Shown here: one piece after another, positions 1 through 64,000 of the stretch
Layout of the letters: the number at the start of each line of letters is the position of its first letter
Position numbering within the stretch: position 1 is the stretch's first letter
IMG/VR virus record: IMGVR_UViG_3300010413_000015
Span: 10,952-74,951 of that record
Reading direction: 5' to 3' (one strand)
DNA from: a virus
Length of the DNA stretch: 64,000 nt
Translations under genes and position numbers: made by a program
Notes under the pieces: model-generated
Seen by the model: the letters and a program-made list of their open reading frames with translations, nothing else
What the model was told of the DNA's origin: nothing
Databases searched by the model: none

Positions 1-69
1 TTTGAGGAGAGCCTGGCTCTCCAGTCGAAACTGGAATCGCGGAAGAGGACACCAGACTACCTAGGGAAC

Positions 70-645
70 ATGTTCGTCATTTTTGGCATTGCCCTAAGTG
101 CCGGCCTGGTCGTCCTCGTCGGCGTGCGCCTGGTCACCTGGGCCCTGAGTTGGGACGCCTGGGTGCACAAGCTCATGGCCGGCCTTGCAATTCTAGGTAC
201 CCTGGCCTGGTGGTCCTGGCGTGCATTTCGGGACAGCCTCATCTTGACTATTGAGGAGACCTTCTATGCAGACATGAACAACGATGGTCAGATTGGGGTG
301 TCTCATAACTATGAGGTACACACAGGGCCAACTCGCCAGGTCCGCGTGATTGGTCCACCCCCAGAGGTTCTCTTGGAGTGGGCAGATGCCGCAGTGAACG
401 GGGGGTCTTTGGCCTATCGCCTATGGGCGCCCAGGTTCACTACACCTGGCAGAAACGATGGCGTGGAAATGTACTCCCGGTGGCGGAGTGGCCTGGTCCG
501 TATGGGATACGCCGAGGAAAAGGGCACACACTCTATTTCGCTAACAGAGGAAGGGATTCGGTTCTTTAGCGGTGTCCTGGAGGCGGGGATTGAAGACCCC
601 ACTCCCCTACTGGAAGGACTCGGGCGCAAAATGCTACCTGGATAG
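70..645 (+). CDS. Membrane protein with two N-terminal TM segments, unknown function
   Basis: Two hydrophobic helices, then a DMNNDGQIG loop and a soluble C-terminal domain. Confidence 0.6.
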   Translation: MFVIFGIALSAGLVVLVGVRLVTWALSWDAWVHKLMAGLAILGTLAWWSWRAFRDSLILTIEETFYADMNNDGQIGVSHNYEVHTGPTRQVRVIGPPPEVLLEWADAAVNGGSLAYRLWAPRFTTPGRNDGVEMYSRWRSGLVRMGYAEEKGTHSISLTEEGIRFFSGVLEAGIEDPTPLLEGLGRKMLPG

Positions 646-669
646 CACCAACACACACCGATACACCGG

Positions 670-846
670 CTACAGTGGTCGATTTAGGACAATCGAGACG
701 GCTACCAGGCCGACTGCAATGAGGACCAGGAGGATAAGGACCCTCCTGGTTCTTATTGGTTTTGGCACGTACCCGGGCGGCATGAAGCTGGCCCACAGAA
801 CGAGAGCCAGCCCCATTGCAAGGAACGGATAGAGGCAAAGTTCCAT
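670..846 (-). CDS. Small 58-aa two-TM membrane protein (not in ORF track)
   Basis: Translated by hand: MELCLYPFLAMGLALVLWASFMPPGYVPKPIRTRRVLILLVLIAVGLVAVSIVLNRPL; AGGAGG RBS; own promoter at 865-893. Confidence 0.65.
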   Translation of the reverse strand: MELCLYPFLAMGLALVLWASFMPPGYVPKPIRTRRVLILLVLIAVGLVAVSIVLNRPL

Positions 847-864
847 GACGCACCTCCTGGTTGC

Positions 865-893
865 AGTCTACCTCATTTTCGAACAACTGTCAA
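865..893 (-). promoter_or_regulatory. sigma70-type promoter
   Basis: TTGACA-17 bp-TAGACT; contains TTGAC-N4-GTTCG. Confidence 0.7.
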
Positions 894-918
894 AGGGAAC
901 AGTCGCCCCCCTGTTCAC

Positions 919-947
919 TTGACAGGTAGCCTGTCCACGACTATAAT
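919..947 (+). promoter_or_regulatory. Consensus sigma70-type promoter
   Basis: TTGACA-17 bp-TATAAT upstream of AGGAGG and ATG at 985. Confidence 0.85.
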
Positions 948-984
948 TAACCAGACTCACATAACACACAAGGAGGACGTGAAG

Positions 985-1959
985 ATGAGCACGAAAGAAG
1001 AGCTGTTCCCCTATCGAATCCCGGTCACGGTTGTTACCGGGGAGATTGAGAGTGGCAAGACGCTACTCATTTTAACCACTGGCTACCCCCAGGAACGTAT
1101 CCTGCTGTACGACAATGAGCAATCCTCGGCCGTGTACCAGAAGAACTTTGGCTTTACGCGAGTGGACCTGGTTCAGGAGATGACCTATCGCCAGGAGGAG
1201 AAACTTGCCAAGCTTGGGGACCGGGCCAAGGAGAGCGACAAGACCTGGACCAACCAGGAGTTTTACTTGGCATGGTTGGGGCACATGCAGGCCATTAAGC
1301 CAGGCACCTACGATGTGATTGGCGTAGACCCCGCCGAGCGCATCGAGAGCGGCTTGGCAGACTGGGTGTGGGCCCATCCCATTAACGGGCACAACATCAC
1401 CCAGTACCAGAAGATGTCGGGGATGTACTGGGGGGACGTTAAAGACCTCTGGGGGCGTCACATTTTGGAGATGACCGGCAAGGCGAAAATGGTGTTCATC
1501 ACCATGCACATGCGGAACGTTTACGAGGGAAACAAACCCATTCCTGGCAAGCGAGAGCGCAAGGGCAAGGACACATTGAGCGAGCTCGCCACCCTCGAAC
1601 TGGAATTGGTCCGCAAGCCCGGCATGGTCCTGCCGGCCGCGAAGGTCATCAAGACCCGCCTGGTCTACGGTAGCGACCCCTCAAACCTGAAGCCCATGTT
1701 CGACCCGTACATCAATCCCTTCACCTGGGACCGAGTACGGGAGTACATGCTCAAGGGTGCGGACCCGGAGAACTTGGTGCTGCCCCCTGAGCCGACCGAG
1801 GAAGAGAAGCGGTTGCACGAGCTAGAGCTGAAGGCAACCATTGCAGCGGCAAAGCTAGCCGATGTGGACACATCTGGCGATAGGAACCGGTGCCCGGAGT
1901 GTGGAGCCGCTGTGCCGGCCGGGAAACCCGGGCATCGTCCTGGATGTCCCAACGGCTAG
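985..1959 (+). CDS. P-loop ATPase, Sak4-like phage recombinase, with C-terminal Zn ribbon
   Basis: Walker A GEIESGKT, Walker B-like VIGVD, C-terminal CPEC...H...C; start moved to the ATG after the RBS. Confidence 0.65.
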   Translation: MSTKEELFPYRIPVTVVTGEIESGKTLLILTTGYPQERILLYDNEQSSAVYQKNFGFTRVDLVQEMTYRQEEKLAKLGDRAKESDKTWTNQEFYLAWLGHMQAIKPGTYDVIGVDPAERIESGLADWVWAHPINGHNITQYQKMSGMYWGDVKDLWGRHILEMTGKAKMVFITMHMRNVYEGNKPIPGKRERKGKDTLSELATLELELVRKPGMVLPAAKVIKTRLVYGSDPSNLKPMFDPYINPFTWDRVREYMLKGADPENLVLPPEPTEEEKRLHELELKATIAAAKLADVDTSGDRNRCPECGAAVPAGKPGHRPGCPNG

Positions 1960-1977
1960 TCTGTCTCCTCCAACGAA

Positions 1978-2011
1978 GGACCCCCTGGGCGGAGGCGTAC
2001 CCAGGGGGTCC
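1978..2011. terminator. GC-rich hairpin between convergent genes
   Basis: GGACCCCCTGGG-N10-CCCAGGGGGTCC, 12-bp perfect stem. Confidence 0.6.
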
Positions 2012-2030
2012 GGGGAGGGGTAGGAGGGGC

Positions 2031-2324
2031 CTATTTGAGGGAGGCCCCATTCACTGCAGTAAGGAACTTCTTGAATAGGTCGTAGTACCCCGATACGGCC
2101 AGGGCACCACCCAAGCCAATGAGAGTCACCCGAATCCAGGGTAGCGCTACCGCAGGAATCAAGCCCTCAATAATGGCCTGGGACAGGCCTACCAGGAGGA
2201 ACCCCAAAAGAAGGGATTCTAGCAACAGCCAGTTGCCTGCCAGACCAAACTTCTTGCTGGTCTCCACAAGCCCTGGCACCAGCAGGAGTATCGCATACTC
2301 CCCGAGCACACTCAGGTCAATCAT
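2031..2324 (-). CDS. Putative holin
   Basis: 97 aa, three hydrophobic segments, GLVETSKKFG and SGYYDLFKK holin-like motifs, last gene of the late operon. Confidence 0.65.
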   Translation of the reverse strand: MIDLSVLGEYAILLLVPGLVETSKKFGLAGNWLLLESLLLGFLLVGLSQAIIEGLIPAVALPWIRVTLIGLGGALAVSGYYDLFKKFLTAVNGASLK

Positions 2325-3258
2325 CGTTTACCTCCCTGTCTCTTTTTTTTCTGAGCTGGACCTCACCGAGCCAGAAATCCCAGTCGGTGAAGTCTATGGG
2401 GAACCAGTATTTGTATCCCCTACGGATAACCGCAAATCCCCGAATCCACTTGGGGTGAGTGGTTGTCCCATTCACCATCATGTAGTATCTTCGGGTAGGG
2501 TCCGTGCCATGGCCAATCTCGCCGGCAACGTGCTTGCCGTCTTTCGTAAACGTCATGCTCATGTGGTGGGTATGCCCACTCAGGGTGTCCATGCCCTCGA
2601 TCTCCGCCCTCTCTTGAGGCAAAGACCCTCGGACCTTGCGGTACTGTGCCGGGTGTTCTACCAACGTTTCTTTTCCGTCGGAAACTACGTGGCACCATTT
2701 GTATTCTGAGACCACCAGCTTCCCGTGCCTCCCCCATAGAAGCTGAAGCAGCCTCAGAAACTCAAGCTCTTTCTTTCGCGTGGCTCTCTGTTCGTGGTTC
2801 CCCTTGATGTAGTAGATGGTGTCAAACCACTCAAACAGGGCCGTAATCACCGCCTCTCCACTGACCAGCTCGTCGATGAGTGATGGGTAGTCTTCCTCTC
2901 GGGGAAAGGGGCTGAAGGCATCGTTTGCCAGGAAGTCCCCCGCAATTAGCAGAGACTTGATGCCCAGCTTCATTCCCATGGCCACAGCATAGGAAACTAC
3001 CTCTTCGTCATGGTATGGCACTTCTAGGTCAGCGATGACTACGACATCTCCCTCGATGACCAGATGGTCTAGGTACTGCGGTTCCGTGCTCTTGACTCTC
3101 ATATTAGGCCAGTACTCCAGCTTCCCCTCCCTCCAGAGTTGGAGTCTCCACTCTTTCACGGTTGTGTGCGACATACCATACTTCTCTGACAACTGGGGGG
3201 TCTCAAGAGTTTCTGCATCCTTGAGAAAGTCGTGCACGAGCTCGCCTGGTATCGCCAT
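2317..3258 (-). CDS. Calcineurin-like metallophosphoesterase with N-terminal HTH
   Basis: Motifs D-x-E/H, GDFLAND, GNHE, GHTHH. Confidence 0.8.
   Translation of the reverse strand: MAIPGELVHDFLKDAETLETPQLSEKYGMSHTTVKEWRLQLWREGKLEYWPNMRVKSTEPQYLDHLVIEGDVVVIADLEVPYHDEEVVSYAVAMGMKLGIKSLLIAGDFLANDAFSPFPREEDYPSLIDELVSGEAVITALFEWFDTIYYIKGNHEQRATRKKELEFLRLLQLLWGRHGKLVVSEYKWCHVVSDGKETLVEHPAQYRKVRGSLPQERAEIEGMDTLSGHTHHMSMTFTKDGKHVAGEIGHGTDPTRRYYMMVNGTTTHPKWIRGFAVIRRGYKYWFPIDFTDWDFWLGEVQLRKKRDREVNDD
2672..2684. repeat. 13-bp quasi-palindrome, copy 1
   Basis: TTTCCGTCGGAAA inside the phosphoesterase gene. Confidence 0.95.
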
Positions 3259-3261
3259 TTT

Positions 3262-3582
3262 CTACGCCTCCACCTCGAGTTTTTCGCACAGGGCGAATAC
3301 TTCCTCACGGTTGGCTACTTGCCATCCAGGGTGTTTCTCGACAAGCCCCTTCAGATAGCTCATGTCCTCTTTCGTGAGTGTGACAGTCCACGTGTTTTCG
3401 TGGGGGTCCCAGGCGTAGGTGTTACCAGACTGAAGCAGGCCAATGGACTTCCCTTCTTCCTCAGTCATCTCCAGGGTGTCAAGGACTCGAGACGCCTTCC
3501 TTAACTCCCCGACATTGCCCTGTACCCCATTCAGAATCCCCACGAGAACCAGGCGCTGCCATGTTGAAAGTTCTACTTCCAT
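3262..3582 (-). CDS. Hypothetical protein, possible tail fibre chaperone
   Basis: GGGAGG RBS before ATG at 3582; follows the tail fibre gene. Confidence 0.5.
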   Translation of the reverse strand: MEVELSTWQRLVLVGILNGVQGNVGELRKASRVLDTLEMTEEEGKSIGLLQSGNTYAWDPHENTWTVTLTKEDMSYLKGLVEKHPGWQVANREEVFALCEKLEVEA

Positions 3583-3665
3583 GGTTAACCTCCCTCTGTT
3601 ATTTGGCCCGACCATGCCAGCATAGCACCTTGCCATAAGAACGTCAAGGCGCCTATAGGCCCATG

Positions 3666-6600
3666 CTACGTCACGAATATCGCCGGGCACGGTAAGCTGA
3701 TTGCACCAGGGCTTCCCGTTTTCGCTACTTGAACGTACAGCATAAACTCCGACGCGGCAGTTAGCGATGTGCTGAGTCCCGTGCTCGAGTACATGTTCCA
3801 GGCATCGGCACTCATTGCAGATGTGTCGAAGCTCAACCTATTAGTTCCAGACCCATTTTTGAGGTTGATGGTCCAGTAGTTGCTAGCGTTGTTTGTTGTA
3901 TCCACCCAAACGGCCTGGTGCCAAGACCGGATTGTCATATCACGCGAGATGGTCCCGGCGTAAGGACGTCCGCCATTCGTGGTCATTTGATACGCAACGA
4001 GCGCATAGTTCCCGAAAGGGAACCAACCACTCATTCCCACATTGGACTGAACCATTCCAGCATCAGGGTCAACGTCAGTTGCGCCAGCATAGATTCCACC
4101 ATTCAGGATGATGTCATTATCATACCCTGCCCCAAGTGAGCCCACACGGAGACCTGCCTGAACCAGGGCATAACCTTGAGCAGGGTCCGTTGTCCCACCC
4201 ACTGTGAGTCCCCCGGCAATCGTGACGTCATTATCTGGCGGGTCATTCGTGGTGTCGCCAACTCGCAATCCGGCTCCAGCATATAGGTCGGTTGCCGTAT
4301 GTATCTTTATGGTCGTTTGCTCGACCGCCAAGACGTCAGATGCGCCGACCCAGAGTGTGATTCGGTCTGTAGTGCCAGACTCAATCTGGAGATAATTAGA
4401 AGTGGCCCCACTAACAGCCCGCAAGAATACTCTGGCATCCCCGGTGGTCAACGTGCTCTCTAGGTACAGGTCTGCGATGCTAGAGCCATATGCTGTCCAG
4501 ATGCCACCATAGTAGGTAGCACCGTCGTACCACGTTACCTTGTTTGCCCTTGCGGTGCCTGTGGCAAAGGTGAGGCCCAACGCATTCAGTTCGATAGCAC
4601 CAGCGCCACACACTAGAGAACCGTCTGTGTCAATGTATAGTTGAACCGTACCAGTCCCTGCCCTAAACTTCAATTGGCCTGTAGACCCACCACCATCAGC
4701 ATCCCACCACATATTTGCATGACCAGATCCTGTTTGTCCAAAGATGGCATCACCAGTTAAGCCTTCCAGCTTTATGATATCCGTACCACCCTTGCGCAAG
4801 AGCAGGTCGCCAGGGTCTGCGTCCCAAAAGAGGTTGGCCTTGCTAGCGTTATACTCGCCAAACCTTACATCTCCATCAGCTTGAAGTACGAGAGTGGCTA
4901 CGCTGTTGTTGTACAAGCTGATAGTTGTCCCGCTGAGGTCGATGTATGCACTGGTCGTAGAGTAAATCTTTAGGCCGCTTCCATCCCACAGGAGTTTACC
5001 GGCTGAAGCATTTCCTAGAAATAGGCGGGGTGTCCCGGCGTTGTACTCTAGCCAGTAGCCCGTGCCGGAATCGTAGGCCGTCGCCCCACATTTGAGGACC
5101 GCGCCTGTGGACATCGTAAGTGTGTTGTCCACAGTCAGTGCACCCGTGCTTGCGCTTACTGCCGCCAGGTTCGTGACGTCGATTTTCTCGGCAGTTACAG
5201 CATCAGCGGTCAGTTGGTCCGTGTCTACGGTTCCAGTCTGGATATTGCCACCGTTGATGTTCGTCACGCCTGAGCCGTCTCCGGCGATGACCAGGCCGTT
5301 TGTCGGGTCATACTTGAGATAGTCGCCACCGGAGTAGTTTCCAATGGCCATGCCCCAGGTCTCCGTAGAGTAGGGACCCCATCCATTTAGGTCACCCAGG
5401 CGGACAAGTTCTGTCTGCTGGTTGTACGAGGTACCCTGGCGTATCATTGAGATTCGCGGTCCACCTGTCTGTGCGTCGAGCTCTACCCTGCCGTCCCCAT
5501 CATAGCCAAGATTCACCCATACATGTCCCTGTGGCCAGGCATTGGCCCCGCTACCATCCAGGTTCCTGGTCACGGTGTAGATCGTGCCAGAGACAAAGGC
5601 CGTGACTTGCATGTATTCCACCTGGTTGTTGCCACGAAGCAGAATGAAATCGTTCACGGTGAGTGAGCTACCAAAGTCGATGTCTGTCTCAGTGTCGTCT
5701 ACATCCTCGGCCAGGGTACCAGATGAGTGCGGAACGATGAACCAGCCACCCATAACAGATGCGGTATTTTCCACAAACAGGATAGCTTCCATCTCGGACA
5801 ACCAGCCTTTCCGCCACAGGAGGGTTGAACTCCCTAGGTCATAGGTATCCGTTAGTAGGGGAATTAGATGCGAGTCAACTTTTCCGACGGAAAAGTTGCC
5901 GGAGACAGTGAGGTGCTGCAGAGTGAGTAGCCCGGCCGCTGTCGTAGCCAGAATGCTAGCCGTCGCACCGGGGCTGTTGCTGGAGTCGATGGCATGCACA
6001 TGGGTGGCCCTAGAGAATGACGTGCCAGTGCCCTCAGTGTTAGAACTGCTCACTGAGAGGTTTGTGCTTGGCGCTGCGGTACCAATTCCGTGTGTGTGGT
6101 CCCGACGAGCGGCAACAGAGGCGCTGCCTGTAGCAGACGAAGACGTGCCGGCAGCTATCGTTGTCGGTAGCGTTGTGTCAAAGACTACGAGTGTAGCATC
6201 CGAGCGAATCATGGTCTGGGCAGAACCTTCAGCATAGGCGGTGCCCAGCGAGATTGTTGGCGCTGCAATCAGGCTATCAATCTGTGTCCAGGCCAGGTCT
6301 CCTGTATGGTCAGTGCCAGAGAGGGTGTGCTGCTGGTTATGGTGGTCATTGGCCGAGACATCAGCAATGCTGTCATGGCTGATGTTGGCCTGGTTGATAG
6401 TGAAGGTCAGTATGTTTGTGCCTGCCACAATGCTGAGAATGTTGTTGGCACTTGTAAGTTGTATCCTGTCATCTGCAGCCGGAGTAACTGCCGTTGCGCT
6501 TGTGTCTTCAAGGCCTACAAAGCCGGCATGATGCTGGTCAGCGCTCACACTCCCAAGGTCAGTGTGCGACAGTTGCTGAAATGCTGCGGTGGTGGCTCCG

Positions 6601-8612
6601 GTGGCCCTCAGTACCTGTCCGGCCGTCAATCCACTAACAGTGTGGTAGGTGCCCAGACCACTAGTAGTGGCCAATACGTGGCTGCCGGTACCTGGCTGCT
6701 CATTGACCCACTTGCTGGTACCCGTGTTCCAGACGAGCGCATCCCCATTACTAAGGCTGCCCACATTCACATCTGTGTGCACAGCGCCGTCTGTAAGGCT
6801 GTGAGTGCCCGTGCCAGCTTCCAGGTCAATGGCAGTGTCTGTGCCATGCTTGACCTTCAGATGTCCGTCTGCAGTATCTACGTAGAGCTGCGCCCAACCT
6901 GTACCAACTCCCGTGGCACTGACCCCGTCCGTCACAAGAAGGCGTTCCAGGATGGCATTTCTCCATCTGGACTCCAAGTGACCCAGGTCCGTGCTGTTGT
7001 CTGTGGTAGGTACCAGGCTAGACCGGAACTTCCCTGTAGCGTCTAGCCACATGGTCCCATCCGCAGTCTTGATTCCCGCAATGTCGATTAGGAGCCCCTG
7101 TGGGGGACTTCCAAAGCTAGGGATGAGACCTGGTGTCCAGTCCGAGGGCCCCCATCCTTGCTCCAACATGGGCCGGTCGAAGCTGAAGTTCGTCGTTGAG
7201 GCTTGGGGAGCGCCTATGGACATGGTAATTCTCATGGCTGGGTGGTACCCGTCTGCGCCGGCAGGCGTAGTAACCTGTTGTGAGAGGCGAATCCACCCAT
7301 CTCCCACGTCGTCCTCTATAACCTCGCCCACCTCCGTTGCGTAAATCTCACTCTCGCCCGTCTTGTACCAGAAAACCTGTGGCGTGATGACGCTGTAGAG
7401 GTCTTGTCCTATGAGGGCGGGGTCCAACGATTGTAGAAAGTCCGTGCCGTAGCTAGGCTTTACGAACACAGATGCTGTAAAACGGTGCCCCTCCTTCGCT
7501 GCAAGAGTAATGGGCGCGACGTAGTCAGGCCCAAAGACGATGTCACAGGTCTGAACTTCACCCGAGGGTACCGTATCTAGATAGGGCCCAAACGTGACCT
7601 TAATGCCCTTGCCTCCCCCCAACCCAAAGTCACCGTAGCTCCAGGAGGAATAGGGGTTGCTCTGAAACCAGTCCTCAACCCACCAAAAGTCAGGGTAGGA
7701 CCCGACCTTTCGTTCCCAGTCTGCGTTGTAGGCCATCTGTACGCCCTTCTTCCGTCGGGCAAACCCTCGAATCCAGGGACTGGCTGCGAAGTCGCTCTCG
7801 TTGCCTGCCAGGTCCACACTCGTAAGGTTAAAGTACCGGGGCCGGCCGGGAGTCATTGAGATGAACACGTGAGAGCTGCTTGCCGTAGTGCTGGCCACAA
7901 AATCGTAGCCTCCAGTGGCGTATTCATCATCTGCCACGTACAGCATAAAGCTGTCGAGGTCGGGCGTCCCTGACTTTTTGGGCCCTGTCCATGCAATGCG
8001 GAGCCCGTCAGCCACACTCTCGATAGTCAAGTTCATGGGCGGGACAGGGGCCATGGTGTCTACAAGTAGCTCCGGACAGACAGACCATGGAGAGAAGTTT
8101 CCCCAGCGGTCTATCTCACGAACGCGAACCTGCAGCTTCATTGCCGGGAATAGGCTGAGATGCTCCTTTGAGGCCTCGAGTACCGGATAGGGTCCATACC
8201 CCCAGGCATGGCCAATCCTTCTGGCATCTACCTGGTAGGTGTCCAGGTCCATACGCTCTGCTGGGGTCCCTCCAAACTCCCAGACGAAGTAAGTGCCCCG
8301 GTGCGTCTGCTTGATGGCCAGTTCTTTGGGCGTTGGTGGCTCAGGCCTCTTTGCCGTTGCAGCATCCCTGGCTCCTGACCATTCAATGATGCCTGTCACA
8401 TACCACGTGCCGTGTGCGTCTACCCATGTGAGGAGCACTCGGTCGTTGCGGTGGATATCCTTTGCTGTCAGGGGGGCAGCTACAGGAACATTGCGGACCA
8501 ATTGCGTCCGGCCGGTCAGAAGCACCGTGACGGTGCTTTCCCCAACGAACATGACCCGGCCAACAGTTGTGCCTATGCTTGATGGTGTCTCAAGGAACGC
8601 TGCCTTTGCCAT
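3666..8612 (-). CDS. Large tail fibre / host-specificity protein
   Basis: 1648 aa; FN3-like segments (SVDLAGNESD), CBM-like region, Gly/Thr-rich beta repeats, HxH motifs (DHTHG, THVHA); position after the tail tip genes. Confidence 0.75.
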   Translation of the reverse strand: MAKAAFLETPSSIGTTVGRVMFVGESTVTVLLTGRTQLVRNVPVAAPLTAKDIHRNDRVLLTWVDAHGTWYVTGIIEWSGARDAATAKRPEPPTPKELAIKQTHRGTYFVWEFGGTPAERMDLDTYQVDARRIGHAWGYGPYPVLEASKEHLSLFPAMKLQVRVREIDRWGNFSPWSVCPELLVDTMAPVPPMNLTIESVADGLRIAWTGPKKSGTPDLDSFMLYVADDEYATGGYDFVASTTASSSHVFISMTPGRPRYFNLTSVDLAGNESDFAASPWIRGFARRKKGVQMAYNADWERKVGSYPDFWWVEDWFQSNPYSSWSYGDFGLGGGKGIKVTFGPYLDTVPSGEVQTCDIVFGPDYVAPITLAAKEGHRFTASVFVKPSYGTDFLQSLDPALIGQDLYSVITPQVFWYKTGESEIYATEVGEVIEDDVGDGWIRLSQQVTTPAGADGYHPAMRITMSIGAPQASTTNFSFDRPMLEQGWGPSDWTPGLIPSFGSPPQGLLIDIAGIKTADGTMWLDATGKFRSSLVPTTDNSTDLGHLESRWRNAILERLLVTDGVSATGVGTGWAQLYVDTADGHLKVKHGTDTAIDLEAGTGTHSLTDGAVHTDVNVGSLSNGDALVWNTGTSKWVNEQPGTGSHVLATTSGLGTYHTVSGLTAGQVLRATGATTAAFQQLSHTDLGSVSADQHHAGFVGLEDTSATAVTPAADDRIQLTSANNILSIVAGTNILTFTINQANISHDSIADVSANDHHNQQHTLSGTDHTGDLAWTQIDSLIAAPTISLGTAYAEGSAQTMIRSDATLVVFDTTLPTTIAAGTSSSATGSASVAARRDHTHGIGTAAPSTNLSVSSSNTEGTGTSFSRATHVHAIDSSNSPGATASILATTAAGLLTLQHLTVSGNFSVGKVDSHLIPLLTDTYDLGSSTLLWRKGWLSEMEAILFVENTASVMGGWFIVPHSSGTLAEDVDDTETDIDFGSSLTVNDFILLRGNNQVEYMQVTAFVSGTIYTVTRNLDGSGANAWPQGHVWVNLGYDGDGRVELDAQTGGPRISMIRQGTSYNQQTELVRLGDLNGWGPYSTETWGMAIGNYSGGDYLKYDPTNGLVIAGDGSGVTNINGGNIQTGTVDTDQLTADAVTAEKIDVTNLAAVSASTGALTVDNTLTMSTGAVLKCGATAYDSGTGYWLEYNAGTPRLFLGNASAGKLLWDGSGLKIYSTTSAYIDLSGTTISLYNNSVATLVLQADGDVRFGEYNASKANLFWDADPGDLLLRKGGTDIIKLEGLTGDAIFGQTGSGHANMWWDADGGGSTGQLKFRAGTGTVQLYIDTDGSLVCGAGAIELNALGLTFATGTARANKVTWYDGATYYGGIWTAYGSSIADLYLESTLTTGDARVFLRAVSGATSNYLQIESGTTDRITLWVGASDVLAVEQTTIKIHTATDLYAGAGLRVGDTTNDPPDNDVTIAGGLTVGGTTDPAQGYALVQAGLRVGSLGAGYDNDIILNGGIYAGATDVDPDAGMVQSNVGMSGWFPFGNYALVAYQMTTNGGRPYAGTISRDMTIRSWHQAVWVDTTNNASNYWTINLKNGSGTNRLSFDTSAMSADAWNMYSSTGLSTSLTAASEFMLYVQVAKTGSPGAISLPCPAIFVT
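5881..5893. repeat. 13-bp quasi-palindrome, copy 2
   Basis: TTTCCGACGGAAA, extended here to CAACT-TTTCCGACGGAAA-AGTTG. Confidence 0.95.
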
Positions 8613-9163
8613 TATTTCACCTTTGTCCCTATTGCCAGGAAATACAGCGATGTAGGTACCGTGCCATTGACGATGTAGGTGAAGCTATCCTTGCTGCCGC
8701 CAATGGCATTGACGATTGCATGGGACTCGATTGAGGCCGTGTGCTGTACCGTAAGGGTCACAGAAACCACCTCGTCGAACGCAAACCCTGGAGATGCCCC
8801 ATTCTCACTGAAGTAGATGGTGCCCGAGGACCCCGGGCTGCTCTTCTTCCCACCGAGGATGACAAACTGCCTTGGACTGGACCCTCCTACATACACCGCA
8901 CTGTTGTGCCCATGAACTCCACGGTCGTAGCCAGGGCTGTCGTCAAAGGCCTCCTCCGACCCATTCATGTGGGTTTCGATGTTGGAATGTGTGTGATACA
9001 GACCAGAGATAGCGCCTGTTTCCCCCAAGCTGGCGTGGTCTATCGCACCTCCCTCTCCATCGTGGTCATGGCCACCAGCTTGAGTAAGGTCGTTCCAGAT
9101 AGCATTGAACTTTGCGGCAGTAATCAACTCACCTGCCACTACCGGAGAACTTGTGATAGCCAT
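8612..9163 (-). CDS. Minor tail protein
   Basis: N-terminal VAGELITAAKFN, HDH motif, coupled to neighbouring genes. Confidence 0.6.
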   Translation of the reverse strand: MAITSSPVVAGELITAAKFNAIWNDLTQAGGHDHDGEGGAIDHASLGETGAISGLYHTHSNIETHMNGSEEAFDDSPGYDRGVHGHNSAVYVGGSSPRQFVILGGKKSSPGSSGTIYFSENGASPGFAFDEVVSVTLTVQHTASIESHAIVNAIGGSKDSFTYIVNGTVPTSLYFLAIGTKVK

Positions 9164-12100
9164 TACGCAAACTCCTTCTCGTCAAACTTGGCACTGGCGT
9201 CGTTGAAGGTAGTAGAATCTACTGAGAAGTCCCTAAGCCGGGTGATGACCTCGCAGTCAATGGCAGGTTTCCCCTCCTCATCGGTAGACATGGACCATAC
9301 AAACGCTGCGACCGCCCGGTCTTCGCTTCGGTCTGCATCGGTCCACCAGTCCTCAAGGAGAAGTGCCGGGTCTGGTGCGTGTAGCTTGTAGGATACCTCA
9401 GACGCCTGTTGTGAAACTAGGACCAGGGCCCTTCGTGCCCCCTCCATTGCCTCCACTTTCCCGCTGACCAGTGCCGGGTTGGAAATCTGGAGCATCCGGA
9501 GCGGCTTGCCTACTGCGGCCTCCCGGTCTAGGAGGTACACCCTGTCCTCCATGACTTCCATTTCAATGATACTTGCCTTGTCCTGTAGGGACATCTTCTC
9601 ATCTATGGCTGTGAGGTTGGTCGTGTAGTCCCCACTGTAGTACCCCTGGCTTCCCTCAAAGCGACTGATGCCCAGGTGCCCATTCTCGTTCTCAACCAGT
9701 TTTACCTGCTTGCCTTCAAAGAGCCTTCCCAAAGCCATAGACAGGTCCTCCCCAGAGTCCCAGGCAAAGGAGTCGAGGACCTCAGAGAACTCCGCATGGC
9801 TGCAAGAAGTAGTACTTACACCGTTGACTGCCAGGTACCCACTGGGCCATACGTGCTCCAGCGGAAACGCACACATAAGTGACCCCGTGGAATAGGCCGC
9901 AATGAAGTCCTTATTCCCTATAACGCGAATGAGGATGTCCCGATTGTCATTCCCCTGGTCTGGAGGCCGGAGGTATACCTGCTTCCCGAGATGGGTCTCG
10001 ACGTACTCCGGACTGGGAGAAGTGTCTCCTGTAGAAGTGATCCTGTACAGGTCGGCCTGGAGCTCTGCAAGTCTCAGCCGGAATCCAGAGTAGTGAGCGG
10101 GGCCGGTGGTGTTCTTGTTTGTCAGCCAGAAGTACACGTCAAGGTAGTTAGGAGAGTTTGTGAGCTGGTCACCTATCCAGGTCATGTCAATGCTGGTGTT
10201 CACCATGACACCATTCGAGACTCCGGGAGTGATAGAAACATCCCCCTGCACATCCTCGTCTAGCGTGATGCCGGCGAGCTCGAGGGCATTTCGGGCTATG
10301 TCCATGGCGGTCCAGACCGTAGTGTTCTCGTAGAACCAGATCCAGTCAAACAGGCACTGGGGAGCTAGTTTGCCGGTGCCGAACTGCTTGTAGACCCCAT
10401 AGGGAGTGCCGGGGACGGGAACAGAAGTGAAGTCTGGAGTGACATATAGGATTTCCCCACCATTAGTGGTGGCAACCTGTCGCTCCTGGTTGCCACAGAT
10501 TAACCACTTGCCTCCTAGTGTCTTTGGGAACGTCTGCCCGGTGTCCTGAATCCAGCCCGAGGTTGCACTGTCCACATCGCCATACTTGATGGCTCCCTCA
10601 TAGTCCTCAAAGTCCTCGACCACAAGGCCGAACTGGTAGTTTGCATCTGGCCAGGTGGGGGGCACCCAGTCCTCGTCGGCAAAGTCTGTAACCTGGACCC
10701 ACTCATCGTCCGTACTCTCCCGAAGAATGCGCACTTTGATGAATCCCTGGTCAGCAGCCACCGTCATTTGGTACCACTCATCTGTGTAGAAGTCAGGTCC
10801 TGTCCCCCAGGTGATCGGAGCGCTAACTACACCATCAATCACCTTGCGGAATACAATCCGCACGGGTCCGCTGTAAATGCGCGAGGCCCCGGCCATGTAG
10901 TAATTGTCTTCGTCCTTGTACCAGAAGGCCAGGTAAATGCCTTCCGCAGCAACCAGGGGCTTGAATCGAGTAGTAAAGAGAAAGCCTGGCGTTCCCAGAT
11001 TGTGGGGAAACAGCGCAAGGCCGGGCTGCTTGCACCAGAGCTGATACCTGGCTGACTCAGGGGACTTGTGCGTCACCCAGTCCCCTGTCACCTGGCGTAC
11101 CGTGAGACGAGGCTGACGATTCTCCATGTTGAAGTCACTGTACAGCCTATAGGGACTCTCATACATCTTTGTGCCCAGGGGCCTGTAGCTCAGGGACCCG
11201 GTAGCCCTGGCGGTTTTGCCAAGGGCAGTGACGTTATAGGCGCTACCAAGGGAGGTCTCAGTCAACTCGGCATCCACAACATCTGCTGTGCAGAATAGCC
11301 CTGTCTCCCCACTGGCGCCTATGACGACAGACAGCTCGTTGCCGGCAACGAGAAACGCCTCGATAGCAGCATCCTCCAACCCTGACGCGATGAACTCGGG
11401 CGCACTCCCAGGGCCTGAGTAATTGGCAGCGAATGAGGTAATAGTAGGGATGGTGTACCTCTCGGAAGAAGGGTCGGCCCCTATGGTAATATTGGCCTTG
11501 GCACGGGCGACAGAGGCATTCCCGATAAGGTAGACGTACTCATCTCCACTTCTGTAGAACAACTTGCCTCGCAACTCACTTGAGGTGACGAACCCCTCGT
11601 CCCGCCAATCTACCATGTTCTGGCTGGAAATGAGCCCAACGTGCCGGGCATAGGGCTCGTCATCCATTCCAACGGCCCACCTGGTGACTGTTGCCCAGGC
11701 CCGGTCTCCAATTGTATTCACCCCACTGACCTTAGCCCTCATGTTCCCCCACTGACTAGACGGAAGAACCTCAAAGGGCGCACTGGTGGCCCAGCTCTCG
11801 TGAAACAGGATGCTGGCCGAGCTCTCCGGGCCAAGGGCTTGCAGGACCACGCCGGCATTCCCGCCCCAGGGCCGCATGTTTGACGTAGTTGCCAGGCCTA
11901 CCCCGCCCCACTGGGCATCCATGTTGTGGAAGTCAGTCACTGGATTGGCCAGGGGGTAGCACTTCGTCGTAGGCCTCCAGTAGACAGGCCAGGTATCGTT
12001 GTTGTCCACCAGAGACTCAACAGCAAGCCAGGGCCCTACATAGTAAGTGGCCACTACGACAATCTCGCCGTCTATGAGAATGGCATTCAGCGAAACCGAC

Positions 12101-12642
12101 GATGGGTCGGCATTGAACCGCTGTGCAGACGGATAGTACCCTCCGGTTACTGGGGTGTGCCAGGTGTTGGTGCTAGGGGTGAACTTGTATCTCTTTATCC
12201 CCGAATCAGAGTTGCTCCAGTAGTAGACTCTGTATACCTCTGAGGTATAGGGGTAGTCTTGGTGCACCGCAATCTTGCAGTAGGGCTTGATGGTGAACGG
12301 GGCCGTGGTCTGGGTGAAATTCCAGCTCTCGCTTTGCCCCAACTGTGTGTGCCGGTAGTACAGCTTGTTGGAAGCAGATGTCCCCCACGAAGCTGGCGAG
12401 ACCATCTGAAACACCTTATAGGGACTTACTGCATTCCGGACAGAGTCTCCCCATACAGACTTTCCGGTACGGTCAAAGTAGTCATCACTGACGGCAATCC
12501 CACTGAGGGTTGCTTGCTCGACGTACAGAAGATTGCCAAAGTCAAGCCCGGTCTTGCGGATAGTCGCCATTACTGAAGGCTCAACCACTCTGTCTGCCAG
12601 GTACAGGTCGCGTAGGGTGCTGCTTATGGATGCACGACTCAT
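9163..12642 (-). CDS. Tail tip / hub protein with lectin-like insert
   Basis: 1159 aa, beta-rich, directly after the Dit-like gene. Confidence 0.6.
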   Translation of the reverse strand: MSRASISSTLRDLYLADRVVEPSVMATIRKTGLDFGNLLYVEQATLSGIAVSDDYFDRTGKSVWGDSVRNAVSPYKVFQMVSPASWGTSASNKLYYRHTQLGQSESWNFTQTTAPFTIKPYCKIAVHQDYPYTSEVYRVYYWSNSDSGIKRYKFTPSTNTWHTPVTGGYYPSAQRFNADPSSVSLNAILIDGEIVVVATYYVGPWLAVESLVDNNDTWPVYWRPTTKCYPLANPVTDFHNMDAQWGGVGLATTSNMRPWGGNAGVVLQALGPESSASILFHESWATSAPFEVLPSSQWGNMRAKVSGVNTIGDRAWATVTRWAVGMDDEPYARHVGLISSQNMVDWRDEGFVTSSELRGKLFYRSGDEYVYLIGNASVARAKANITIGADPSSERYTIPTITSFAANYSGPGSAPEFIASGLEDAAIEAFLVAGNELSVVIGASGETGLFCTADVVDAELTETSLGSAYNVTALGKTARATGSLSYRPLGTKMYESPYRLYSDFNMENRQPRLTVRQVTGDWVTHKSPESARYQLWCKQPGLALFPHNLGTPGFLFTTRFKPLVAAEGIYLAFWYKDEDNYYMAGASRIYSGPVRIVFRKVIDGVVSAPITWGTGPDFYTDEWYQMTVAADQGFIKVRILRESTDDEWVQVTDFADEDWVPPTWPDANYQFGLVVEDFEDYEGAIKYGDVDSATSGWIQDTGQTFPKTLGGKWLICGNQERQVATTNGGEILYVTPDFTSVPVPGTPYGVYKQFGTGKLAPQCLFDWIWFYENTTVWTAMDIARNALELAGITLDEDVQGDVSITPGVSNGVMVNTSIDMTWIGDQLTNSPNYLDVYFWLTNKNTTGPAHYSGFRLRLAELQADLYRITSTGDTSPSPEYVETHLGKQVYLRPPDQGNDNRDILIRVIGNKDFIAAYSTGSLMCAFPLEHVWPSGYLAVNGVSTTSCSHAEFSEVLDSFAWDSGEDLSMALGRLFEGKQVKLVENENGHLGISRFEGSQGYYSGDYTTNLTAIDEKMSLQDKASIIEMEVMEDRVYLLDREAAVGKPLRMLQISNPALVSGKVEAMEGARRALVLVSQQASEVSYKLHAPDPALLLEDWWTDADRSEDRAVAAFVWSMSTDEEGKPAIDCEVITRLRDFSVDSTTFNDASAKFDEKEFA

Positions 12643-13088
12643 AGCGGCAACCTCTGCACAATGCGCACTTCAGCAATAACCCATGTGCCCAAGGGGTCGT
12701 ACTCAAACTGTAGATTCAGGTCCCCTCGTAGTTGGCCTGGCCAGTATCCGTCATCTCCAAATGAGAGGACCTCAAGGTCTGTGGCCAGCCATGCGTCCAT
12801 AAGGTCATTGGCGTCCCCGACATAGATGTCTTCCTGGCCATCGTTCATGGTGGGATATGTCCCGTCTGGGGCCTGCACGATAAGCCTACCTGCCCATTGT
12901 TTGAAACCTCGTCTTGTGCCGACAGAACTCAGGAGGCGTCCATCATACAGGGATATGCCATAGCTAGTTGCTCCCTCGAAGATGGGCCCAGAGAAACCTT
13001 CTACCAAAACAGCGTAACACCGCTTCGAGGAGCCACTGTCCCACTTTAGGAAAAGTCCGCCCCTGCTGGTTGGAAACTCTATTGCCAC
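12639..13088 (-). CDS. Distal tail (Dit-like) protein
   Basis: 149 aa immediately downstream of the tape measure (synteny only). Confidence 0.5.
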   Translation of the reverse strand: MAIEFPTSRGGLFLKWDSGSSKRCYAVLVEGFSGPIFEGATSYGISLYDGRLLSSVGTRRGFKQWAGRLIVQAPDGTYPTMNDGQEDIYVGDANDLMDAWLATDLEVLSFGDDGYWPGQLRGDLNLQFEYDPLGTWVIAEVRIVQRLPL

Positions 13089-16000
13089 AATCCCCCCCTC
13101 ATTCTCTGCCTGGAGGCAGTCTTGTTCAGCTCTGCCTCAAACTTCCTCCATATCTCGGCCGCCAGTTGTCTCTCGTCCTGCCTCCCTCCTTCAACCGAGA
13201 TAGAGACGTTCATATTTCCGACGGAAAATCCGCTTGCGGTCAGCCTGCGGAGTGCCATGTTGGGGACAATGGTCCCATTCTGGTCTGGAACGAAAATCTC
13301 TGGTCCCACTTCACCCACCAGGTAACTACTCCCGGCTGTGACATCCCCCCCACCAGCCAGGCTGTTCCCGCTTCCACCTCCATCCCCTTGAGACTGGAAC
13401 ATACGGTTCAGGCGGTTCTCGATGCGGTCCAGAAGGTTCTGCCAGGCCTTGTCAAGGCTCGAATCCCTCTTGACGCTGCTCTCGAAGTGACCAATTAGGG
13501 TGTCCCACTTGCCCCAGAGGTCTCCGTCTTTCGAGAAATCGCTGAGCTGCTGCCTCAGGAAGGCAGCATAGGCATCTTGGGTCAGGTCCTGCAACCGCTG
13601 GTGCTCTATCTGGCCAGGGAAGACCACTTCCTCGAAGTACTTCTGTTCCTGGGTCATTTGGGCCAGGCGATACATCATATCGTCCTCAGCAATCTCTTGC
13701 TGTTTCGCGGCAATCGCCTGCTGCATCGCCGCCATAGCCTCTGCTTCTCCCATTTGCTCCTGGAGGTGCTTCATTTGCAGTGCAAACGACTCATCCATGT
13801 GCTTCTTGGAAAGGTCGAAGTTCTCCTGCATGTGTCGCTTCTGGAGCTCATAGTTCTGCGTCATGTGCTCCTTCTGCATCTCAAACTGCTCGGTCTCTAG
13901 ACGCTTGATATCTTCGTAGTGTGATTCCTGGTCTTTGAATGCCTGCGCCTGTTGGGCCCACAGCTTCTCCTGTCGCCCTTCCTCAACACCCCTACGCTTC
14001 TCAGAGACACCATAGTCCTCTTCCATACGTCCCCGCTGGCGGAGAAGCTCCTGCTTCTCGCGCCCGGAGGCGAAGCGAATGGCCCGGTTGATATCTTCCA
14101 TCCCACGGGTGTACTGCACCCCAGCCTGTTGCCGGTTGAACGCCATATCTTCACGGCCCCAGCGCTGGCCCTGCATCATCTGTTGCCATTGAACACCGAA
14201 CTGCCTTCTCTGGAACTCGGTGTTGACACCCCACATTCTCTGGCCTAGGGCAAAAGACGCTTGCTGTTGGGCATAGCCCTGCTCCAGGCTCTCCGTCCCT
14301 TGCTGGAAACCAAGGTTCAGCCGTTCCTGGCCCTGGCGATACTGAAGGCGAGCGCTCTCCATGGCTCGCTCAATACCGGCCCTCTGCTGTTGCGCTGCCA
14401 TTGCCGCAGCCGCAGCCTGCATTCCGTACAGCTCTCGGGACTGTTCTAGCTTCAGTTCCGCTCGCTGGATTTGGCCTATCATGCCCATCTGGTAGGTTCT
14501 GCCACCATAGCTAGAGGTTGCCCACTGGCCAGTGCCCATGCGGTATGCCTGGCTCTGGCGTAGTTGGTTCCAGGACAGCGCCCTTGAAGCAAGCTGGCCT
14601 ATGCCGTAGATACCACCACCAGGCCCTATCTCGTGTAAGGGCATAGCCCCCTCCACCAGGGGCATCCCCATAGCACTACGGAACCCACCTACGGCCCCCT
14701 GTGCCTCTGCGCCAAAGACCCCTTGGGCCGCACTGTATCCCAGGGCAGAGCTGGCAAAGTTGGCCATCTCCCCAAACTGGGCGTACTCGAAGGGAGTCAT
14801 CTGTCCAGAGGCTAGTGCTGCCTGCAGGCCCTGCTCAAACTGCCCGGCTACTGCCCCGGCCATGCCAAACCCTCTGGCCACAGCTCCTTGGCCCATTACA
14901 GACTGGGCCCATACCTGGCGAGCTGCAGGAGAAACGCCACGGGCTGCCATTGCCTGAACCCGGCCCTGCAGGGCTCGGGCATTTCCGCCGAGGTACTGGT
15001 AGATTTGACCCCCAAGGCCGGCCGCAGCCTCATATTGGGCCATTCCCTGAGCGCTTTGCCATGGAGCATTGGCCATGAACCCTATGGCTTCTGGACTTCC
15101 TGCCGCAAAGCCATACTCTTGTGCCGCACCAACGCCAATGGCTGCCTGTTCCCTCCGAAGCATCTGCTCTGGGGTTACACCCGGAGGGGTATAGATGACT
15201 CGCCCGTCAGGGAGCTCAACCATTTGGCCTTCAAGTTCCTGCTGTAGCCCCTGATAGTATCGGGCCGCAGCCTCTGGACCAAGGCCGCGCATGTCTGCGA
15301 ATGTGCGATACTGGCTGGCAATCTGTGCCGTGGCTCCACCAACTGCTGCGGTCTGAGGACCAAGTGTTTGCCCGATTCTCTGAGCTACTGCACTACCAGG
15401 TGTATACCCCATGGCAGAGACAATGGGCTGCATGCCATACCGGGCCTCTTGAAGAGCTGCAAGCTGGGTGGTTGTGACCCCACCAGCAAGCTGGCCCATG
15501 TACTGCTGTAGCATTTGTCCTGATACTCCAACTCCTATCTGTTGGAGTTGTCCTGCAACCCCTGAGGCCATGAGGAAGTTCTGTTGCCCGGCTGCTGTTG
15601 TTGGGATGTAGGGAGACAGGGCCCACATCCCTGCGCCCGTCCCGATCCCCAGATACTGGCTTACTTGCTTTAGGGTAGAGGCCATCCCGGGAAGCTGCCC
15701 ACTAATGGCTGCTGGCCCGAGCTGCTTGGCCAGCTCATCTACTCTTCCTTCGTACACGGCCTTTGGCCCGTATCCGAGCTCGGCCAGATAGCTGAAGGTT
15801 TCGTACTTCTTTGCTGGGTCTAGACCTGGAATATCCAGGTTTTCGATGTGGAGGCTGGCCCGGTCAATCTCTATCTGGCCAGACTTCACATACTGCGCAA
15901 CACCCTCGCGCAGTTGGCCTGCGTAGTCCTTGTCCAGAATCGAGCGCAAGCCCATGCCAACCCCTGTCCCAAGAGAGAGGTCGCCCTTGGTAGGCGAGCC

Positions 16001-19000
16001 CCCACCAGCCATGCCCTTGAGCCAGCTAAAGGCACCTCTCTGCGTCTCAGGCTCTGTGGCCAGACCGAGAAGCTCCCGGTAGACATTTCCGGGGGCAGCC
16101 TGTTCATAGGCCTGCCCAAGGAGAAGCCCCCCGGTCACAACGCCACCTGCCAGGGCGGCGATTGGGCCCATTCTAGAGCCTATTCCCATCATACCTCGCC
16201 CTAGAAGGCTTTCTCCCCCTAGCGTCTTTCCGAATCTGCCGAGCACTGACGCGGCAATGCCGGCTTTCGCACCAAACTCGAGTCCCTTGAGAATAGGTCC
16301 ACCAACTGCACCCAGTCTTTCACCGGCCCCATATGCGCCAGAGGGACCACCTAGCGTTGCCAGTATCTCACTGATACCAGCTTGCCCTCGAAGTGTGCCC
16401 ATACCGAAGCCCTGGGCGAAGGCCTGCTGGCCAGCCTGGGCCTGCATAATCCTGCCCATGGGACTATCCATAATGGACTGTGCAGTACCCCCCATCTGTG
16501 TAGCAAACCCTATCTGGGCACCAGCAAGCCCCCGTGCCTGTTCCATAGCACGGTTCACTGGTCCCCCAAAGATTCGCTCGGCCGCTGTCCAGCGGAAGTA
16601 TGCACCGCCAAAGGAGAACTCCTGCAGGAGCTGGTCGAGGCCCTGGCCAAGTGTGCCACGCATGCCCTGTGGTCTCTTGGGAGCCGGCCTGCCCCTTTGT
16701 CCACCGGTAGCCTCATAAAGGTCGTACTGGAACTGCAGGGCGTCTCGTGTTTCCACAGCGCCGATAGTCTCTGTGAGGGCTGGCTCGTTCTCGATCTTCT
16801 CCAGTTTCCTGCCAAGACGTTGCATGTTTTGGGTTACTGTCGCAACCACATCTTGGGGGACACCTGCTGCAGTCAGACCCTGTGGACCAACTTTTGCCCA
16901 TTGCTCCCTAATGTCCTGGGCCTGGCGGAAGGTCTTGGTGAAGGACTGTGCATCTTTCAGCATCTCCTTCTCGGCCCGAGTCAGGTCTCTCTGTACGGCA
17001 ATGGTCTCCCTAAGCTCTGGGGTCCACTGCTTCAGATGGTCTGCCACCTCATCCAGGGTCTTCCTCATCGACCCTGACATCCACAATCCCAACTCCCAGG
17101 GCTTCCCGCTTCCGGCTGTCTGCCGGGGGTTCAGGTCACGTTGCTGTTGCCCCTGAGAGGGCGGTACAATTGGTGCGCCGGGGTCTACACCCGGAGGCAC
17201 CCAGTTAGGGTCAAAGTTGGGGCCGGGCATCCCCGCCAGGGGGTCTGCCGGGTCAACTGGTGGCCTGTTGGGAGGCGGGGGAGCACCGGGAGGCGCAGCC
17301 ACTGTAGGCCTGGCGGCTGCCGGCCGTCGGCCTGCCTGTTGGAGATGTCTCCTAAGCTGGCCAGGTCGCGTAACTGGGGACTGAGCCATTGCAGGTGCTG
17401 CAGTCGCAACCGGAGGCGTAGGCTGTGTGGCTGCTGGTTGAGTCACCTCAGTTGGTGGTGTAAGATTGGGTTCCGGCCCCATCTCTGGTGGCGCCACAGG
17501 GACCCTAGGTGCTCGCTCTGGGTGTGGGCTCTCTGCAACTGGAGGTTCTGCACCAGGTGTGGCTAGCCAATCTGCCATCCCAGACGCTTCCAGGGCCACT
17601 GCTTGTTCCTCAATACTGACCCCTTGTCCGGCCCCCTTCTTCAAAGCAGTAAGCCTGTCTTGCATCTCTGACTTAAACCTGAGAAGAGTGTCGGCCAAGT
17701 CCCGGCCCACGCTCCTGGCCCCAAACTCTCCGTACAGGTTGGCACCGTGCTTCTCTGCATACCGACTAACGGCTCCTGCCCACTGCCCACCGATTGCCTG
17801 TCCAGAGGCGGCCTCCCTTACCCAGTCCTCATGTGTCTGACCAGCCTTCATCATTCGGGGAAGAATCTTGTATCGCTGCTCGGGTGCGGAGAATCGCTTG
17901 AACATCATCGCAAACTGCTGGGCCTGCTTCTGGTTAGGCCCGGAGAACATTGCACCCGCTTCTTCGGGAGACACAACTCCCTGCTGTACAAGCTCGGCAA
18001 AAGCGCCGACACTCTCCTTGCGAAGTCCTGCAAGGTTTCGCAAGGTTCCGGTGCCTACTTTCTCCCATTCCCCGGTGCTGCGCATAAATGCCTTGCCCCA
18101 GGTAGTGGTATTCATGAGCGCATGAACACTCATGACGTCCTGGGGGGGGATGGCGGGTCTCTGAGTATACCCATAGCTGCGGTTCCAGATAGACTGTACG
18201 GCAGACCTGGCTGTTTGGCCTACCTTCCCAGGAATCTGGAGTGCCCTACTCATAAGCCTTCGCATGTCCTGGAATCCAGGACCTATTGCATTGTAGAGCT
18301 CCCGGTTTTCCTGAACAAGTTCCTCGACCTTGCCCTCATCCATGGTATGGTAGTCAAGGGCCTTTCTCCTGACAATCTCCATGGCCGCTTGTAGGTCTTG
18401 GTCTCCGGGAACCATCTCAGCAGGGAGGCTTCCAGCGCCCTCAGACTGCACACGCTTGCGCCCAATCTCACGTACTCGTTCTGGAGAAAGCTCTACACCA
18501 GCGGCGTCGTAGAACTTGCTACCTTGCACCTGAGCCCCACCAGTCATCAGGGCATAGGCAATGTCTGCGTCAAAGTCGCCGCCAGCCATACCCTGTAGGT
18601 ACTCTGACACTACCATCCGGTTGGGGTCATAACCTAGGCCCTCGATAAGCTCTCGGGACACAGTAATGCCCTGAGCTGCACGGTCAAAGCTGGACTCTCC
18701 CTGAGTGGGGAAGCGAATCATGAAACCTGCTTGCCCGGCCTCACGGTCTGGCAGGTACATCTCATTGATGCCCAGTGCCTTAGAGCCAAGCACCTTGTAC
18801 CCCTCCAGGTACCTCCTGCCAGGTGTTACTCCCTGGGCCCGTCGGAGGCCCTGCTCGGACTCAGAAATCTTGCGTTGCTCCTCCATGACGGTCCTGCGAT
18901 ACTCGACAAACGGCGCCTTCTCCTGATTCAGAAGGGACCGGACCATGCCAAACTGCCCTCTAAGGTAGCGAGAGACCTCTGTTTGTTCGAGGGCACCTTC

Positions 19001-26920: not shown

Positions 26921-27877
26921 CTAGCCCATTGTCGCTGGCATCTTAAAGTTGTCCATGCGTCGTGTGAGCTCTCGGATCTGGTCGTACATGTCGTTCACAC
27001 TCGGCGTGGGCTGGAGCTGGCCTCCATGCTGTCGCTGGACATCTGGGTCGTTCAGGAGCCGGAAATACGTAGCCTCGATTTCCGTTTGCTCGTTCAGGGG
27101 AAGCTCGTCAAAGGCCTTAGACCCCATAGCCTCCATTGCTTTCAGGAACTCCTGATACACACCTTGCGCACCTCCTGGTGCACCGGGTGGCAAAGCACTC
27201 CCTGGACCTGTACCTTCCAGCAGGCGCGTTTGCGCCTCATCCTGGGCCTGCCCCTTCAGCGTGGCAAGCTTCTCGATGACTGCCTCTATCTCTGCCCGTT
27301 GGGCCTGGTCGTTCACGGTATTGTCGGGGTTGATGGATGGCTTGATGACCTTGATACGGTCAGCAAATAGGTTAAGGGGCAACCCGTGTCCCTTGGCCCC
27401 GGGCTTTGTGTACTCCTCAAGAAGCATGTCTCGATACTGCTCTGCTCGCTTCTGTTCAAGTGCCACTGTCAAAGGGTCTAGCGATTGTCCTTGTGCATTT
27501 CCGTCGGAAACTGGGGCCGGGGCCGGGGCCTGCGGAGTTTTTCCTCCCCCCTCCGGGGCCGGGGCCTGCGGTGCGGCAAGCTTGCTAAGAATCTCGCCTA
27601 CTTGCTGTTTGAGCGTAGCGAACTCGCCATCCAGCACCTGTCGGGCCTGCGTCATTTCGTTGACCTTCCGGTCAAGACCCTGGCGCCGAGCCTCAGATTG
27701 CTCGTACAGGGCCTTGTAGTCCGGCTGTCCGGGCCCACTGCCTATGGCTTCGCCAAGGGTGGGCAACGTCCTAGTGTCCGGACCATGCGGTTGGGCCGAG
27801 GTCGCCTGCGGGGCCTGTTGTGGCACCCCGGAGCTATCCCCGGAACCTGCTGGCTGCGGAACTGTGTCTGGCATCAT
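26921..27877 (-). CDS. Capsid scaffolding protein
   Basis: Pro/Gln-rich with coiled coils (DYKALYEQSEARRQGL), upstream of the capsid gene. Confidence 0.65.
   Translation of the reverse strand: MMPDTVPQPAGSGDSSGVPQQAPQATSAQPHGPDTRTLPTLGEAIGSGPGQPDYKALYEQSEARRQGLDRKVNEMTQARQVLDGEFATLKQQVGEILSKLAAPQAPAPEGGGKTPQAPAPAPVSDGNAQGQSLDPLTVALEQKRAEQYRDMLLEEYTKPGAKGHGLPLNLFADRIKVIKPSINPDNTVNDQAQRAEIEAVIEKLATLKGQAQDEAQTRLLEGTGPGSALPPGAPGGAQGVYQEFLKAMEAMGSKAFDELPLNEQTEIEATYFRLLNDPDVQRQHGGQLQPTPSVNDMYDQIRELTRRMDNFKMPATMG
27498..27510. repeat. 13-bp quasi-palindrome, copy 5
   Basis: TTTCCGTCGGAAA in the scaffold gene. Confidence 0.95.
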
Positions 27878-27886
27878 ATCCTCCCG

Positions 27887-28162
27887 TTATCTGTCTTGTA
27901 CAACAATCAAAAAGCTTCGGACCCCGGTTCGAGAACCGTTGGTTGTGACAGTGTCCTCGATTCTGTAGGTGCTGCCGGCTGTGCCACCCGAGAGCCAGAC
28001 TGTGGTTGTCGTGTCTGTTTTAGAGTCGGCACCCTTGGTAATGCCGGCTTCTGCAGTCCAGGTGCTGGTCGAGATGGTCTCGCCGTCTCCCAACCAGTCT
28101 GACCAGTCGATGCGATAGTCCAGGGTTTCCCCGGGGTCCTTCTTGAAACTCGTGGTGGCCAT
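27887..28162 (-). CDS. Small virion fibre-adaptor-like protein
   Basis: KDPGETLDYRIDWSDWL...TVWLSGG motif, common in phage fibre cassettes. Confidence 0.6.
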   Translation of the reverse strand: MATTSFKKDPGETLDYRIDWSDWLGDGETISTSTWTAEAGITKGADSKTDTTTTVWLSGGTAGSTYRIEDTVTTNGSRTGVRSFLIVVQDR

Positions 28163-28172
28163 GCTACACTCC

Positions 28173-28547
28173 TTAGTCCAGGGTCACATCCAGGTCCCCA
28201 AGGGGAATCCTGAACGTGTCGCCAGAGTTGACCGACTTGGCTCCACCGGTAACTGCCCCACTCCAGAGACAGTTGCCACTTGACTCGGCATCCCAGCAGC
28301 ACACGTAACTCACAGAGCATGCAGGCATGTTTGTGAAGTCAATGTTGCTCTCGTTGGACACGGCCCCGCCAGAGGAAGTAGTGAAAGTGTCAGTCTTCCG
28401 GATGTAGGACCCGCCGCTAATCTCGGCTGCCCCAGTTTCGCCCGGGTCCCCACTGTGCAGGGAGACGTAGACCGTGGCTACAGAGTACGACGTGGCGTTG
28501 AAGACCGCATCAAGCAACTTGTCCTCACAGTAGTTACTAATTGACAT
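28173..28547 (-). CDS. Small virion fibre-associated protein
   Basis: SNYCEDKLLD...YVSLHSGDPGETG..EISGGSYIR...WDA..GN.L motif. Confidence 0.6.
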   Translation of the reverse strand: MSISNYCEDKLLDAVFNATSYSVATVYVSLHSGDPGETGAAEISGGSYIRKTDTFTTSSGGAVSNESNIDFTNMPACSVSYVCCWDAESSGNCLWSGAVTGGAKSVNSGDTFRIPLGDLDVTLD

Positions 28548-28555
28548 GGTTCCTC

Positions 28556-30373
28556 CTATATAGTTCTGTCTTCATAGAGGACCTCATGTTTGCGGTCCTC
28601 GTCGATGATGGGAGTAACCCGCTGCTCTGGAATCACCAGGTATATCCTGATTGCCGGCGTCTCAGAAAGCATGATGGTTAGTCCCGCTGCAGACAATCCA
28701 CCCTGACCGGACAGAGTGGCGGAAACGGGGACAATGAGGCTGGCGGCAGCATCCAACCCGCCCAGTCCTGCCAACTGGGCATCCCCTAAGATGATAAGCA
28801 AGGTGTCGCTGGCAAGGCTTCCCGTCCCGGTCATTGCGGATTGCCCTAGAACGAATCTCGTCAGGTCTGCGGTCAGGTCCCCAGACCCCGCCAGCTCAGC
28901 CTGCCCTATTACGTACACAGTGGCGAGTGCATCGAGCGCTCCAGCGCCTGACAGGATGGCTCCACCAGTTACCATCCCACTGACATCCCCCGCCGCAGTG
29001 AGTGTGCCTAGGCCTGAGAGAATTGCCTGGGCGGAAATGGTCAGCATTGCGCCACTGACAAGGTTCCCGCTACCCGCCATAGATATCTGTGCGGGTATTT
29101 GCAGGTACCCACTTGTGGTGAGAGCGCCAAGGCCCGACATTGCGACCTGGGCCGAGACCATTCCTGCTACCCCACCATCTGCGACAAGTGCACCTAGACC
29201 CTGCATTAGGACCTGGGAGGGAATAGTCAGGTATGCTAAGGCCGTAAGGCCCCCGGCACCAGTCATCAGCACAGGTCCCAGGACAATGCCATGACCGTCA
29301 GATGTTAAGGTTCCTAGCCCACCCATCTCCACCTGAAGCGGGACGATTCTGTAGGTGCTTGCCGTGAGGTCTCCGGCCCCAACCATGCTCGAGGTCAGGA
29401 TAACCACATTGACCCCTGCTGCATCGAGGGTGCCCGTCCCCGACATATCCACTTGGGCCGGGATAGTCAGGAAGGCACTGGCGGCAATATCCCCTGTTCC
29501 ATCCATGGCCACTGCACCAGTGACCGTCGCCAGGGCTGCTCCATCTACTGTTAAGGTTCCAAGTCCCTCAAGAAGAGATTGGGCCAGGACAAAGAGGTTT
29601 GCGTCTGCTGTTAAGTCCCCTGCCCCAGATAGGTCTACTTGGCCCATGACAAGGGAGTATCCAACAGCATCTAGTGTCCCTGTCCCTGACATCTCGACCT
29701 GCGCAGGGACTAAGACCAGGGTCGTTGCATCGAGAGCGCCAGTTCCTGATAGCTCCGCTGCCAGGAGGGCCATTTGGTAGCCTAGTGCATCTAGGCTGCC
29801 CGTCCCGCTCATGGCGCTTTGGCCAAGAACGAAAAGGTTTGCGGACCCCGTAAGCGTGCCTGTTCCCGACATGGCCACAGCGCCGGTTACTGTTTGGGTC
29901 CCACTTGGGACCTCAAACTCCGCCCACGAGACCTGAGCCTGGTTGTTACCCCCGGCGTTCACCGTGACATTAAATCTTAGGCGGAGGGCCGAGTAGTCGG
30001 AAATACTATTGGCCTGACTCTCAGAGAGCGTCTGTGCAGCAAGAGTAAATGTCGTTGATGGATTCGCGTGCGTCCATGCGGCGATCTCCGTATCGGCTCC
30101 TTGCCGCAGGCTGACTATCAGGGTAAGGTCCTTGTTGCTTACCGTCCTTCTGTAGGTGTACCGAACTACATGCCCCGTGCTGCTAAGTGGGTCGGCAACG
30201 GATGATAAAGCGATCTCACCTTGCCCCGTCATGTTAGACTGGGAGTAGATGTAATCGCTATCACTTCGGGTCAGCTCGTCAATGGCAGTGTAGATGTTTG
30301 TCTGGCTGCTACCTGCACTCTCCCACCAGATTCCTACACTGATATCGCTCGAGGGCCTGGCATAGTTCGGCAT
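28556..30373 (-). CDS. Repeat-rich virion fibre protein
   Basis: N-terminal globular domain plus about 20 repeats of about 20 aa (xQxxMSGxGxLxA). Confidence 0.65.
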   Translation of the reverse strand: MPNYARPSSDISVGIWWESAGSSQTNIYTAIDELTRSDSDYIYSQSNMTGQGEIALSSVADPLSSTGHVVRYTYRRTVSNKDLTLIVSLRQGADTEIAAWTHANPSTTFTLAAQTLSESQANSISDYSALRLRFNVTVNAGGNNQAQVSWAEFEVPSGTQTVTGAVAMSGTGTLTGSANLFVLGQSAMSGTGSLDALGYQMALLAAELSGTGALDATTLVLVPAQVEMSGTGTLDAVGYSLVMGQVDLSGAGDLTADANLFVLAQSLLEGLGTLTVDGAALATVTGAVAMDGTGDIAASAFLTIPAQVDMSGTGTLDAAGVNVVILTSSMVGAGDLTASTYRIVPLQVEMGGLGTLTSDGHGIVLGPVLMTGAGGLTALAYLTIPSQVLMQGLGALVADGGVAGMVSAQVAMSGLGALTTSGYLQIPAQISMAGSGNLVSGAMLTISAQAILSGLGTLTAAGDVSGMVTGGAILSGAGALDALATVYVIGQAELAGSGDLTADLTRFVLGQSAMTGTGSLASDTLLIILGDAQLAGLGGLDAAASLIVPVSATLSGQGGLSAAGLTIMLSETPAIRIYLVIPEQRVTPIIDEDRKHEVLYEDRTI

Positions 30374-32109
30374 TAGTCCACCTGCCCATTCTGAGGGGCA
30401 AAAAGCCTTGTTTCCGGCTGAATGGCCCTCATGCGCTGCTCCACCATAATCATGACCTGTCTCAGGTCCTCTCTTTCCTCCGGGCCCCTGTCCTCTAGGG
30501 CAACCTGCAGTTCTTTCAGGTCAAACCGCACGGCTACGATTCTCTCTGGTGGGGTAACTGACCCCGGAGGTGGAACCACATACCCGCCAGGGGTCATTGT
30601 TCCCAGACCAGAGAGGGCTGCCTGTGCTAGAATGGTAAGGACCGCATCTGCCGTCAGGGCACCTGTCCCGCTCATGGCCACCTGAGCTGTGACGGCCCCT
30701 ATGACATCCCCGCCAGAGACTAGGGACCCTGTCCCCGACAGGGTTGACTGAGCCAAGATTGTCAGCAGGGCGTCTGCCGACAAGGCTCCGGCCCCAGTCA
30801 TGGCCACAGACCCAGAGACAATGCCTAGGACGTCTGCCGACACGGTCATGACACCAGCGCCAGAGAGAGGGGCCGAGGCCAGGACATACACCATTGTGTC
30901 TGAGGACAGAGAACCTGTTCCTGATAGCGGTGCGACCGCGTACACATAGACCAAGCTACTTGCTGTAAGTGCCCCCGATCCGGTCATTGTGGTGGACCCA
31001 GATACAATGGGGACGAGTTTGTCTCCGGCGGCGGTCAGGGCCCCCTGCCCACTTAGGGCCGCAGGGCCAAGCACATAGAGGAAGGCGTTTGCAGTCAGGC
31101 TCCCGGTCCCGGACATCGGCACCACACCTACACGGAACAGGTGTGACCCAGAGGTAAGAGCCCCTGCTCCAGACATGGCACTCTGCCCAAGGGCAACCAT
31201 GTAGGCATCTGCATCCAGCGTCCCTGCGCCAGACATTGGCACGGCGCCTGTCACGTAGTTGACCAGTGTGTCGCCTGCGGCAGTGAGTGCGCCTACTCCC
31301 GACATGGCAGACTGGGCAAGGACAAACAGGTTGGCGCTTGCTGTCAGGGCGCCTGTCCCTGACATAGCTGTGGCCCCGGTGACTGTACCACTGCCAGCCC
31401 CCTTGAACGTCGCAACACACGCAGCCCAGTCGCGGTCGGTGATGCCTGTTTTCGCGGCAGTCTGCGCCGTGGTCGCGCTGACAATCTCCGCAGCACTGCT
31501 AATGCAGACATTCGCCGTTGCACCATTCGCGTTAGTGCCAGCCCATAGCTCGTTGCCTGAAACGTATCCGGCCCCCGTCGTCCAGGTGCCTTGCGTATCG
31601 TCGTTTGGCCCCTCTGTGCCAATCGCGCCAATGGCTAGCTCGTCAGCTTGGCTTAGCGTGTCCGTTGCACCGGAGGAAGGGCTGGTGCCGCTGCCCGTAC
31701 TGCCGGCAGCCTTGTCTAGTGGGCTAGAATCAAGACCTTTGGCGTGGTAAAAGCTGACCGCCGTGGCATAGGACGATGCGCAGGAGATTCTTATGTAGAG
31801 GTCTGAGCCGCTAGCAGTTGCTTCCGCTGCGTCATATATAGCTTGCGTGATGACAAGATAGCGGATCACCGCTGTGACATTGCCTGAACTGGATGCGGAA
31901 GCCCCCAGGGTGGCGGCCTGGGCCTGTGTCCAACTGGAACCATCGCGGGAGAAGTAAATACTATCAGGAGCCCCGCTGTCTCCAGCATAGGATGAGATTG
32001 CTACATCGCCCACCTCAAAGGTTGACCAGGGGATCGGCGTGTCGGAGTCCATATAGGCTTGGGCCTTATACTGTGCTCCTTTGCCCCAAGAGGCTACAGA
32101 GATCGCCAC
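30373..32109 (-). CDS. Repeat-rich virion fibre protein (paralogous repeats)
   Basis: Ser/Thr-rich N-terminal domain plus about 13 MSGxGxLTA repeats. Confidence 0.65.
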   Translation of the reverse strand: MAISVASWGKGAQYKAQAYMDSDTPIPWSTFEVGDVAISSYAGDSGAPDSIYFSRDGSSWTQAQAATLGASASSSGNVTAVIRYLVITQAIYDAAEATASGSDLYIRISCASSYATAVSFYHAKGLDSSPLDKAAGSTGSGTSPSSGATDTLSQADELAIGAIGTEGPNDDTQGTWTTGAGYVSGNELWAGTNANGATANVCISSAAEIVSATTAQTAAKTGITDRDWAACVATFKGAGSGTVTGATAMSGTGALTASANLFVLAQSAMSGVGALTAAGDTLVNYVTGAVPMSGAGTLDADAYMVALGQSAMSGAGALTSGSHLFRVGVVPMSGTGSLTANAFLYVLGPAALSGQGALTAAGDKLVPIVSGSTTMTGSGALTASSLVYVYAVAPLSGTGSLSSDTMVYVLASAPLSGAGVMTVSADVLGIVSGSVAMTGAGALSADALLTILAQSTLSGTGSLVSGGDVIGAVTAQVAMSGTGALTADAVLTILAQAALSGLGTMTPGGYVVPPPGSVTPPERIVAVRFDLKELQVALEDRGPEEREDLRQVMIMVEQRMRAIQPETRLFAPQNGQVD

Positions 32110-32111
32110 GG

Positions 32112-32435
32112 CTACACCTCACCTGGCCACTGAGCAGAGAACTCGTAGGTACCCATCTCGATGCCGCTCGGTTCCCACTGTTGCGTCAGGTCGTTCCAGT
32201 AATCAGGTTGCCAGCCAAGCTGTATGCCAGATACTGGCCATTCTGTGGTCTCCCCTGCAGGGCCTACGGCCGTGAAGACAAGCTCGCCGTTGTCGTATAT
32301 ACGCCCCACGGCATCGTGGAGACTATTGTTAATGCACCGTATGCGTGAGACTCGCCAGTTGGCGTTGCTCACGTCGTACTCCACCGTCACTGCGCCGTCG
32401 CCAAGTGTTGCGTACTGAAAAGTGACAGTTGCCAT
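32112..32435 (-). CDS. Hypothetical virion protein
   Basis: GGAG RBS; in the structural operon. Confidence 0.5.
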   Translation of the reverse strand: MATVTFQYATLGDGAVTVEYDVSNANWRVSRIRCINNSLHDAVGRIYDNGELVFTAVGPAGETTEWPVSGIQLGWQPDYWNDLTQQWEPSGIEMGTYEFSAQWPGEV

Positions 32436-32513
32436 GCTGTCTCCCTATGAGTTCAGGCGCATCAGCCGCAATCAAGGCAAACATGACGCCGACTTATTTA
32501 AGAGCCAGAGAGG

Positions 32514-32783
32514 TCACACTGGACTGACAGCAAGCCAGGTCAGCTTGTCTCCACTGGTAGCAGCGTCTACATACAATTCAGACAGTCTGCCAATGTAGTC
32601 AGTGGGGCCGTCACTCTTAGACAGCACTAGGGCCGTAGACATGGTCACGCCCTTCTTCCCGATGCCCACATGGCCCGTGTTGTCCGGGTGTGCCCTTACT
32701 ACATAGTGCTTGACAGCCGTGTCTGTGCCTGCTAGTACGGCAGTACCAGCAGAGGCTACTGTTACCTGTCCACTATCAACCAT
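32514..32783 (-). CDS. Small beta-rich virion protein
   Basis: GQVTVASAGTAV...AHPDNTG.V.IG pattern. Confidence 0.5.
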   Translation of the reverse strand: MVDSGQVTVASAGTAVLAGTDTAVKHYVVRAHPDNTGHVGIGKKGVTMSTALVLSKSDGPTDYIGRLSELYVDAATSGDKLTWLAVSPV

Positions 32784-33192
32784 TTCGTTCCTCCAGCTTC
32801 CGCTCTAGCCTCTCAGTAGATTTGCACTGGTCGGCAACCATTGTGACTAAGCCACGTAGCACCTCAGTTTGCGTATTGATGTTCTCTGCCAGGCGGTCAA
32901 TTGCTTTAGTTAACGCACTGGGTACGTACCACACAAAGACACCATCCGCGTTCTTTTGGTTGTGCCAGTCGTATAGGTCGCTGACTTGCCTGGCTACAGG
33001 TTTCATTTCTTCCGTCGCCCTCTGCAGCTCCAGAAGGAGCTGCTCTCCAATGGACCGCTCCTGATGCTTCCCGTTTCCCGTGAACTTCTCTACGAGTGGC
33101 TTTAGCCACTCGAGAATTATCCGGACTAGCAAGATTGCAAAAATGCCCCCCACCCCCACTTGTAGAAGAAGATTGGTGTCAACGCCTTCCAT
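32776..33192 (-). CDS. Membrane-anchored coiled-coil protein (holin-like)
   Basis: N-terminal TM helix followed by coiled coil. Confidence 0.5.
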   Translation of the reverse strand: MEGVDTNLLLQVGVGGIFAILLVRIILEWLKPLVEKFTGNGKHQERSIGEQLLLELQRATEEMKPVARQVSDLYDWHNQKNADGVFVWYVPSALTKAIDRLAENINTQTEVLRGLVTMVADQCKSTERLERKLEERNG

Positions 33193-34953
33193 TTAGCTGC
33201 TCCTTGTAGTAGATGTAGTAGGCTTTGCAGGGGCCATCCCCTGAGGCTGCTTAGCCGGTTGAGTAGGGCCCGGTTCCATAGTCTGTCCGCTGATCTGGGG
33301 CAGCGCCAGCTTCGCATTCTTCGGGTTCTCCGTCTTTGTGACCTTAATGGCACGTCCTGCTACGGCTGCCTCTGATTCTGCTTTCCATGCAAGGTATTCA
33401 AAGAGCTGTTCCAGCTCCTCGTCGATGTCCTCAATGTCTCCCAGCCGGCCGAGCCACTCCTTAGGACTAATGGCATCTGCCGTGACCAGCCGGGTAACTT
33501 CGTCGATAATCTCTATGCGGTCCCTTGGAACCACCGGCCGGAACTCCATGTTCTGCCTGAGGTGAAACATGGAATCGGAAATGGCCGGGACAAAGTTGGT
33601 GCCCCGTTTGCGCCACCAGATGACCAGGGCCATCTCATTCAGGCCGCCCCTTCCTGCAATGGACTGCGACCAGTGACTGCGCTCCCAGTCAACCAGATTG
33701 GTGGTGGGAAGCATCTCAAGGGCAATGGCCAAGCCCGATTTGGCCCCTTCAGACAGACCTCGCGCAGCAGGGGTAAGGCCGGCAACGCTCTCAGAGAGGG
33801 CCAGAAGCCGGTCGGAAAACTCGCCAGTCTGCTCAGGGACCTTTGGAAGAGGGAACTCGTGGACTTTCGGTGGGTTTACGCTGCGCGTTAGGCCCATGTT
33901 CAAGGCGCCATGGCGGGGGATGGGAATGGTTCCCGACTTCGAGCCGGGACCTGTATAGTCTGATATGCCGAAGGGAGGATGTGCTCCCCTGGTAAGGGCA
34001 TCCCCATAGTCGGCAAGGGTCTTGTTCAGCTCATTCTGCAGGCCTTCCAGGTGATAGGCCAGGCTGTCTCCCATGAACCGCCCAACCCGGATTCTGGGAA
34101 TGTACTGAAAGGGAATAATCCCGCGCCCGGTGATGGGGTGTTTCCATGGGTTGTCACCCTCCAAGGCAACCCCGTCCGAGGGGCGTCGGGCAACAATCCC
34201 GTTCTTGTTGTTCCGTCCAGCGAAGACACGGATGGAATACCTCTCGGCATCCCAGTATTCGACGACAGGGACTTCATCGTGGTCACGGTAGTCTCGCAGG
34301 TCTGTCTCGGTCATGCCATACTTGGTAATGGCCACTGCCTTAGGCACGCCGAACTTGAGCTTTACGGCCAGCAGGTCTTCATACCTGGTGGGGTCCCAGA
34401 TGGGGTAGAAATACTCAGGCTGGATGGTCTCAAGCTGGATACCATACACCGCACTCGGAGACCAGGGGTTCCATGACATCTTAACAATGGTACCACCGGC
34501 CCATTGCTGAATGGATGCGAGAGGGCGGAGTAAGTGGGATTGGTAGAACCAAAAGTACTGCATGATGTCCTGCAGCTTACTGGCAGCCTCTTTGGCATCT
34601 GGACCAGGGCGACCAGGAACGCCAGGGTCTACATGAATGGTAAACAGGTCGTTTGGGTTTGAGGAGGTCTGTCCCCGCCCCCACAACATGCCGGCGTGCA
34701 GGTTGCAATACGCAGCCACAAGATTGTAGCGGACTGGCCACCTGTAATTCTTCTCTTCGTCACTTGAGGGGTCTGTACTAGAAGAGACCGTTTCCTCAAG
34801 CCTGGACCCCTCGAACAATCCCCTCCACTCAGGGTACCGTTCCATGTACCAGTCGAGCTCGGGCTGTCTTGCCAGGTCGGGGTCCTTGTCTCCAACGGCC
34901 CGGACATCAGCGTAACCTGAGAGGGGAATGCTTAAACCTGGTATGTAGGGCAT
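33193..34953 (-). CDS. Portal protein
   Basis: RYNLVAAYCN, YFYPIWDP, IPFQYIP, LQNELNKTLAD portal-like pattern; start at ATG 34953 after GGAG. Confidence 0.8.
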   Translation of the reverse strand: MPYIPGLSIPLSGYADVRAVGDKDPDLARQPELDWYMERYPEWRGLFEGSRLEETVSSSTDPSSDEEKNYRWPVRYNLVAAYCNLHAGMLWGRGQTSSNPNDLFTIHVDPGVPGRPGPDAKEAASKLQDIMQYFWFYQSHLLRPLASIQQWAGGTIVKMSWNPWSPSAVYGIQLETIQPEYFYPIWDPTRYEDLLAVKLKFGVPKAVAITKYGMTETDLRDYRDHDEVPVVEYWDAERYSIRVFAGRNNKNGIVARRPSDGVALEGDNPWKHPITGRGIIPFQYIPRIRVGRFMGDSLAYHLEGLQNELNKTLADYGDALTRGAHPPFGISDYTGPGSKSGTIPIPRHGALNMGLTRSVNPPKVHEFPLPKVPEQTGEFSDRLLALSESVAGLTPAARGLSEGAKSGLAIALEMLPTTNLVDWERSHWSQSIAGRGGLNEMALVIWWRKRGTNFVPAISDSMFHLRQNMEFRPVVPRDRIEIIDEVTRLVTADAISPKEWLGRLGDIEDIDEELEQLFEYLAWKAESEAAVAGRAIKVTKTENPKNAKLALPQISGQTMEPGPTQPAKQPQGMAPAKPTTSTTRSS

Positions 34954-34962
34954 ATTCACTCC

Positions 34963-34999
34963 AAAAACAAAAAGAGCTGGAGCACATGGCTCCAGCTCT
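34963..34999 (-). terminator. Intrinsic terminator immediately upstream of portal
   Basis: AGAGCTGGAGC-N5-GCTCCAGCTCT, 11-bp stem followed by TTTTGTTTTT on the minus strand. Confidence 0.75.
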
Positions 35000-35018
35000 A
35001 GCTGCAAACTCCTTAAAC

Positions 35019-35249
35019 TTATTGTAAGGACTTGGCTTTACGCTCTGCCTTTTTCTGGTCGGCTTCTCTCATGACACATATCAGGTCATCGAGAGAGATA
35101 GGCCATTCTAGCTTGTCCCACCCCCACCAAACGTGGAGGGTAAACCCCTCTGGCCTGCCAATGATTTCCTTCTGCTTCCCCCTGCGGAGGAGGATGAAGC
35201 CCGAGACCTCGTCGTACTCGAGCTGTGGAACTTCCTTGTCTGTGGCCAA
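35019..35249 (-). CDS. Hypothetical protein
   Basis: 76-aa ORF, start uncertain. Confidence 0.45.
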   Translation of the reverse strand: MATDKEVPQLEYDEVSGFILLRRGKQKEIIGRPEGFTLHVWWGWDKLEWPISLDDLICVMREADQKKAERKAKSLQ

Positions 35250-35278
35250 TTATACCATACCCTTGTCCGCAATGTCAA
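35249..35278 (-). promoter_or_regulatory. sigma70-type promoter
   Basis: TTGACA-18 bp-TATAAT with TG extension. Confidence 0.6.
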
Positions 35279-35309
35279 ATAGGCATTCACAAAGACGGTA
35301 GATGCGCAA

Positions 35310-35576
35310 CTAGCGATTATCACGGACTTCACGTGGGCCCCTTTCCTCTCTAGCGGCTTCTTGCACTGGCAGAATCCCGTCGTAGAAGAGCACTTTCACC
35401 GTACTCATCCCTAAATCTGAGTGCCCCAGCTCAATAAGCCGCATTTTGACCAACAGCCACCAGTGTTGGTCCCAGTATTCCATGACTTCCGGTCCCAGGT
35501 GTTTCCCTGACCACCGATAGATGGCCAGCCAGAATTTCCGACGGAAACGGACCCAGGTTTCACGCATCCTTTCCAT
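35310..35576 (-). CDS. Hypothetical protein
   Basis: 88 aa, GGGAG RBS. Confidence 0.5.
   Translation of the reverse strand: MERMRETWVRFRRKFWLAIYRWSGKHLGPEVMEYWDQHWWLLVKMRLIELGHSDLGMSTVKVLFYDGILPVQEAAREERGPREVRDNR
35535..35547. repeat. 13-bp quasi-palindrome, copy 6
   Basis: TTTCCGACGGAAA. Confidence 0.95.
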
Positions 35577-35587
35577 TGCAAAGCTCC

Positions 35588-36682
35588 CTATGTGAAGAGA
35601 AGCGCCCAGTTGACAATGCCGGCAGCATAAGCTGCCAGGATTTTGTCAAACTCGCCTGGTACAAAGCTGTCACTGCCATCTAGGATATTCAGCATGGCTC
35701 GTCCTAGCCGGTGGGCCTGGTCGGCCACAGTGCCAGGACCGACCTCCCCCTTGGCCTCATCAACGAGTCTAACCAAGTAGGGCTGGACTAGGTTGGTGAG
35801 ATGCTCAGAAAGCATCTCCTTGTGCATGTCGCCTTCCTTGACGTGGTGTACAAGGGGGGCACCTACCGTAGCAACCATGCCCCTTATGTCCATGATGGTC
35901 TTGAGGATGTACATGCTCCACACATCATCATGCCGGCGGACACGGAACCCGGAAGGGGTGAAGTAGTCGGGGGGCTGCCAGAATGCTGGAACCAGGGAGG
36001 CAACCATTTGCACGTTCATGATGGACAGCGGCAACTTCTGTCCATAGGCCAATGCCACGTACTCTTGGGAAAGCTTTCGGTCGGCGGTAGCCTCGTCTCC
36101 GTTTAACTTGTCGATGCCATTGATGTCGGCTGTGCCAGTCCACAGCCCCTCGTTGAATGAGGGGGCTACAATCTTCTGAAGGCCCTTGTAGGCCTCCTCG
36201 CCACGGTACTCATAGGGATACCCTCGTGCCCACATCCTCTTCTCACCGAGCTGTCCCAGTGGGTTGTACCAGCCGGACAGTGTGTAAAACGTGTCAGCTG
36301 CTACTTCCCTGCCTATGGGGATTTTGTCTATGAAGTCGGGGGTGACTCGAGTATCGCAATCATCGTCCAAGAGGATGATGATATCATGCTTCTCCTTGGC
36401 TGCGTAGTACAAGCCGAATGCCTTACACGAGGGGTTGCGTCGTGCAATCCACATGCCTGCATTTGGCAAGTATGCCTCCTGGTCGCTATGGGTGAATAGC
36501 TTCATGTTCTTTGGCATGGGCCCCCTCTCCGCCATGCCATTCGAGTCATCCACCACAATGATTTCAGCGACTCTGTCCAGCAATGGGTCAAGATACTCAA
36601 CCGGAAATGCCCTCACGCTGGGAATCACCACACAGTACGTAGGGTCCCTCATTGTCTCGCGCATCCTTCCCTCCTTGTCCAT
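35588..36682 (-). CDS. RGP / UDP-arabinopyranose-mutase-like (GT75-like) protein
   Basis: IILLDDDC, ARGYPY, GLWTGTADINGI, RRHDDVWS resemble reversibly glycosylated polypeptide motifs. Confidence 0.65.
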   Translation of the reverse strand: MDKEGRMRETMRDPTYCVVIPSVRAFPVEYLDPLLDRVAEIIVVDDSNGMAERGPMPKNMKLFTHSDQEAYLPNAGMWIARRNPSCKAFGLYYAAKEKHDIIILLDDDCDTRVTPDFIDKIPIGREVAADTFYTLSGWYNPLGQLGEKRMWARGYPYEYRGEEAYKGLQKIVAPSFNEGLWTGTADINGIDKLNGDEATADRKLSQEYVALAYGQKLPLSIMNVQMVASLVPAFWQPPDYFTPSGFRVRRHDDVWSMYILKTIMDIRGMVATVGAPLVHHVKEGDMHKEMLSEHLTNLVQPYLVRLVDEAKGEVGPGTVADQAHRLGRAMLNILDGSDSFVPGEFDKILAAYAAGIVNWALLFT

Positions 36683-37347
36683 AGTGGGGCCTTAAACTGG
36701 ACTTCGTAGTAAAGCTCCATGTCTGCCTCGTTCAATGCCAGAATCCTCTTCTGGAGGTCCCGGTTCCCAACAAGCTCTCGCAGCCTGTCCGTGTATGTTG
36801 GTGATGGTGAAAGGTTGGTCCTGGGTAGTACGAAGGTCGGCCAGTGCAGCTTGTTTGCCAGCATGCAGATCCCCTGCTCCAGGAACTCGTAGGAGATTGC
36901 AGCGTCTACATCTTCTAGGTTGCCCACCATCTCTGTCTGGATGTTCTGCCTGGGTCTCTGCTCAATGAAGTCATCGACTGTCTCAAAGTTCACCATGTAG
37001 GGATGCGACTTCTCCCAGAGGTACCACGAGAAGATGAGAGACATTGGGTGCCTGACAATAGTCACTACAGGCATGTTGTCAACCAGGTTCTTTGGATAGA
37101 GAAATAGTGGGGTGTGCCCGTGGTAAGCAGGCATGGGCACGAACTCTTCCAAGAGACGGGCCCTGTGCCAGGCGGCCAGAAACGCCGGCCGGTCAGTCCA
37201 ATACCTGGAGTCCTGGTCACGGACGTAGATTCCCATAAGACTCTTTTCGGGGCCAGGAAAGTACCCAATGTTCTCTGCCCCGTACACCTGGTTCATGACT
37301 TGTTTAAGGGTAGTCCCCCCAGTTCTAGGAATGTGAATGTGAATCAT
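36649..37347 (-). CDS. Sulfotransferase (PAPS-dependent, carbohydrate type)
   Basis: 5'-PSB HIPRTGGTT, 3'-PB TIVRHP...SWY, C-terminal NEADMELY. Confidence 0.75.
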   Translation of the reverse strand: MIHIHIPRTGGTTLKQVMNQVYGAENIGYFPGPEKSLMGIYVRDQDSRYWTDRPAFLAAWHRARLLEEFVPMPAYHGHTPLFLYPKNLVDNMPVVTIVRHPMSLIFSWYLWEKSHPYMVNFETVDDFIEQRPRQNIQTEMVGNLEDVDAAISYEFLEQGICMLANKLHWPTFVLPRTNLSPSPTYTDRLRELVGNRDLQKRILALNEADMELYYEVQFKAPLWTRREGCARQ

Positions 37348-37813
37348 TCTTCTGCCTCACACACAGGAACGCCAGTGTTTCCTGGTTATGTGTCCATGGC
37401 CTGTCGAACTGTATGCAGGTGAGCCGAGACTTGGACAGGTAATTTGCCATGATTGGTATATTGAATCCCGTCTTGTGGAACTCGCCCTCGTGCTCCTGAT
37501 TGCCGAAAATGATGTCCAGCCACCAGTCGCTGCTTCCCATTTCTAGCCACCTGGTGACACACCATTCCAGACTCGGGACACGGATATCTGCGAAGCCGTC
37601 CGGATGAAGAACTCGGGCAATCTCCTTGAGGGCCGGAACCACGCAGGCCTTAGGAAGATGTTCCAAGACATGTGAGCAGTATAGGTCTTCCACAGACCCG
37701 CTGAGGAGGGGAAGCCGCAGCAAGTCTGCGCGGACGTCCCCTCCTACAAAGCGGTCTATCCCGAAGTAGCCTTGTAGCTTGTTCCTGCCGCACCCAAGGT
37801 CAACTTTTATCAC
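37325..37813 (-). CDS. Class I SAM-dependent methyltransferase
   Basis: VDLGCG, SHVLEHL, EIARVLHPDG. Confidence 0.85.
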   Translation of the reverse strand: MIKVDLGCGRNKLQGYFGIDRFVGGDVRADLLRLPLLSGSVEDLYCSHVLEHLPKACVVPALKEIARVLHPDGFADIRVPSLEWCVTRWLEMGSSDWWLDIIFGNQEHEGEFHKTGFNIPIMANYLSKSRLTCIQFDRPWTHNQETLAFLCVRQKNDSHSHS

Positions 37814-38009
37814 TGGCACCCTCCACAGGCAACATGCTATCCGGGCTCCAGGCGCTAGAATCCATTGGCACCCAAGAATCATCCCCACCAATGGTTATTG
37901 TGTACCCTGGCTTCGCTATGTACCTTGGGACCGATTCTTCTAGCAATCGGTTCAGCTTCTTGAGCTCCCGCAGAATGTCTTCCAGAATCTGGTGTTCTAG
38001 TCTAGCCAT
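37800..38009 (-). CDS. Hypothetical protein
   Basis: 69 aa overlapping both neighbours. Confidence 0.45.
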   Translation of the reverse strand: MARLEHQILEDILRELKKLNRLLEESVPRYIAKPGYTITIGGDDSWVPMDSSAWSPDSMLPVEGASDKS

Positions 38010-39450
38010 CTTTTACCACCGTCCCTCCCAGAATCATGATCTGGGCATCTGCCGGGGGTGGCCCCGCTTCTACCGGGCTTGACCCATAGCTCATCTGGTA
38101 GAACCAGTCTAGGTTTGTCCACCGGTCCCCCATGAACAGTTGGTCAAGTTCCTCCAGGGTCAGCATGTACAGGTCCCACGCAGTCCCGGGGGTGGCCTCT
38201 TTCTGTGGGGTGGAGAAGACAAAGTTTCCGCCAGGCTTGAGTACCCGGTACACCTCGTTTAGGAACGCTTCCTTGTCTTTGATGTGCTCCAGGACCTCGA
38301 AACACAGCACTTGGTCAACGGTGTTGTCCCCCACAATCAGCATCTTGGTTGCATCGCTGGTTGCGAAGGTAACATTCGATGCCTCGTAGAACTTCTTGGC
38401 ATGCTCGATGCTTTCCTCATCGATGTCTACACCAATGTACTCCTTGGCGTTGACCACAACGGCAGCACCATACCCGGTGCCACAGCCAATGTCCAGAACG
38501 ACATCGTCATGGGTAAAGTTGGCGGCCCACTCGTATCGCTGAACGTGGTCACGGAGGATTCCACCGGTCCCACCACCCTCTGCACGCTCCCGAGGGCCAT
38601 GGTTGTAGATAGGATACAGGCCCCCATGCTGGCGCATGGCCTGCACGCTGGAGTAGTCACGGCCGGCTATCGCCTTCATAGCCTCTTCCATATTTCTGGG
38701 GCTCTCTCCGTGCCATTGATGGTACACCATTAGGTTTCCAGAGGGGGCCGGGCTTATAGGGCTCTTGACGATGATGGTCGAGATCCCCCCAATGCGCCTG
38801 CGGTCCAGGAAGTCCATGTCCACACTGCCCCACACGTCAAACTCTCGAAAACCACCCAGCCAGCGCCACTTGTCCATCTTCATGGCCCAGAAGACCTCGG
38901 AGTCCCAAGTGTTGCGCTTCTCCTGGTTGTTGTTGGTGTAGTCGATTCCCTTCACCACACCATCAGCCCAGTTCTCCATGTAGAAGCCATCCATGGTCCT
39001 CAGATTGTGCAGGTCCCTCTTCCAGGCCGGCATGGGCCCCTGAGGCAGCCAGTAGGGGATAGCGGTGGCCCAGGAGCCCGGGTTGGCCATGATGGTCTCG
39101 TACATAAGCTCCAGCGCATCAGGGGGAACCATAATCTCCGGGTGGGTGGCTACCAGAACCTGGCCGGTGGCATGGGTTGAGACCGCGTTGCGCACCTTGC
39201 ACCCATCCCTCCACTTGCCCGGTTCCTTCGGAAGGTTCAGGTCCTCAGGGGCAGAGAAGTACCGCAGGGGCAACCCCGCCTCCTGCCACTTCTCTACAAC
39301 CTCTCGGGTATTATCCTGGCTGGCATCGTCGGCAATCAGGTACTCCCATTCATCAAAGGGGAGCGTCTGTTTTGAGTACGTGTACAGGGCATTGTCTAGC
39401 ATCTCGGCCCTGTTAAACGTTGCGGAAATCACGGAAATCTTCATCATCAA
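38002..39450 (-). CDS. GT2 glycosyltransferase fused to C-terminal SAM methyltransferase
   Basis: ISVISATFNRA, IADDASQD, GGFREFDVWGSVD, HQWH; then VLDIGCGTGYG, FEVLEH, RVLKPGG. Confidence 0.9.
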   Translation of the reverse strand: MMMKISVISATFNRAEMLDNALYTYSKQTLPFDEWEYLIADDASQDNTREVVEKWQEAGLPLRYFSAPEDLNLPKEPGKWRDGCKVRNAVSTHATGQVLVATHPEIMVPPDALELMYETIMANPGSWATAIPYWLPQGPMPAWKRDLHNLRTMDGFYMENWADGVVKGIDYTNNNQEKRNTWDSEVFWAMKMDKWRWLGGFREFDVWGSVDMDFLDRRRIGGISTIIVKSPISPAPSGNLMVYHQWHGESPRNMEEAMKAIAGRDYSSVQAMRQHGGLYPIYNHGPRERAEGGGTGGILRDHVQRYEWAANFTHDDVVLDIGCGTGYGAAVVVNAKEYIGVDIDEESIEHAKKFYEASNVTFATSDATKMLIVGDNTVDQVLCFEVLEHIKDKEAFLNEVYRVLKPGGNFVFSTPQKEATPGTAWDLYMLTLEELDQLFMGDRWTNLDWFYQMSYGSSPVEAGPPPADAQIMILGGTVVKDG

Positions 39451-39459
39451 CCTCCAAGA

Positions 39460-39828
39460 TTATGGGATGAACAACTTGTCCATCCATGTGGGTTCTGAAT
39501 CGGGAGTAACCTGCCAGGACCGTGGTTCCAGTGGGTGAATCCGGATGTAAAAGTCCCCGGGCCCTACATGAACAACCTGGCCCGCATGGACAGTCTTTGC
39601 TCCATCAGGCAAGAGGGCAATATATAGAGGGTCTGTGGTCTCCTGAGTCTCGTACACTGCCATGCCGTCAATCATGGCATCCTGCTCAAAAAGGAATGAG
39701 ACCGGGTTCAGGTTCGTAAGTCCTCCCTCTACAAACTTGATGACCAATGGCTGGGACCGTACCTCCGGAAGGGCACAGCCCTCGAACTGGAGGCGTACCC
39801 ATCCTGCACATCCATAACCCTCTGGCAT
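39460..39828 (-). CDS. Hypothetical protein, possibly related to the 28173-28547 family
   Basis: LTNLNPVSF...AKTVHAGQ resembles VSNESNIDF...AKSVNSGD. Confidence 0.4.
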   Translation of the reverse strand: MPEGYGCAGWVRLQFEGCALPEVRSQPLVIKFVEGGLTNLNPVSFLFEQDAMIDGMAVYETQETTDPLYIALLPDGAKTVHAGQVVHVGPGDFYIRIHPLEPRSWQVTPDSEPTWMDKLFIP

Positions 39829-40044
39829 CTAGCCATCCCTCCCCGGCTTGCCGGCATCATGGTCCATCATCCTGGCATGCCACTGTGGTCCCCTCTGGAA
39901 GACACCAGGTACAGATACCCGGAATATCGCTGGCTGGCCACATAACGGACATGTGGCCCCCTCCTTCCGGGCAGCCATCCTCCGAATCAGGGAGAAGTTG
40001 TACTGGCATTCTTCTGAGGTGCACTGGTAGGTATAAACTGGCAT
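39829..40044 (-). CDS. FmdB-like zinc ribbon protein
   Basis: MPVYTYQCTSEEC...CPLCG...RVSVPGVF. Confidence 0.75.
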   Translation of the reverse strand: MPVYTYQCTSEECQYNFSLIRRMAARKEGATCPLCGQPAIFRVSVPGVFQRGPQWHARMMDHDAGKPGRDG

Positions 40045-40052
40045 GGTCCCTC

Positions 40053-40265
40053 CTAGTACCGAATGTTGAAAGAGGTTGGGTGCCCACGGACACACACACC
40101 CTTAATGGCTTCTGCCCCTCTACTGACCTTCAACCGGGCAACTTGGGTTGGGTGCACGGGTAGCAGAACAGGATACGTCTCCCTGATGACCTTGGCCTTC
40201 TCCAACAACTTACACACCGGGCAGGGGATGGCATTCACCCCACTGCGTACCGGAAATCCCTCCAT
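40053..40265 (-). CDS. Small Cys/His protein
   Basis: CPVC...CVRGH. Confidence 0.5.
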   Translation of the reverse strand: MEGFPVRSGVNAIPCPVCKLLEKAKVIRETYPVLLPVHPTQVARLKVSRGAEAIKGVCVRGHPTSFNIRY

Positions 40266-40273
40266 TTCCCCTC

Positions 40274-42151
40274 CTAGCGATAGCGCACTTCCCTTCGAGA
40301 GTCCCGAGACTCGCGGAAGAACTCGAAGGTTTTGATTATGTCGTCATCATCCTCAACTGGAGCTGGTTTCTCAAACTCACTTGCAACCCACCGGTAGGTC
40401 CGGTTGGCTAGGCACAACATGGCCATTACCACGTCCTGGGGCCGGTCTTTGGGCAGCTTCAGCTTGAACTCCGCCATCTCCAGTTCCATCATGGCAATCC
40501 CTGGCGCATGGAACATGCACCCATAGCGGTTACTACCACGTAGCATCCTCTGTAGCTTCATGACCTCCGTTGCCACATCAGATCCCATGTTCAGGGGAAA
40601 CACGAACAGGTCGTCGGGCCAGACTACTGTATGTACGTGTTTCTGCGTTCCACCAGACTCTACAGCGAAATCGCCTTCCAGCATAGGGTACTTCGACAGA
40701 GCATCTTTCGCGGCCGCAATCCAGGGGTCAATGGACCCATGCTGTCCCGGAATGTTCCCCGTGCGGAAGTACACGATTTCAAAGGGAGGGCCTAGGTCAA
40801 TTCGCGCCCCAACAATCACCCACTTGTTGCGGTCGGGAATTTTCCCTGCCCCCGGGTCAGACCCAAAAGCGTAGACCCCGCCAGGCTCGGCCGGTTTTTC
40901 GTAGTGCCACAGACCCCAATCCGGGTGCGTTTCGTATACGAAACCTGGCTCTTCGTTTTCTACCGCCTCTACAGCCAGCTCATCAAGCTGGCCAACAAAC
41001 AGGTCTTCCAGATAGGGGAATACGTCTCCGGAGGCTGCAGGCTTGACCGCCTCCAACTCCACGGCCAGGGCGTTCGGGTCGGTAAACTGTTGGGACCAGA
41101 AGGCGATCTGGCCAGAGGTCAGGTATAGGTTCATGGTGCTGGTCCACCGTGCCGACCACCGCAGGGTGGGGTCTGCCTTACCCTTTTCCCACCGGTTCCA
41201 CCAGGCCAGATGGTAAGGAGCATTCCCAATCATGGTCAACTCCGTCCGCTTGGCCAGGTTCTCTCCTTCTACCCAGCGCTCGAGCTTCTCCTGCATCATC
41301 TTGCGTTTGAAGGGGTTCATTTCCCATTCAATGTCACGGACACGACGGGCATACTCCTCCTTCAGTTCAGGATGCGAGTTGAGGATGTACTCATTCACGC
41401 CTCGGGCCGTTCCCGTTAGCACGCCCACGTACCAATCTGTGACAAAGAGCCGGAATCCTTCATCTACACTGACCAGGCCCACCCGCTCCCCACGAACACG
41501 CTCAAGGTTCTCGCCAATGGTTCGGAACAGCCAGCGAGTACCCGGGTCGTGCTCATTCCAGGAGTGAAGAAAGACTTCAGGCAGGGGGTTGGTATGGTAG
41601 TCTTTGACAAACAGGTCCCAAAACTTCCCTACACGAGCCTGCTTCAGGAGGAAATAGTACACGAGCTTGGCCTGGTCCAGAGTGGGTCCTACGTGCAACC
41701 AATCATGACCAGGCCACAGCACGCTTCTTAGCGCCTTGGAGACCCCAACGGTCTCTGACTTTCCACAACCACGTCCCCCCATGACCATCTGGTCTCGAAT
41801 TGGGCAGTAGTGCAGTTCTGCCTGATACCGCTGGAACTCCCAGCCAAACAACCAGCGCGAGACCAGGTTCACATGCAGGATACTGTCAATGTGCTTCACC
41901 TGCACGTCGCAGTCTGGACAGATGGGCACTAGACCTACGCCGGCTGGGTCATACTCAGCCGAGTACATCTGCCCACAGCTTCGACACTCATATCGCTCAA
42001 TGCGCGGCAGGTGGTTGGGCCAGTCTTCCCTGTATTTCTTCCATCCATACAGAAGAAACTGCTCTCCCCGTGCCGCAATCTTGATGAGCTCGATTTCGTC
42101 CTCGGTCAGGCGGTCATCCACATATGCCTGGACCGGCTCTCGTTTGGCCAC
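40274..42151 (-). CDS. terL: Terminase large subunit
   Basis: Walker A GGRGCGKS, GPTLDQA, Walker B VSVDEG, nuclease GSDPG and QDVVMA; N-terminal CRSC/CPDC insert. Confidence 0.85.
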   Translation of the reverse strand: MAKREPVQAYVDDRLTEDEIELIKIAARGEQFLLYGWKKYREDWPNHLPRIERYECRSCGQMYSAEYDPAGVGLVPICPDCDVQVKHIDSILHVNLVSRWLFGWEFQRYQAELHYCPIRDQMVMGGRGCGKSETVGVSKALRSVLWPGHDWLHVGPTLDQAKLVYYFLLKQARVGKFWDLFVKDYHTNPLPEVFLHSWNEHDPGTRWLFRTIGENLERVRGERVGLVSVDEGFRLFVTDWYVGVLTGTARGVNEYILNSHPELKEEYARRVRDIEWEMNPFKRKMMQEKLERWVEGENLAKRTELTMIGNAPYHLAWWNRWEKGKADPTLRWSARWTSTMNLYLTSGQIAFWSQQFTDPNALAVELEAVKPAASGDVFPYLEDLFVGQLDELAVEAVENEEPGFVYETHPDWGLWHYEKPAEPGGVYAFGSDPGAGKIPDRNKWVIVGARIDLGPPFEIVYFRTGNIPGQHGSIDPWIAAAKDALSKYPMLEGDFAVESGGTQKHVHTVVWPDDLFVFPLNMGSDVATEVMKLQRMLRGSNRYGCMFHAPGIAMMELEMAEFKLKLPKDRPQDVVMAMLCLANRTYRWVASEFEKPAPVEDDDDIIKTFEFFRESRDSRREVRYR

Positions 42152-42408
42152 TACTTCTTCCTTTTCCCTGCTGTGCGAGGGGCCCAGCGTGTGTCCAGCC
42201 CCTCCTTCCAGGTCTCTTCGTCCATCCAGTGAGGTTGAAACAGCGGCTCACTCTCTGACCAGGTGCAGGAAAGGCAGGCACCTGCCCAGGTGCCGGACTC
42301 ACTCCCGCAGTTAGGGCAGGTGACAAACCCCTGGTCGTTGGTGAAGAACTTAGGCTTGGCTCTCTTTTTTTCCGACGGAAACCCTAGAGTCATACAGAAA
42401 CGCTCCAC
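42151..42408 (-). CDS. Small zinc-ribbon protein
   Basis: CPNCG...CLSC. Confidence 0.55.
   Translation of the reverse strand: MERFCMTLGFPSEKKRAKPKFFTNDQGFVTCPNCGSESGTWAGACLSCTWSESEPLFQPHWMDEETWKEGLDTRWAPRTAGKRKK
42369..42381. repeat. 13-bp quasi-palindrome, copy 7
   Basis: TTTCCGACGGAAA. Confidence 0.95.
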
Positions 42409-42468
42409 TCATATCGTCTGCCCACACTACCGCCTTCTGTCATTCCCCCGCCCTCCCTGAACGATATG

Positions 42469-43677
42469 CTACCGCACAATCCTGCGGAGCTGCTTCACTT
42501 GTGTCTTTACCCCGCCCCACAGCATGCTCGTTTGACTCGGGGCAGGCTCATCGGGTGGGGGGTTATTCTGCAGAATACGAATCACAGGCATTTCCAGCCA
42601 GTAGCTAGGCCCCCCGTGCCGCCAGGAGCCTGTTGCCCAGGAGTCCCCATCCCAGGCACCGGACCCCCCACCACAACTATCCAGGCCTAGCCAGAATCCA
42701 TACCACCGTACCGGGGTGGAGATGCGATTCACTACATGCTCTGTCCATACAGCCACTGTGTCCGGCGTGGGCCTAAGAAACCGCAAATCACGATTTTCGC
42801 CAGACCCCGCAACGGCACCAGGGGTCCAGCCCCCCTCTGTCATACAGAGGTACAGCACCTTCCCGAAGTGCCTCTGCATGTAGAATGCCACTCGCTCCCA
42901 ACCCCGCCAGCAGGTATCGTCTACAATGGCTGTCAGGCCCGGCTGCTTCCCGGCCTTGCGTGCTGCATTCACCATTTCAAGGGGAACATCATTGAGCCCC
43001 CGGTCACTGAGGAAGGGACCAAACCATTGCTCGATATCCTTCTCAGTCAGAAGGGGACTTCCTAGCTGTGTTACTGAATCATAGGGGAAATCAGGGGGGC
43101 GGTTCAGGCCGTACCAGTGACCGGCAAAGCCCATCCAGCCGGCCTCCCAGTGATGCCACACGGGCTCGATGCTCGGGAAGAAGTCATAGGGCCAGCTTGG
43201 CCCATCGGCAAACAACGCAACCCCGCCTTCGGATACCACGCCCGACCCATGCTTCATGTAGTAATCTAGGTACCGGAGGTCCCAGTCCTTAGGAGTACCG
43301 TCTCCTGCCCATTCCCGGCCGTCACCGGGCTCATTCCCGATTAGGACCAGGGGGGTCAGACCATAGGCGGCGAACTGGCGGACCAGCTCTCTCACATGGT
43401 CCATTACGGGCCAGCCGCGATTGAGGAGTACCTTGAACCGCACTACGGGGACAATACCATTGTCCAAGAACAACTGCACCACACTCCGGCCCCCAAGAGC
43501 ATCCATGGGCCGGGTGACAGAATCTCCCTCTGCCAGGAGAATCACGTACCCGATTCGCATGTTCTTCAGGAGCTCAATCCAGTACTCCCACTTCTCTACC
43601 CATACGTCATGGTACCCAAAGGGCAGCCAGTGCAGCCCCCTGTTTGTGGTGTGGTCAAACGAGGTCTTTGGCTCCAT
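42469..43677 (-). CDS. Clan GH-A-like TIM-barrel glycoside hydrolase
   Basis: GNEP acid/base, HWY, MTEGG nucleophile; start at ATG 43677 (TAATG overlap). Confidence 0.65.
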   Translation of the reverse strand: MEPKTSFDHTTNRGLHWLPFGYHDVWVEKWEYWIELLKNMRIGYVILLAEGDSVTRPMDALGGRSVVQLFLDNGIVPVVRFKVLLNRGWPVMDHVRELVRQFAAYGLTPLVLIGNEPGDGREWAGDGTPKDWDLRYLDYYMKHGSGVVSEGGVALFADGPSWPYDFFPSIEPVWHHWEAGWMGFAGHWYGLNRPPDFPYDSVTQLGSPLLTEKDIEQWFGPFLSDRGLNDVPLEMVNAARKAGKQPGLTAIVDDTCWRGWERVAFYMQRHFGKVLYLCMTEGGWTPGAVAGSGENRDLRFLRPTPDTVAVWTEHVVNRISTPVRWYGFWLGLDSCGGGSGAWDGDSWATGSWRHGGPSYWLEMPVIRILQNNPPPDEPAPSQTSMLWGGVKTQVKQLRRIVR

Positions 43678-44585
43678 TAGGGCACCGTCCCCGTGCGGAT
43701 GGCATACGCATAGACCTCCGCATCTGCCTCGTAGATGCCATAGGTGTCCCACTCCCAACCAGGGGAAGCTGTGTACAAGTAGATGGCTTCCACCGATGGA
43801 GATTTCTGGCATTCCCATTGGTAGCCCAGGAGCTGGCGGACATACTGCTTGGGGTCCTTATCAACTACACGCCAGCCTCCCCGAGGGCCCACGAGTAACC
43901 GGTCAATCCCGGCCTCTGTGATGTGCAGCCGTGGTAGCTCGTACTCTGGCCATGCAGGTGCCAATGCCCTGATAATCCTCCGGTGGCGCAACGTCAGATG
44001 GGTTTCCAGACGCACAGCCCCTATCGCCGGGTCTAGCTTCGTCGTGAGAACTGTGGGCCAGTTGTACTCGTGCATCGACCAGATGCCCTTGTACTTCAGG
44101 AGCGCTGCAATCCCCTGGCCGAAGAGCTCTGGAACATGCTCCGGCTCTGGATGGCCTACCCCAAAGCAGTACCCACAGGACCGGATGCCAAACTCCTCGT
44201 ACAGGAGGCGCGTATACTCTGCCGTGAAGTAGTCCAGGGCCTGGCGCCCAGCCCGGTCCTTCAGGATGAGCGCATTCGAGGGCTCGTTCATGTGCTCCAC
44301 ATAGAACCTGGGCTTGGACAACCATGGGCGCTTCTGTAGCTCTCCACGAACCCGGTCCAGGCGAGGCTTGGCCCCCGCCTTCCCCATGAGCACTTCCCGC
44401 TTTGCCGTCCCCTCGTCCTCAAAGAACCGGACAATCCAATTGAGACTGGGGAAGTCGTAGGCAAATGGCTCCTGGTCCCCAGGGTCCATGCACTTCATCC
44501 ACCGCACGCCCGAAAGTGCAATGAATGCCTTGATCCAATGAGGCATCCCCAACTGAATGTGCAACGTCAGGAGCGAGTCCGTCAT
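43677..44585 (-). CDS. Clan GH-A-like TIM-barrel glycoside hydrolase
   Basis: MNEP, MHEY, ITEAG. Confidence 0.65.
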   Translation of the reverse strand: MTDSLLTLHIQLGMPHWIKAFIALSGVRWMKCMDPGDQEPFAYDFPSLNWIVRFFEDEGTAKREVLMGKAGAKPRLDRVRGELQKRPWLSKPRFYVEHMNEPSNALILKDRAGRQALDYFTAEYTRLLYEEFGIRSCGYCFGVGHPEPEHVPELFGQGIAALLKYKGIWSMHEYNWPTVLTTKLDPAIGAVRLETHLTLRHRRIIRALAPAWPEYELPRLHITEAGIDRLLVGPRGGWRVVDKDPKQYVRQLLGYQWECQKSPSVEAIYLYTASPGWEWDTYGIYEADAEVYAYAIRTGTVP

Positions 44586-45238
44586 GCTGTATTCTCCTCG
44601 ATAGCCGTGAGGAGCGCGATAATCTTGTTCAGCTTCCTCAACACCTTGAGCTGGAAGTCTGGGTCCGGGACAGGGTCCGTCTCTTCAGCCAGCGCTTCAA
44701 CTTCCTCAAACTCTACGTCGAAATGGTCGTGGTTCGTCCCTACTATCATGCCTAACCCCCGTATCACGTCAGAATGTGTTTCGTGCCCGTAGGCCCACAT
44801 GCCGTGAGGCCCTCTCTCACCTTTTGCAGGGTCGTAGTACGCACCCCGCCCCATGTCGCCCGTGACAGTGCCATCATTCTTGGTTACGAGCTCTACCGCC
44901 CGACCTGGCACCATGCCTGTGACAAGCCCATCCGCAGGCCCTGCCCAAATGTCAATCGGTGCATCTGGCCAGTACCAGGCCACTCTCGTCAACGGCCGGT
45001 TGCCATACTTGTCCGACATCGTCACCTGAATACTGGAATTGGTGTCCACCCTCTCCACCAAACGCACAATCCGCCAGACCTTCGTCCCCTCAGGTACAAC
45101 CGGCCGGTATATCTGGTACGGCCCGTACTTGGCTAGCAAGTATACCTCATCCCTCGTATTCCCATTCGCATCCACAACCTCAATGGTCATAGTGCTGCCA
45201 TCTCCTTTCTTGAAGCCGTACGGCACCCTCGTCTCCAC
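44582..45238 (-). CDS. Hypothetical protein, first gene of the late operon
   Basis: GGAGG RBS; MGRGAYYDP..GERGPH..W...SDVIRGLGM..TNHDH domain. Confidence 0.65.
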   Translation of the reverse strand: METRVPYGFKKGDGSTMTIEVVDANGNTRDEVYLLAKYGPYQIYRPVVPEGTKVWRIVRLVERVDTNSSIQVTMSDKYGNRPLTRVAWYWPDAPIDIWAGPADGLVTGMVPGRAVELVTKNDGTVTGDMGRGAYYDPAKGERGPHGMWAYGHETHSDVIRGLGMIVGTNHDHFDVEFEEVEALAEETDPVPDPDFQLKVLRKLNKIIALLTAIEENTA

Positions 45239-45267
45239 TTACACCTCCAAGATTCCCAGATGGGGTC

Positions 45268-45296
45268 ATTCTACCACGATTGGGGTTATTCGTCAA
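45268..45296 (-). promoter_or_regulatory. sigma70-type promoter heading the late operon
   Basis: TTGACG-17 bp-TAGAAT with GTGG before the -10. Confidence 0.75.
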
Positions 45297-45362
45297 TGCA
45301 ACCATAGATGCGTAGACGTAGACAATGCCTGTGCCTGCCTGCAGTTGCGGGAGTGCGCATCG

Positions 45363-45405
45363 CTTGACACTCCATCATAGGGGGAGTACTTGATGGAGTG
45401 TCAAG
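45363..45405. repeat. 15-bp perfect inverted repeat at the late/early divergence
   Basis: CTTGACACTCCATCA-N13-TGATGGAGTGTCAAG. Confidence 0.9.
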
Positions 45406-45555
45406 TTATGCGCTCGCACATTGAGAGGGGGGTCACACTTTGGAAAGCCGTATTAGTAGTATAGGGTGAGTCCGGGACTGTTGCTTGGGGGGGGATACCC
45501 CCCCCTCCGCACCCCTATCCCGGGCTTAAATCTTTCCCTATACCAGGAGGCAGCG

Positions 45556-45900
45556 ATGGCCAGAATCGAGGGCCATGCGCGGGGCAAGCTCGCAGAGCTG
45601 CAGCTCCGACGGTGCGTCTCCCCACAGGTTGCCAGTGACCTGGAGAAATACCTCCACCGACTGGTGACCCACAGTGATACAGCCATTGTCGTGCAGTTGG
45701 ACGAGGCTGTATCAGATCAGACTAGGGACGCCTGGTCCGAGCAAGACCTCTTGGTTGCAGTGGTACGCCGGGGCACGGTGTATACCGTGTTCTTGAGCCG
45801 CTGTGACTATGGGGACCCCACCAGGGCGTGGGCCATTGGCAAGTTCAGGGTGGCACGCGCCATAATTCTTGGAAAGGAGGTGCTCGATGGATTGTCCTAA
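45556..45900 (+). CDS. Hypothetical early protein
   Basis: AGGAGG RBS before ATG 45556. Confidence 0.6.
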   Translation: MARIEGHARGKLAELQLRRCVSPQVASDLEKYLHRLVTHSDTAIVVQLDEAVSDQTRDAWSEQDLLVAVVRRGTVYTVFLSRCDYGDPTRAWAIGKFRVARAIILGKEVLDGLS

Positions 45901-46210
45901 CCTTGAGCACAGACTTGGGTACTGGGTGAACAACCCGGCCACCCTCGCAGTACAGGTCCTGCCTGACAGCAGGGCCACCTTCCCTATGGTGCAGGTCCTC
46001 TTCCGTACAGAGCCATGGCCTGGCTTCACGGAAGAGCGCCTGACCAAGGTGCACGACAGTGTGGTGGAAGCACGCGCCACACTGCAGGCCCTTGGATGGG
46101 CCGTGGCCAGGGTAGGCGTGTATGATGTCTATACACCCACCGAGCCCACACCCTCCTGGCTGAAGGGCATGGAGGATGCCTACGAGAACAGGGAGCATCC
46201 CTGGTTCTAG
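45887..46210 (+). CDS. Hypothetical early protein
   Basis: AAGGAGG RBS before ATG 45887. Confidence 0.6.
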   Translation: MDCPNLEHRLGYWVNNPATLAVQVLPDSRATFPMVQVLFRTEPWPGFTEERLTKVHDSVVEARATLQALGWAVARVGVYDVYTPTEPTPSWLKGMEDAYENREHPWF

Positions 46211-46219
46211 CATCCTCCC

Positions 46220-46310
46220 TACAACTGAATACCTCGCAGAGGGCACGCATGCGCCTTAATTGCCATGCGTGTAATGCGCCAGCGCCAGTCCCAAGCCTGG
46301 GCACAGTACC
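46220..46310 (+). ncRNA. Twister ribozyme, circularly permuted (type P5-like)
   Basis: CGCA-GAGGG-P1 hairpin (CACGCATG/CATGCGTG)-TAA-TGCG...GCCAG-TCCCAAGC-CTGG; core elements and both pseudoknot partners present. Confidence 0.75.
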
Positions 46311-46351
46311 CTTCAGAGGACAAGAGCCTCAGGGGTGCGGAAAGGGCCACC

Positions 46352-46747
46352 ATGAACAAGACAGTTCATGCGGACCTGAAGAATCTGAACGCCGGCAAGA
46401 TCATTGAGGCATACCGCACGGTGTGCAAGAATGACTCTTTCACAGACCATGCTGTGGTGTGGTCTGTGGCGGCCAGCCTTGTGCGGTACGCAAAGGCCGG
46501 CAGCCCCGACATCAGCCTCTACTACCAGTCGGTTGCTCAGTACAGGGCAGCAGAGGGTAGGAACCAGGCAGAGGTTGCAGTGGCAGTGCGTTGGTCCCAG
46601 TGGCTTACTCAGCACATGGACAGGAATGACTGCCCTCGCACTATCCAAGCCCAAGAGATTCTAGTCTCTAGAGTTTGGATGGGCCTACAAGTACAGCGCA
46701 ATCCTGAGCTGTACCAAGAAGCCCTAGACCGCATCTACCCAATGTAG
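46352..46747 (+). CDS. Hypothetical early protein
   Basis: AAAGGG RBS before ATG 46352. Confidence 0.6.
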   Translation: MNKTVHADLKNLNAGKIIEAYRTVCKNDSFTDHAVVWSVAASLVRYAKAGSPDISLYYQSVAQYRAAEGRNQAEVAVAVRWSQWLTQHMDRNDCPRTIQAQEILVSRVWMGLQVQRNPELYQEALDRIYPM

Positions 46748-47082
46748 TAGATGCGTACAACTGAATAATTCCCTACTGTGCCCTAATTGCCAGTGGGGTG
46801 AAACCAGCGTATAACACACCCAGAGTCAAGTCCCGAGGGGTGGGCCCAGTACTGGGCAGGGCTGGAGGGCAGGCCGGCAGCAGCAGACAGGTGGCTGCCG
46901 GCGATCTTGGGAATCCCCGAATGGGGTAATATTTCCAACCCAAATCCTGTTCCCAAGCTATGGGCTATGGCCTAACCGGTAACAAGTGAGGCCCCGGGCA
47001 CGCAGCTTACCTTACCCCTGAACTATGTGCCCGGGGGTACCGCTGTTTCTATGCTGGCGAGGCTTCCAGGAGTAGGCAAGAT

Positions 47083-47095
47083 TTTCCGACGGAAA
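47083..47095. repeat. 13-bp quasi-palindrome, copy 8
   Basis: TTTCCGACGGAAA, intergenic just past the terS stop. Confidence 0.95.
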
Positions 47096-47115
47096 CCTTC
47101 TGGAGAGTGGGGGGA

Positions 47116-47643
47116 TTACTGGACATTGACGACAATCTCCCCATCCTCTACCTCTATCTCCTGAGTGACTTGGCGCAACTTCAGGCGTTTCCCCTGATGC
47201 CCCATGACCGCATCAATAATCCGACGAGCATCAGAACTCCCCCCCACCCCGCTAGACTGACTATCTCGTTCTAGGTCCATCTTCACATCACGGAGAAACC
47301 TCGCCGCCTGAACCGCTTCCTTACTATCGCCAGACGTGGCGATATTCGACATGTTCACAAGGACCCGTACCCACCAGGTAGATAGGACCTCCGATGCTAT
47401 CGCATCAAGGCCACGCATTTCGGAAAGAATTGCCTCCTGGATAAGAGGGTTCTTGATGCTGTCATAGAACACCTGGCGAGAGACATTCGCCTTCTCGCAG
47501 GCTGCCTTGATGTTCGTTGCCCCCTCCTGAAAGGCAGCACGCACCGCTAAGACACGGTCCCAGTCACGTTGGTCCTTTGGAGTGAGCAGGACGGTCTCCT
47601 TCTCTACTGCCTCTGCTGGGATGATTTCCACACTCTTGTTCAT
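47116..47643 (-). CDS. Probable terminase small subunit
   Basis: N-terminal HTH NIKAACEKANVSRQVFY, helical core, EAVQAARFL. Confidence 0.55.
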   Translation of the reverse strand: MNKSVEIIPAEAVEKETVLLTPKDQRDWDRVLAVRAAFQEGATNIKAACEKANVSRQVFYDSIKNPLIQEAILSEMRGLDAIASEVLSTWWVRVLVNMSNIATSGDSKEAVQAARFLRDVKMDLERDSQSSGVGGSSDARRIIDAVMGHQGKRLKLRQVTQEIEVEDGEIVVNVQ

Positions 47644-47734
47644 AGTTCAGCCCTTTGTCAGTTAGTGTCACCGTGACGCTAAGTATAGCACAGGGGGCGA
47701 GCCAGGGCAAGTTGCCCTAGAAAGGAAATATCCA

Positions 47735-48028
47735 ATGTCTGACGCCATTGAGCGCAATATCATCATGAGGGCTCGTGGTCTCATCCCGATGATAGCCGTC
47801 ACCCTGAGCGGCATGGTGGGATATTCGGCATCCTCCTATCGGCCTGACCGGTTGCGCTATGACTCTTACGAAAGTGTGGTTTGGGGCAACCTCTACGCGC
47901 AGAGCGTGTACATTTGCCAGATGACCATTAGCCCCGATTCCATCAAGCTGTTTGACTTCCGTAAAAGCCTGGGGATTGACTCTCCTATCGTCATCCCCAT
48001 AAAGGAGTCGTGCAATGGAATGGAATAG
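47735..48028 (+). CDS. Hypothetical protein
   Basis: AAAGGA RBS. Confidence 0.5.
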   Translation: MSDAIERNIIMRARGLIPMIAVTLSGMVGYSASSYRPDRLRYDSYESVVWGNLYAQSVYICQMTISPDSIKLFDFRKSLGIDSPIVIPIKESCNGME

Positions 48029-48260
48029 TGGTCGGGAGTGTTGGGAGTCCAAGACCCATCCGCCCTACATATCGGTGTACTTGAGCATAGGGGGGTGGAA
48101 GCCTCAGTTGCTTGTGTGGGTCAGCTACAGCAACTCAAGCCTGGAGACGCCCGGCCACTATGAGCCCTGGCAGACGGGCTGGGGCTGCAACACGAGGGAG
48201 TCCGCCATTTCCCAGGGCAAGGATTGGGCAGAGGCAGAGGAACTCGAGTTCCGCGAGTAG
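48015..48260 (+). CDS. Hypothetical protein
   Basis: AAGGAG RBS; Trp-rich 81 aa. Confidence 0.55.
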   Translation: MEWNSGRECWESKTHPPYISVYLSIGGWKPQLLVWVSYSNSSLETPGHYEPWQTGWGCNTRESAISQGKDWAEAEELEFRE

Positions 48261-48285
48261 TCCCTGCCATCTCGCCGTAGAGGAA

Positions 48286-48298
48286 TTTCCGACGGAAA
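48286..48298. repeat. 13-bp quasi-palindrome, copy 9
   Basis: TTTCCGACGGAAA, intergenic. Confidence 0.95.
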
Positions 48299-48329
48299 CT
48301 GAGAGGGGTCATTCCCCCAAGGAGGGAAG

Positions 48330-48521
48330 ATGAAGCTGGGACGGAAAGTGATTACCACGCAGGTTGACGCGCCCGGCAAGACGTTGGAGGACATTGGGGT
48401 CCAGAAGCAGGCCATAAGGAAATGCGGGAGCCGGTGCAGCTCCTGCAACAGGGTCTGCAACTTCCGGGACCCCAGCCAGCCCCTGCCCAAGGGGGGCACA
48501 GGGTTCGGCTTCCGGCTCTAG
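48330..48521 (+). CDS. Small Cys-rich protein
   Basis: AAGGAGG RBS; CxxxCxxCxxxC. Confidence 0.55.
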   Translation: MKLGRKVITTQVDAPGKTLEDIGVQKQAIRKCGSRCSSCNRVCNFRDPSQPLPKGGTGFGFRL

Positions 48522-48637
48522 TCGAACCCCGCAGTACAGAAATACAACCGAATACAGCCCCCCGGCCAGCCTTCATTGCTGACCACCAGGGGGTGATCGG
48601 GTAGAGGACGAAAGGGCCTCGCCCATTGGAGGGCTTG

Positions 48638-48904
48638 ATGCTACACTTCCACTACTCGCTTCATGCAGTGCTGTGGGACGCAGAAGGATATCACGTGGAT
48701 ACCCGTGACTTCCTGAACTTCCATGAAGCCATGAAGGCTCACAGGCGCAACGTCCAGCGCCAGGCCTGTGTGCTTTCTAGGCTAGAGACGCCAAAATCGA
48801 CATGGCTTGCCGAGCGGATGGGGGACGGCAACTGGTCCTTCCATGTCACTCCCGTCCCAGCCTGGAAGAAGGACTGGGTCCAGAATGCGTTCTCTAACGA
48901 CTAG
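48638..48904 (+). CDS. Hypothetical protein
   Basis: GGAGG RBS. Confidence 0.5.
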   Translation: MLHFHYSLHAVLWDAEGYHVDTRDFLNFHEAMKAHRRNVQRQACVLSRLETPKSTWLAERMGDGNWSFHVTPVPAWKKDWVQNAFSND

Positions 48905-48952
48905 GGCCTATCGGCCTAGACCGTGAATCTTGACTCTTGAAAGGAGAGTACA

Positions 48953-49189
48953 ATGGCAGCGACAAAGGTGTATTTCGACGGAACGTCCACAAAGGTCCAG
49001 CCAGAGGACCGGTTGGTTCTGGTGGTCGAGAACGGGAAAGGGCGCAAGCCCAAGGAGGCCATGACCTGGGCCGAGTTCAAGTCCCTGCAGGAGCAGGGCA
49101 TCACCCTGTCCGAGAAGAAAAGTCGGCGCCGGGTGAATCGGCGCTATCGGCATGGCTACGAGGTGGTAGTTGAGGTCCCTGTGGCCTAA
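48953..49189 (+). CDS. Hypothetical protein
   Basis: AAAGGAG RBS. Confidence 0.6.
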   Translation: MAATKVYFDGTSTKVQPEDRLVLVVENGKGRKPKEAMTWAEFKSLQEQGITLSEKKSRRRVNRRYRHGYEVVVEVPVA

Positions 49190-49290
49190 TCACTGCCTGT
49201 CGGCGCCTTACAGCTAAATACATGGCCCCCCGCCCAGGGGCCAGATCGGGGTGAGACCACAATAGGGGGTCCCCCAATTCGGAGGCTGGT

Positions 49291-49773
49291 ATGAACGGCT
49301 CAATAAGGCTAGTTTTCGAGATTGAGGGCACGCCACCTGACAATCAAGGTGGCATCTGCTACATTGACAATGATGTCAGCGATTGGGCCTCGGTAGATGA
49401 GGCCCTGTTCGAGCTCGAACTCGAGCCCGGGGTTGTGGAAGCCGGCGCCCAAATCATGTGTGGGGTACATGGTTGGGCCCCAGCCCCGTTCGAGGTGTGT
49501 GAGTACTGCCGTAGCGAGGAAGCCGAGAGGCGGATGGAGTATATACATACCCTATCTGCTGATGCCCTTGCTCAGGCACATGCGGAAGAGGAAGCCCGGT
49601 ACTGGGGCTACAGCCTGTATACAACCCGTGAGCAGGAACAAGCCTGGGACGCCCAGGCCCGTTATGAGGCCGAGGCACAAGCTGAAGAAGCCGCTAACTG
49701 GCGGCTCCAGACCGAGGAAGAAATCTCCGCTATCGCGGAAGACCACGAGCGGTTCGCCGCTCGTTTCTTGTAA
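49291..49773 (+). CDS. Acidic hypothetical protein
   Basis: GGAGG RBS; strongly Glu-rich; CxxH...CxxC. Confidence 0.6.
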   Translation: MNGSIRLVFEIEGTPPDNQGGICYIDNDVSDWASVDEALFELELEPGVVEAGAQIMCGVHGWAPAPFEVCEYCRSEEAERRMEYIHTLSADALAQAHAEEEARYWGYSLYTTREQEQAWDAQARYEAEAQAEEAANWRLQTEEEISAIAEDHERFAARFL

Positions 49774-50180
49774 GCCTCACCACGAACAGAGTGGTGTAGC
49801 CGCTCCACAGGAGCGCAAGGGGGAGGCCTGCCTGGTTCCTTCCCCTGTTTCTGAAAATCCAGGAGAGGGTAGGACGTTGAAAACGGCTGGGGCACAGGGC
49901 CGTGAGTAGACGTATGTGTGCTGTGCCCAAGGTAATGGAGGGTCCCCTTGTCGCAAATTGGCCCTGTGTAGGCAGCATGCCGCCTAACCAAGCATGCCGA
50001 GCCAGGGACTGGTATCCCCTTGGTCGTGTACGAGTATGATACCACGCAGATGACCTAGACTGCTCGTGTACCCCAGCACTGAGCAGATGAACACAGGGGA
50101 GGTAACACCCGCCACCTGTAGTGAGTGCGGGACATGGGTACCCAGGGGGAGGCAGGCCACCTCCCCCGATCTTATCTTAT
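49774..50180 (+). ncRNA. Candidate structured leader / ncRNA
   Basis: About 400 nt without a credible ORF; many hairpins; long-range pairing of 49825-49833 with 50150-50158. Confidence 0.4.
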
Positions 50181-50224
50181 TTCTAAGGGCTAGGCCCACG
50201 GCGTGGGCAGAAAGGTGGTGTATC

Positions 50225-50638
50225 GTGGCAGACTACCTCATCAGGTTTGACGGTGGTTCTAGGGGAAACGGAACCGACAACGCTGAGGGCTATGGCTCCT
50301 ACAGCATCGAGGCGGCTGATGGCCGCAAGGTCCTGCAACGCCTTGATTTCGGGACCGGCGTGACCAACAACGAGGCCGAGTACCGGGCGCTCCAGGCAGC
50401 CGTGGTAGACCTCCACGGCCGCATCAGCAAGGTGTCTAGCCCGGCCAACTTCTCCCTGGTTATTCAGGGAGACTCGAGCCTGGTCATCAACCAGCTTCAG
50501 GTGACCAAGCCGTGGAAGTGCAAGGCCCCAAACCTCATCCAGTACCGCAATTTCGTGCGGGACCTTCTGGCCACCTTTGGCAGCGTCTCCCTTCAGCATG
50601 TGGGAAGGGACGCAATGGTTGCAGAGTTCGGTCATTAG
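50225..50638 (+). CDS. rnhA: Ribonuclease HI
   Basis: FDGGSRGN, TNNEAEY, GDSSLVINQL, WKCKAPNL. Confidence 0.85.
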   Translation: MADYLIRFDGGSRGNGTDNAEGYGSYSIEAADGRKVLQRLDFGTGVTNNEAEYRALQAAVVDLHGRISKVSSPANFSLVIQGDSSLVINQLQVTKPWKCKAPNLIQYRNFVRDLLATFGSVSLQHVGRDAMVAEFGH

Positions 50639-50767
50639 AGAGGGCTGTGGCTCTCTCTTTTTCTGTCCCCCCTGTAGGGGGACGATCCTTACCGGGTACC
50701 TCCATACCCGGGCGCGACAGGACGCCTTCCTGTCAGAGAACTAAGCTTCAAATGGAAGGAGGGCCAG

Positions 50768-52966
50768 ATGAAGCTCGCCGTTCTCGCAATTCTCACCCTG
50801 GTGTGGGAGGGGACCGTGCCGTACCTCCACACACTCTACGAGGCTCTCGTGGGAGAGCCTCTGGCAGTAGTCCAGGTCAGCACCAAGCCCAAGCACCGCC
50901 AGTGGATGACACGCCTGCTGGTAGGGCTTCAGGACAAGGGGTGGCACCTGGACTTTGCCACAAGTGCCAGAAAGAGCGGACAGGCCATCATTTCCCAGAC
51001 TGGGAAAGTGTCCTCGCTCTTCTGGCGCACGGCTGAGGAGGCCATTGCCTATGGCAGTATCCTTCTCACGCCGTGCTGGGGTGCGTACCCCCAGTCCATG
51101 ACCCTGAAGGTTCGGGTGGTGGAGGATGGGGAGTACGACACCGGGGATTGCCACGGCAAGGCGAGCCGGGCAGTCTATGCCGCCCTTGGTGGTGTTGTGC
51201 AACAGGCCGCACAGTTCCGCCTAGGGGTCCTGGCCGGTGGCTTGCTGGCCAAGGGCACATTCTGCATCCCAGATGTGTCCCTCGCCTGGCCAGACGGGGT
51301 AGACCTGATTCTGCCCCGGAGCTGCTTCAAGAGCAGCAACAAGCCTGGCCCTGGCACGTATACCTGGGACCTGGTCCTGGGTGTCGTGAACTGGAGCAAG
51401 CCCACCCCGACCAAGATGGGCTGGCAGATGCTCCAGTGGTTCAGTTGGGCAGCGGTAGAGGCCGACATCCTTCCCAGGGTCAAGGAGGGAGCAGCCCAAC
51501 TGGTTGCCGCCCTGGCAGATGTCAGGGCACTTGCCGAGCTTCTCCGGCTATACTCTGTGCCCAGCATCGACACAGAGGACGGGGAAGATGACCAGGCCGA
51601 GGTCTTGCTCATCGACGTTCTCCGAGCAGACCACAGTGGCTACCTGTCCCGGCACCCACACGTAGTTCGGCGGGTGAGCGACATGCTGCGCCGACGGTGG
51701 CAGCACCTCGCAACCGGTGGTGGGCAGTTCCTGACCGGCCTTATGGGGCTACCGGATGACACCCTGCCATTCGGGGTGGTGGCCACCAGCGACATCCCTG
51801 TCGGAGATGTCCTTGTGACCCGGTATCCCATCAGGTTCTGGGGTGACGTTCGGAAATGGGTCAACGTCGCGCCCGTCCAGAGCCTCAAGGGCACCATCTG
51901 GATGTCCCATGAGACCGCTGCCGTGCTGGGTGGCGATTTCGACGGGGACTACTTCCAGGTGGTTCCGTCAGCCACCTATCCCGCCCTGTCCCAGGACATG
52001 GAGAACTGGGCCGACCGCCCCACTGTGAATGTGGTCAAGGTCAAGGATAGGAGGGCCACCCCCCTGAGTGCCCAGGGGCTGGCCGAGGTCTTTATGAGCA
52101 ATGTGGACAACATGGTGGGTAATGTGGCCCTGCTCATTGCCCGTGCTGGCGCTGCCGGCAACCATAACGCAGTTGTCCAACTTGCCCAGGAGTTGCAGGT
52201 CGCCGTTGACAAGTTCAAGTTCAACGTAGACAACGACACCGACTTCATTGATGCCTGCAACACGTCCATTCCAGACCTCACATGGGCATGGGACCGTGAA
52301 CACCGCGATGCCTACCATGCCCGGCCGATGAAAGTGCACGAGCGGGATATGGACACCATATCCTGCCTCATCCGGGAGGTCAATGCCCTGTGGGTTCCTT
52401 ACCAGGGTATGGCCCTTCCCCTATGGCACTTCACCGGCCTGTTCTCCAAGCCCGACCAGCACATGGATGCAGCTCGTGGGCTGGCAGTGAGGTATGCTGC
52501 CAATGTGCGCACGGCTCTCCGTGCCGGGGACAAGAAGGCCATCTCTAAGCTCTTCAAATCCCTGGAGGCGTGGTCGCGGCAGGTGGAGAATCCGACCGAG
52601 TGGGCTGCTGCCATCTGGCATGCGGTTCACGCGGAGAATGCCAAGGGCACCGGCTCGCTGGCCTTTGCTGCGTTTCCGACGGAAATTGCAGAGAGGGTGG
52701 CCAGCCTGCCGTCCACCCCCGAGGCACCGCGCAATGCCACCATTGTTGGCCTGGAGAAGAACGAGTGGGCCAACAACGCGAACGACCTGGTAGGTGAGCA
52801 GCAGGTGATGTTCGATATCACCACGTTGCATGGCCAGGTCCGGTTCTCCGCCGTGGTAGACGGGCGGGTGGTCGGCATTGTCTCCAAAGAGACCCCTGTC
52901 CCCCAGGGGACATTCACCATGGGTCTCACGGTAAAGGGCGCTTGCGTGTACGCGAGTGCCTCCTAG
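50768..52966 (+). CDS. Single-subunit two-barrel RNA polymerase (YonO / cellular-RdRP-like), non-virion
   Basis: TGDCHGK, QFRLG...LAKGT, VTRYP, LGGDFDGDYF (51935-51949), LQVAVDKFK. Confidence 0.85.
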   Translation: MKLAVLAILTLVWEGTVPYLHTLYEALVGEPLAVVQVSTKPKHRQWMTRLLVGLQDKGWHLDFATSARKSGQAIISQTGKVSSLFWRTAEEAIAYGSILLTPCWGAYPQSMTLKVRVVEDGEYDTGDCHGKASRAVYAALGGVVQQAAQFRLGVLAGGLLAKGTFCIPDVSLAWPDGVDLILPRSCFKSSNKPGPGTYTWDLVLGVVNWSKPTPTKMGWQMLQWFSWAAVEADILPRVKEGAAQLVAALADVRALAELLRLYSVPSIDTEDGEDDQAEVLLIDVLRADHSGYLSRHPHVVRRVSDMLRRRWQHLATGGGQFLTGLMGLPDDTLPFGVVATSDIPVGDVLVTRYPIRFWGDVRKWVNVAPVQSLKGTIWMSHETAAVLGGDFDGDYFQVVPSATYPALSQDMENWADRPTVNVVKVKDRRATPLSAQGLAEVFMSNVDNMVGNVALLIARAGAAGNHNAVVQLAQELQVAVDKFKFNVDNDTDFIDACNTSIPDLTWAWDREHRDAYHARPMKVHERDMDTISCLIREVNALWVPYQGMALPLWHFTGLFSKPDQHMDAARGLAVRYAANVRTALRAGDKKAISKLFKSLEAWSRQVENPTEWAAAIWHAVHAENAKGTGSLAFAAFPTEIAERVASLPSTPEAPRNATIVGLEKNEWANNANDLVGEQQVMFDITTLHGQVRFSAVVDGRVVGIVSKETPVPQGTFTMGLTVKGACVYASAS
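52673..52685. repeat. 13-bp quasi-palindrome, copy 10
   Basis: TTTCCGACGGAAA in the RNAP gene. Confidence 0.95.
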
Positions 52967-53260
52967 CTGTGTCCGGGTCTCCCCTGATATCCCCTATCGG
53001 GGGAGACCATGAGTACACAGTTCTTGCTTGGCAAACTCCAGAGTCTGTCTCAGACAGACCCTGGGGCCTGCCCAGCAGGCCATTACTCGCCTGAGGTCAG
53101 GGGCCCATTCACTAGCAGGGCCTTGGGTTTTGCCGGGACCCTAAGACTGGCCTAACCCGGGAGACAATCTGCTGCAGGCCGGGGGCCTATTTACCCCAAC
53201 GCTATCGCGTTAAGGCCACGAGCATCATTTACATGGCGAAACTAGAGAAAGGGGCACGCC

Positions 53261-53605
53261 ATGAAGAACCAGTGGAAAATCGAGCAGCTTGCGACAGCCC
53301 TATACCTCAAGGTCAGAACAGGAAAGTATTCGCCTTGGGAGGTGTCAGACCTTGCTCTGCGCATTTCTGACCTGGCGATAGACGAGTACAGGAGCGCTGT
53401 CGCGCAAGACTGTGAGATTGCCCAACCGGGCGTTGACAACGTTCTTAATCGTGGTACAATATCCACGTGCGGAACAGAAGACCAAACCAAATCTATACAA
53501 CCAAAGGAGAAGGAAAATGTTCCACAAAGTGAGTTTGATTGGACATCTGGGCCAGGAGCCGCAGCTGCGCTACACGCCGGACGGGATTCCCGTCTGCAAC
53601 ATTAG
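53261..53605 (+). CDS. Hypothetical protein
   Basis: AAAGGGG RBS; 3' end overlaps the ssb promoter and start. Confidence 0.4.
   Translation: MKNQWKIEQLATALYLKVRTGKYSPWEVSDLALRISDLAIDEYRSAVAQDCEIAQPGVDNVLNRGTISTCGTEDQTKSIQPKEKENVPQSEFDWTSGPGAAAALHAGRDSRLQH
53433..53460 (+). promoter_or_regulatory. sigma70-type promoter for ssb
   Basis: TTGACA-16 bp-TACAAT with GTGG. Confidence 0.6.
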
Positions 53606-53987
53606 TGTGGCGACCAAGGAGAGCATCAGCAAGAGGCTGCCGACTGGCGACGAGCGCTCTTGCCCTCAGGGCTGGACCACGAGCCAGAACGGCAAGAACT
53701 GGGAGTTGACCACCTGGTTCCGCGTGGCGCTATGGCGCGGCCTGGCCGAGACGGCCAACCAGTACCTCCACAAGGGTTCCCAAGTCTTCATCGAGGGGAC
53801 CATGTCTGGGGAGGCCAGCGGTGGCAGCCAGGAGCCGAGGGTCTGGACGGCGAACGACGGAGCGCACCGCGCCAGCTACGAGATTACCGCTCGCACCATG
53901 AAGATGCTGGGCGGGAATCGCAATGGCGATGCAGGCAGCACGGCGCCGGTCGAGTATGAAGAGGAAGACCCTCCCTTGCCCTTCTAG
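53517..53987 (+). CDS. ssb: Single-stranded DNA-binding protein
   Basis: KVSLIGHLGQEPQLRYTPDG, TTWFRVALW..LAE...YLHKGSQVFIEG, acidic tail ending LPF. Confidence 0.95.
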   Translation: MFHKVSLIGHLGQEPQLRYTPDGIPVCNISVATKESISKRLPTGDERSCPQGWTTSQNGKNWELTTWFRVALWRGLAETANQYLHKGSQVFIEGTMSGEASGGSQEPRVWTANDGAHRASYEITARTMKMLGGNRNGDAGSTAPVEYEEEDPPLPF

Positions 53988-54020
53988 CAGTACGGGCAAG
54001 TAGTTCTACAGATGAATAGA

Positions 54021-54057
54021 GTGGGGCAGGTTAGGCCGGGACCTGCCCCACTTTTTT
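54021..54057 (+). terminator. Intrinsic terminator
   Basis: GTGGGGCAGGT-N9-ACCTGCCCCAC-TTTTTT. Confidence 0.85.
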
Positions 54058-54208
54058 CTATCGCCGCGACTCCAACAGTAGCAGCCGGCCTAAGTGCAGC
54101 ATGGCCAACCGGTAGCCCTCGTGCCTGATGGCCCATAGAATCAGGCGGGGCCCCGAGGCACCGTCCTCAGGTGGAAGCAGTTGCCAATGGGCCAGTAGTA
54201 GCTCTCGC

Positions 54209-54631
54209 TTAATCCTCTCGCTCATTCTCTGTCTCTATGATCCCCCTAAGGTATTTTGCGTGTGCCAGGAGCGCTTCAGAGAACTCCCGCCGCCTTTTCA
54301 TAGGGAGCTCTGCAATGATGTGAAAGAGTTCGGTGGCCTGTGCACGTTCTGTAGCAGTGAGCCCCTCCAACTCGTCACTATCAATGTATGCCAGCTCAAA
54401 GAGTACTAGGGAGGAGACCTCAAAGAAATCGGCAATCCTGGCCAGCACATCGGGACGGGGTACAGTGCCTTCTACTTTGACAATCTCCCAAAGCATCGTT
54501 TGGGAGACCCCCGTTAACTCTGCGGCCCGGTTGGTTGAAAGGCCCCTAACCTTAGTCAGGGGGTCCTCCCAATCAGCCATCCGCATGGCCAACCACTTCG
54601 CCAGCGGATTGTCTGCAATGGGCCTCTCCAT
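54209..54631 (-). CDS. XRE-family HTH regulator (cI-like)
   Basis: RGLSTNRAAELTGVSQTMLWEIV...PRPDVLARIADFFEVS; start ATG 54631 after GGAGGG. Confidence 0.8.
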   Translation of the reverse strand: MERPIADNPLAKWLAMRMADWEDPLTKVRGLSTNRAAELTGVSQTMLWEIVKVEGTVPRPDVLARIADFFEVSSLVLFELAYIDSDELEGLTATERAQATELFHIIAELPMKRRREFSEALLAHAKYLRGIIETENERED

Positions 54632-54677
54632 TTTACCCTCCCTTCCTAATTTTGGGCTGCGTACCGTCCTGGTGGGA

Positions 54678-54706
54678 ATTATACCCTGTTTCCGAACGTG
54701 TGTCAA
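54678..54706 (-). promoter_or_regulatory. Consensus promoter for the repressor
   Basis: TTGACA-17 bp-TATAAT; TTGAC-ACAC-GTTCG. Confidence 0.85.
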
Positions 54707-54720
54707 TACCCAATCTGTCC

Positions 54721-54749
54721 TTGACATACGTTCGCGTTTGTGGTAATCT
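54721..54749 (+). promoter_or_regulatory. Divergent promoter for the right-hand operon
   Basis: TTGACA-17 bp-TAATCT with GTGG; TTGAC-ATAC-GTTCG. Confidence 0.8.
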
Positions 54750-54785
54750 AACCTTGCCCCCGGTGGCAAACACTTAGGAGGAACA

Positions 54786-55154
54786 ATGTACGACGATAAG
54801 TTGCTGAGACGATTGGCGTTGTTGGAGAATATGTCTGTGGCCCGTCGGCTGGTGGAGCAGGTCCCTAGGCACGAGAAAGACCCGTTTGCATGGGCCGCCC
54901 TGAGGCTTCTACAGCGCTTTCTTACCGTTGCAGCTTTGGCTGTGTGGGAGGGGTCTGAGGCCATGTTTTTCTACAGGCGACCCGGGGACCAGGTCATGGT
55001 GCTCCGGAGTGAGCCCCTTTCCACATTGCCCGGTGGGTACATCCTCTCTCGTGAGAAGCGACATCTGGATGACTGGTGTCTCGACTCCATTTTCCATCTC
55101 ATCGACGAGGGGGCAATTCCCTTCGAGAAGGAGGACTTTGCATGGATGGTGTGA
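54786..55154 (+). CDS. Hypothetical protein
   Basis: AGGAGG RBS. Confidence 0.6.
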   Translation: MYDDKLLRRLALLENMSVARRLVEQVPRHEKDPFAWAALRLLQRFLTVAALAVWEGSEAMFFYRRPGDQVMVLRSEPLSTLPGGYILSREKRHLDDWCLDSIFHLIDEGAIPFEKEDFAWMV

Positions 55155-55575
55155 CTATTACCTACTACGCGATGCCAACGCATTTGGTGTTGCACATCGA
55201 GGAGTATGACATTCAGCCAGGGCATTCCTCGAAGGACTACGAGCTGGTCATGCACATCGCCCACGATAGTCCAGAGAGCGATGTCGTGAGACAGGTGGCC
55301 ATTGAGATCCGGACCCTAGTCGGACTAAGAAACACGGAGGGGTGCACGGTGCGCCCCTTCCTGTCAAATACTGCAGGCTGGGTGTATGAGGAGCGACGAT
55401 GTGCGACCTAAAGGGTATTGGGCTAGTGGACATGTGCCCTGACGGGCTAGAGCTGTTGGAGCACGTAATCAGATTGCGAAAAGAGCTTGACGGCTTAGAC
55501 CGCATGGACCCGAGGTGGGTGCTTTATGAGCAAGCCCTCGAGGAGTATAACAATCATCTCAAGGAGAAGTGAGTC

Positions 55576-55791
55576 ATGAACGTGAAACCGTTCGAGTTTC
55601 TTTCCCGCCTTCATATTCTGTGGAGCCGGGACCGGAAGACTGCACGTCCTTATGGCAGTGGCAAGCACCGGGGTGGTAGCCAGCCGCCCAAGAATCACCA
55701 CTTGCATCTGCAGAGGAAACGGAAGGCCCAGCGACAGGCACGGATGGCTGCGTACCGCCAGGCCCGAGGCCTGAAACACAGGAGGGTGTGA
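55576..55791 (+). CDS. Small very basic protein
   Basis: Arg/Lys/His-rich, 71 aa. Confidence 0.5.
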   Translation: MNVKPFEFLSRLHILWSRDRKTARPYGSGKHRGGSQPPKNHHLHLQRKRKAQRQARMAAYRQARGLKHRRV

Positions 55792-55973
55792 TGAGGCTTG
55801 CGCTTATTCTTCTTCTCGTACTTGTCCTTGTTCTTTGTTCCTGTGAGGAAGCATGTGAAGGGCAAGACCCCTCCTGTCAGAAGGCCGTGGAGCTCATCCA
55901 GTCTGCACCGGACTGGAATGCGACACCAGTTCCTATGGACCAGGTCTTGGAGGACCTGGAGTCTGGGCAGTAA
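55788..55973 (+). CDS. Small putative lipoprotein
   Basis: MRLALILLLVLVLVLCSC signal / lipobox-like sequence. Confidence 0.55.
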   Translation: MMRLALILLLVLVLVLCSCEEACEGQDPSCQKAVELIQSAPDWNATPVPMDQVLEDLESGQ

Positions 55974-56019
55974 GGGTTACGGTGGGCAAGATGCTTGCCC
56001 ACCAAGGCCCTTATTTTTT
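55972..56019 (+). terminator. Intrinsic terminator
   Basis: GGTGGGCAAG-ATG-CTTGCCCACC in an extended stem, followed by ATTTTTT. Confidence 0.65.
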
Positions 56020-56071
56020 GTGGAATTGCCTATCGGCTTAGACAACGCCATTGACTAAAAAGGGAGGCACC

Positions 56072-56464
56072 ATGGAACTAGAAGAAGCCAGAAGGGTGAG
56101 TGAGGCATGGAATGAGACTGTGGGCTACTTTGCTCGCATAGGGGAGATCCCTAAAGGCATCAGCCTATCATCGGTTGTGGTTAAGGGAATCCCCAGCCTG
56201 TATGTGTCCAGCCTGGACACATTCTTTGAGCTGCTTGACGGGCAGGTAACGGGCGCATCTCTAGAGGATGATGACTTCGTGAAGCTGGAGGGAGTCACTG
56301 CGTTTGGGGCCCGGGTGTGGTACATGAGGAGCGTGGGGAGCCACATAAACAAGCTAGAAGGGCGTCGGGCAATGGCCGTTCTCACGCTATTCCAGGCAGG
56401 GATTGCAGTAAGAACAGCACCCCCAATGGAGGAGGATGATGTGCCCGTACTGCAGGATGCGTAA
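56072..56464 (+). CDS. Hypothetical protein
   Basis: GGGAGG RBS. Confidence 0.55.
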   Translation: MELEEARRVSEAWNETVGYFARIGEIPKGISLSSVVVKGIPSLYVSSLDTFFELLDGQVTGASLEDDDFVKLEGVTAFGARVWYMRSVGSHINKLEGRRAMAVLTLFQAGIAVRTAPPMEEDDVPVLQDA

Positions 56465-56557
56465 GGTGGACAATGAGACGTGGGACCACTGCAAGCTGTG
56501 TCACGCCATCATTGTGCTCCTTGTCTACCTCAACGAGAAGCCGAAGATGAGGGTGCT

Positions 56558-56851
56558 ATGAGAAGCAACAGTTGGTATCTGAAGTACAAAGGGCAAAGAT
56601 GTCCAAGTTGCGGACAGCGCAACATTACCCCAGGCGAGATCCAGTCAGATGGCCTGAATGCCTGGTGTGAGGTTTGTTGTAACGATTGTCAGTCCTCATG
56701 GCAGGATGTCTACAAACTTACAGAATTTACTCACTTTGAGCAGGGGCCTGTCTGTGAGCACTCTGTAGACCGCAGCGAGCGAGCGTGTCCTGAGTGCGAG
56801 CGTTGGGAGGCCGCCGACCATTTCTTTGACTTAGAGAGGGATGAAAGATGA
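56558..56851 (+). CDS. Zinc-ribbon protein
   Basis: CPSCG...CNDC...CPEC. Confidence 0.55.
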   Translation: MRSNSWYLKYKGQRCPSCGQRNITPGEIQSDGLNAWCEVCCNDCQSSWQDVYKLTEFTHFEQGPVCEHSVDRSERACPECERWEAADHFFDLERDER

Positions 56852-57222
56852 GCGACGAAACAAGGACAGAAGAGGCAAATCCGTTTATCATGACGGAAGA
56901 ACTCAAGCAGGAGCTGGCCCTGGAAATCATGAAGAAGACCCGGGCCCAACTCATCGAGAGCCAGGTAGACCGGAACATGTACCGCATGAACCGGATTATG
57001 GACGAGAAGATGGAAAAGGTCATCGGGGATTTCCTGGCGACCGAGGTAGTTCCCATCTGGAAGCAATGGCTTGAAGAGAACCGTGATGCCATTGTCACGG
57101 CTGGCATACAGGGAGTCCAGGGGATTGTAGAACTCCTTGTCACGGCCATGATCTCCGCTGCCCGTGAGAACCTGAATAAGTCGTGGGAGCGAGAGAAAAT
57201 CCTCAAGGCGCTGTTTGCGTGA
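56848..57222 (+). CDS. Helical hypothetical protein
   Basis: Coupled ORF in operon. Confidence 0.55.
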   Translation: MSDETRTEEANPFIMTEELKQELALEIMKKTRAQLIESQVDRNMYRMNRIMDEKMEKVIGDFLATEVVPIWKQWLEENRDAIVTAGIQGVQGIVELLVTAMISAARENLNKSWEREKILKALFA

Positions 57223-57321
57223 GGCCGGCAGCGTGCAAGGTCTGTGGCTCTCCGCGCCTCCAGGACATCGATGGCATTTGGTGTTGCTGGAAGTGTGGAG
57301 AGCACAACGGAAAGGTAGACA

Positions 57322-57681
57322 ATGAAGAGGCTGTACTTGACAGACGGAGCGAAGGTGTTCATGTGGACAGAGAAGCACAGGCTGCTCTTGGTGGCGAGTG
57401 CCCTGACGGTGACAGTGGCTGACCGGATAACAGCTTGTCTCAATGCCTGTGAAAACTTTCCGACGGAAAATCTGGAGGGCCTGGAAACCGGTGGGCTTCA
57501 CGAGCTGCTGCTGGCGGCACTGGAATGTGTGGAGGCAGACGAGGAGGCCAGGGCCGAGTCGTGGCCAGAGGAGGTTGCTGCCGGAGAGATGGTCCTTGAC
57601 CTAGCCGAGAGTATCCGCGATGCGTTAGGCATTGCCCAACCCGAGGAGTTTGAGCTATGCGAGCAAGAGACATTACGGTAG
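57322..57681 (+). CDS. Hypothetical protein
   Basis: DRITACLNACENFPTENL resembles a recurring phage motif (RIVACVNACEG). Confidence 0.55.
   Translation: MKRLYLTDGAKVFMWTEKHRLLLVASALTVTVADRITACLNACENFPTENLEGLETGGLHELLLAALECVEADEEARAESWPEEVAAGEMVLDLAESIRDALGIAQPEEFELCEQETLR
57457..57469. repeat. 13-bp quasi-palindrome, copy 11
   Basis: TTTCCGACGGAAA. Confidence 0.95.
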
Positions 57682-58091
57682 GCAAGGATTACGCTTACCG
57701 GCGAGGACGGTATTCCCGTACCTTTCGCGCTACCATTCTGGAGAAAAGTGTTCCCTGGTCCGATGGATACAGAGGGTGGCATAGGGTGCGCTTACACCGA
57801 AGCAGCGGTACACAAGAGCGGTTTGTGAGGTCCCAGGAGCTTTACGCAACGTGGGACGAATACGAGGTAATCCAGGCAGAGCAGGAGAAGAAGCGCACGG
57901 AGTATCAAGCCAAGTATGTAAGGCTGGAGAATCTTCGTGAAGAAGTTGAGGCAGAGTTTGAGCGAGTGGGTGTAGCCCACCAAGAAGGCTATTCTTCACA
58001 AGTCTTGTCAGGGATTATCGCGCTCTATCTATCGGAGGAAGGGGTCCGCCTCTTGCTCACACTGCTAAAGGAGGTGCCTAGTGCATCCTGA
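57657..58091 (+). CDS. Hypothetical protein (SH3-like N-terminus plus coiled coil)
   Basis: MRARDITVGKDYAY; GAGGAG RBS. Confidence 0.55.
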   Translation: MRARDITVGKDYAYRRGRYSRTFRATILEKSVPWSDGYRGWHRVRLHRSSGTQERFVRSQELYATWDEYEVIQAEQEKKRTEYQAKYVRLENLREEVEAEFERVGVAHQEGYSSQVLSGIIALYLSEEGVRLLLTLLKEVPSAS

Positions 58092-59007
58092 CATTGAGAT
58101 TATCCGCAGTGGGGACACGGCAATGTTCAAGCTACGGAACCAGTCGTCCAGGGAAGGAAACTGGTGCTACAACATGGAGCCGCTTGTGCCTTACTCCAAC
58201 CAGGTGTATCAGGCCAAGCTGCCCCTTACCCTGGACCTAGTAAGGACCGTGCCTATCTTGACCAAGGCCGTTCCAAAGGTCGAGGGGTGGCCCGAGCTCT
58301 CTGCGAAGGAGTACGACAAGCAAGAAGCTCTTCTTTGCAGGCCTAGGGACCGTGATGGAAAGTGGCCTGACCTTGACACAGAATTTGCGTACCGCAGATT
58401 CCACGAAGTCTATGTCTGCATCGAGAAGTATCACCATGAGGTGGTGATGTCCGTCACCTACACCAAAGACACGGTCCAAGAGGTGGGGGTGGAGCAGCCG
58501 TACATCAAGCCGTTCCATCAGGTAGGAGAGGACCTATTCAAGCCCTGGGGAGAGTACGACCGGTACGGATACTGGCAAGAGGTTATTCACCAGATAGCCG
58601 AGGAGTACGTGTTTGTCCTTTCTGGTGCGTGGACAAGGTTGCCCCACGAGTATCGTGTGAGTGCCTTGGACAGCTCGAAAAGGATATCGCTGTATGTAGG
58701 CAATGAAGAACTTCTTGCCAATGAAGTTCTTCGCCCGGTTAAGGATGCCATGGATGAGCTAGAAAAGCTAAAGGAGGCAGACCTGAGAAAGATTCGCCGT
58801 CTCTTTCAGGGATATGTTGGCCGGCAGGCTGCGGTGCCCTCCATACAGGATGTCCTTAGGAAGCTGAAACACCTTAGCACCATGCTCAAGGATATCAAGG
58901 TGTATGCCAAGGATGCTACTAGCTATAGGGCAGCACAGTCGTACCTGGCAACGTACATAGCAGAGCTGCAGAATAGGGCCGAGAGAGGGGCCGGGAAGGA
59001 GGAATGA
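58081..59007 (+). CDS. Hypothetical protein
   Basis: 308 aa, AAGGAGG RBS. Confidence 0.6.
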   Translation: MHPDIEIIRSGDTAMFKLRNQSSREGNWCYNMEPLVPYSNQVYQAKLPLTLDLVRTVPILTKAVPKVEGWPELSAKEYDKQEALLCRPRDRDGKWPDLDTEFAYRRFHEVYVCIEKYHHEVVMSVTYTKDTVQEVGVEQPYIKPFHQVGEDLFKPWGEYDRYGYWQEVIHQIAEEYVFVLSGAWTRLPHEYRVSALDSSKRISLYVGNEELLANEVLRPVKDAMDELEKLKEADLRKIRRLFQGYVGRQAAVPSIQDVLRKLKHLSTMLKDIKVYAKDATSYRAAQSYLATYIAELQNRAERGAGKEE

Positions 59008-60026
59008 TGTCTGCCGTTTCGGAAGAACATCTGAAGAAGATTCTAGAAGACCATCTATTGTGGATTCGGAGGGAACAAGCCGGCAAGCAGGCCGACCTGC
59101 ACGGTGCTGACCTGGGGGGGGCCCACTTGCAGGGGGCCGACCTGAGAGGGGCCATCCTGCGCGAGGCCAACCTGCGGAGCGCAGACCTGCTCGCTGCCGA
59201 CCTGCGCGGGGTCATCATGTCGGGGGCCGACCTGGGCAAAGCCAACCTGTGCGGTGCCAACTTGCGTGGGGTCGAGCTGCTCCACGCTAACCTAAGCAGG
59301 GCCGACCTGCTTAGGGTAGACCTGCGTGGGGCCAGACTGCGTGAGGCCGACCTGCGCAGTGCCGACCTGAGCGGGGCTGACCTAGGCAAGGCCGACCTGA
59401 GCGGAGCCAAGCTGTGCTCAGCCCACCTGAGTAGCACCAACCTGGTTGGCGCCAATCTGGATAGAGCGTGCCTATGTAAAGCATACCTGTCCAACGCAGA
59501 CTTGCATGGCGCGAGTTTGCGAGAGGTGAACTTCTTCAGGGCCACCCTGGTTAGAGCCAACTTGAAGGGGGCATATCTGCAGGGTGCGAACCTGAGCGGG
59601 ACGAATCTTATGGGAGCCCAGTTAGAGGAGGAGGCCGGATTATGTTGGTACGCCACCTCCATGGACGGAAAACTACTCGAGCTGCAAAGAACGTTCTGCA
59701 GGCAATGCCCACCCAACCGGTATGGTGGGCGCATTGTTTTCAGGACACTCACAAGCTCGAACATAGTTCCTCGCACCAGGTACATGCCAGGGTACACTTA
59801 CACGGCTCCCAACTTGAGCTTTGATTCTGCAACATCCTGTCATCCCGGCATCTACGCAGCCAGCCTTGAGTGGATGCTTTACCGGTATCCGGGTGTCCCA
59901 TTGGTTGTCTGCTACGTCAGGGACGGTGAGTGGGTTATCACGCGCAAGGGCGCAATTCGGTGCAAGAAGTTGCGTGTTCTGAAACTCTACTCTGGGGAGG
60001 GAATGGATGGCGGGATGGTGGGTTGA
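59004..60026 (+). CDS. Pentapeptide-repeat protein
   Basis: Long A(D/N)Lxx repeat tract plus C-terminal CHPGIY domain. Confidence 0.9.
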   Translation: MMSAVSEEHLKKILEDHLLWIRREQAGKQADLHGADLGGAHLQGADLRGAILREANLRSADLLAADLRGVIMSGADLGKANLCGANLRGVELLHANLSRADLLRVDLRGARLREADLRSADLSGADLGKADLSGAKLCSAHLSSTNLVGANLDRACLCKAYLSNADLHGASLREVNFFRATLVRANLKGAYLQGANLSGTNLMGAQLEEEAGLCWYATSMDGKLLELQRTFCRQCPPNRYGGRIVFRTLTSSNIVPRTRYMPGYTYTAPNLSFDSATSCHPGIYAASLEWMLYRYPGVPLVVCYVRDGEWVITRKGAIRCKKLRVLKLYSGEGMDGGMVG

Positions 60027-60193
60027 TGGCCAAGGAGACTGCCTGGAAGCAGCGACTGAGAAACTGTCACGGAGACTCCAGTTTGAACAGGGGGAAGTGG
60101 GGGACTCCTACGACATTCAGTGGGAGTCCCTGAGGCTTGAGGTGCAGCGCAATGACTCTGGCGACCGTATGTTTATCCTGAGGGTGCGAGTTC

Positions 60194-60430
60194 ATGCGTA
60201 GAATTGCGGGTTTCCTTGCGGGTTTGTTTGACCCAGACTGGCGGGACCATGAGCGCAGGGATAGGTCCCTGCGCCTAACCCGCCACTTGAATCGGATGCG
60301 GAGGGCGTGGAATCTTCCAGTAAGCATTCCCCCCTCCCTTATCCCCCTTGTCTCACCGGCCATGCAGGCCAGGTGGGAACGAAAGATAAGGAGGTTTCTT
60401 GAGCGTGGAAGTAGAGATACGGTTTTCTAA
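60194..60430 (+). CDS. Small basic protein
   Basis: Arg-rich, 78 aa. Confidence 0.4.
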   Translation: MRRIAGFLAGLFDPDWRDHERRDRSLRLTRHLNRMRRAWNLPVSIPPSLIPLVSPAMQARWERKIRRFLERGSRDTVF

Positions 60431-61190
60431 GGCAAAAATCACAAAGGCCATTCCTAAGAGGGATAACAGCCGGCCGACACTGCACTATGTGCACCTGAAC
60501 CCCAAGACGCGCACATTGGAAGCGGTTGACGGGATGATGCTGATTAGCCTACCGGTGGTTTCCGAAACAGAGGCGCTCCCCGATTGCTTGATACCCTGGG
60601 AGGCAGTGGAAGAGGCCCAGATACTGTCAAGCGTTATGCTACCTATCCTGTTTCTTGACACAGAGGCCAAGACCATCCGCACTTTGGAGGGCACGGTCTA
60701 CCATTGGGGAGAGGGAAAGTATCCAGATACAAGCCGGGTTATCCCCAAGCGGGAGAACCTGAGCCATCTTGCATCCCTAGACGTGAACCGGCTCAGGGAC
60801 TGCGCTCTGGGTATCACTACACATCGCAGCAAGTGCATTAGCCTCTACCAGGACCCTACATCTGGAGGCAGGACGCCCTTTGTCATTGACGCCGAGTTCT
60901 TAGGAAGCACCGATGGAAAGACTGCCTTTGCGATTCTTATGCCCACGCGCCCTCTTTCGCAGGAACGCACCAGCTTGCAATCGCTGCTTGCAGACGACTT
61001 TACGGTGACTTTCAGGTCGCAGCCTGAATACCTCGGTGGCAGCAACAAGGTCATTCGCACCGACATCATTTGTACCCTGTCCCTTTGCGACCTGGAGGTC
61101 CTGGCGATAGGGGAAACCCCCATGGCAGCCCTAGAGAACGCAGTGAAGATGTTGGATGTGGTGAGGGCAGAGGACGAGACGCATGAATAG
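60399..61190 (+). CDS. Beta sliding-clamp-like protein (partial)
   Basis: RPTLHYVHL..LEAVDGMML and GKYPDTSRVIP echo DnaN motifs (ATDGHRL, GxYPDYxRVIP). Confidence 0.6.
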   Translation: MSVEVEIRFSKAKITKAIPKRDNSRPTLHYVHLNPKTRTLEAVDGMMLISLPVVSETEALPDCLIPWEAVEEAQILSSVMLPILFLDTEAKTIRTLEGTVYHWGEGKYPDTSRVIPKRENLSHLASLDVNRLRDCALGITTHRSKCISLYQDPTSGGRTPFVIDAEFLGSTDGKTAFAILMPTRPLSQERTSLQSLLADDFTVTFRSQPEYLGGSNKVIRTDIICTLSLCDLEVLAIGETPMAALENAVKMLDVVRAEDETHE

Positions 61191-61479
61191 GCAGCACATC
61201 ATTCGGTGGCTAGGCGGGGGCTTGAAGCACATGGGCTTTTGCTTGGTCCCAGACCCCAATAACGAACCTGATTACATCCTGGAGGGGGAGGAGGCGTCTG
61301 TGTGGATTACCACCGGCCCCCTCCAGGTGTATGTGTACATGCACGAGCACGGAGTGACCGTTGAGCTGTCTCCAGTTGGATACGCGGATGACCCACTAGC
61401 AAGTACCTCCCTCCACTATGATGAGGCGGAGGAATGGAAGGGGGAAAGGGAAAAGAAATATGAAACTGACAAGGAATGA
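61183..61479 (+). CDS. Hypothetical protein
   Basis: Coupled ORF. Confidence 0.5.
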   Translation: MNRQHIIRWLGGGLKHMGFCLVPDPNNEPDYILEGEEASVWITTGPLQVYVYMHEHGVTVELSPVGYADDPLASTSLHYDEAEEWKGEREKKYETDKE

Positions 61480-61807
61480 GGCGGCATCGTGGAACCGGCG
61501 ACAAGGAGAACACGACATATGGAATCTGTCCTCTGGGGTCGCAACACTGTTTCGGATCACGGTGCGGAAGTGGAAGTTCCGCAAGCTTAGTGGGAAGGGA
61601 TACCAGTACACTGCCAGGGACCGCGCAGTGGGCCTTGCTGCCCATTGGCCCTACTTTCTGACATCTGTCTCCATGGGCCCTAACATGGCAGTGCACCATC
61701 TGCAAAAGGCAGGTGTGGCGCCCGAGGACCTGGATGCCTTCAGAGCCTCCCTTGAGGATGCGGGTTGGCATATACGGGAAGCAGTTTCCGACGGAAATGC
61801 AAGTTGA
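61460..61807 (+). CDS. Hypothetical protein
   Basis: Coupled ORF. Confidence 0.5.
   Translation: MKLTRNEAASWNRRQGEHDIWNLSSGVATLFRITVRKWKFRKLSGKGYQYTARDRAVGLAAHWPYFLTSVSMGPNMAVHHLQKAGVAPEDLDAFRASLEDAGWHIREAVSDGNAS
61785..61797. repeat. 13-bp quasi-palindrome, copy 12
   Basis: TTTCCGACGGAAA. Confidence 0.95.
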
Positions 61808-61943
61808 GCCTGGCGGGACGTTATTAGAAAAGGGCCCATTTGTTACTGTTTTTTTGGCGCATCCCATCTGGGAATTTGAGCAGAACCCCAAAATTTTTTG
61901 GGGGATTTGCACAGAAAGGAAAAGTGAAGGGGGAGGACACAAC

Positions 61944-62279
61944 ATGGTCACGAGCGCGAGTGACGTGATGGACGACGTCACAGACATGCTCATTGGCGCG
62001 GGGTTTCCCTATGATGATGAGGAGTGGGACCTAGACGATATCCTACAGGCCCTGCGCATTTGCAGGCTGAAGCCGCTGCAGGACCCGAAGACGTGGCATT
62101 ACAGGGACTCCCGCTTTGCCTGTGTGCGAGAGTGGGACGACAACGAGGATGACCCTGGCTGGCAATGCCTCAATGACCACACGGCATGTATGTGGAACAA
62201 TGGGCACAACACGTGCGGACACCCGGGCGTTTCCCTCTTTCCATTACTGGCAAAGGGGCCCGGACGACTGGAGGAATGA
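61944..62279 (+). CDS. Hypothetical Cys-containing protein
   Basis: GGGAGG RBS before ATG 61944. Confidence 0.55.
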   Translation: MVTSASDVMDDVTDMLIGAGFPYDDEEWDLDDILQALRICRLKPLQDPKTWHYRDSRFACVREWDDNEDDPGWQCLNDHTACMWNNGHNTCGHPGVSLFPLLAKGPGRLEE

Positions 62280-62282
62280 CCA

Positions 62283-62585
62283 ATGAGTAATTTCTCTGTG
62301 TACAAGGCAGCCTTGCCCATGGTGCCCAAGGGGGCCATAGCCTTTATGGATGGGGCGGATTGTCCTATTCTGTGGACCTACAATGAGCACGCCAGGCTGA
62401 CCGCCGAACATGCAGGCCTGGAGTTACTGGATGAGGGCCCAGAGCATCCCTTTGAGTGTAGCGTAGTGCTCAGAAGGGAGGAGGCGACAGGGGTTTTCGC
62501 CAAGCTTATCCAGGCCGGATTCAAGGTAGCTCTCATTAGCTTCAATGCGCAGCTTGGTCTCGAGGTGGAGGAGGATGGAGATTGA
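62283..62585 (+). CDS. Stand-alone MutS domain-I-like protein
   Basis: PKGAIAF..G...YNEHARLTAEHAGLEL...FAKLIQAGFKVALI mirrors the MutS-I pattern. Confidence 0.5.
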   Translation: MSNFSVYKAALPMVPKGAIAFMDGADCPILWTYNEHARLTAEHAGLELLDEGPEHPFECSVVLRREEATGVFAKLIQAGFKVALISFNAQLGLEVEEDGD

Positions 62586-62777
62586 GTTTGGATTCTGGCT
62601 TGCTATTGCAATGATCTCCATGTGTGTGCTCGCTGCAATAGCCCAAAAAGTGAGTAAGCAATAAGGTCAGGTGCCGGCTTTGGTGGAGTAGCCTATCGGC
62701 TCAGGCTTGGCCTTGTGACTGCCAAGGGAGGGTGCAGGGATTGTCCTGCACCCTATTTCTATTTCAAGGAGGGAACC

Positions 62778-63356
62778 ATGTCTTTAGAGAATCTTGTTGG
62801 GGTGTATGCGGAAGCCACGCCCCAAGAGATGCAAGAAGGCATGGCGTGGTATGACCAGGCCCATGAGATTGTCAGGGACCTGGCCACCAAGCACGACATG
62901 CCTATTGAGGTTGTGGCTGGCGCCATGGCCGCATTGAGCCCTCGTGTCCGCTGGAGCAGTAACATTAAGGACACGAAAGCATTGCTGGATGCCTGGGCAA
63001 AAGGGGAGACAGACGTCCCCCTTACGGCATTCAGGAGGAACCAAGAAAAGGCAGTTGCCATTATTGAGGGGCAATCCACAGAGCCCCTGTCCGGCGACAA
63101 GGTCTGCTCATTTGCGAAGTGCATTGCAGACCCAGGCCACCCAGACGAGGTGGTGATTGACACACATGCGTATAACGCATGGGCCGGAGACCGTGTTATC
63201 TGTGGAGGGAAAGGCCCAAGAGTAGCTGGCAAGCGATACAAGGCAGTAGCAGAGGATTATCGCCTTCTCGCCAAAATCATGGGCACGTCACCCTCCCAGG
63301 CACAGGCCGTTGTCTGGCTGACCTGGAAGCGGATGATCGGAGAAGAGAGACCATGA
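62778..63356 (+). CDS. Conserved phage protein, HhH-GPD glycosylase-like
   Basis: GMAWY..AH, AALSP...W..N, KVCSF, VIDTHA, QAQAVVW. Confidence 0.55.
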   Translation: MSLENLVGVYAEATPQEMQEGMAWYDQAHEIVRDLATKHDMPIEVVAGAMAALSPRVRWSSNIKDTKALLDAWAKGETDVPLTAFRRNQEKAVAIIEGQSTEPLSGDKVCSFAKCIADPGHPDEVVIDTHAYNAWAGDRVICGGKGPRVAGKRYKAVAEDYRLLAKIMGTSPSQAQAVVWLTWKRMIGEERP

Positions 63357-63367
63357 GAGGAGGAACC

Positions 63368-63727
63368 ATGCCGTATCAAGTAACAATGCTCAACCAGGCT
63401 GGTGCAGAGCAGGCGACCCTGGTATTTGATGACCTTGGGAATCTGATTGGCCAATTTCCAGAGCCCAGGGAGGATGTCCAGAGGTACTACGCCTACGAGG
63501 TAAGTGGTCCCGGGTCCAGGCTTATCACTAGAACTAAGCATGGCCTGCAGCATTTGAGGGACAAGGGAAAGTCTGCGATCATCCTTGGTGTAGGCCCAAC
63601 CCATCGAGGCCTGGAGAGTGCCGGCTTTGAGTGGGGAGAGACAGAGGACGGAGCTGCTTGGTTCTCCGAGGACAGAAGCAGTATCGAGAAGATGAAGCAG
63701 GCAGGAATGCCCTTCATTGTGCAGTAA
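63368..63727 (+). CDS. Hypothetical protein
   Basis: AGGAGG RBS. Confidence 0.55.
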   Translation: MPYQVTMLNQAGAEQATLVFDDLGNLIGQFPEPREDVQRYYAYEVSGPGSRLITRTKHGLQHLRDKGKSAIILGVGPTHRGLESAGFEWGETEDGAAWFSEDRSSIEKMKQAGMPFIVQ

Positions 63728-63732
63728 CAGAC

Positions 63733-63770
63733 TTGACGTTTGTTCGTGACTGTGGTAAGATTACCACAGT
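63733..63770 (+). promoter_or_regulatory. sigma70-type promoter with an operator-like inverted repeat over the -10
   Basis: TTGACG-17 bp-TAAGAT; ACTGTGGTAA-GA-TTACCACAGT at 63749-63770; TTGAC-GTTT-GTTCG. Confidence 0.75.
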
Positions 63771-63774
63771 TCAT

Positions 63775-63906
63775 GGCAAGGGTAGCTCAGTGGTAGAGCA
63801 ACGAAAAAGCGAATCACCATACCAATTATCCCCTTGTAGGGGGGCGGCCGTGATTTGTTCTAGCCTATGGAGCCGTTGGTCGCAGGTTCGAATCCTGCCC
63901 CTTGCC
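63775..63906 (+). tRNA. tRNA-His-like RNA (anticodon ATG) with a 59-nt insert at 29/30
   Basis: Acceptor GCAAGGG/CCCTTGC plus G-1:C73; D arm GCTC-AGTGGTA-GAGC; T arm GCAGG-TTCGAAT-CCTGC; anticodon stem ACG^GC/GCCGT once 63804-63862 is removed. Confidence 0.65.
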
Positions 63907-64000
63907 CCTCCACCGTAAGGTGGGCTGGGTCAATTGCCTAGGTTTACCCCAGCAGATAGACAGAGAATGGTCGGTTGCAATGGGTTACTGCCAAATGTCC

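Follow-up and report, generated by a model that had tools for sequence, protein, structure and literature searches.

Dispersed short words are known from several phages and plasmids. In Cluster A mycobacteriophages (L5, Bxb1), 13-bp stoperator sites are scattered over the genome and read by one phage protein, which acts on transcription genome-wide. The KorB operator OB occurs in about a dozen near-exact copies over a replicon of ~60 kb, some of them far from promoters. Cluster O mycobacteriophages such as Corndog carry a 17-bp palindrome, TGTTCGG-NNN-CCGAACA, of unknown function (PMC4351075). In phage N4, hairpin promoters are used that require SSB (PMC4496689).

Little is known of how the two-barrel single-subunit RNA polymerases of phages (YonO, crAss gp66, P23-45 gp64/gp96) recognise promoters. 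For YonO the promoter has not been defined (PMC5467207), and no promoter was found for crAss gp66, an enzyme that, like QDE-1, prefers single-stranded templates. In P23-45, the mapped start sites of each two-barrel polymerase share a short conserved motif (bioRxiv 10.1101/2022.12.01.518664).

Here we describe a 13-bp word, TTTCCGWCGGAAA, in an uncultured tailed phage known from an IMG/VR virus contig of 74,951 bp (86% complete). The window, a stretch of 64,000 nucleotides, comprises bases 10952-74951 of this contig, and positions are those of the window unless stated otherwise. The phage has no detectable homologues among cultured phages. It encodes two candidate RNA polymerases of its own, a 732-aa enzyme and a domain fused to the tape measure protein, and this polymerase lineage is without a relative among 50,697 cultured phage genomes.

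An exact and evenly spaced 13-mer

The 13-mer is exact, phage-specific, evenly spaced and enriched in intergenic DNA. An initial annotation had listed twelve exact copies in the window; all 12 were found where it had placed them, and the whole contig holds 14, the other two lying outside the window at contig positions 2335 and 9497. About 0.002 copies had been expected by chance, close to the 0.0015 predicted by our composition model, and 100 dinucleotide-preserving shuffles contained no occurrence. The 14 copies are identical, and the contig harbors no one-mismatch variants. Since a search allowing two mismatches added only one match, an unrelated one, there are no degenerate copies. The 13-mer is the sole over-represented word of the genome: enrichment upstream of genes is limited to Shine-Dalgarno-like words, and host-type sigma-70 promoters aside, the genome contains no other repeated or promoter-like words. 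It is also absent from 27 Mb of sequence (five bacterial genomes or MAGs with relatives of the phage polymerase). The annotation had named an assembly artefact as a possibility. Sites 47083, 57457 and 61785 are intact in contigs from the runs of other studies (marine sediment, soil and other metagenomes), and because these independent assemblies hold the sites, an artefact is ruled out.

The word is a perfect 6-1-6 palindrome, TTTCCG-W-CGGAAA, that can also be read as a TTTCC stem with a GWC loop. As single-stranded DNA it folds into (((((...))))), a 5-bp stem with a 3-nt loop that is weak at -1.7 kcal/mol. Its genome-wide distribution was confirmed and proved to be regular, with the 14 sites lying about every 5 kb and more evenly than random (CV 0.39, P 0.0004-0.0006). 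Five of the 14 are clearly intergenic, where 8.9% would be expected (P 0.006), and 7-9 are intragenic, essential long genes included. The earlier count of nine copies within CDSs was too high, since our gene calls give 6-8 of the 12 in the window, but many copies are indeed intragenic.

Six of the window sites are firmly intragenic. The site at 2672-2684 (centre T on the + strand) occupies codon 192 of gene 2317-3258 (-), where it reads V-S-D-G-K, and that at 5881-5893 (centre A) codon 907 of a 1648-aa tail-region gene (3666-8612, -), read as F-S-V-G-K. The copy at 13215-13227 (A) is found at codon 2641 of 2689 in the tape measure gene, with the stop 136 nt further, and the copy at 27498-27510 (T) at codon 123 of a 318-aa gene (26921-27877, -). 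The site at 52673-52685 (A) lies in the 732-aa polymerase gene itself (codon 636, F-P-T-E) with a GAGAGG box 5 nt downstream; the one at 57457-57469 (A) falls in codon 46 of gene 57322-57681 (+) and has a GGAGGG box 4 nt downstream. Two more sites are located within the first 5-18 codons of small ORFs. One, at 42369-42381 (A), covers codons 5-9 of a small conserved ORF (42151-42393, -) upstream of a 625-aa gene, followed by an AGAGAG box on the - strand. The other, at 61785-61797 (A), is at codon 18 of ORF 61734-62279 (+), unless translation begins at a later codon, in which case the site precedes the gene.

The four intergenic window sites are at 22003-22015 (A), 5 nt after the stop of the tail tube gene (22021-23052, -); at 35535-35547 (A), 52 nt upstream of a small gene (35310-35483, -); at 47083-47095 (A), where the genes 46265-46747 (+) and 47116-47643 (-) converge, 20 nt beyond the stop codon of the second, with a GGAGAG box on the + strand; and at 48286-48298 (A), between the + genes 48015-48260 and 48330-48521, with a GAGAGG box 2 nt downstream. 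Two of them are syntenic with sites in the closest relative, L029, where a 13-bp copy (L029 1127) corresponds in place to 35535 and another copy (L029 7541), the counterpart of 47083, lies at the homologous gene's 3' end.

That the constraint acts on the DNA and not on the protein holds up, given two reading frames, intergenic copies and both centre orientations. The initial annotation had gone further and seen all three frames in use. In confident CDSs there are only two (F/V-S-V/D-G-K/N and F-P-T/S-E), and the FRRK reading is confined to a doubtful ORF. The flanks are unconserved in general, as had been claimed, except for a purine box, [AG]GAG[AG]G, that lies on the + strand at most 16 nt away from 5 of the 14 sites (background 1.5-2.6%; a post hoc observation). 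Four of these five boxes run in the direction of the local genes. The centre base displays no polarity relative to genes (8 T versus 6 A in sense).

At the main divergent control regions of the phage we found sigma-70-type (host-type) promoters and no copy of the 13-mer. Several copies are placed 1-20 nt past stop codons. In several cases a Shine-Dalgarno sequence follows directly after the word, with hardly any room for a start site, and the order stop codon, word, Shine-Dalgarno, start is seen at contig position 9497 and at several L029 copies.

The copies behind stop codons, together with the terminator-like position of the conserved one between convergent genes, would suit a word acting at the RNA level, as a short transcript hairpin that terminates, pauses or marks processing. 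However, the 5-bp stem yields only ~-2 kcal/mol and lacks a T-run, and strong canonical intrinsic terminators are present elsewhere in this genome. Termination would do harm at the seven copies that sit deep in essential long genes, and in related phages it is the start codon ahead, not the stop codon behind, to which the word keeps a fixed distance. We therefore regard a role in RNA as very improbable.

Candidate readers and the words of relatives

The 732-aa protein (50768-52966, +; GGDFDGD) matches the Pfam RdRP family (PF05183, E 9.5e-10) and has the DFDGD motif. Its AF2 model (pLDDT 87) gave Foldseek matches to RDR2/QDE-1 (E 2.5e-17) and to P23-45-type gp64/gp62 (E 8e-11), with gp66 and gp96 also among the matches, so that the predicted fold confirms a QDE-1/RDR2-like single-subunit, two-barrel RNA polymerase. 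A second candidate lies in the tape measure protein (2689 aa), whose first ~1150 residues (17699-21148, -) carry GGDFDAD and a ComEA-type HhH insert. The D-x-D-x-D is invariant across 22 giant homologs, and the best 50 Foldseek matches of the model are all RNAP beta/Rpb2, at E ~1e-4 and with low TM-scores. This region is a candidate virion RNA polymerase. The gene for the phage SSB (53517-53987, +) adjoins that of the 732-aa enzyme, a linkage also seen in the relatives L029, L051, L041, L059 and G001.

The initial annotation had missed this context, and we consider the phage's own two-barrel RNA polymerases the likeliest readers of the 13-mer. It had thought of a ParB/Noc-type organiser, an XRE protein or a host factor. 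A ParB- or KorB-type reader is missing: ParB_N gave no match at E 0.1 in six frames of the contig, 86% complete (the control was positive in 11/14 genomes), batch Pfam/PHROG scans of ~88 ORFs yielded no ParB-like protein, and no partition ATPase was seen. The XRE-type HTH gene (54209-54631, -) has a perfect sigma-70 promoter of its own (54706-54678), yet no 13-mer lies within 1.5 kb of it, which speaks against the XRE protein. The absence of the word from the 27 Mb of candidate genomes makes a host factor unlikely.

Related phages were fetched through the 732-aa polymerase, and co-occurrence of word and polymerase is therefore partly by construction. Each of these relatives has a dispersed mini-hairpin word of its own, built from a 5-bp stem and a 3-4-nt loop, although such a word was not visible in every small relative locus examined. 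L029 (44% identity) keeps the TTTCC...GGAAA half-sites with a centre of 1 or 2 nt: we found TTTCC-GGGC-GGAAA eight times, the 13-bp TTTCCGSCGGAAA twice, and a loop variant, conserved in L037, in which one half-site is broken and the stem is kept. In L029 the centre lacks symmetry (always GG/CC) and shows polarity along the genome, the G-rich centre being on the - strand at the six left sites and on the + strand at the four right ones, which mostly matches gene direction. In L051 (41%), GCGCC-GACA-GGCGC occurs five times, always intergenic, in a single orientation and at most 5 kb from the polymerase gene, with no occurrence elsewhere in the 9.1-Mb MAG. The more distant G002-G004 (28-29%) contain 20-31 copies per genome of (A)AGGC-GTTA-GCCT(T). 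Of these, 53/78 fall between genes (13% expected), and many precede a start codon by 31-44 nt. Covariation is seen in the pairs that flank the invariant core (score 0.231 versus 0.101 in shuffles, with 0/500 shuffles reaching the observed score). These words are not evenly spaced (CV ~1).

The form of the 13-mer would also fit an operator, roadblock or organiser site at which a dimeric sequence-specific protein, the XRE-type HTH protein or an unrecognised one, binds the duplex every ~5 kb and thereby silences, blocks or compacts the genome, in the manner of stoperators or KorB OB sites. A perfect 6-1-6 palindrome has typical operator size, the centre lacks polarity, copies occur within genes, genome-wide roadblocks fit the even spacing, and thermodynamically the hairpin has little stability. 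L029 also has the XRE gene (39% identity), retains the same half-sites and has a copy 110 nt upstream of that homologue. Published look-alikes are KorB OB, TTTAGCGGCTAAA (PMC11790492), and the 17-bp palindromes of Cluster O (PMC4351075). Against this stand the missing ParB_N and the empty surroundings of the XRE gene in this phage. The 1- and 2-nt centres that occur side by side in L029, along with the loop variant, are awkward for a rigid dimer, and the centre there is asymmetric and polar. Furthermore, neither integrase nor partition genes, which might suggest a silenced prophage, were seen in the Pfam/PHROG scans of ~88 ORFs of this 86% complete contig. An operator thus seems unlikely, if still a serious contender.

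A proposed signal for a phage polymerase

Judged from the sequences, we see about even chances that the 13-mer is a promoter-type signal, capable of forming a hairpin, that is read by a two-barrel RNA polymerase of the phage. It would be a cis-acting signal, most likely a minimal promoter-type site, and the reader could be the 732-aa QDE-1/RDR2-like enzyme or the tape-measure-fused domain. Recognition might take place on the duplex palindrome or on a small hairpin or cruciform; the latter would resemble the hairpin promoters of the N4 virion polymerase, which are aided by SSB. Copies in long genes may allow transcription to start or re-start internally, so that the 43-kb late operon and the early arms stay covered. 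We infer that a polymerase binds the word and that transcription starts there, and likewise which polymerase reads it.

Several observations argue for a promoter. The phage has polymerases and an SSB gene adjoining one of them, in a conserved linkage, and the 13-mer is the only candidate word. The words of relatives are oriented, lie upstream of genes and have a covarying stem. The intergenic enrichment, the + strand purine boxes and the two L029-syntenic sites point in the same direction. Other observations do not fit as well: the 7-9 intragenic copies, a symmetric word with no polarity in its centre, the sigma-70-type promoters that take its place at the main divergent control regions, the conserved copy between convergent genes, the Shine-Dalgarno sequences directly behind the word and the weak hairpin. 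The co-occurrence that is partly by construction and the small relative loci with no hairpin word also count against it. Finally, even spacing is not predicted by a plain promoter role and is absent from the promoter-like words of G002-G004.

Ordinary promoter logic indeed gives no explanation for even spacing through genes. It is possible that mRNA synthesis is not the main reason for which a phage polymerase reads the sites, and that it uses them as evenly spaced re-engagement sites while a tape-measure-anchored virion polymerase reels the genome into the cell, or for primer synthesis in replication. The spacing is significantly even and independent of gene borders and direction, the tape measure has both an RNAP-like domain and a ComEA-type HhH DNA-binding module, genome entry driven by transcription is established for N4 (PMC4496689), and no primase or DNA polymerase was recognised in the ~88 scanned ORFs. 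However, reeling needs one direction, while the word is symmetric and its centre base mixed; the relatives' words are placed as ordinary promoters and unevenly spaced; and the contig being incomplete, replication genes may sit in the missing 14%. A main role in entry or priming is, in our view, quite unlikely. The more specific proposal, that the palindromes are orientation-free engagement sites for the tape-measure-fused virion RNA polymerase with its ComEA-like DNA grip, and that this polymerase, placed at the entry channel, reels the genome in with re-starts every ~5 kb, must be called improbable. If true, it would mean transcription-driven stepwise DNA entry with the ruler written into the genome, and any role of the even spacing in polymerase-driven entry or priming would be a new viral use of a polymerase.

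Returning to the promoter reading, a polymerase lineage in which every member has its own short hairpin-type word would supply natural promoter-polymerase pairs. Within this lineage, one word covaries as a stem and another is a perfect palindrome in a ruler layout. In predicted structure, the nearest counterparts of the lineage are RDR2 and QDE-1, polymerases of eukaryotic RNAi. The promoter-polymerase pairs would be amenable to tests in vitro and may be of use as compact, orthogonal parts for transcription.

Comparison with known systems

The phage resembles Thermus phage P23-45, a siphophage whose giant tape measure (gp96) begins with a polymerase-like domain and which also encodes a separate compact two-barrel enzyme (gp64). 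Both have short, strongly conserved phage-specific words and also use the host polymerase (as the sigma-70 promoters suggest here). However, the P23-45 motifs are non-palindromic, AT-rich or GC-rich, and lie at mapped starts in the early region, whereas here there is one perfect palindrome that is genome-wide, even and half intragenic. The polymerases share the fold only, with no detectable sequence similarity. An intergenic placement, co-oriented with the downstream gene and at a set distance from it, is seen in L051 (5/5) and G002-G004 (53/78, at 31-44 nt); in this phage only 5-7 of 14 sites are intergenic, with no polarity.

With the N4 promoters P1-P3, which are read by the virion RNA polymerase gp50 with host SSB and gyrase, the 13-mer shares an inverted repeat able to form a 3-nt loop on a 5-bp stem. 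The polymerase gene here has an SSB gene as its neighbour, and compensatory changes maintain the stem in relatives; likewise in N4, non-conserved stem bases merely need pairing. The N4 reader is T7-like (gp50 family), while both candidates here are two-barrel. N4 has three oriented sites at the genome end that enters first, with the start ~11 nt past the loop centre, in contrast to 14 dispersed sites (CV 0.39), no polarity and a much weaker hairpin.

Among duplex-bound sites, the KorB OB of IncP plasmid RK2 (TTTAGCSGCTAAA) is likewise perfectly palindromic over 13 bp, its ends rich in T/A and its centre S or W (PMC11790492). The ParB/KorB-type pattern of about a dozen near-exact 13-16-bp palindromes on a replicon is thus found here as well, but KorB is a ParB-family CTPase clamp and no ParB_N is encoded. 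Stoperators are also 13-bp sites dispersed over a genome, but they are asymmetric, transcription-oriented and mostly intergenic, whereas the present word has neither asymmetry nor orientation. In this phage the promoter of the HTH gene lacks a copy; in L029 one lies 110 nt upstream of the homolog. The Cluster O palindromes share with the 13-mer invariant arms, a free centre unaligned with transcription, copies in ORFs and between them, and a siphophage genome of ~70 kb; in both, a glycosyltransferase/methyltransferase block is found close to the genes for terminase and portal. They differ in sequence, arm length and density (34 copies versus 14 here) and are not sequence-related, and for Cluster O neither a phage polymerase nor even spacing has been reported.

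Occurrence and placement of the palindrome

The initial annotation had counted 12 copies of a 13-bp palindrome in the window, and a search with the pattern TTTCCGWCGGAAA returned the same 12 at the same coordinates. The window covers bases 10952–74951 of an IMG/VR virus contig; this 74,951-bp contig, 86% complete according to CheckV, holds 14 copies in all. The expectation of about 0.002 copies also held up, as base composition predicts 0.0015 and none was found in 100 dinucleotide-preserving shuffles. When two mismatches were allowed, one extra, unrelated match appeared, and the word therefore has no halo of degenerate copies. Every TTTCC-N3-GGAAA in this genome has a GWC centre, and other loops or spacers are absent. 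The flanks of the copies fail to align, as had been noted before, and for this reason a mobile element or MITE was rejected as source of the word. We also rejected a restriction or methylation target, because the 13-bp word is enriched here rather than avoided. The second-most frequent word, CAGGTCGGCC, proved to be a coding repeat of pentapeptide-repeat genes and not a signal; no further word is over-represented in the genome. Two such proteins are encoded, one in the window (59004–60026, +) and one in the left part of the contig (L060, 5723–6424, +), and the 15-nt periodic repeats of their genes attract many unrelated metagenome contigs when reads are mapped, with a depth spike at 58.7–60.0 kb.

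The phage is also found, at approximately 99% identity, on contigs of other studies' public runs, which come from marine sediment, soil and other metagenomes; mangrove is among its sites as well. The sites at 47083, 57457 and 61785 are intact in them, although a comparison of 20 kb between ~99% identical strains with few SNPs shows only that the sites are present. Because contigs from independent studies cover these three sites, the assembly or adapter artefact that the annotation had considered is excluded. Chance is excluded too. No RNA run was among the holders of the phage in the public runs searched. The exact word was found neither in the records of five relatives nor in 27 Mb from five bacterial genomes or MAGs with relatives of the phage polymerase.

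According to our gene calls, which rest on a codon-usage heuristic, five of the 14 copies lie entirely between genes, compared with 8.9% of positions expected (P 0.006). Two fall within the first 5–18 codons of small ORFs, and seven lie deep in genes, among them a 1648-aa tail gene, the tape measure gene, a 318-aa gene of the structural region and the polymerase gene itself. Nine window copies had been assigned to CDSs and to all three reading frames; with these calls six to eight are coding, and the confident CDSs use two frames (F/V-S-V/D-G-K/N and F-P-T/S-E). Since the word is read in two frames, the proposal that the constraint acts on the DNA rather than on the protein is borne out. Relative to gene sense, the centre base is T in eight copies and A in six and thus shows no polarity; on the plus strand we counted 10 A and 4 T, three of the T sites being adjacent, which is not significant. 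At five sites the plus strand has a purine box, [AG]GAG[AG]G, no more than 16 nt after the word (background 1.5–2.6%, in a post hoc comparison); in four of the five cases it points along the local genes. In the copy at contig position 9497, left of the window, the order is stop codon, word, Shine-Dalgarno sequence, start codon. The gaps between copies range from 1.2 to 8.8 kb (CV 0.39), and spacing this even arose in just 0.04–0.06% of random-placement trials.

Phage polymerases and their genomic context

The 732-aa polymerase (50768–52966, +) carries a GGDFDGD motif and has a Pfam RdRP match. The best Foldseek matches of its AlphaFold model (pLDDT 87) are plant RDR2 and fungal QDE-1 (E 2.5e-17); the P23-45-type non-virion polymerases gp64/gp62 follow at E 8e-11, and crAss phi14:2 gp66 and P23-45 gp96 are matched as well. 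In structure the enzyme is nearer to the eukaryotic RNAi polymerases RDR2/QDE-1 than to any solved phage enzyme. By sequence, it had no match among PDB entries (phmmer) or in a single-protein search of viral contigs, and megablast and tblastn searches of 50,697 cultured phage genomes with the window, the polymerase and the portal were equally negative. Homologs are present in metagenomes, including sediment, and filamentous cyanobacteria (Laspinema, Phormidium, Microcoleus) carry them as prophage-like loci.

A second, RNAP-like domain forms the N-terminal ~1150 residues of the 2689-aa tape measure protein (17699–21148, –; GGDFDAD) and contains a ComEA-type HhH module at residues 603–653. It is common to a family of metagenomic proteins of 2000–3200 aa, in which DxDxD is invariant. 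The top 50 Foldseek matches of its model (pLDDT 78.5) are all RNAP beta/Rpb2 chains at E ~1e-4. Searches against PDB sequences matched HhH proteins only, and in an hhalign comparison of the tape measure with the polymerase family the DFD motif alone was aligned, without significance.

Pfam and PHROG scans of about 88 ORFs identified an RNase H-like protein (50225–50638), RusA, one XRE-type HTH protein, glycosyl- and methyltransferases, pentapeptide proteins and an SSB (53517–53987) adjoining the polymerase gene. The RNase H-like gene is grouped with those for the polymerase and SSB, and the polymerase-SSB linkage recurs in five relative loci (L029, L051, L041, L059, G001). The glycosyltransferase and methyltransferase genes (an RGP-like GT, a GT2 fused to a SAM methyltransferase, and a GT1) stand among portal and structural genes (35588–39447, –; 23049–24239, –), an arrangement that suggests glycosylation of the virion or the DNA. 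Pfam matches in the left arm comprise a DUF5131 protein (E 1.6e-53) and a Vut_1/YhhQ-like transporter of the queuosine-precursor transporter family (E 4e-8); ARAGORN predicts a tRNA-Trp (CCA) there (L060, 8350–8424, +). An Rfam tRNA match at 63776–63906 (+) spans 131 nt, which leaves room for an insert or intron.

Because near-consensus sigma-70 promoters are present at divergent control regions together with strong intrinsic terminators, the host polymerase is used too. Upstream of the SSB gene (53433–53460, +) and at the start of the 43-kb operon on the minus strand (45268–45296, –), the near-consensus promoters have a TG extension, and one terminator (54018–54054) has a 15-bp stem. The palindrome is absent from the divergent control regions carrying these promoters, and apart from Shine-Dalgarno-like words, none was enriched upstream of genes. 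In the early region, Rfam reports a type-P5 twister ribozyme (46235–46300, +; 57.3 bits, gathering threshold 37.6, E 2.8e-9) at the 5' edge of the gene at 46265–46747.

Analogous words in relatives

Relative loci were collected via an alignment of metagenomic polymerase homologs, so that co-occurrence of word and polymerase is partly by construction; the closest homologs (P0004 and P0005, on contigs of 56.7 and 72.7 kb) lie outside the set compared for words. Each sufficiently long relative has its own dispersed mini-hairpin word. L029, whose polymerase is 44% identical, contains TTTCC-GGGC-GGAAA in eight exact copies, the 13-bp TTTCCGSCGGAAA in two, and a variant TTTCC-GGGT-GGAAA that is kept in the relative L037. 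The stem is that of our phage, with a centre of 1 or 2 nt. The G-rich centre is on the minus strand at six left sites and on the plus strand at four right ones, mostly along the genes. Several copies show the same order of stop codon, word, Shine-Dalgarno sequence and start codon as the copy at contig position 9497. Two sites are syntenic, one at the 3' end of the homolog of 47116–47643, a gene for a TerS-like protein, the other upstream of a small gene beside the portal. Among the matches listed for the L029 14-mer in viral contigs, there were single chance occurrences only.

It is possible that the word is a site for a dimeric DNA-binding protein acting as operator, roadblock or organiser, but we consider this unlikely. 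Its form would fit KorB OB, stoperators and the 17-bp palindromes of Cluster O phages, and the XRE protein (54209–54631, –) is conserved in L029. However, the XRE promoter here (54678–54706, –; perfect consensus, 12/12) has no copy of the word, and in L029 centres of 1 and 2 nt occur side by side, the stem being kept where a half-site changes. A ParB-type reader, as had been considered, was found neither in a six-frame ParB_N search nor in the scans of ~88 ORFs.

In L051 (41% identity), GCGCC-GACA-GGCGC occurs five times, at most 5 kb away from the polymerase gene, always intergenic and in a single orientation, and is absent from the rest of the 9.1-Mb MAG. The genomes G002–G004 (28–29% identity, 38% GC) each contain 20–31 copies of (A)AGGC-GTTA-GCCT(T). 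These are intergenic in 53 of 78 cases, compared with 13% expected, nearly uniform in orientation, and in many cases 31–44 nt upstream of start codons. Both pairs flanking the invariant GGC/GCC covary (AU, UA, CG, GC); the covariation score of 0.231, against 0.101 in shuffles, was reached by none of 500 and exceeds all slid controls. Since the polymerase domain of the tape measure has no counterpart in G002–G004, their word would have to be read by an enzyme of the free polymerase family, or else by the host.

The spacing in G002–G004 is Poisson-like (CV ~1), so that even spacing is particular to our phage. This bears on the idea that a polymerase reads the sites for genome entry or priming, which would account for a ruler-like spacing and suit a polymerase that is anchored by the tape measure and bears a ComEA-like module; given that the word has no direction and that relatives lack the spacing, we regard it as improbable.

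Repeats of L030, L033/L034, L035/L036 and L046 were rejected as dispersed signals, being local iterons, long inverted repeats or tandem coding repeats; L030 has six AACCTTAAAA iterons in 360 bp (830–1187), which look origin-like. A portal search gave two 10-kb relatives, neither with a repeated word. Another polymerase-bearing relative, L047, carries three copies (778, 2206, 2233) of the 7-1-7 palindrome AATCTGA-C-TCAGATT in 3.9 kb, of the same form as our word.

A proposed polymerase signal and known systems

With moderate confidence, we propose that a two-barrel polymerase of the phage reads the palindrome as its cognate cis signal, most likely as a minimal site of the promoter type. The phage encodes the enzymes; its word is the only one of its kind and is enriched between genes, and the analogous words of relatives are oriented, hairpin-type and covarying. 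A polymerase would bind the word and initiate there; either enzyme may be the reader, and the form recognized could be the duplex or a hairpin. Several points speak against a promoter: half of the copies are inside genes, the word is symmetric, the main control regions lack it, convergent genes flank one of the conserved sites, a Shine-Dalgarno sequence is often found immediately after the word, and the hairpin is weak (–1.7 kcal/mol). The even spacing, too, is unexplained by a promoter function. A role at the RNA level or as a terminator seems very improbable to us.

Our literature search found no paper in which two-barrel phage polymerases have promoters of a hairpin or palindromic type. For YonO the promoter is undefined (PMC5467207), no promoter was found for crAss gp66, and both QDE-1 and gp66 prefer single-stranded templates. 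The unrelated N4 virion polymerase reads a hairpin with a 5–7-bp stem that is extruded by supercoiling and stabilized by SSB (PMC4496689). KorB OB (PMC11790492) is a look-alike by form. The glycosyltransferase and methyltransferase genes among portal and structural genes recall Cluster O mycobacteriophages, whose 17-bp palindromes are of unknown function (PMC4351075). Phage-polymerase-specific cis signals as such are known in kind. In Thermus phage P23-45, each of two polymerases has a short conserved motif of its own, located at mapped start sites (bioRxiv 10.1101/2022.12.01.518664). Although its polymerases have no detectable sequence similarity to the P23-45 enzymes, our phage resembles P23-45 in having one tape-measure-fused polymerase and one free.

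Follow-up and report, generated by a model that had tools for sequence, protein, structure and literature searches.

A tape measure protein encoded by an uncultivated double-stranded DNA phage carries at its N terminus what is probably a complete single-chain two-barrel RNA polymerase, which would be delivered to the host with the virion. The gene lies in a window of 64,000 nucleotides (nt), i.e., the whole stretch of viral DNA analyzed here, and encodes 2,689 amino acids (aa). Its predicted fold and conserved residues indicate that aa 1 to ~1,150 are very probably a working enzyme, and by analogy with Thermus phage P23-45 it is likely that this phage brings its own transcribing enzyme into the host. 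An original prediction, made from the sequence and its translations, had proposed such a fusion as a second, very divergent case in another phage lineage.

Genomic context and integrity of the fused gene

The features considered below are as follows, with nucleotide coordinates counted from the first position of the window and residues counted along the 2,689-aa protein.

13079..21148, minus strand: RNA polymerase module, Pro-rich linker, and tape measure protein in a single open reading frame (ORF)
22021..23136, minus strand: tail tube protein gene (Pfam PF18906 Phage_tube_2, E 5.9e-12)
21138..22033, minus strand: two ORFs (21446–22033 and 21138–21665) that overlap in a −1 frame relation and occupy the slot of the tail assembly chaperones
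17744..21001, minus strand: predicted two-barrel RNA polymerase module, aa ~50–1135 (AlphaFold2 model and structural superposition)
19589..20731, minus strand: beta-like half, aa ~140–520 (superposition with beta-type chains)
aa 273–346, minus strand: flap-like domain within the beta-like half (beta-flap domain match, Z 5.1)
19169..19342, minus strand: ComEA-type (HhH)2 domain, aa 603–660 (Pfam HHH_3 and ComEA structure match)
18509..18817, minus strand: predicted catalytic barrel DPBB-A, aa ~778–880 (conserved residues and DPBB fold matches)
18563..18577, minus strand: DFDAD metal-binding loop, aa 858–862 (motif and alignment)
18113..18337, minus strand: presumed bridge helix and trigger loop, aa 938–970 and 974–995, then Q996-R997-P998 (model secondary structure)
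17129..17560, minus strand: Pro-rich low-complexity linker, aa ~1197–1340
13079..17128, minus strand: tape measure proper, aa 1341–2689 (composition, hydrophobic segment, weak profile matches)
16106..16171, minus strand: hydrophobic segment of the tape measure, aa 1660–1681 (sequence)
50768..52966, plus strand: 732-aa RdRP/YonO-type two-barrel RNA polymerase (RYPIR...GGDFDGD; Pfam PF05183)

As originally proposed, the 2,689-aa ORF occupies the tape measure slot of a tail module, preceded upstream by the tail tube gene and then by the two chaperone-slot ORFs. The first of these (21446–22033) shares 46% identity with the equivalent ORF of a related complete 87-kb phage genome (hereafter G001), which has the same gene order and also carries the fusion. 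No canonical slippery heptamer (XXXYYYZ) was found in the overlap of the chaperone-slot ORFs (21138–22033), and no Dit match was obtained among the genes downstream of the fusion. The C-terminal half of the protein had been described as tape measure-like, and its features agree: it is rich in Gly, Ala, and Gln, contains a hydrophobic segment, and includes a Gln/Glu-rich, Pro-free stretch (aa ~2230–2500) that looks like a coiled coil. Weak matches linked this half to PHROG 5062 “tail length tape measure” (E 0.006) and to the LIC12611 phage tail family NF047706 of NCBIfam (E 3.7e-5, far under the family cut-off). Its C-terminal region could be aligned with the C termini of homologues. The last 373 aa had no match in the PDB, and when shorter proteins were searched by word index with aa 1345–2689, the matches were limited to a piece of this very protein and two weak ones. 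Position, synteny, composition, and the hydrophobic segment are thus all those of a tape measure protein, and the family matches are weak. The Pro-rich linker separating the two halves is likewise real, with 30 Pro residues within aa 1201–1300.

Since the sequence was obtained from an uncultivated virus as a linear metagenomic contig that is 86% complete, the fusion might in principle be an assembly or gene-calling artefact uniting two genes. We consider this extremely improbable, as the ORF extends over 8,070 nt without a stop codon or frameshift, and the same fused layout is kept in ~25 independent homologues drawn from JGI, NCBI, ENA, and Logan assemblies. Where they overlapped the window, contigs from three metagenome studies (that of the source and two independent ones) were also ≥99% identical to it, with no indels in the covered parts. 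The linker is bridged by one of them, assembled from a second sample of the source’s study, and the polymerase/linker boundary together with the DFDAD loop by another, which comes from an independent study. Public runs placed the phage in marine sediment and soil.

Predicted fold of the N-terminal module

An AlphaFold2 model covering aa 1–1196 (pLDDT 79.7, pTM 0.78, with pLDDT <50 from aa 1135 on) resembles two-barrel RNA polymerases. When this model was searched against the PDB with Foldseek, all 48 of the 48 matches listed were second-largest subunits of RNA polymerases (E 4e-5 to 7e-4). Superpositions obtained with VIA-align, without Foldseek, extended the resemblance to both halves. Overall, the fold was closest to QDE-1 (Z 11.5 over 372 aa, spanning model residues 133–1117), RDR2 reached Z 8.9–11.4, and the P74-26 gp62 and P23-45 gp64 enzymes matched across both barrels over 330–340 residues with Z 10.2 and Z 10.0, respectively. 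The comparison with P23-45 gp96 and gp64 had been put forward as a check of the original prediction, and the model also superposes on gp96 (8H2N, Z 8.3 over 264 aa, rmsd 5.0; 8H2M, Z 8.2), with model residues 142–1014 placed on gp96 327–1074. For a model of 1,196 residues, Z scores of 8–11 are good but not overwhelming. The podovirus phi14:2 gp66 (6VR4) was absent among the VIA-align and Foldseek matches listed, which is no proof of a difference.

The superpositions divide the module into two halves joined by a connector. Beta/Rpb2/A135-type chains and the beta-like subunits of phiKZ and AR9 covered model residues 36–723, mostly ending at 516–523, and beta-prime-type chains covered residues 754–1175. 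The module would accordingly be built from a beta-like half (aa ~140–520) and a beta-prime-like half (aa ~755–1135). In the beta-like half, K209, R210, and K362 do not vary, while K357 and K390 are almost invariant. A second barrel, DPBB-B, is presumed to lie within aa ~140–520, based on the superposition of the whole model, with QDE-1 and gp64 also covering this part. A domain-only model of aa 340–530, made for this barrel, was poor (pLDDT <50 in its second half), probably because of a bad alignment of the fragment to full-length homologues.

Catalytic residues and enzymatic class

In the beta-prime-like half, the motifs lie at the positions originally reported: LGSKALG begins at aa 787, RFPT is found at aa 812, and DFDAD at aa 858–862 corresponds to nt 18563–18577. 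An alignment of 26 sequences had its only invariant columns at G783, L792, P814 (within RFPT), D858, D860, and D862, which together form the catalytic-barrel signature. The aspartates, whose conservation was one of the points on which the original prediction depended, are thus retained in 26 of the 26 aligned sequences, and a DxDxD motif is present at the equivalent site in every full-length homologue. The fourth position of this motif is Gly in 20 of the 26 sequences, Ala in five (including this phage), and Ser in one. Downstream, R997 is kept in 25/25 sequences and both Q996 and P998 in 24/25. From their order and length, the model helices within aa 938–995 are presumed to represent a bridge helix and a trigger loop.

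DxDxD itself is expected by chance 0.13 times in this protein, and the extended pattern [RK]xP..DxDxD was present in 217 of 5000 shuffles. The motif alone is therefore little proof, and the weight rests on conservation and fold. Regarding the latter, double-psi beta-barrels had been anticipated around RFPT and DFDAD, and this is what the model predicts: residues 774–895 matched DPBB folds, namely the designed DPBB proteins 7dww and 7dvc and CDC48-N domains, with Z 5.1–6.5 (VIA-align) for residues ~778–880 and the designed proteins superposing on residues 780–869.

Fold similarity does not by itself reveal template or product specificity, and the best matches, QDE-1 and RDR2, are RNA-dependent RNA polymerases, while the DP2 subunit of PolD also matches (Z 6.0, VIA-align). 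The domain might thus be an RNA-dependent polymerase, a primase, a PolD-like DNA polymerase, or a retired structural domain rather than a DNA-dependent transcriptase. We regard this as quite unlikely, because an invariant DxDxD and RxP signature speaks against a retired enzyme, gp62 and gp64 are almost equal to QDE-1 as matches whereas PolD is far weaker, and a double-stranded DNA phage offers no obvious RNA template at entry. In addition, phage enzymes of the same fold class transcribe DNA. YonO is a DNA-dependent RNA polymerase. The same applies to phi14:2 gp66 and to P23-45 gp64 and gp96 (PMC10770324). A DNA-dependent RNA polymerase hence remains the preferred interpretation of the module.

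Sequence relationships of the polymerase module

At the sequence level, the module belongs to a sizeable family of its own. An exhaustive HMMER search with the N-terminal part recovered ~30 clusters of metagenomic homologues of 2,100–3,200 aa (best E 1.9e-93). Among the homologues queried for genomic context, a genome was recovered only for P0004, namely G001. Searches for related loci in viral contigs, made with P0002, P0160, and the window protein, and in genome contigs, made with P0012, found none.

No curated RNA polymerase family could be linked significantly to the domain by sequence. Pfam matched only HhH in the 2,689-aa protein, with no PF05183 match at E up to 1, and neither Pfam nor PHROGs revealed a polymerase in the N-terminal part. 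A phmmer search of this part against the PDB yielded no RNA polymerase but HhH or coiled-coil noise, hmmsearch with the family profile against the PDB found no RNA polymerase, and a tblastn search of aa 1–1196 against 50,697 phage records returned HhH domains only. Profile comparisons with hhalign were not significant against single sequences of gp96(1–1200) (Prob 0.3) or gp64 (Prob 3.4), and in both cases the best local alignment was the catalytic motif in register. Against the family of the polymerase encoded at 50768–52966, hhalign gave Prob 72.5 and E 3.3e-5, with the RxP...DxDGD barrel in register.

A DNA-binding type insertion between the barrels

The HhH matches derive from a single well-supported domain at aa 603–660, placed in the connector between the two barrels. 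It matched Pfam HHH_3 (PF12836; E 5.2e-16, 58.9 bits, cut-off 27) and TIGR00426 (54.4 against a cut-off of 53.1), as well as ComEA 8dss in both sequence (E 1.3e-8) and fold (Z 7.0, rmsd 2.5, 45% identity). The domain was missing from 25 of 25 aligned homologues and is present only in this protein. ComEA is a periplasmic DNA receptor, whereas here the HhH domain lies inserted within a polymerase. Its presence gives this phage, alone among those compared, a connector with a double-stranded-DNA-binding type of module, which may serve as a DNA grip or a clamp substitute.

A second polymerase and candidate early-transcription elements

The window encodes another two-barrel polymerase, which stands alone as a 732-aa protein. 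It matched PF05183 (E 9.5e-10, 38.2 bits, cut-off 23.8) and PHROG 34895 (E 1.5e-42), and 23 homologues were found. This protein is a candidate non-virion RNA polymerase. In G001, no second polymerase was detected by PF05183, P0003, a [RK]xP..DxDxD filter, or Pfam on candidate ORFs, although the PF05183 search gave no match in control genomes either. As G001 carries the fusion and no second polymerase was found in it, a two-polymerase cascade does not appear to be fixed in the family.

Regarding regulatory sequences, TACAACYGAATA was considered as an early promoter based on three exact copies and two variants at 46.2–54.0 kb, and rejected because its count was not beyond chance: allowing two mismatches, six occurrences were observed in the window against 3.35 expected. 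G001 contains a single copy. One copy in the window abuts a twister ribozyme, so that this element may function in RNA processing rather than as a promoter. No RNA run carrying the phage was present among the public runs listed.

Delivery of the polymerase with the tail

A polymerase encoded within a late structural gene must be brought along into the next host cell to be of any use early in infection. We propose that the fusion is produced late and, by analogy with P23-45 gp96, incorporated into the tail as part of the tape measure. It would consist of a beta-like half, a connector, and a beta-prime-like half in which the catalytic barrel with its DFDAD Mg-binding loop is followed by bridge-helix-like and trigger-loop-like helices, all tethered by ~140 Pro-rich residues to a tape measure of ~1,350 residues that itself looks ordinary. 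At infection, the fusion would be expelled into the host envelope or cytoplasm, and the polymerase would transcribe the first-entering genes with no need for the host RNA polymerase. The soluble RdRP/YonO-type enzyme encoded at 50768–52966 and/or the host RNA polymerase may take over later.

Alternatively, the polymerase may be real yet not delivered by the virion. In this scenario, a protease would cleave the linker by the time the tail is assembled (before or during assembly), releasing the enzyme to act in the producing cell (e.g., on late genes), and only the tape measure would be packaged. A disordered Pro-rich linker of 140 residues is a plausible protease target, and processing is common among tape measure proteins. 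A folded domain of ~125 kDa would also be difficult to house in a tail, with no obvious fit in the lumen of a siphovirus tail tube. However, if co-expression alone were needed, it would be hard to explain why the fusion is kept in ~25 divergent homologues, and this genome already encodes a separate soluble polymerase. In G001, where no other phage polymerase was found, the fused one is the sole candidate for host-independent early transcription. Moreover, in P23-45, the one studied case, the polymerase is present in virions within full-length gp96, and residues 1–1200 of gp96 are an active RNA polymerase (PMC10770324). Overall, we judge production-cell activity after cleavage to be improbable, and virion delivery remains the interpretation we favor.

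A bolder extension of virion delivery, which we offer as speculation and hold to be rather unlikely, is that the fusion is a transcription-coupled DNA import machine in which the HhH domain, placed where the clamp is found in other two-barrel polymerases, grips the incoming duplex. The tape measure would form the envelope channel, the Pro-rich tether would keep the polymerase at its cytoplasmic mouth, and transcription together with ComEA-like ratcheting would draw in the genome as its first genes are being transcribed. If true, this would represent a clamp swapped for a competence-type DNA receptor, within a family that many phages of sediment and soil share.

Comparison with known systems

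Chaban et al. 2024 described the association of a tape measure with a polymerase as “a previously unsuspected association”, and the cases they documented were limited to P23-45 and three closely related Thermus phages, P74-26, G20c, and TSP4 (PMC10770324). We found no paper on a second tape measure/polymerase family, and neither Microcystis phages nor phage ME3 nor “minor tail” proteins are listed in the supplement of the P23-45 paper. In both gp96, for which structures are available (PDB 8H2M and 8H2N; PMC10770324), and the protein described here, the polymerase makes up the first ~1,150–1,200 residues of the tape measure ORF, the DxDxD motif starts at a comparable place (aa 779 in gp96, aa 858 here), and the phage has a further polymerase gene at another locus.

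The two proteins also differ in several respects. Gp96 is 5,002 aa long versus 2,689 aa here and, unlike this protein, in which no metallopeptidase domain was detected, includes such a domain. Its polymerase has a flat, clamp-less architecture with a short and disordered inter-barrel connector (aa 613–679), whereas the connector here holds the folded ComEA-type HhH domain. The partner polymerase is a gp64-type paralogue in P23-45 and a Pfam RdRP/YonO-type enzyme in this phage, and the habitats are a hot spring and marine sediment or soil, respectively. As a structural match, gp96 was weaker than gp62, gp64, and QDE-1. Apart from a weak terminase match, no likeness was found between P23-45 proteins and those of this genome, and together with the non-significant gp96 profile comparison this bears out the proposal of a very divergent second case: a separate lineage with the same design and no detectable shared sequence. 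By analogy, the protein would be gp96-like in its working, yet it falls outside the gp96 sequence family.

Other related enzymes share only part of this arrangement. P23-45 gp64 and P74-26 gp62 (PDB 8F72 and 8F5M), non-virion RNA polymerases whose catalytic barrel aligns in register in the case of gp64, are free-standing ~600-aa enzymes outside virions. QDE-1 and RDR2 are eukaryotic, RNA-dependent, and without fusion to a structural protein; the class they form with YonO consists of single-chain two-barrel enzymes (PF05183). Phi14:2 gp66 and the N4 virion RNA polymerase are closer in use, i.e., polymerases within a very large virion protein codelivered with the DNA for early genes (PMC10770324), but their carriers are podovirus internal proteins rather than tape measures, and the N4 enzyme is T7-like, not two-barrel.

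These results suggest that phages have arrived repeatedly at carrying a polymerase on the tail ruler, and that the design is no mere peculiarity of thermophiles. Enzymes may lie unnoticed within many of the “giant tape measure proteins” recorded in databases. At 2,689 aa in total, this smaller mesophilic protein may be easier to study, and it provides a natural variant with an HhH module at the clamp position. Two questions raised by the P23-45 paper, namely how a large polymerase travels with the tape measure and whether transcription is coupled to DNA entry, could be addressed directly in this phage.

Organization and integrity of the fusion gene

The source record, a linear IMG/VR virus sequence of 74,951 bp with an estimated completeness of 86%, encodes in its tape measure slot a single protein for which the original prediction had proposed a candidate virion RNA polymerase (RNAP) joined to a tape measure. 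This placement was borne out by the tail tube gene and the chaperone-slot ORFs found upstream, and the gene order around the fusion is the usual tube, chaperone, and tape measure. The relevant features are:

3666-12642, minus strand: two giant ORFs of 1,159 and 1,648 aa, downstream of the tape measure
13079-21148, minus strand: tape measure/polymerase fusion, a single uninterrupted ORF of 2,689 aa
~17129-17560, minus strand: proline-rich linker, with 30 Pro within aa 1201-1300
21138-21665 and 21446-22033, minus strand: two overlapping ORFs in a -1 frame relation, in the chaperone slot
22021-23136, minus strand: tail tube gene (Pfam PF18906, E 5.9e-12), upstream of the fusion gene and the chaperone-slot ORFs
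23049-24239, minus strand: GT1 glycosyltransferase gene, adjoining the tail tube gene
35588-39450, minus strand: GT2-methyltransferase fusion and RGP-like protein, near the portal

No canonical slippery heptamer was found in the overlap of the two chaperone-slot ORFs, and the genes downstream of the fusion gene had no family matches. The two giant ORFs, with no Pfam or PHROG match but conserved at 27–30% identity in G001, a related complete phage genome, are presumably baseplate or fibre proteins. Both sets of glycosyltransferase genes lie within the structural module, which suggests virion glycosylation; the GT1 gene is kept in G001 at 48% identity.

Metagenomes of several studies, including those of marine sediment and soil, contain near-identical DNA. 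Parts of the fusion gene were covered, at ≥99% identity and free of indels, by contigs of three studies, two of which are independent of the source's study while the third is that study itself. The linker is spanned by a contig (16963-18300) from a different sample of the source's study, and a contig from an independent study (17474-19103) runs across both the DFDAD codons and the boundary of polymerase and linker. The fusion did not arise through misassembly.

Beyond the linker, the remaining 1,350 residues up to the C-terminus resemble a tape measure, as had been proposed from sequence: they are rich in Gly, Ala, and Gln, include a hydrophobic segment (aa 1660-1681) and a Pro-free, Gln/Glu-rich stretch (aa ~2230-2500) that is coiled coil-like judged from composition, and weakly match PHROG 5062 (“tail length tape measure protein”) and the NCBIfam phage tail protein LIC12611. 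In lambda, tail length follows a rule of ~1.5 Å per tape measure residue; applied to these 1,350 residues alone, leaving aside the 125-kDa polymerase, this rule would predict a tail of ~200 nm.

Catalytic motifs and family conservation

The polymerase module carries the motifs at the places originally quoted, together with one additional domain:

aa 603-660, minus strand: ComEA-type (HhH)2 (helix-hairpin-helix) domain (Pfam HHH_3, E 5.2e-16)
aa 787, minus strand: LGSKALG
aa 812, minus strand: RFPT
aa 858-862 (nt 18563-18577), minus strand: DFDAD

By itself, the DxDxD motif is only mildly unusual: it is expected 0.13 times by chance in the fusion protein, and the filter [RK]xPx{20,100}DxDxD used by Chaban et al. 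(PMC10770324) was present in 217 of 5,000 shuffles, so that the case is carried by conservation and fold. A word-index search returned a single homologue, and HMMER, run exhaustively over 1.84 billion cluster representatives, identified homology to aa 1-1196 outside the HhH domain in ~30 clusters, mostly of 2,100–3,200 aa (best match P0004, encoded in G001, E 1.9e-93); the numerous remaining matches were ComEA-like HhH proteins. DxDxD occupies the equivalent position in all full-length homologues. Across a 26-sequence alignment with a mean column identity of 18%, the invariant columns were G783, L792, P814, and the three aspartates D858, D860, and D862, and no others, in agreement with the predicted conservation of the aspartates and with the proposed beta-prime motif order. 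The family pattern, G...L..E.Y.P...R[FY]P[TS]...S....Q...GDxDGD, has at the sequence level the order of the beta-prime catalytic double-psi barrel. At loop position 4, 20 sequences have Gly, five have Ala, and one has Ser; the Ala variant is unremarkable, since this position also varies in other phage and viral polymerases (DVDID, DQDPD, DNDKD; PMC10770324). Further conserved residues include the basic K209, R210, K357, K362, and K390 in the N-terminal half, and a QRP triplet (aa 996-998) after the long helices C-terminal to the catalytic barrel.

The family profile matched that of a second polymerase encoded in the window and its 23 homologues (Prob 72.5, E 3.3e-5), with an in-register alignment to the Pfam-RdRP-type profile over 83 columns of the catalytic barrel. 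Against single sequences of Thermus phage P23-45 gp96 (a tape-measure-fused virion RNAP) or gp64 (a non-virion RNAP), the catalytic-barrel region was the top match, and it was not significant, in agreement with the report that RNAP families have little in common outside the DxDxD region (PMC10770324).

According to the family alignment, the HhH domain is an insertion found in the window's protein only; its TIGR00426 score exceeds the cut-off, and it matches the ComEA structure (Z 7.0, 45% identity). The connector that joins the beta-like half to the catalytic barrel, where this domain sits, forms part of the clamp in other two-barrel polymerases. We infer that the HhH domain would grip duplex DNA close to the active-site cleft. 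The gp96 connector (aa 613-679), in contrast to this folded domain, is short and disordered (PMC10770324).

Predicted fold of the polymerase module

AlphaFold2 modelled aa 1-1196 confidently from the 26-sequence alignment (mean pLDDT 79.7, pTM 0.78). Among the Foldseek matches listed against the PDB, 48 of 48 were second-largest subunits of multisubunit RNAPs (beta, Rpb2, A135), with probabilities of at least 0.93 and of 1.00 for most. VIA-align, run independently of Foldseek on 48,161 representative chains, ranked QDE-1 first (Z 11.5, 372 residues, model 133-1117), followed by the non-virion RNAP P74-26 gp62 (Z 10.2) and maize RDR2 (Z 8.9). The suggested comparison with P23-45 also held: the gp96 structures scored Z 8.3 (8H2N) and Z 8.2 (8H2M), with model 142-1014 on gp96 327-1074, and gp64, taken from Foldseek's list, scored Z 10.0 over model 139-1117. 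Beta-type chains aligned to model ~36-723, beta-prime-type chains to 754-1175, beta-flap domains to 273-346, and ComEA to 604-665. From these structural alignments, both two-barrel polymerase halves are therefore predicted to be present in one chain, in the beta then beta-prime order of QDE-1, YonO, gp64, and gp96. The catalytic barrel is explicitly present in the model, where designed double-psi beta-barrel (DPBB) proteins and CDC48-N barrels align to residues 774-895, around RFPT and DFDAD as anticipated. Support for the second barrel in the model comes solely from global superpositions of the whole model; when aa 340-530 were modelled alone, the second half was poor.

A second polymerase and the early-looking region

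The second polymerase gene closes a block of small plus-strand ORFs that diverges from the structural genes. Features of this region and beyond are:

45364-45404, intergenic region between structural (minus) and early-looking (plus) genes: perfect 14-bp inverted repeat, TTGACACTCCATCA, 13 nt, TGATGGAGTGTCAA
46220, 46756, and 48543 (exact), 49209 and 54007 (two mismatches), plus strand: repeated TACAACYGAATA element
46235-46300, plus strand: twister-P5 ribozyme (Rfam RF02684, 57.3 bits against a cut-off of 37.6)
50637-50658, plus strand: terminator-like GC hairpin, then a T-run, ~110 nt upstream of the second polymerase gene
50768-52966, plus strand: second polymerase, 732 aa, RYPIR...GGDFDGD (PF05183, 38.2 bits against a gathering score of 23.8)
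63776-63906, plus strand: tRNA match spanning 131 nt (Rfam, 50.5 bits), not called by ARAGORN

Judged from its motifs and profile matches, which include PHROG 34895, the second polymerase is an RdRP/YonO-type two-barrel RNAP; its homologues include ~1,200-aa proteins, one from a Pleurocapsales cyanobacterium. The upstream terminator-like hairpin suggests that its gene has its own promoter. The ribozyme lies within the small-ORF block upstream and begins immediately 3′ of a TACAACTGAATA motif. Copies of TACAACYGAATA sit right behind stop codons, some followed 3′ by hairpins with a GCCYTMATTGC-like loop, and G001 has a single copy; the element may act as a promoter for a phage polymerase or as a site of RNA processing. 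The inverted repeat may serve as operator, hairpin promoter, or bidirectional terminator, and the tRNA match is presumably a tRNA gene carrying a long insert.

In P23-45, the virion polymerase transcribes pre-early genes, gp64 among them (PMC10770324). The two polymerases of the window's genome parallel this pairing, although the partner is RdRP/YonO-type here and a gp64-like paralogue in P23-45. Because no second polymerase was detectable in the complete G001, the pairing is optional in the fusion family.

Lineage and proposed mechanism

All-against-all BLASTP revealed a syntenic structural module common to the window's genome and G001 (IMGVR_UViG_3300009081_000001; 87,059 bp, direct terminal repeats, rated complete), including the tail tube (56% identity), portal (55%), terminase (43%), and fusion (28% over 1,296 residues). 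The G001 record opens with the tube and chaperone genes and closes with the fusion gene, an arrangement consistent with a circularly joined map. The same approach found no likeness to P23-45 (OP542242) but a 65-residue terminase match; the tape measure/polymerase design thus also occurs in an unrelated phage lineage, as the original prediction of a divergent case had it. A sequence-membership test placed the fusion protein outside the gp96 family; the most fitting description is that of an independent family with gp96-like architecture, which would act like gp96 yet does not share its sequence family. We found no description of another tape-measure/polymerase family in the literature.

Taken together, these data show, within a tail module of siphovirus type, a conserved, complete-looking two-barrel polymerase tethered flexibly to a tape measure, and support reading the gene as a tape-measure-fused virion RNAP. 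By analogy with P23-45 and from timing logic, the fusion protein would be synthesized late, assembled into the tail, and expelled at infection, its polymerase then transcribing the first-entering DNA with no need of the host polymerase; the second polymerase, host RNAP, or both would later take over. That the domain is a two-barrel RNAP fused to a tape measure is very probable, the full injected-polymerase mechanism is favored with less assurance, and the two combined in one statement are likely.

Predicted structures in BFVD also resembled the polymerase model (E 2.5e-7 to 2.9e-5; A0A075BUT7_2, A0A172Q0S6, A0A8S5SD80_1), including uncharacterised proteins of Microcystis phage MaMV-DC and Acinetobacter phage ME3 and a “Minor tail protein” of Siphoviridae sp. 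ctnpt50. These proteins may represent additional phage polymerases that lack annotation, in some cases associated with tails, and similar cases may thus already be present in public databases.

Follow-up and report, generated by a model that had tools for sequence, protein, structure and literature searches.

A type-P5 twister ribozyme between two phage genes and the repeated gene-end cassette that shares its P1 hairpin

The window analysed here, i.e. the whole stretch of 64,000 nt, comprises bases 10952-74951 of the 74,951-nt IMG/VR record IMGVR_UViG_3300010413_000015. Its genes point leftward up to ~45238 and rightward from 45466. The leftward block includes the portal gene and a 2693-aa minus-strand protein (13079-21160) carrying a ComEA-like HhH module. 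The rightward block starts with small ORFans, which are followed by an RNase H-like gene (50066-50638), an RNA polymerase (RNAP) gene coding for a 732-aa protein of the two-barrel YonO/RdRP type (50768-52966; PF05183, 9.5e-10; phrog_34895, 1.5e-42) and an SSB gene (53412-53987). On the minus strand, a gene at 47116-47643 that scores well in codon usage is convergent with the rightward genes, and hence this ‘early’ block is not one operon.

The ribozyme described below sits in a 141-nt gap between two ORFan genes of the same strand, 24 nt past the stop codon of the first and 51 nt ahead of the SD-preceded AUG of the second. The upstream gene (45869-46210, plus strand, 113 aa) has a positive codon-usage score and ends with the TAG at 46208-46210. 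Its product belongs to no Pfam or PHROG family and, among 1.8 billion representatives, matched only itself and two further proteins weakly. The downstream gene (46352-46747, plus strand, 131 aa) is preceded by an SD-like GGAAAGGG at 46339-46346, and no Pfam or PHROG family and no homologue was found for its product. Since both flanking genes are ORFans, a syntenic comparison of the ribozyme locus is not possible. Peptide-pattern scans with both flanking proteins and the RNAP retrieved no close relatives from IMG/VR, and the GenBank phage collection contained no match. The ribozyme is identical in DNA contigs of three other studies that cover it (four runs from four studies compared), and the sole difference across the compared contigs is an A>G exchange at 47068. 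A search of public runs turned up no RNA run containing this region. The position given by the first-pass annotation, between two co-oriented small genes, applies, within a block also holding the RNase H, RNAP and SSB genes. Judged by their position, the flanking genes may be ‘early’ ones, as it had called them.

In the source record the downstream gene already starts at the ATG at 46274 (157 aa, P0001), within the conserved UAAUGC of the ribozyme and 1 nt past the predicted cut. This start is probably over-extended, and the SD-preceded AUG at 46352 is the likelier one. A leaderless mRNA with its AUG 1 nt behind the cleavage site was considered and discarded as a general feature: the respective frame is not preferentially open in 47 other phage copies, and the in-frame AUG at 46274 is a 1-in-3 coincidence.

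The twister class (Roth et al. 2014; Rfam clan CL00120) is reviewed in PMC5408937, PMC6154101 and PMC6765202. Its hallmarks are the stems P1, P2 and P4 together with two pseudoknots, T1, consisting of three Watson-Crick pairs between L1 and L4, and T2, in which the conserved GC after P2 is paired with two L4 nucleotides (PMC5408937, PMC6154101). Cleavage takes place between a U and the conserved A adjoining P1, and three circular permutations exist, each named for the stem that holds the termini (PMC5408937, PMC6154101).

Both strands of the window were searched against all 4227 Rfam families using Infernal. The positions 46235-46300 on the plus strand match Twister-P5 (RF02684) with 57.3 bits (gathering score 37.6; E 2.8e-9), whereby the model is covered from position 1 to 58 of 58. 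This is the sole ribozyme match in the window. A permissive Rfam scan yielded nothing further of note beyond the default scan, a rescan of a 5.6-kb block gave the same twister match with E 2.4e-10, and the complete record contains exactly one Twister-P5 match, its first 10,951 bases showing a tRNA only and no ribozyme in the Rfam search. A separate observation concerns 63776-63906 (plus strand), where an Rfam tRNA match of 50.5 bits has its halves ~70 nt apart at the anticodon-loop position. It was missed by ARAGORN with default settings, while in intron mode an odd tRNA-His(gtg), its intron 43 nt long, was reported; the tRNA gene could either contain an intron or be disrupted.

The first-pass annotation had described a permuted twister from the letters alone, and the order of elements (5’ arm, P1 hairpin, UAA, P2, P4) together with the 57.3 bits for RF02684 bears this out. 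All parts that it had listed are in place: CGCA at 46235-38, GAGGG at 46239-43, the hairpin at 46244-71, TAA at 46272-74 and TGCG at 46275-78, then G-CCAG at 46284-88, TCCCAAGC at 46289-96 and CTGG at 46297-300. The objection that a covariance model might not recognise the element falls away, as the match lies well over the gathering score. A chance resemblance in GC-rich intergenic DNA, for which nothing speaks apart from the shortness of the motif, is effectively refuted by the E-value, which was 2.8e-9 with all families searched over the entire stretch, and by a sequence that fits the family together with all five helices. As judged from sequence and alignment, 46235-46300 is confirmed as a genuine, circularly permuted type-P5 twister ribozyme.

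The predicted structure is built as follows. The 5’ arm (46235-46243 in the cmscan alignment) consists of the P2 5’ strand (C)GCA at 46235-38 and GAGGG at 46239-43, of which G46241-43 take part in T1. P1 is a closed hairpin (46244-46271) with an 8-bp stem (46244-51/46264-71), a bulged C46252, a GC/GC clamp (46253-54/46262-63) adding two further pairs, and a 7-nt loop CTTAATT; folded together with the box upstream of it, it reaches a z-score of -2.9. The UAA of the model alignment follows, and the predicted scissile bond U46272/A46273 is the U-A step directly 3’ of P1 that the family uses (PMC6154101, PMC5408937), in agreement with the cut proposed by the first-pass annotation. Positions 46275-46279 hold the P2 3’ strand UGC (46275-77) and the conserved GC of T2 (46278-79), which is nearly invariant (41-42 of 43 phage copies). 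P4 (46285-46300) pairs CCAG at 46285-88 with CUGG at 46297-300 including an invariant inner G-C pair, and encloses L4 UCCCAAGC at 46289-96, as seen in cmscan and in a 44-sequence alignment. Within L4, C46290-92 are complementary to G46241-43 and form T1, whereas G46295 and C46296 pair in T2.

Two registers can be drawn for P2. In the covariance model P2 has 4 bp and T2 of the window copy shows one mismatch. Of the 43 distinct aligned copies, 29 have a P2 of 3 bp instead, GCA/UGC with the conserved GC directly behind it, and in this register T2 of the window copy is complete with G46278-C46296 and C46279-G46295. The 4-bp helix CGCA/TGCG proposed at first stands in its GCA/UGC part, but the C46235-G46278 pair is optional and G46278 is more likely engaged in T2.

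For comparison 48 Twister-P5 cores were gathered from IMG/VR by pattern, and 43 of them were aligned with the window copy. All 22 columns that are invariant among these 43 are present in it. Over P2, T1, the outer P1 pairs, T2 and P4 of the aligned phage copies 96.6% of the cells are paired compared to 80.4% in shuffles, and the covariation score of 0.365 (0.083 in shuffles) was reached by none of 500 shuffles; controls with slid registers were paired to 27-48%. T1 contributes one compensatory A-U at its middle pair in the family alignment. P4 contains the exchange that had already been noted as compensatory in CCAG/CTGG: A46287-U46298 is the sole A-U at a place where 37 copies have G-C and three have C-G.

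Like the RF02684 family in general, the window copy has a loop-closed P1, ends that are open at the P5 position, the conserved core, P2, P4, T1, T2 and the U-A site. It differs by a P2-P4 linker of 5 nt and by lacking a convincing P5 stem, a helix that is optional in the family. CTGAA at 46223-27 could pair with TTCAG at 46313-17, the sole candidate for a P5 3’ strand, but these strands lie within the box, whose conservation has other reasons, and a stable local hairpin, respectively, and most phage Twister-P5 copies leave no space for P5. The hairpin in question (46306-46338, with an inner GAGG/CCUC stem) is supported by folds and alignment and lies between ribozyme and ribosome-binding site. 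The third difference to the family is a 12-nt apical region of P1 with a conserved sequence that is common to non-ribozyme hairpins of the same phage.

Could the element be an inactive relic, a twister by descent which now merely provides a hairpin like its relatives in the genome? It is a single copy not conserved in relatives, nested-only folding favours pairs competing with the active fold (CCUC/GAGG within 46232-42 and an alternative 3’-arm hairpin involving the first CCAG at 46279-82), and T2 has the register ambiguity mentioned above. Decay would however be expected to strike the 22 invariant positions first, and all of these are intact. Moreover the score lies 20 bits over the threshold and in the mid-range of 77 phage copies (38.6-68 bits), and the one stem position that deviates has changed in both strands so that pairing is kept. 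We thus consider a relic very unlikely.

The ribozyme class itself is ordinary; the novelty lies in the main hairpin, which doubles as a repeated gene-end element. This element is a cassette composed of a TACAACYGAATA box and a hairpin with a conserved apical loop, with five copies in this phage and two in a related one (locus L038). The 12-mer occurs exactly at 46220, 46756 and 48543 and as one variant at 49209, always on the plus strand, and no box is found on the reverse strand of the whole genome. Cassette 1 has an exact box TACAACTGAATA at 46220-46231 and a 3-nt spacer CCT next to the ribozyme arms. Cassette 2 (46756-46798, plus strand) consists of the box, ATT and a hairpin with the loop CCTAATT, 8 nt past a stop codon. 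Cassette 3 (48543-48594, plus strand) is located 21 nt past a stop codon and combines TACAACCGAATA with a longer hairpin and the loop CTTCATT. Neither has ribozyme arms; among all copies only the first carries the two. Variant 4 (49209-49243, plus strand) has TACAGCTAAATA and a hairpin with a different loop, and variant 5 (54007-54058, plus strand) has TACAGATGAATA, a 15-bp hairpin and TTTTTT with a z-score of -5.7; they start 19 nt past a stop codon, in the latter case that of the SSB gene. With its T6 the hairpin of variant 5 has the appearance of an intrinsic terminator.

The loop motif GCCYTMATTGC is found exactly at 46253, 46780 and 48569 and nowhere else in the window. Each occurrence is 24-33 nt downstream of a TACAACYGAATA box, such that box and motif come together only at 46220, 46756 and 48543. 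Copies 1 and 2 fold alike: both have a 7-nt loop, the GC/GC clamp, one bulged base and an 8-bp stem, the stem sequences being different. When the copies are aligned, spacer and hairpin of the twister copy are separated by exactly nine nt, CGCAGAGGG, that copies 2 and 3 do not have; these nine nt are the ribozyme 5’ arm, and the 29-nt 3’ arm follows the hairpin. P1 is a copy of a hairpin conserved in the lineage, and therefore the ribozyme amounts to a pair of short arms, 9 and 29 nt long, flanking an element that also occurs on its own. Other cassette copies were also considered as hidden ribozymes and discarded, as no Rfam match was obtained in the 5.6-kb block even at E 10. Two further features are seen near these copies: ~320 nt without a convincing ORF (46800-47115) follow cassette 2, and a hairpin similar to that at 46306-46338 follows cassette 3 at 48599-48624.

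L038 is the closest available relative, its RNAP being 44% identical. It exhibits the same box and loop at 7040-7115, where the hairpin is followed by TTGTTTGT and, together with this T-run, looks like an intrinsic terminator. A second cassette (9505-9560) lies directly after a TAG, and no twister was found in the L038 locus by the Rfam search. The form common to the cassettes of both phages reads TACARNYRAATA, ~3 nt, then a hairpin often with an apical GC-CYUMAUU-GC. A search for further cassettes gave no match in IMG/VR. Nine matches in genome contigs belong to unrelated taxa where ~8 were estimated by chance, giving no host clue. As a side observation, a palindrome TTCCGACGGAA occurs at 47084-47094 and 48287-48297, shortly downstream of window cassettes, and the related TTTCCGCCCGGA(AA) at ~7120-7133 and 9627-9640 of L038, likewise downstream of cassettes. 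They may represent an operator-like site that the lineage has kept.

The cassette is a lineage-conserved, strand-specific gene-end element. Its role could be terminator-like, protein-binding or nut-like. A lambda-type nut site consists of a linear boxA and a boxB hairpin with conserved loop. By layout alone the cassette resembles it, since its box is linear and conserved and lies a few nt ahead of a hairpin whose loop is conserved while the stem varies; the cassette is also confined to the transcribed strand and repeated in an early-type operon. In contrast to lambda nut, no N-like protein was identified here and some cassette copies resemble terminators.

The box could alternatively be a promoter for one of the RNA polymerases of the phage. 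Transcripts would then begin immediately ahead of the 5’ arm, and the ribozyme would trim a triphosphate leader of ~40 nt containing the hairpin, thereby releasing a small hairpin RNA and a 5’-OH mRNA instead of splitting two cistrons. Promoters of phage-encoded polymerases are often identical between diverged phages. The strict strand-specificity of the box, its restriction to the block with the RNAP gene and its identity between two phages with only 44% identity of their RNAPs are all in line with such a function. In every copy, however, the box follows a stop codon by 0-21 nt and has a hairpin immediately behind it, and in the cassette alignment conservation is limited to the 12 nt with nothing conserved upstream. 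Moreover the hairpins at 54007 of the window and at 7040 of L038 run into T-runs as in terminators, which would make little sense just past a start site, and copy 2 would fire into the convergent gene. On account of the T-runs and of the gene convergent with copy 2, a promoter role for the cassette is less likely, and we regard leader trimming by the twister as unlikely.

The sharing of the hairpin allows a further reading, in which the twister was built on, or converted to carry, an existing hairpin that is read by a factor via the TACAACYGAATA box and the loop CYUMAUU, so that cleavage would be coupled to its reader. We put this forward as a doubtful option. If true, the cut would give read-through RNA the same hairpin-capped 3’ end that termination produces elsewhere, or the bound factor would gate cleavage. 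In that case ribozyme arms would have naturally colonised a regulatory hairpin, and the twister would be under the control of a protein or polymerase.

To place the window copy among other phage twisters, we considered their genomic layout. The Rfam search gave 77 Twister-P5 matches in loci of 26 IMG/VR contigs, often four to nine per locus. For the 48 pattern-matched copies the distance from the upstream stop codon to the ribozyme has a median of 0 nt (35 of 43 within -2 to +4), the median distance to the next start codon is 23 nt, and 38 of 46 have an SD-like motif; on the opposite strand around these twisters no such stop/start spacing is seen. Proximity of twisters to phage genes and a possible processing of polycistronic RNAs have been proposed before (PMC6765202), and the layout of the phage copies supports this proposal. 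The packing of stop codon, ribozyme and SD is extreme in the arrays of L002-L029; as an aside, a TAG overlaps the first two letters of the ribozyme (T, then AGCAGAGGG) in 16 of 43 cases. One of the twister-bearing viral contigs, L028, moreover has a DUF3800-XI RNA (RF02975, 63.8 bits) at 11422-11469, adjoining a tRNA.

As in these arrays, the window copy has the orientation of its neighbours and lies downstream of a stop codon and upstream of the ribosome-binding site that follows. While the arrays reach up to ~9 matches per fetched locus, here there is one per genome, set into a box-hairpin cassette, and the gaps are 24 and 51 nt compared to medians of 0 and 23 nt. The window phage does not have a ribozyme-punctuated operon, i.e. 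several copies, one per junction, with tight spacing, but its single copy would act in the way that one ribozyme of such an array does.

In the first-pass annotation the ribozyme had also been tentatively tied to the minimal phage RNAP. Relatives of this polymerase were retrieved at 40-46% identity from metagenomes, and eight IMG/VR and 22 metagenome loci represent 29 distinct ones, L059 being the same contig as one IMG/VR locus. None of the 29 contains a twister or another ribozyme within the flanks fetched, and conversely no RNAP relative is encoded in the 26 twister-bearing viral contigs. The proposed tie is hence not upheld. The ribozyme is not conserved in this phage lineage and is a sporadic acquisition outside that polymerase’s system.

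Since the ribozyme has an intergenic site between genes of the same strand, its likeliest role is cutting polycistronic RNA. We favour, with a probability of roughly 80%, that 46235-46300 acts as a functional type-P5 twister which cuts the transcript of the genes at 45466-46210 and 46352-46747 and thereby uncouples the cistrons. As soon as the 3’ arm (46273-46300) is transcribed, it would dock on the 5’ arm and the P1 hairpin via P2, P4, T1 and T2, and the RNA would cut itself co-transcriptionally between U46272 and A46273. The upstream RNA would keep a 2’,3’-cyclic phosphate one nt past the stable P1 hairpin. Such a P1-capped 3’ end may be terminator-like and exonuclease-resistant and mimic a terminated transcript; the predicted fold of this 5’ product has a z-score of -2.7. 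The downstream RNA would carry a 5’-OH, the P4 hairpin, the second hairpin at 46306-46338, a free ribosome-binding site and the AUG at 46352, and the two cistrons would be uncoupled by the cut. A protective hairpin at the 5’ terminus of the 3’ product was also considered and discarded, as its fold is no better than shuffles (z-score -0.45). We infer cleavage in vivo from homology, and with it an effect on stability or translation. A cut standing in for termination gains indirect support, since P1 copies a gene-end hairpin that resembles an intrinsic terminator in other copies.

A comparable arrangement is known from phage T7, whose early-gene RNase III hairpins R0.3-R1.3 are cut by a host protein enzyme leaving 5’-phosphate and 3’-OH ends. 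In both systems a polycistronic early RNA is or would be cut at an intergenic hairpin such that the upstream message keeps a 3’-terminal stem. Unlike the T7 sites, the RNA of the window phage would cut itself, leaving 5’-OH and 2’,3’-cyclic phosphate ends.

The role of bacterial and phage twisters is still unsettled (PMC6765202). The Twister-P5 class and intergenic phage twisters were already known, and the window copy is a further member. What is new is that the P1 hairpin is part of a gene-end cassette repeated in this phage. The locus offers a clear case of a twister between cistrons, in a phage whose RNA polymerases are unusual and where the ribozyme is not tied to the YonO-like polymerase type. 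It also provides a natural comparison: the gene-end hairpin occurs once with the ribozyme arms (38 nt in total) and, both in this genome and in a relative, without them. Such paired cassettes could show what self-cleavage contributes beyond the hairpin itself, and how twisters of type P5 originate or spread.

Follow-up and report, generated by a model that had tools for sequence, protein, structure and literature searches.

What does a short AT-rich box followed by a hairpin do when the same cassette recurs between early genes of a phage? The box, TACAACYGAATA, is 12 bases long, and the 74,951-bp genome (G000) has exactly three copies of it, always on the + strand and always in intergenic DNA. 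Positions below are those of the 64,000-nt stretch that was analysed (the window), which corresponds to positions 10,952-74,951 of IMGVR_UViG_3300010413_000015; shuffling gave 0.01 expected exact matches in the window against the three found. Copy 1 (TACAACTGAATA, 46220..46231) starts 9 nt past the stop codon of the ORF 45869-46210, copy 2 (TACAACTGAATA, 46756..46767) 8 nt past that of the ORF 46352-46747, and copy 3 (TACAACCGAATA, 48543..48554) 21 nt past that of the ORF 48330-48521. An ATG at 48638 is found 83 nt beyond copy 3, and copy 2 is followed by about 350 nt without a convincing ORF and then by a convergent gene. A variant with two mismatches, box 4 (TACAGCTAAATA, 49209..49220, + strand), lies 19 nt past the stop of the ORF 48953-49189, with an ATG at 49291, 70 nt on. 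These are the four boxes that an earlier, sequence-only reading of this DNA had placed 8-21 nt after stop codons, and all four were recovered there. A fifth box, also with two mismatches and on the + strand (TACAGATGAATA, 54007..54018), was missed in that reading; it is located 19 nt past the stop codon of the SSB gene, at a convergent gene junction. Matches with two or fewer mismatches were not enriched by count alone (6 found, 3.35 expected), and boxes 4 and 5 are therefore supported by their position, not by their number. Four DNA sequencing runs contained essentially the same phage, and the cassettes showed no variation. No RNA run was listed among the sequencing runs that contain the stretch. 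Samples with this phage include marine sediment or mangrove material, and its host is possibly a member of the Anaerolineae.

All three exact boxes are followed by hairpins with the apex GC-CYUMAUU-GC. At the DNA level, GCCYTMATTGC has only three exact matches in the window (GCCTTAATTGC at 46253, GCCCTAATTGC at 46780 and GCCTTCATTGC at 48569), when 0.14 would be expected. Folding of the + strand gave hairpin 1 at 46244..46271 (CACGCAUG, a bulged C, GC, loop CUUAAUU, GC, CAUGCGUG) and hairpin 2 at 46771..46798 (CCCUACUG, a bulged U, GC, loop CCUAAUU, GC, CAGUGGGG, with one U.G pair), each with 8 bp, a bulge of one pyrimidine, a GC/GC closure and a loop of 7 nt. Hairpin 3 of this type I (48557..48594, + strand) is compound: CAGC, loop CUUCAUU and GCUG (48567-48581) are enclosed by GG/CC and by GCCCCC/GGGGGU, and only CAGC/GCUG closes the loop within the larger C6/G5U stem. 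The earlier claim that different stems close nearly the same loop in these copies is confirmed; the stem that it gave for copy 3, GGCCA/TGACC, contains a C-A mismatch. Behind box 4, folding and the terminator scan yielded a + strand hairpin (49223..49243; UGGCCCC, loop CCGCCCA, GGGGCCA) whose loop is unrelated to the conserved one and which has no U run. The terminator scan, which looks for a GC-rich hairpin with a direct U run, did not return hairpins 1-3. Only box 5 is directly followed by a canonical intrinsic terminator (54018..54054, + strand; a 15-bp stem, then TTTTTT), and a copy in a relative (L012 7040) partly resembles one (TTGTTTGT). We also considered attC sites, REP elements and IS200/IS605 ends and rejected them, because it is the loop and not the stem base that is conserved here and because the units are single.

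The same box and hairpin were found in three relatives, namely L012 (two copies), C283 (a 77-kb contig of an Anaerolineae MAG) and the complete 87-kb phage G002, whose proteins are 30-45% identical and whose intergenic DNA is otherwise unalignable. The box is identical or changed at one base at L012 7040 and 9505, at C283 57290 (minus strand) and, in G002, at L175 8899 (minus) and 1881 (plus), and the consensus across the phages is [T/C]ACAACY[G/A]AATA for the box and GC-CYUNAUY-GY for the apex. This conservation across three distant relatives, as judged by sequence comparison, is new here, and promoters that evolve together with a phage polymerase typically show such persistence between diverged relatives. 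No similar DNA was found in the INPHARED phages, and a strict box-plus-loop pattern had no match in IMG/VR. A relaxed pattern gave 9 matches in IMG/VR and 98 in GTDB genomes, in line with the chance estimate, and after a stem filter only L119 was credible. Among the loci of relatives of the 732-aa polymerase of this phage (37-46% identity), the cassette was present in L012 only and was absent from L013-L033 within the DNA examined. Searches with the tape-measure polymerase domain and a 175-aa HTH protein added just G002 and the Anaerolineae MAG. Two box-like candidates were discarded: TACAACGAA, upstream of the L010 and L011 hairpins, is the coding end of their polymerase gene, and three occurrences of ACAACTGAATA in the MAG contig C167 fall within a repeated stretch that reads like coding sequence.

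In the seven conserved-loop copies from the four phages, the otherwise unrelated stems (4-17 bp around loops of 7 nt) carry compensatory changes, and G.U pairs favour the gene-sense strand by 4 to 1. The sequence-only reading had taken covarying stems around a fixed loop as the mark of a structural signal and had proposed a covariance-model scan of relatives. The first idea is supported and is strengthened by the strand specificity; the scan (model R1) covered 473 kb of relatives and turned up no additional hairpin with the conserved loop. These results indicate that the cassette is a real regulatory signal. A minus-strand reading, in which a hairpin and then TATTCRGTTGTA would form a terminator and a promoter and in which TATTC would be shared with the motif of phage P23-45 (below), was rejected because codon statistics and ribosome-binding sites place the genes on the + strand, and the + strand is also the one that carries the ribozyme described next and that is favoured by the wobble pairs. 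A second motif, GATCGGG..GAG, is common to the regions behind copies 3 and 4 and was also dropped, since it is not repeated elsewhere.

At copy 1 the hairpin is part of a ribozyme. The Twister-P5 family (Rfam RF02684) matches 46235..46300 on the + strand, 3 nt behind box 1, over model positions 1-58 of 58 with 57.3 bits (gathering threshold 37.6, E 2.8e-9), which confirms the earlier statement that hairpin 1 is P1 of a twister. Because the twister lies on the + strand, copy 1 is transcribed as + strand RNA. Copy 1 shares P2, a closed P1, UAA, P4 and the L4 letters with the family and differs in that its P1 is lengthened by the bulge, GC/GC closure and 7-nt loop of the cassette. The predicted cleavage site, read off the alignment to the family consensus, is U46272/A46273 (UAA at 46272-46274), one base past the hairpin. 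Rfam showed no ribozyme at window copies 2-4 or in the relatives, and none of the six other conserved-loop copies has a twister. Copy 1 is a rare case where the genomic setting, with P1 as a member of a repeated regulatory hairpin family, suggests the purpose of a bacterial or phage twister, namely to cut an early transcript exactly at a regulatory hairpin.

Which polymerase could use such a signal? All three genomes checked (G000, G002 and the MAG that contains C283) encode a tape measure protein that is fused to a predicted two-barrel RNA polymerase. In G000 the tape measure is a 2689-aa ORF (13079-21148, minus strand) whose N-terminal 1196 aa align with G002 and with the MAG contig G001:C116, with invariant R812, P814 and T815 (RxPT) and G857-D858-x-D860-x-D862 (GDxDxD). 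G000 and L012 also carry a second, non-virion two-barrel polymerase. G002 and C283 have the cassette and showed no match to a YonO-like polymerase, and the box therefore tracks the tape-measure polymerase. In addition, near-consensus sigma70 promoters, which drive the rest of the genome, are missing from the + strand block 45466-53400. Two-barrel RNA polymerases of the tape-measure-fused and YonO-like kinds have been recognised as a class only recently, and to our knowledge P23-45 is the only phage in which promoters for this class have been mapped. The YonO promoter sequence was still undefined as of 2017 (PMC5467207).

We propose that the cassette is a phage-specific transcription signal in which the box is a promoter of the injected tape-measure polymerase and the hairpin is a 5′ leader structure, a tentative reading to which we give a probability of roughly 0.4. 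The 12-bp box would be read as double-stranded DNA by the fused polymerase, which would start at or just behind the final TA, and a stable hairpin would follow within 0-13 nt of the transcript start, most often after 3 nt. The stem would be free to vary. The apex would be kept, presumably because it is bound by a phage or host factor or stabilises the 5′ end. At copy 1 the twister would be built around this hairpin, and its cleavage one base further on would remove the leader and leave a 5′-OH mRNA for the ORF 46352-46747. A hairpin or twister begins 0-3 nt behind the box in 7 of 13 copies, which is expected if a 5′-terminal structure matters. Of the eight exact or one-mismatch copies, six are 83-190 nt ahead of a same-strand gene. 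A 12-bp box kept in four divergent uncultured phages offers a concrete template for in vitro promoter-recognition tests of such a polymerase, and the conserved-loop hairpin offers a defined RNA bait for finding a binding partner.

A linear 12-mer promoter fits better than the N4-type promoter put forward in the sequence-only reading. At such a promoter a hairpin would extrude in the DNA, the polymerase would recognise the loop, and transcription would start downstream of the hairpin. In its favour, the phage has a virion polymerase, the apical bases of the hairpin are sequence-specific, as at N4 promoters, the loop is fixed on a variable stem, and a phage SSB gene is nearby; N4 requires SSB. 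However, the cassette differs from N4 promoters in the size of the loop, in the strand, in where it lies relative to the transcript and probably in the type of polymerase. N4 promoters have 3-nt loops and 5-7-bp stems, unlike the 7-nt loops and 4-17-bp stems seen here, and the wobble pairs are on the non-template strand by 4 to 1. With a start downstream of the hairpin, the RNA would lack the 5′ half of the twister, although this ribozyme is intact and scores 57.3 bits. A search of the genome with PF00940 found no T7/N4-type polymerase domain, a weak point because the control genomes were likewise silent. We therefore regard an N4-type promoter as highly improbable.

The closest known counterpart is Thermus phage P23-45. 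Its tape-measure-fused polymerase (gp96) starts at an 11-12-nt AT-rich motif, TTATTCCTTTA, that ends in TA and abuts the start site, with 14 copies ahead of small pre-early genes (PMC10770324, Suppl. Data 1). Start and end sites have been mapped in that phage, and the virion-polymerase terminators are hairpins with a conserved loop (PMC10770324). The likeness covers the fusion of a two-barrel polymerase to the tape measure protein, the second non-virion polymerase in G000 and L012, the short, strongly conserved, oriented AT-rich motif with a TA end ahead of small early genes, and the adjoining conserved-loop hairpins. In G002, one box is directly behind a canonical intrinsic terminator and ahead of a WYL-domain gene for which no consensus sigma70 promoter was seen by eye, and this order matches the terminator-then-promoter order of P23-45. 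In contrast, the two motifs are unrelated (TTATTCCTTTA versus TACAACYGAATA), and the order at the cassette is reversed, with the hairpin behind the box here and the hairpin plus U run ahead of the motif in P23-45. The polymerases are not BLAST-similar, and the tape-measure polymerase has no BLAST similarity to any cultured phage protein. The cassette has 2-5 copies per genome (three exact and two variant in G000) against 14. The P23-45 copies are at the genome end that enters first, whereas the two in the complete genome of G002, at 29.3 and 36.3 kb of 87 kb, are away from the genome ends. The differences in box sequence, polymerase and location all count against the promoter reading.

The placement of the box relative to genes points partly elsewhere. 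Nine of 12 copies are 0-21 nt past a same-strand stop codon and none overlaps coding sequence, whereas the next start codon is anywhere from 50 to 190 nt away, and the box therefore looks anchored to the upstream gene. Box 2 (46756), box 5 (54007) and L012 17323 face a convergent gene and have no gene to serve downstream. In five copies (window 54007, L012 7040, C283 58131, C283 42275 and L175 1881) a hairpin and a U-rich run follow immediately, and transcription would abort there unless such signals have no effect on the polymerase. In four copies, GAAUA, one half of the box, is predicted to form base pairs with the U-rich tail that follows the hairpin; the idea that the box has one fixed partner was rejected because the predicted pairing differs from copy to copy. 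Each of these four observations counts against a promoter.

The spacing from stop codons and the convergent junctions favour a rival explanation, in which the cassette would be the trailer of the upstream gene and would mark the RNA end, with the hairpin protecting the 3′ end. That end could be set where the phage polymerase terminates, where a nuclease processes the AU-rich box or, at copy 1, where the twister cuts, which at its predicted site would make the hairpin the 3′ end of the upstream RNA. Termination is pictured as sequence-specific, as at the 26-nt conserved-loop terminators of the P23-45 virion polymerase (PMC10770324) or at U5NU in vaccinia early transcription. Box variants directly ahead of canonical terminators and L012 7040, which joins a conserved-loop hairpin with TTGTTTGT, agree with this explanation, as do the G.U pairs, which indicate that the hairpin acts on the sense strand. 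However, most conserved-loop hairpins have no U run, and the ordinary terminators of the phage (49745 and 50637) have no box. If stopping at copies 1, 3 and 4 were efficient, the genes further on would fall silent, as no promoter is visible behind these copies, and the signal would be redundant in G002, where the cassette comes after a canonical terminator. Twelve invariant linear bases also exceed the needs of known nuclease sites or terminators. We consider an RNA 3′-end signal rather unlikely.

A second RNA-level explanation likens the cassette to a nut or put site or takes it as the binding site of a regulatory protein. In the nut-like version, the box would correspond to boxA and the hairpin to boxB, and the nascent RNA would recruit a phage or host factor that lets the polymerase read through terminators; alternatively, the cassette would bind a translational or stability regulator. 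The bipartite layout fits, in that a short, variable spacer separates a conserved linear box from a hairpin with an unchanging loop on a free stem, and so does the copy number, with two or three good copies in each genome. The position just past a stop codon recalls lambda nutR, which is located after cro. Strong terminators at 49745 and 50637 precede the RNase H gene and the gene of the 732-aa polymerase, and neither terminator is followed by a promoter, so that read-through is needed. The exact copy at L175 1881 in G002, on the strand opposite to the neighbouring genes, is 16 nt downstream of a consensus sigma70 promoter and is thus probably transcribed from it, which favours an RNA site and counts against the promoter reading. 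On direct reading, box and hairpin show no sequence likeness to the boxA and boxB consensus: the 7-nt loop with GC/GC closure and often a bulge differs from the 5-bp stem and GNRA-like pentaloop of lambda. All cassette copies of one genome can share a direction, unlike lambda nut sites, and no N-like arginine-rich protein was identified. Moreover, the hairpins of several box copies lack the conserved loop, the box is predicted to be base-paired in four copies, and the twister would cut the hairpin of copy 1 off the downstream RNA. We consider a nut-like or regulator-binding site unlikely.

PeSL cassettes of T4-type phages, in which a stem-loop with a conserved stem is upstream of a sigma70-type early promoter, offer a further comparison (PMC2839356, PMC4122927). 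Like them, the cassette combines a repeated intergenic stem-loop with a promoter-like motif and is kept while the flanking small genes are exchanged between relatives. However, its hairpin is downstream of the box, the loop rather than the stem is conserved, and the box contains no sigma70 hexamers.

Finally, the same 12 bp could serve both as the DNA promoter of the tape-measure polymerase and, in RNA, as one half of a bipartite stop or processing signal completed by the conserved-loop hairpin, a combination that we hold to be improbable. Each cassette would then end the upstream unit and start the next. RNAs begun at the box would lack it and so pass the hairpin, and at copy 1, self-cleavage by the twister would have taken over from termination at that point.

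The 12-base AT-rich box TACAACYGAATA has exactly three matches in the window, at 46220, 46756 and 48543, all on the plus strand (0.01 expected), and no additional copy was found in the remainder of the genome. The loop motif GCCYTMATTGC also has exactly three matches, at 46253, 46780 and 48569 (0.14 expected), and each sits 24-33 nt past a box. The distances from stop codon to box are 9, 8 and 21 nt, respectively. Two variants with two mismatches, whose support is positional, were counted as copies 4 and 5: TACAGCTAAATA at 49209, which starts 19 nt past a stop codon, and TACAGATGAATA at 54007, which lies 19 nt past the SSB gene and 0-2 nt ahead of a textbook terminator. The window covers bases 10952-74951 of a 74,951-bp IMG/VR phage contig with an estimated completeness of 86%. 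Among public runs, a marine sediment metagenome was the best source of DNA of the phage, and no cassette variants were seen among the DNA runs that contain it.

Nothing similar to the stretch was found in INPHARED, and the cassette (box plus downstream hairpin) was carried by four genomes only, including that of the window phage. A profile search of metagenome contigs for the 732-aa YonO-like polymerase (50768-52966), whose homologues contain Pfam RdRP PF05183, yielded L012 (MTKX01014851.1, 44% identical). L012 has CACAACTGAATA at 7040, 8 nt past a stop, with a long stem (apex GCCTTAATTGC) and then TTGTTTGT behind it, and TACAACTGAATA at 9505, which abuts a stop codon and precedes CCCTTG/CCCAG stems enclosing GCCCTCATAGC. 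A relaxed-pattern scan of GTDB genomes, in which match numbers were close to our own chance estimate, yielded C283, a 76.8-kb contig within an Anaerolineae MAG. Proteins that this contig has in common with the window are SSB, RNase H, portal and one of 625 aa. Its hairpin has GCCCTGATCGC enclosed by a stem of 9 bp with one bulged T, 10 nt past CACAACCGAATA and 10 nt past a stop codon. Clade genes occur on three contigs of this MAG (DAOUMD01): C283 has SSB, RNase H and portal, and C116 and C9 have homologues of the tape-measure polymerase, which is a weak hint of a host in Chloroflexota. The fourth carrier, G002, reached through the 175-aa HTH protein at 47116-47643, is a complete phage genome of 87 kb that has terminal repeats. 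In G002, TACAACTAAATA runs directly into a 17-bp stem (apex GCCTTAATCGT), behind a canonical terminator and 117 nt ahead of a WYL-domain gene, and an exact TACAACTGAATA lies at L175 1881, 16 nt past a consensus sigma70 promoter, with a hairpin and U-rich run behind it. Apart from this, intergenic DNA could not be aligned between these phages, and the small genes flanking the cassettes show no homology between them.

In hairpins 1 and 2, an 8-bp stem, a bulged pyrimidine and GC/GC lead up to a loop of 7 nt (CUUAAUU and CCUAAUU, respectively), while hairpin 3 has CAGC/GCUG enclosing CUUCAUU within an outer C/G stem. After covariance-model realignment of the seven conserved-loop hairpins, standard pairs occupied 83% of cells, compared with 62% in shuffles and 28-46% in slid controls. 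Changes on both sides of a pair occurred in 11 cells, a number reached by 0/500 shuffles. Fitting the alignment to structure flatters these figures, but the stems plainly have unrelated sequences, which bears out the sequence-only reading that they covary around a fixed loop. The cassette strand has four G.U/U.G pairs (two of them in L012 7040, one in copy 2 and, in G002, the apical G.U), against one C-A mismatch that would read as a wobble pair on the opposite strand. The gene-sense strand is therefore the one on which the hairpin works, whether as RNA or as ssDNA.

The same reading had identified the copy 1 hairpin with P1 of a twister, correctly: a full-length Twister-P5 ribozyme occupies 46235-46300 (Rfam, 57.3 bits versus a gathering score of 37.6), and its closed P1 is the cassette hairpin, with the predicted UAA cleavage step directly 3′ of it. 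The ribozyme also indicates that copy 1 is transcribed as plus-strand RNA with a start no later than 46235, a position only 3 nt past the box. The accompanying suggestion of an N4-like hairpin promoter is contradicted by the loop size, the strand and the intact twister, and we consider it very improbable.

Genes in the window run leftward from ~45.2 kb and rightward from 45466. The rightward small ORFs, rather than the overlapping minus-strand ORFs, are the coding ones: they have Shine-Dalgarno sequences and the codon-position GC and purine bias of reference genes, from which the minus-strand ORFs differ. Near-consensus extended -10 sigma70 promoters (TTGACA-N14-TGGTAtAAT) serve most operons in the window phage (919, 893, 35278, 45296, 53433 and 54706), G002 and C283, but none was found within the plus-strand block 45466-53400. 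Strong intrinsic terminators at 49745-49770 and 50637-50666 precede the RNase H and 732-aa polymerase genes with no recognisable promoter behind them, so expression of both genes needs read-through or an unknown promoter. Read-through would suit a nut-like role, and the cassette layout also fits. Neither sequence nor protein evidence backs this reading, and we regard it as doubtful.

We tentatively favor, with a probability of about 0.4, a reading in which the box would be a promoter and the hairpin a 5′ leader structure of the resulting transcript. Extremely conserved and AT-rich, the box is also oriented and ends in TA; the block lacking strong sigma70 promoters, the order terminator, box, gene in G002, and the start of structure 0-3 nt past the box in 7/13 copies, twister included, also argue for it. 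The box also tracks the candidate virion polymerase. An N-terminal part of 1196 aa in the 2689-aa tape-measure ORF has homologues in G002 (2638-aa ORF) and the MAG, with RxPT and GDxDxD invariant, whereas the 732-aa polymerase profile had no match in either. Co-occurrence of the box is therefore with the tape-measure polymerase and not with the YonO-like one, with the caveat that L012 is partial and that the MAG's tape-measure gene is on another contig. A T7-type domain gave no match in the genome, but the controls were also silent. In the Thermus phage P23-45, TTATTCCTTTA is where the tape-measure-fused polymerase starts; this motif abuts the start site at 14 places ahead of small pre-early genes, and a second polymerase uses a GC-rich motif (PMC10770324). 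The YonO promoter sequence was still undetermined in 2017 (PMC5467207).

Several features count against a promoter and point instead to a 3′-end role, which we consider unlikely, if somewhat less so than the nut-like one. The box lies 0-21 nt past the upstream stop codon in 9/12 copies, with the next ATG 50-190 nt away; three copies face convergent genes; a hairpin and U-rich run lie behind five; twister cleavage would make the hairpin a 3′ end; and the host polymerase probably transcribes the box at L175 1881. The P23-45 virion enzyme has seven terminators with a common 26-nt hairpin motif and a conserved loop (PMC10770324). A plain terminator, however, is at odds with the missing U run in most conserved-loop hairpins, with the lack of another visible promoter for the genes that follow copies 1, 3 and 4, and with the absence of the box from the phage's ordinary terminators. 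All other readings together seem improbable, including dual use of the box as a DNA promoter and as the RNA half of a bipartite stop or processing signal. In the PeSLs of T4-type phages, a stem-loop precedes a sigma70 promoter (PMC4122927).

The 175-aa protein gene (minus strand) has a cassette on each side in the window, L012 and G002; the protein is conserved in the latter two at 31-38% identity, and its ESM Atlas features resemble HTH_Tnp_1_2, phBC6A51 or Terminase_5 (0.95-0.96). A clade-wide palindrome, TTTCCG(A/T)CGGAAA, often adjoins the cassettes (window 47083, 48286 and others; L175 ~8945 and 2057), its 11-mer core having 14 matches in the window phage genome (both strands counted) and ~47 in G002; the L012 version, at 7120 and 9629, is TTTCCG(CC/GG)CGGAAA. 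Of the 350 noncoding nt that follow box 2, 40 (46801-46840) recur in a mangrove metagenome contig with unlike flanks and may be a conserved noncoding RNA, with a fold z-score of only -1.5. An Rfam tRNA match at 63776-63906 (50.5 bits) has a 70-nt insert within the anticodon arm, and ARAGORN called no tRNA anywhere in the window. G002 carries two group I introns (L180 6257-6558 and 7520-7819). In five AT-rich distant relatives (L005, L007, L008, L010 and L011), with YonO-like polymerases 28-30% identical to that of the window, a hairpin CCCT[GA]GC-TTAATT-GCT[GA]GGG and a T run lie directly past the polymerase stop codon (~12240-12275); its stem covaries and its apex is the conserved loop minus one C, with weak covariance-model scores (E 6-9).
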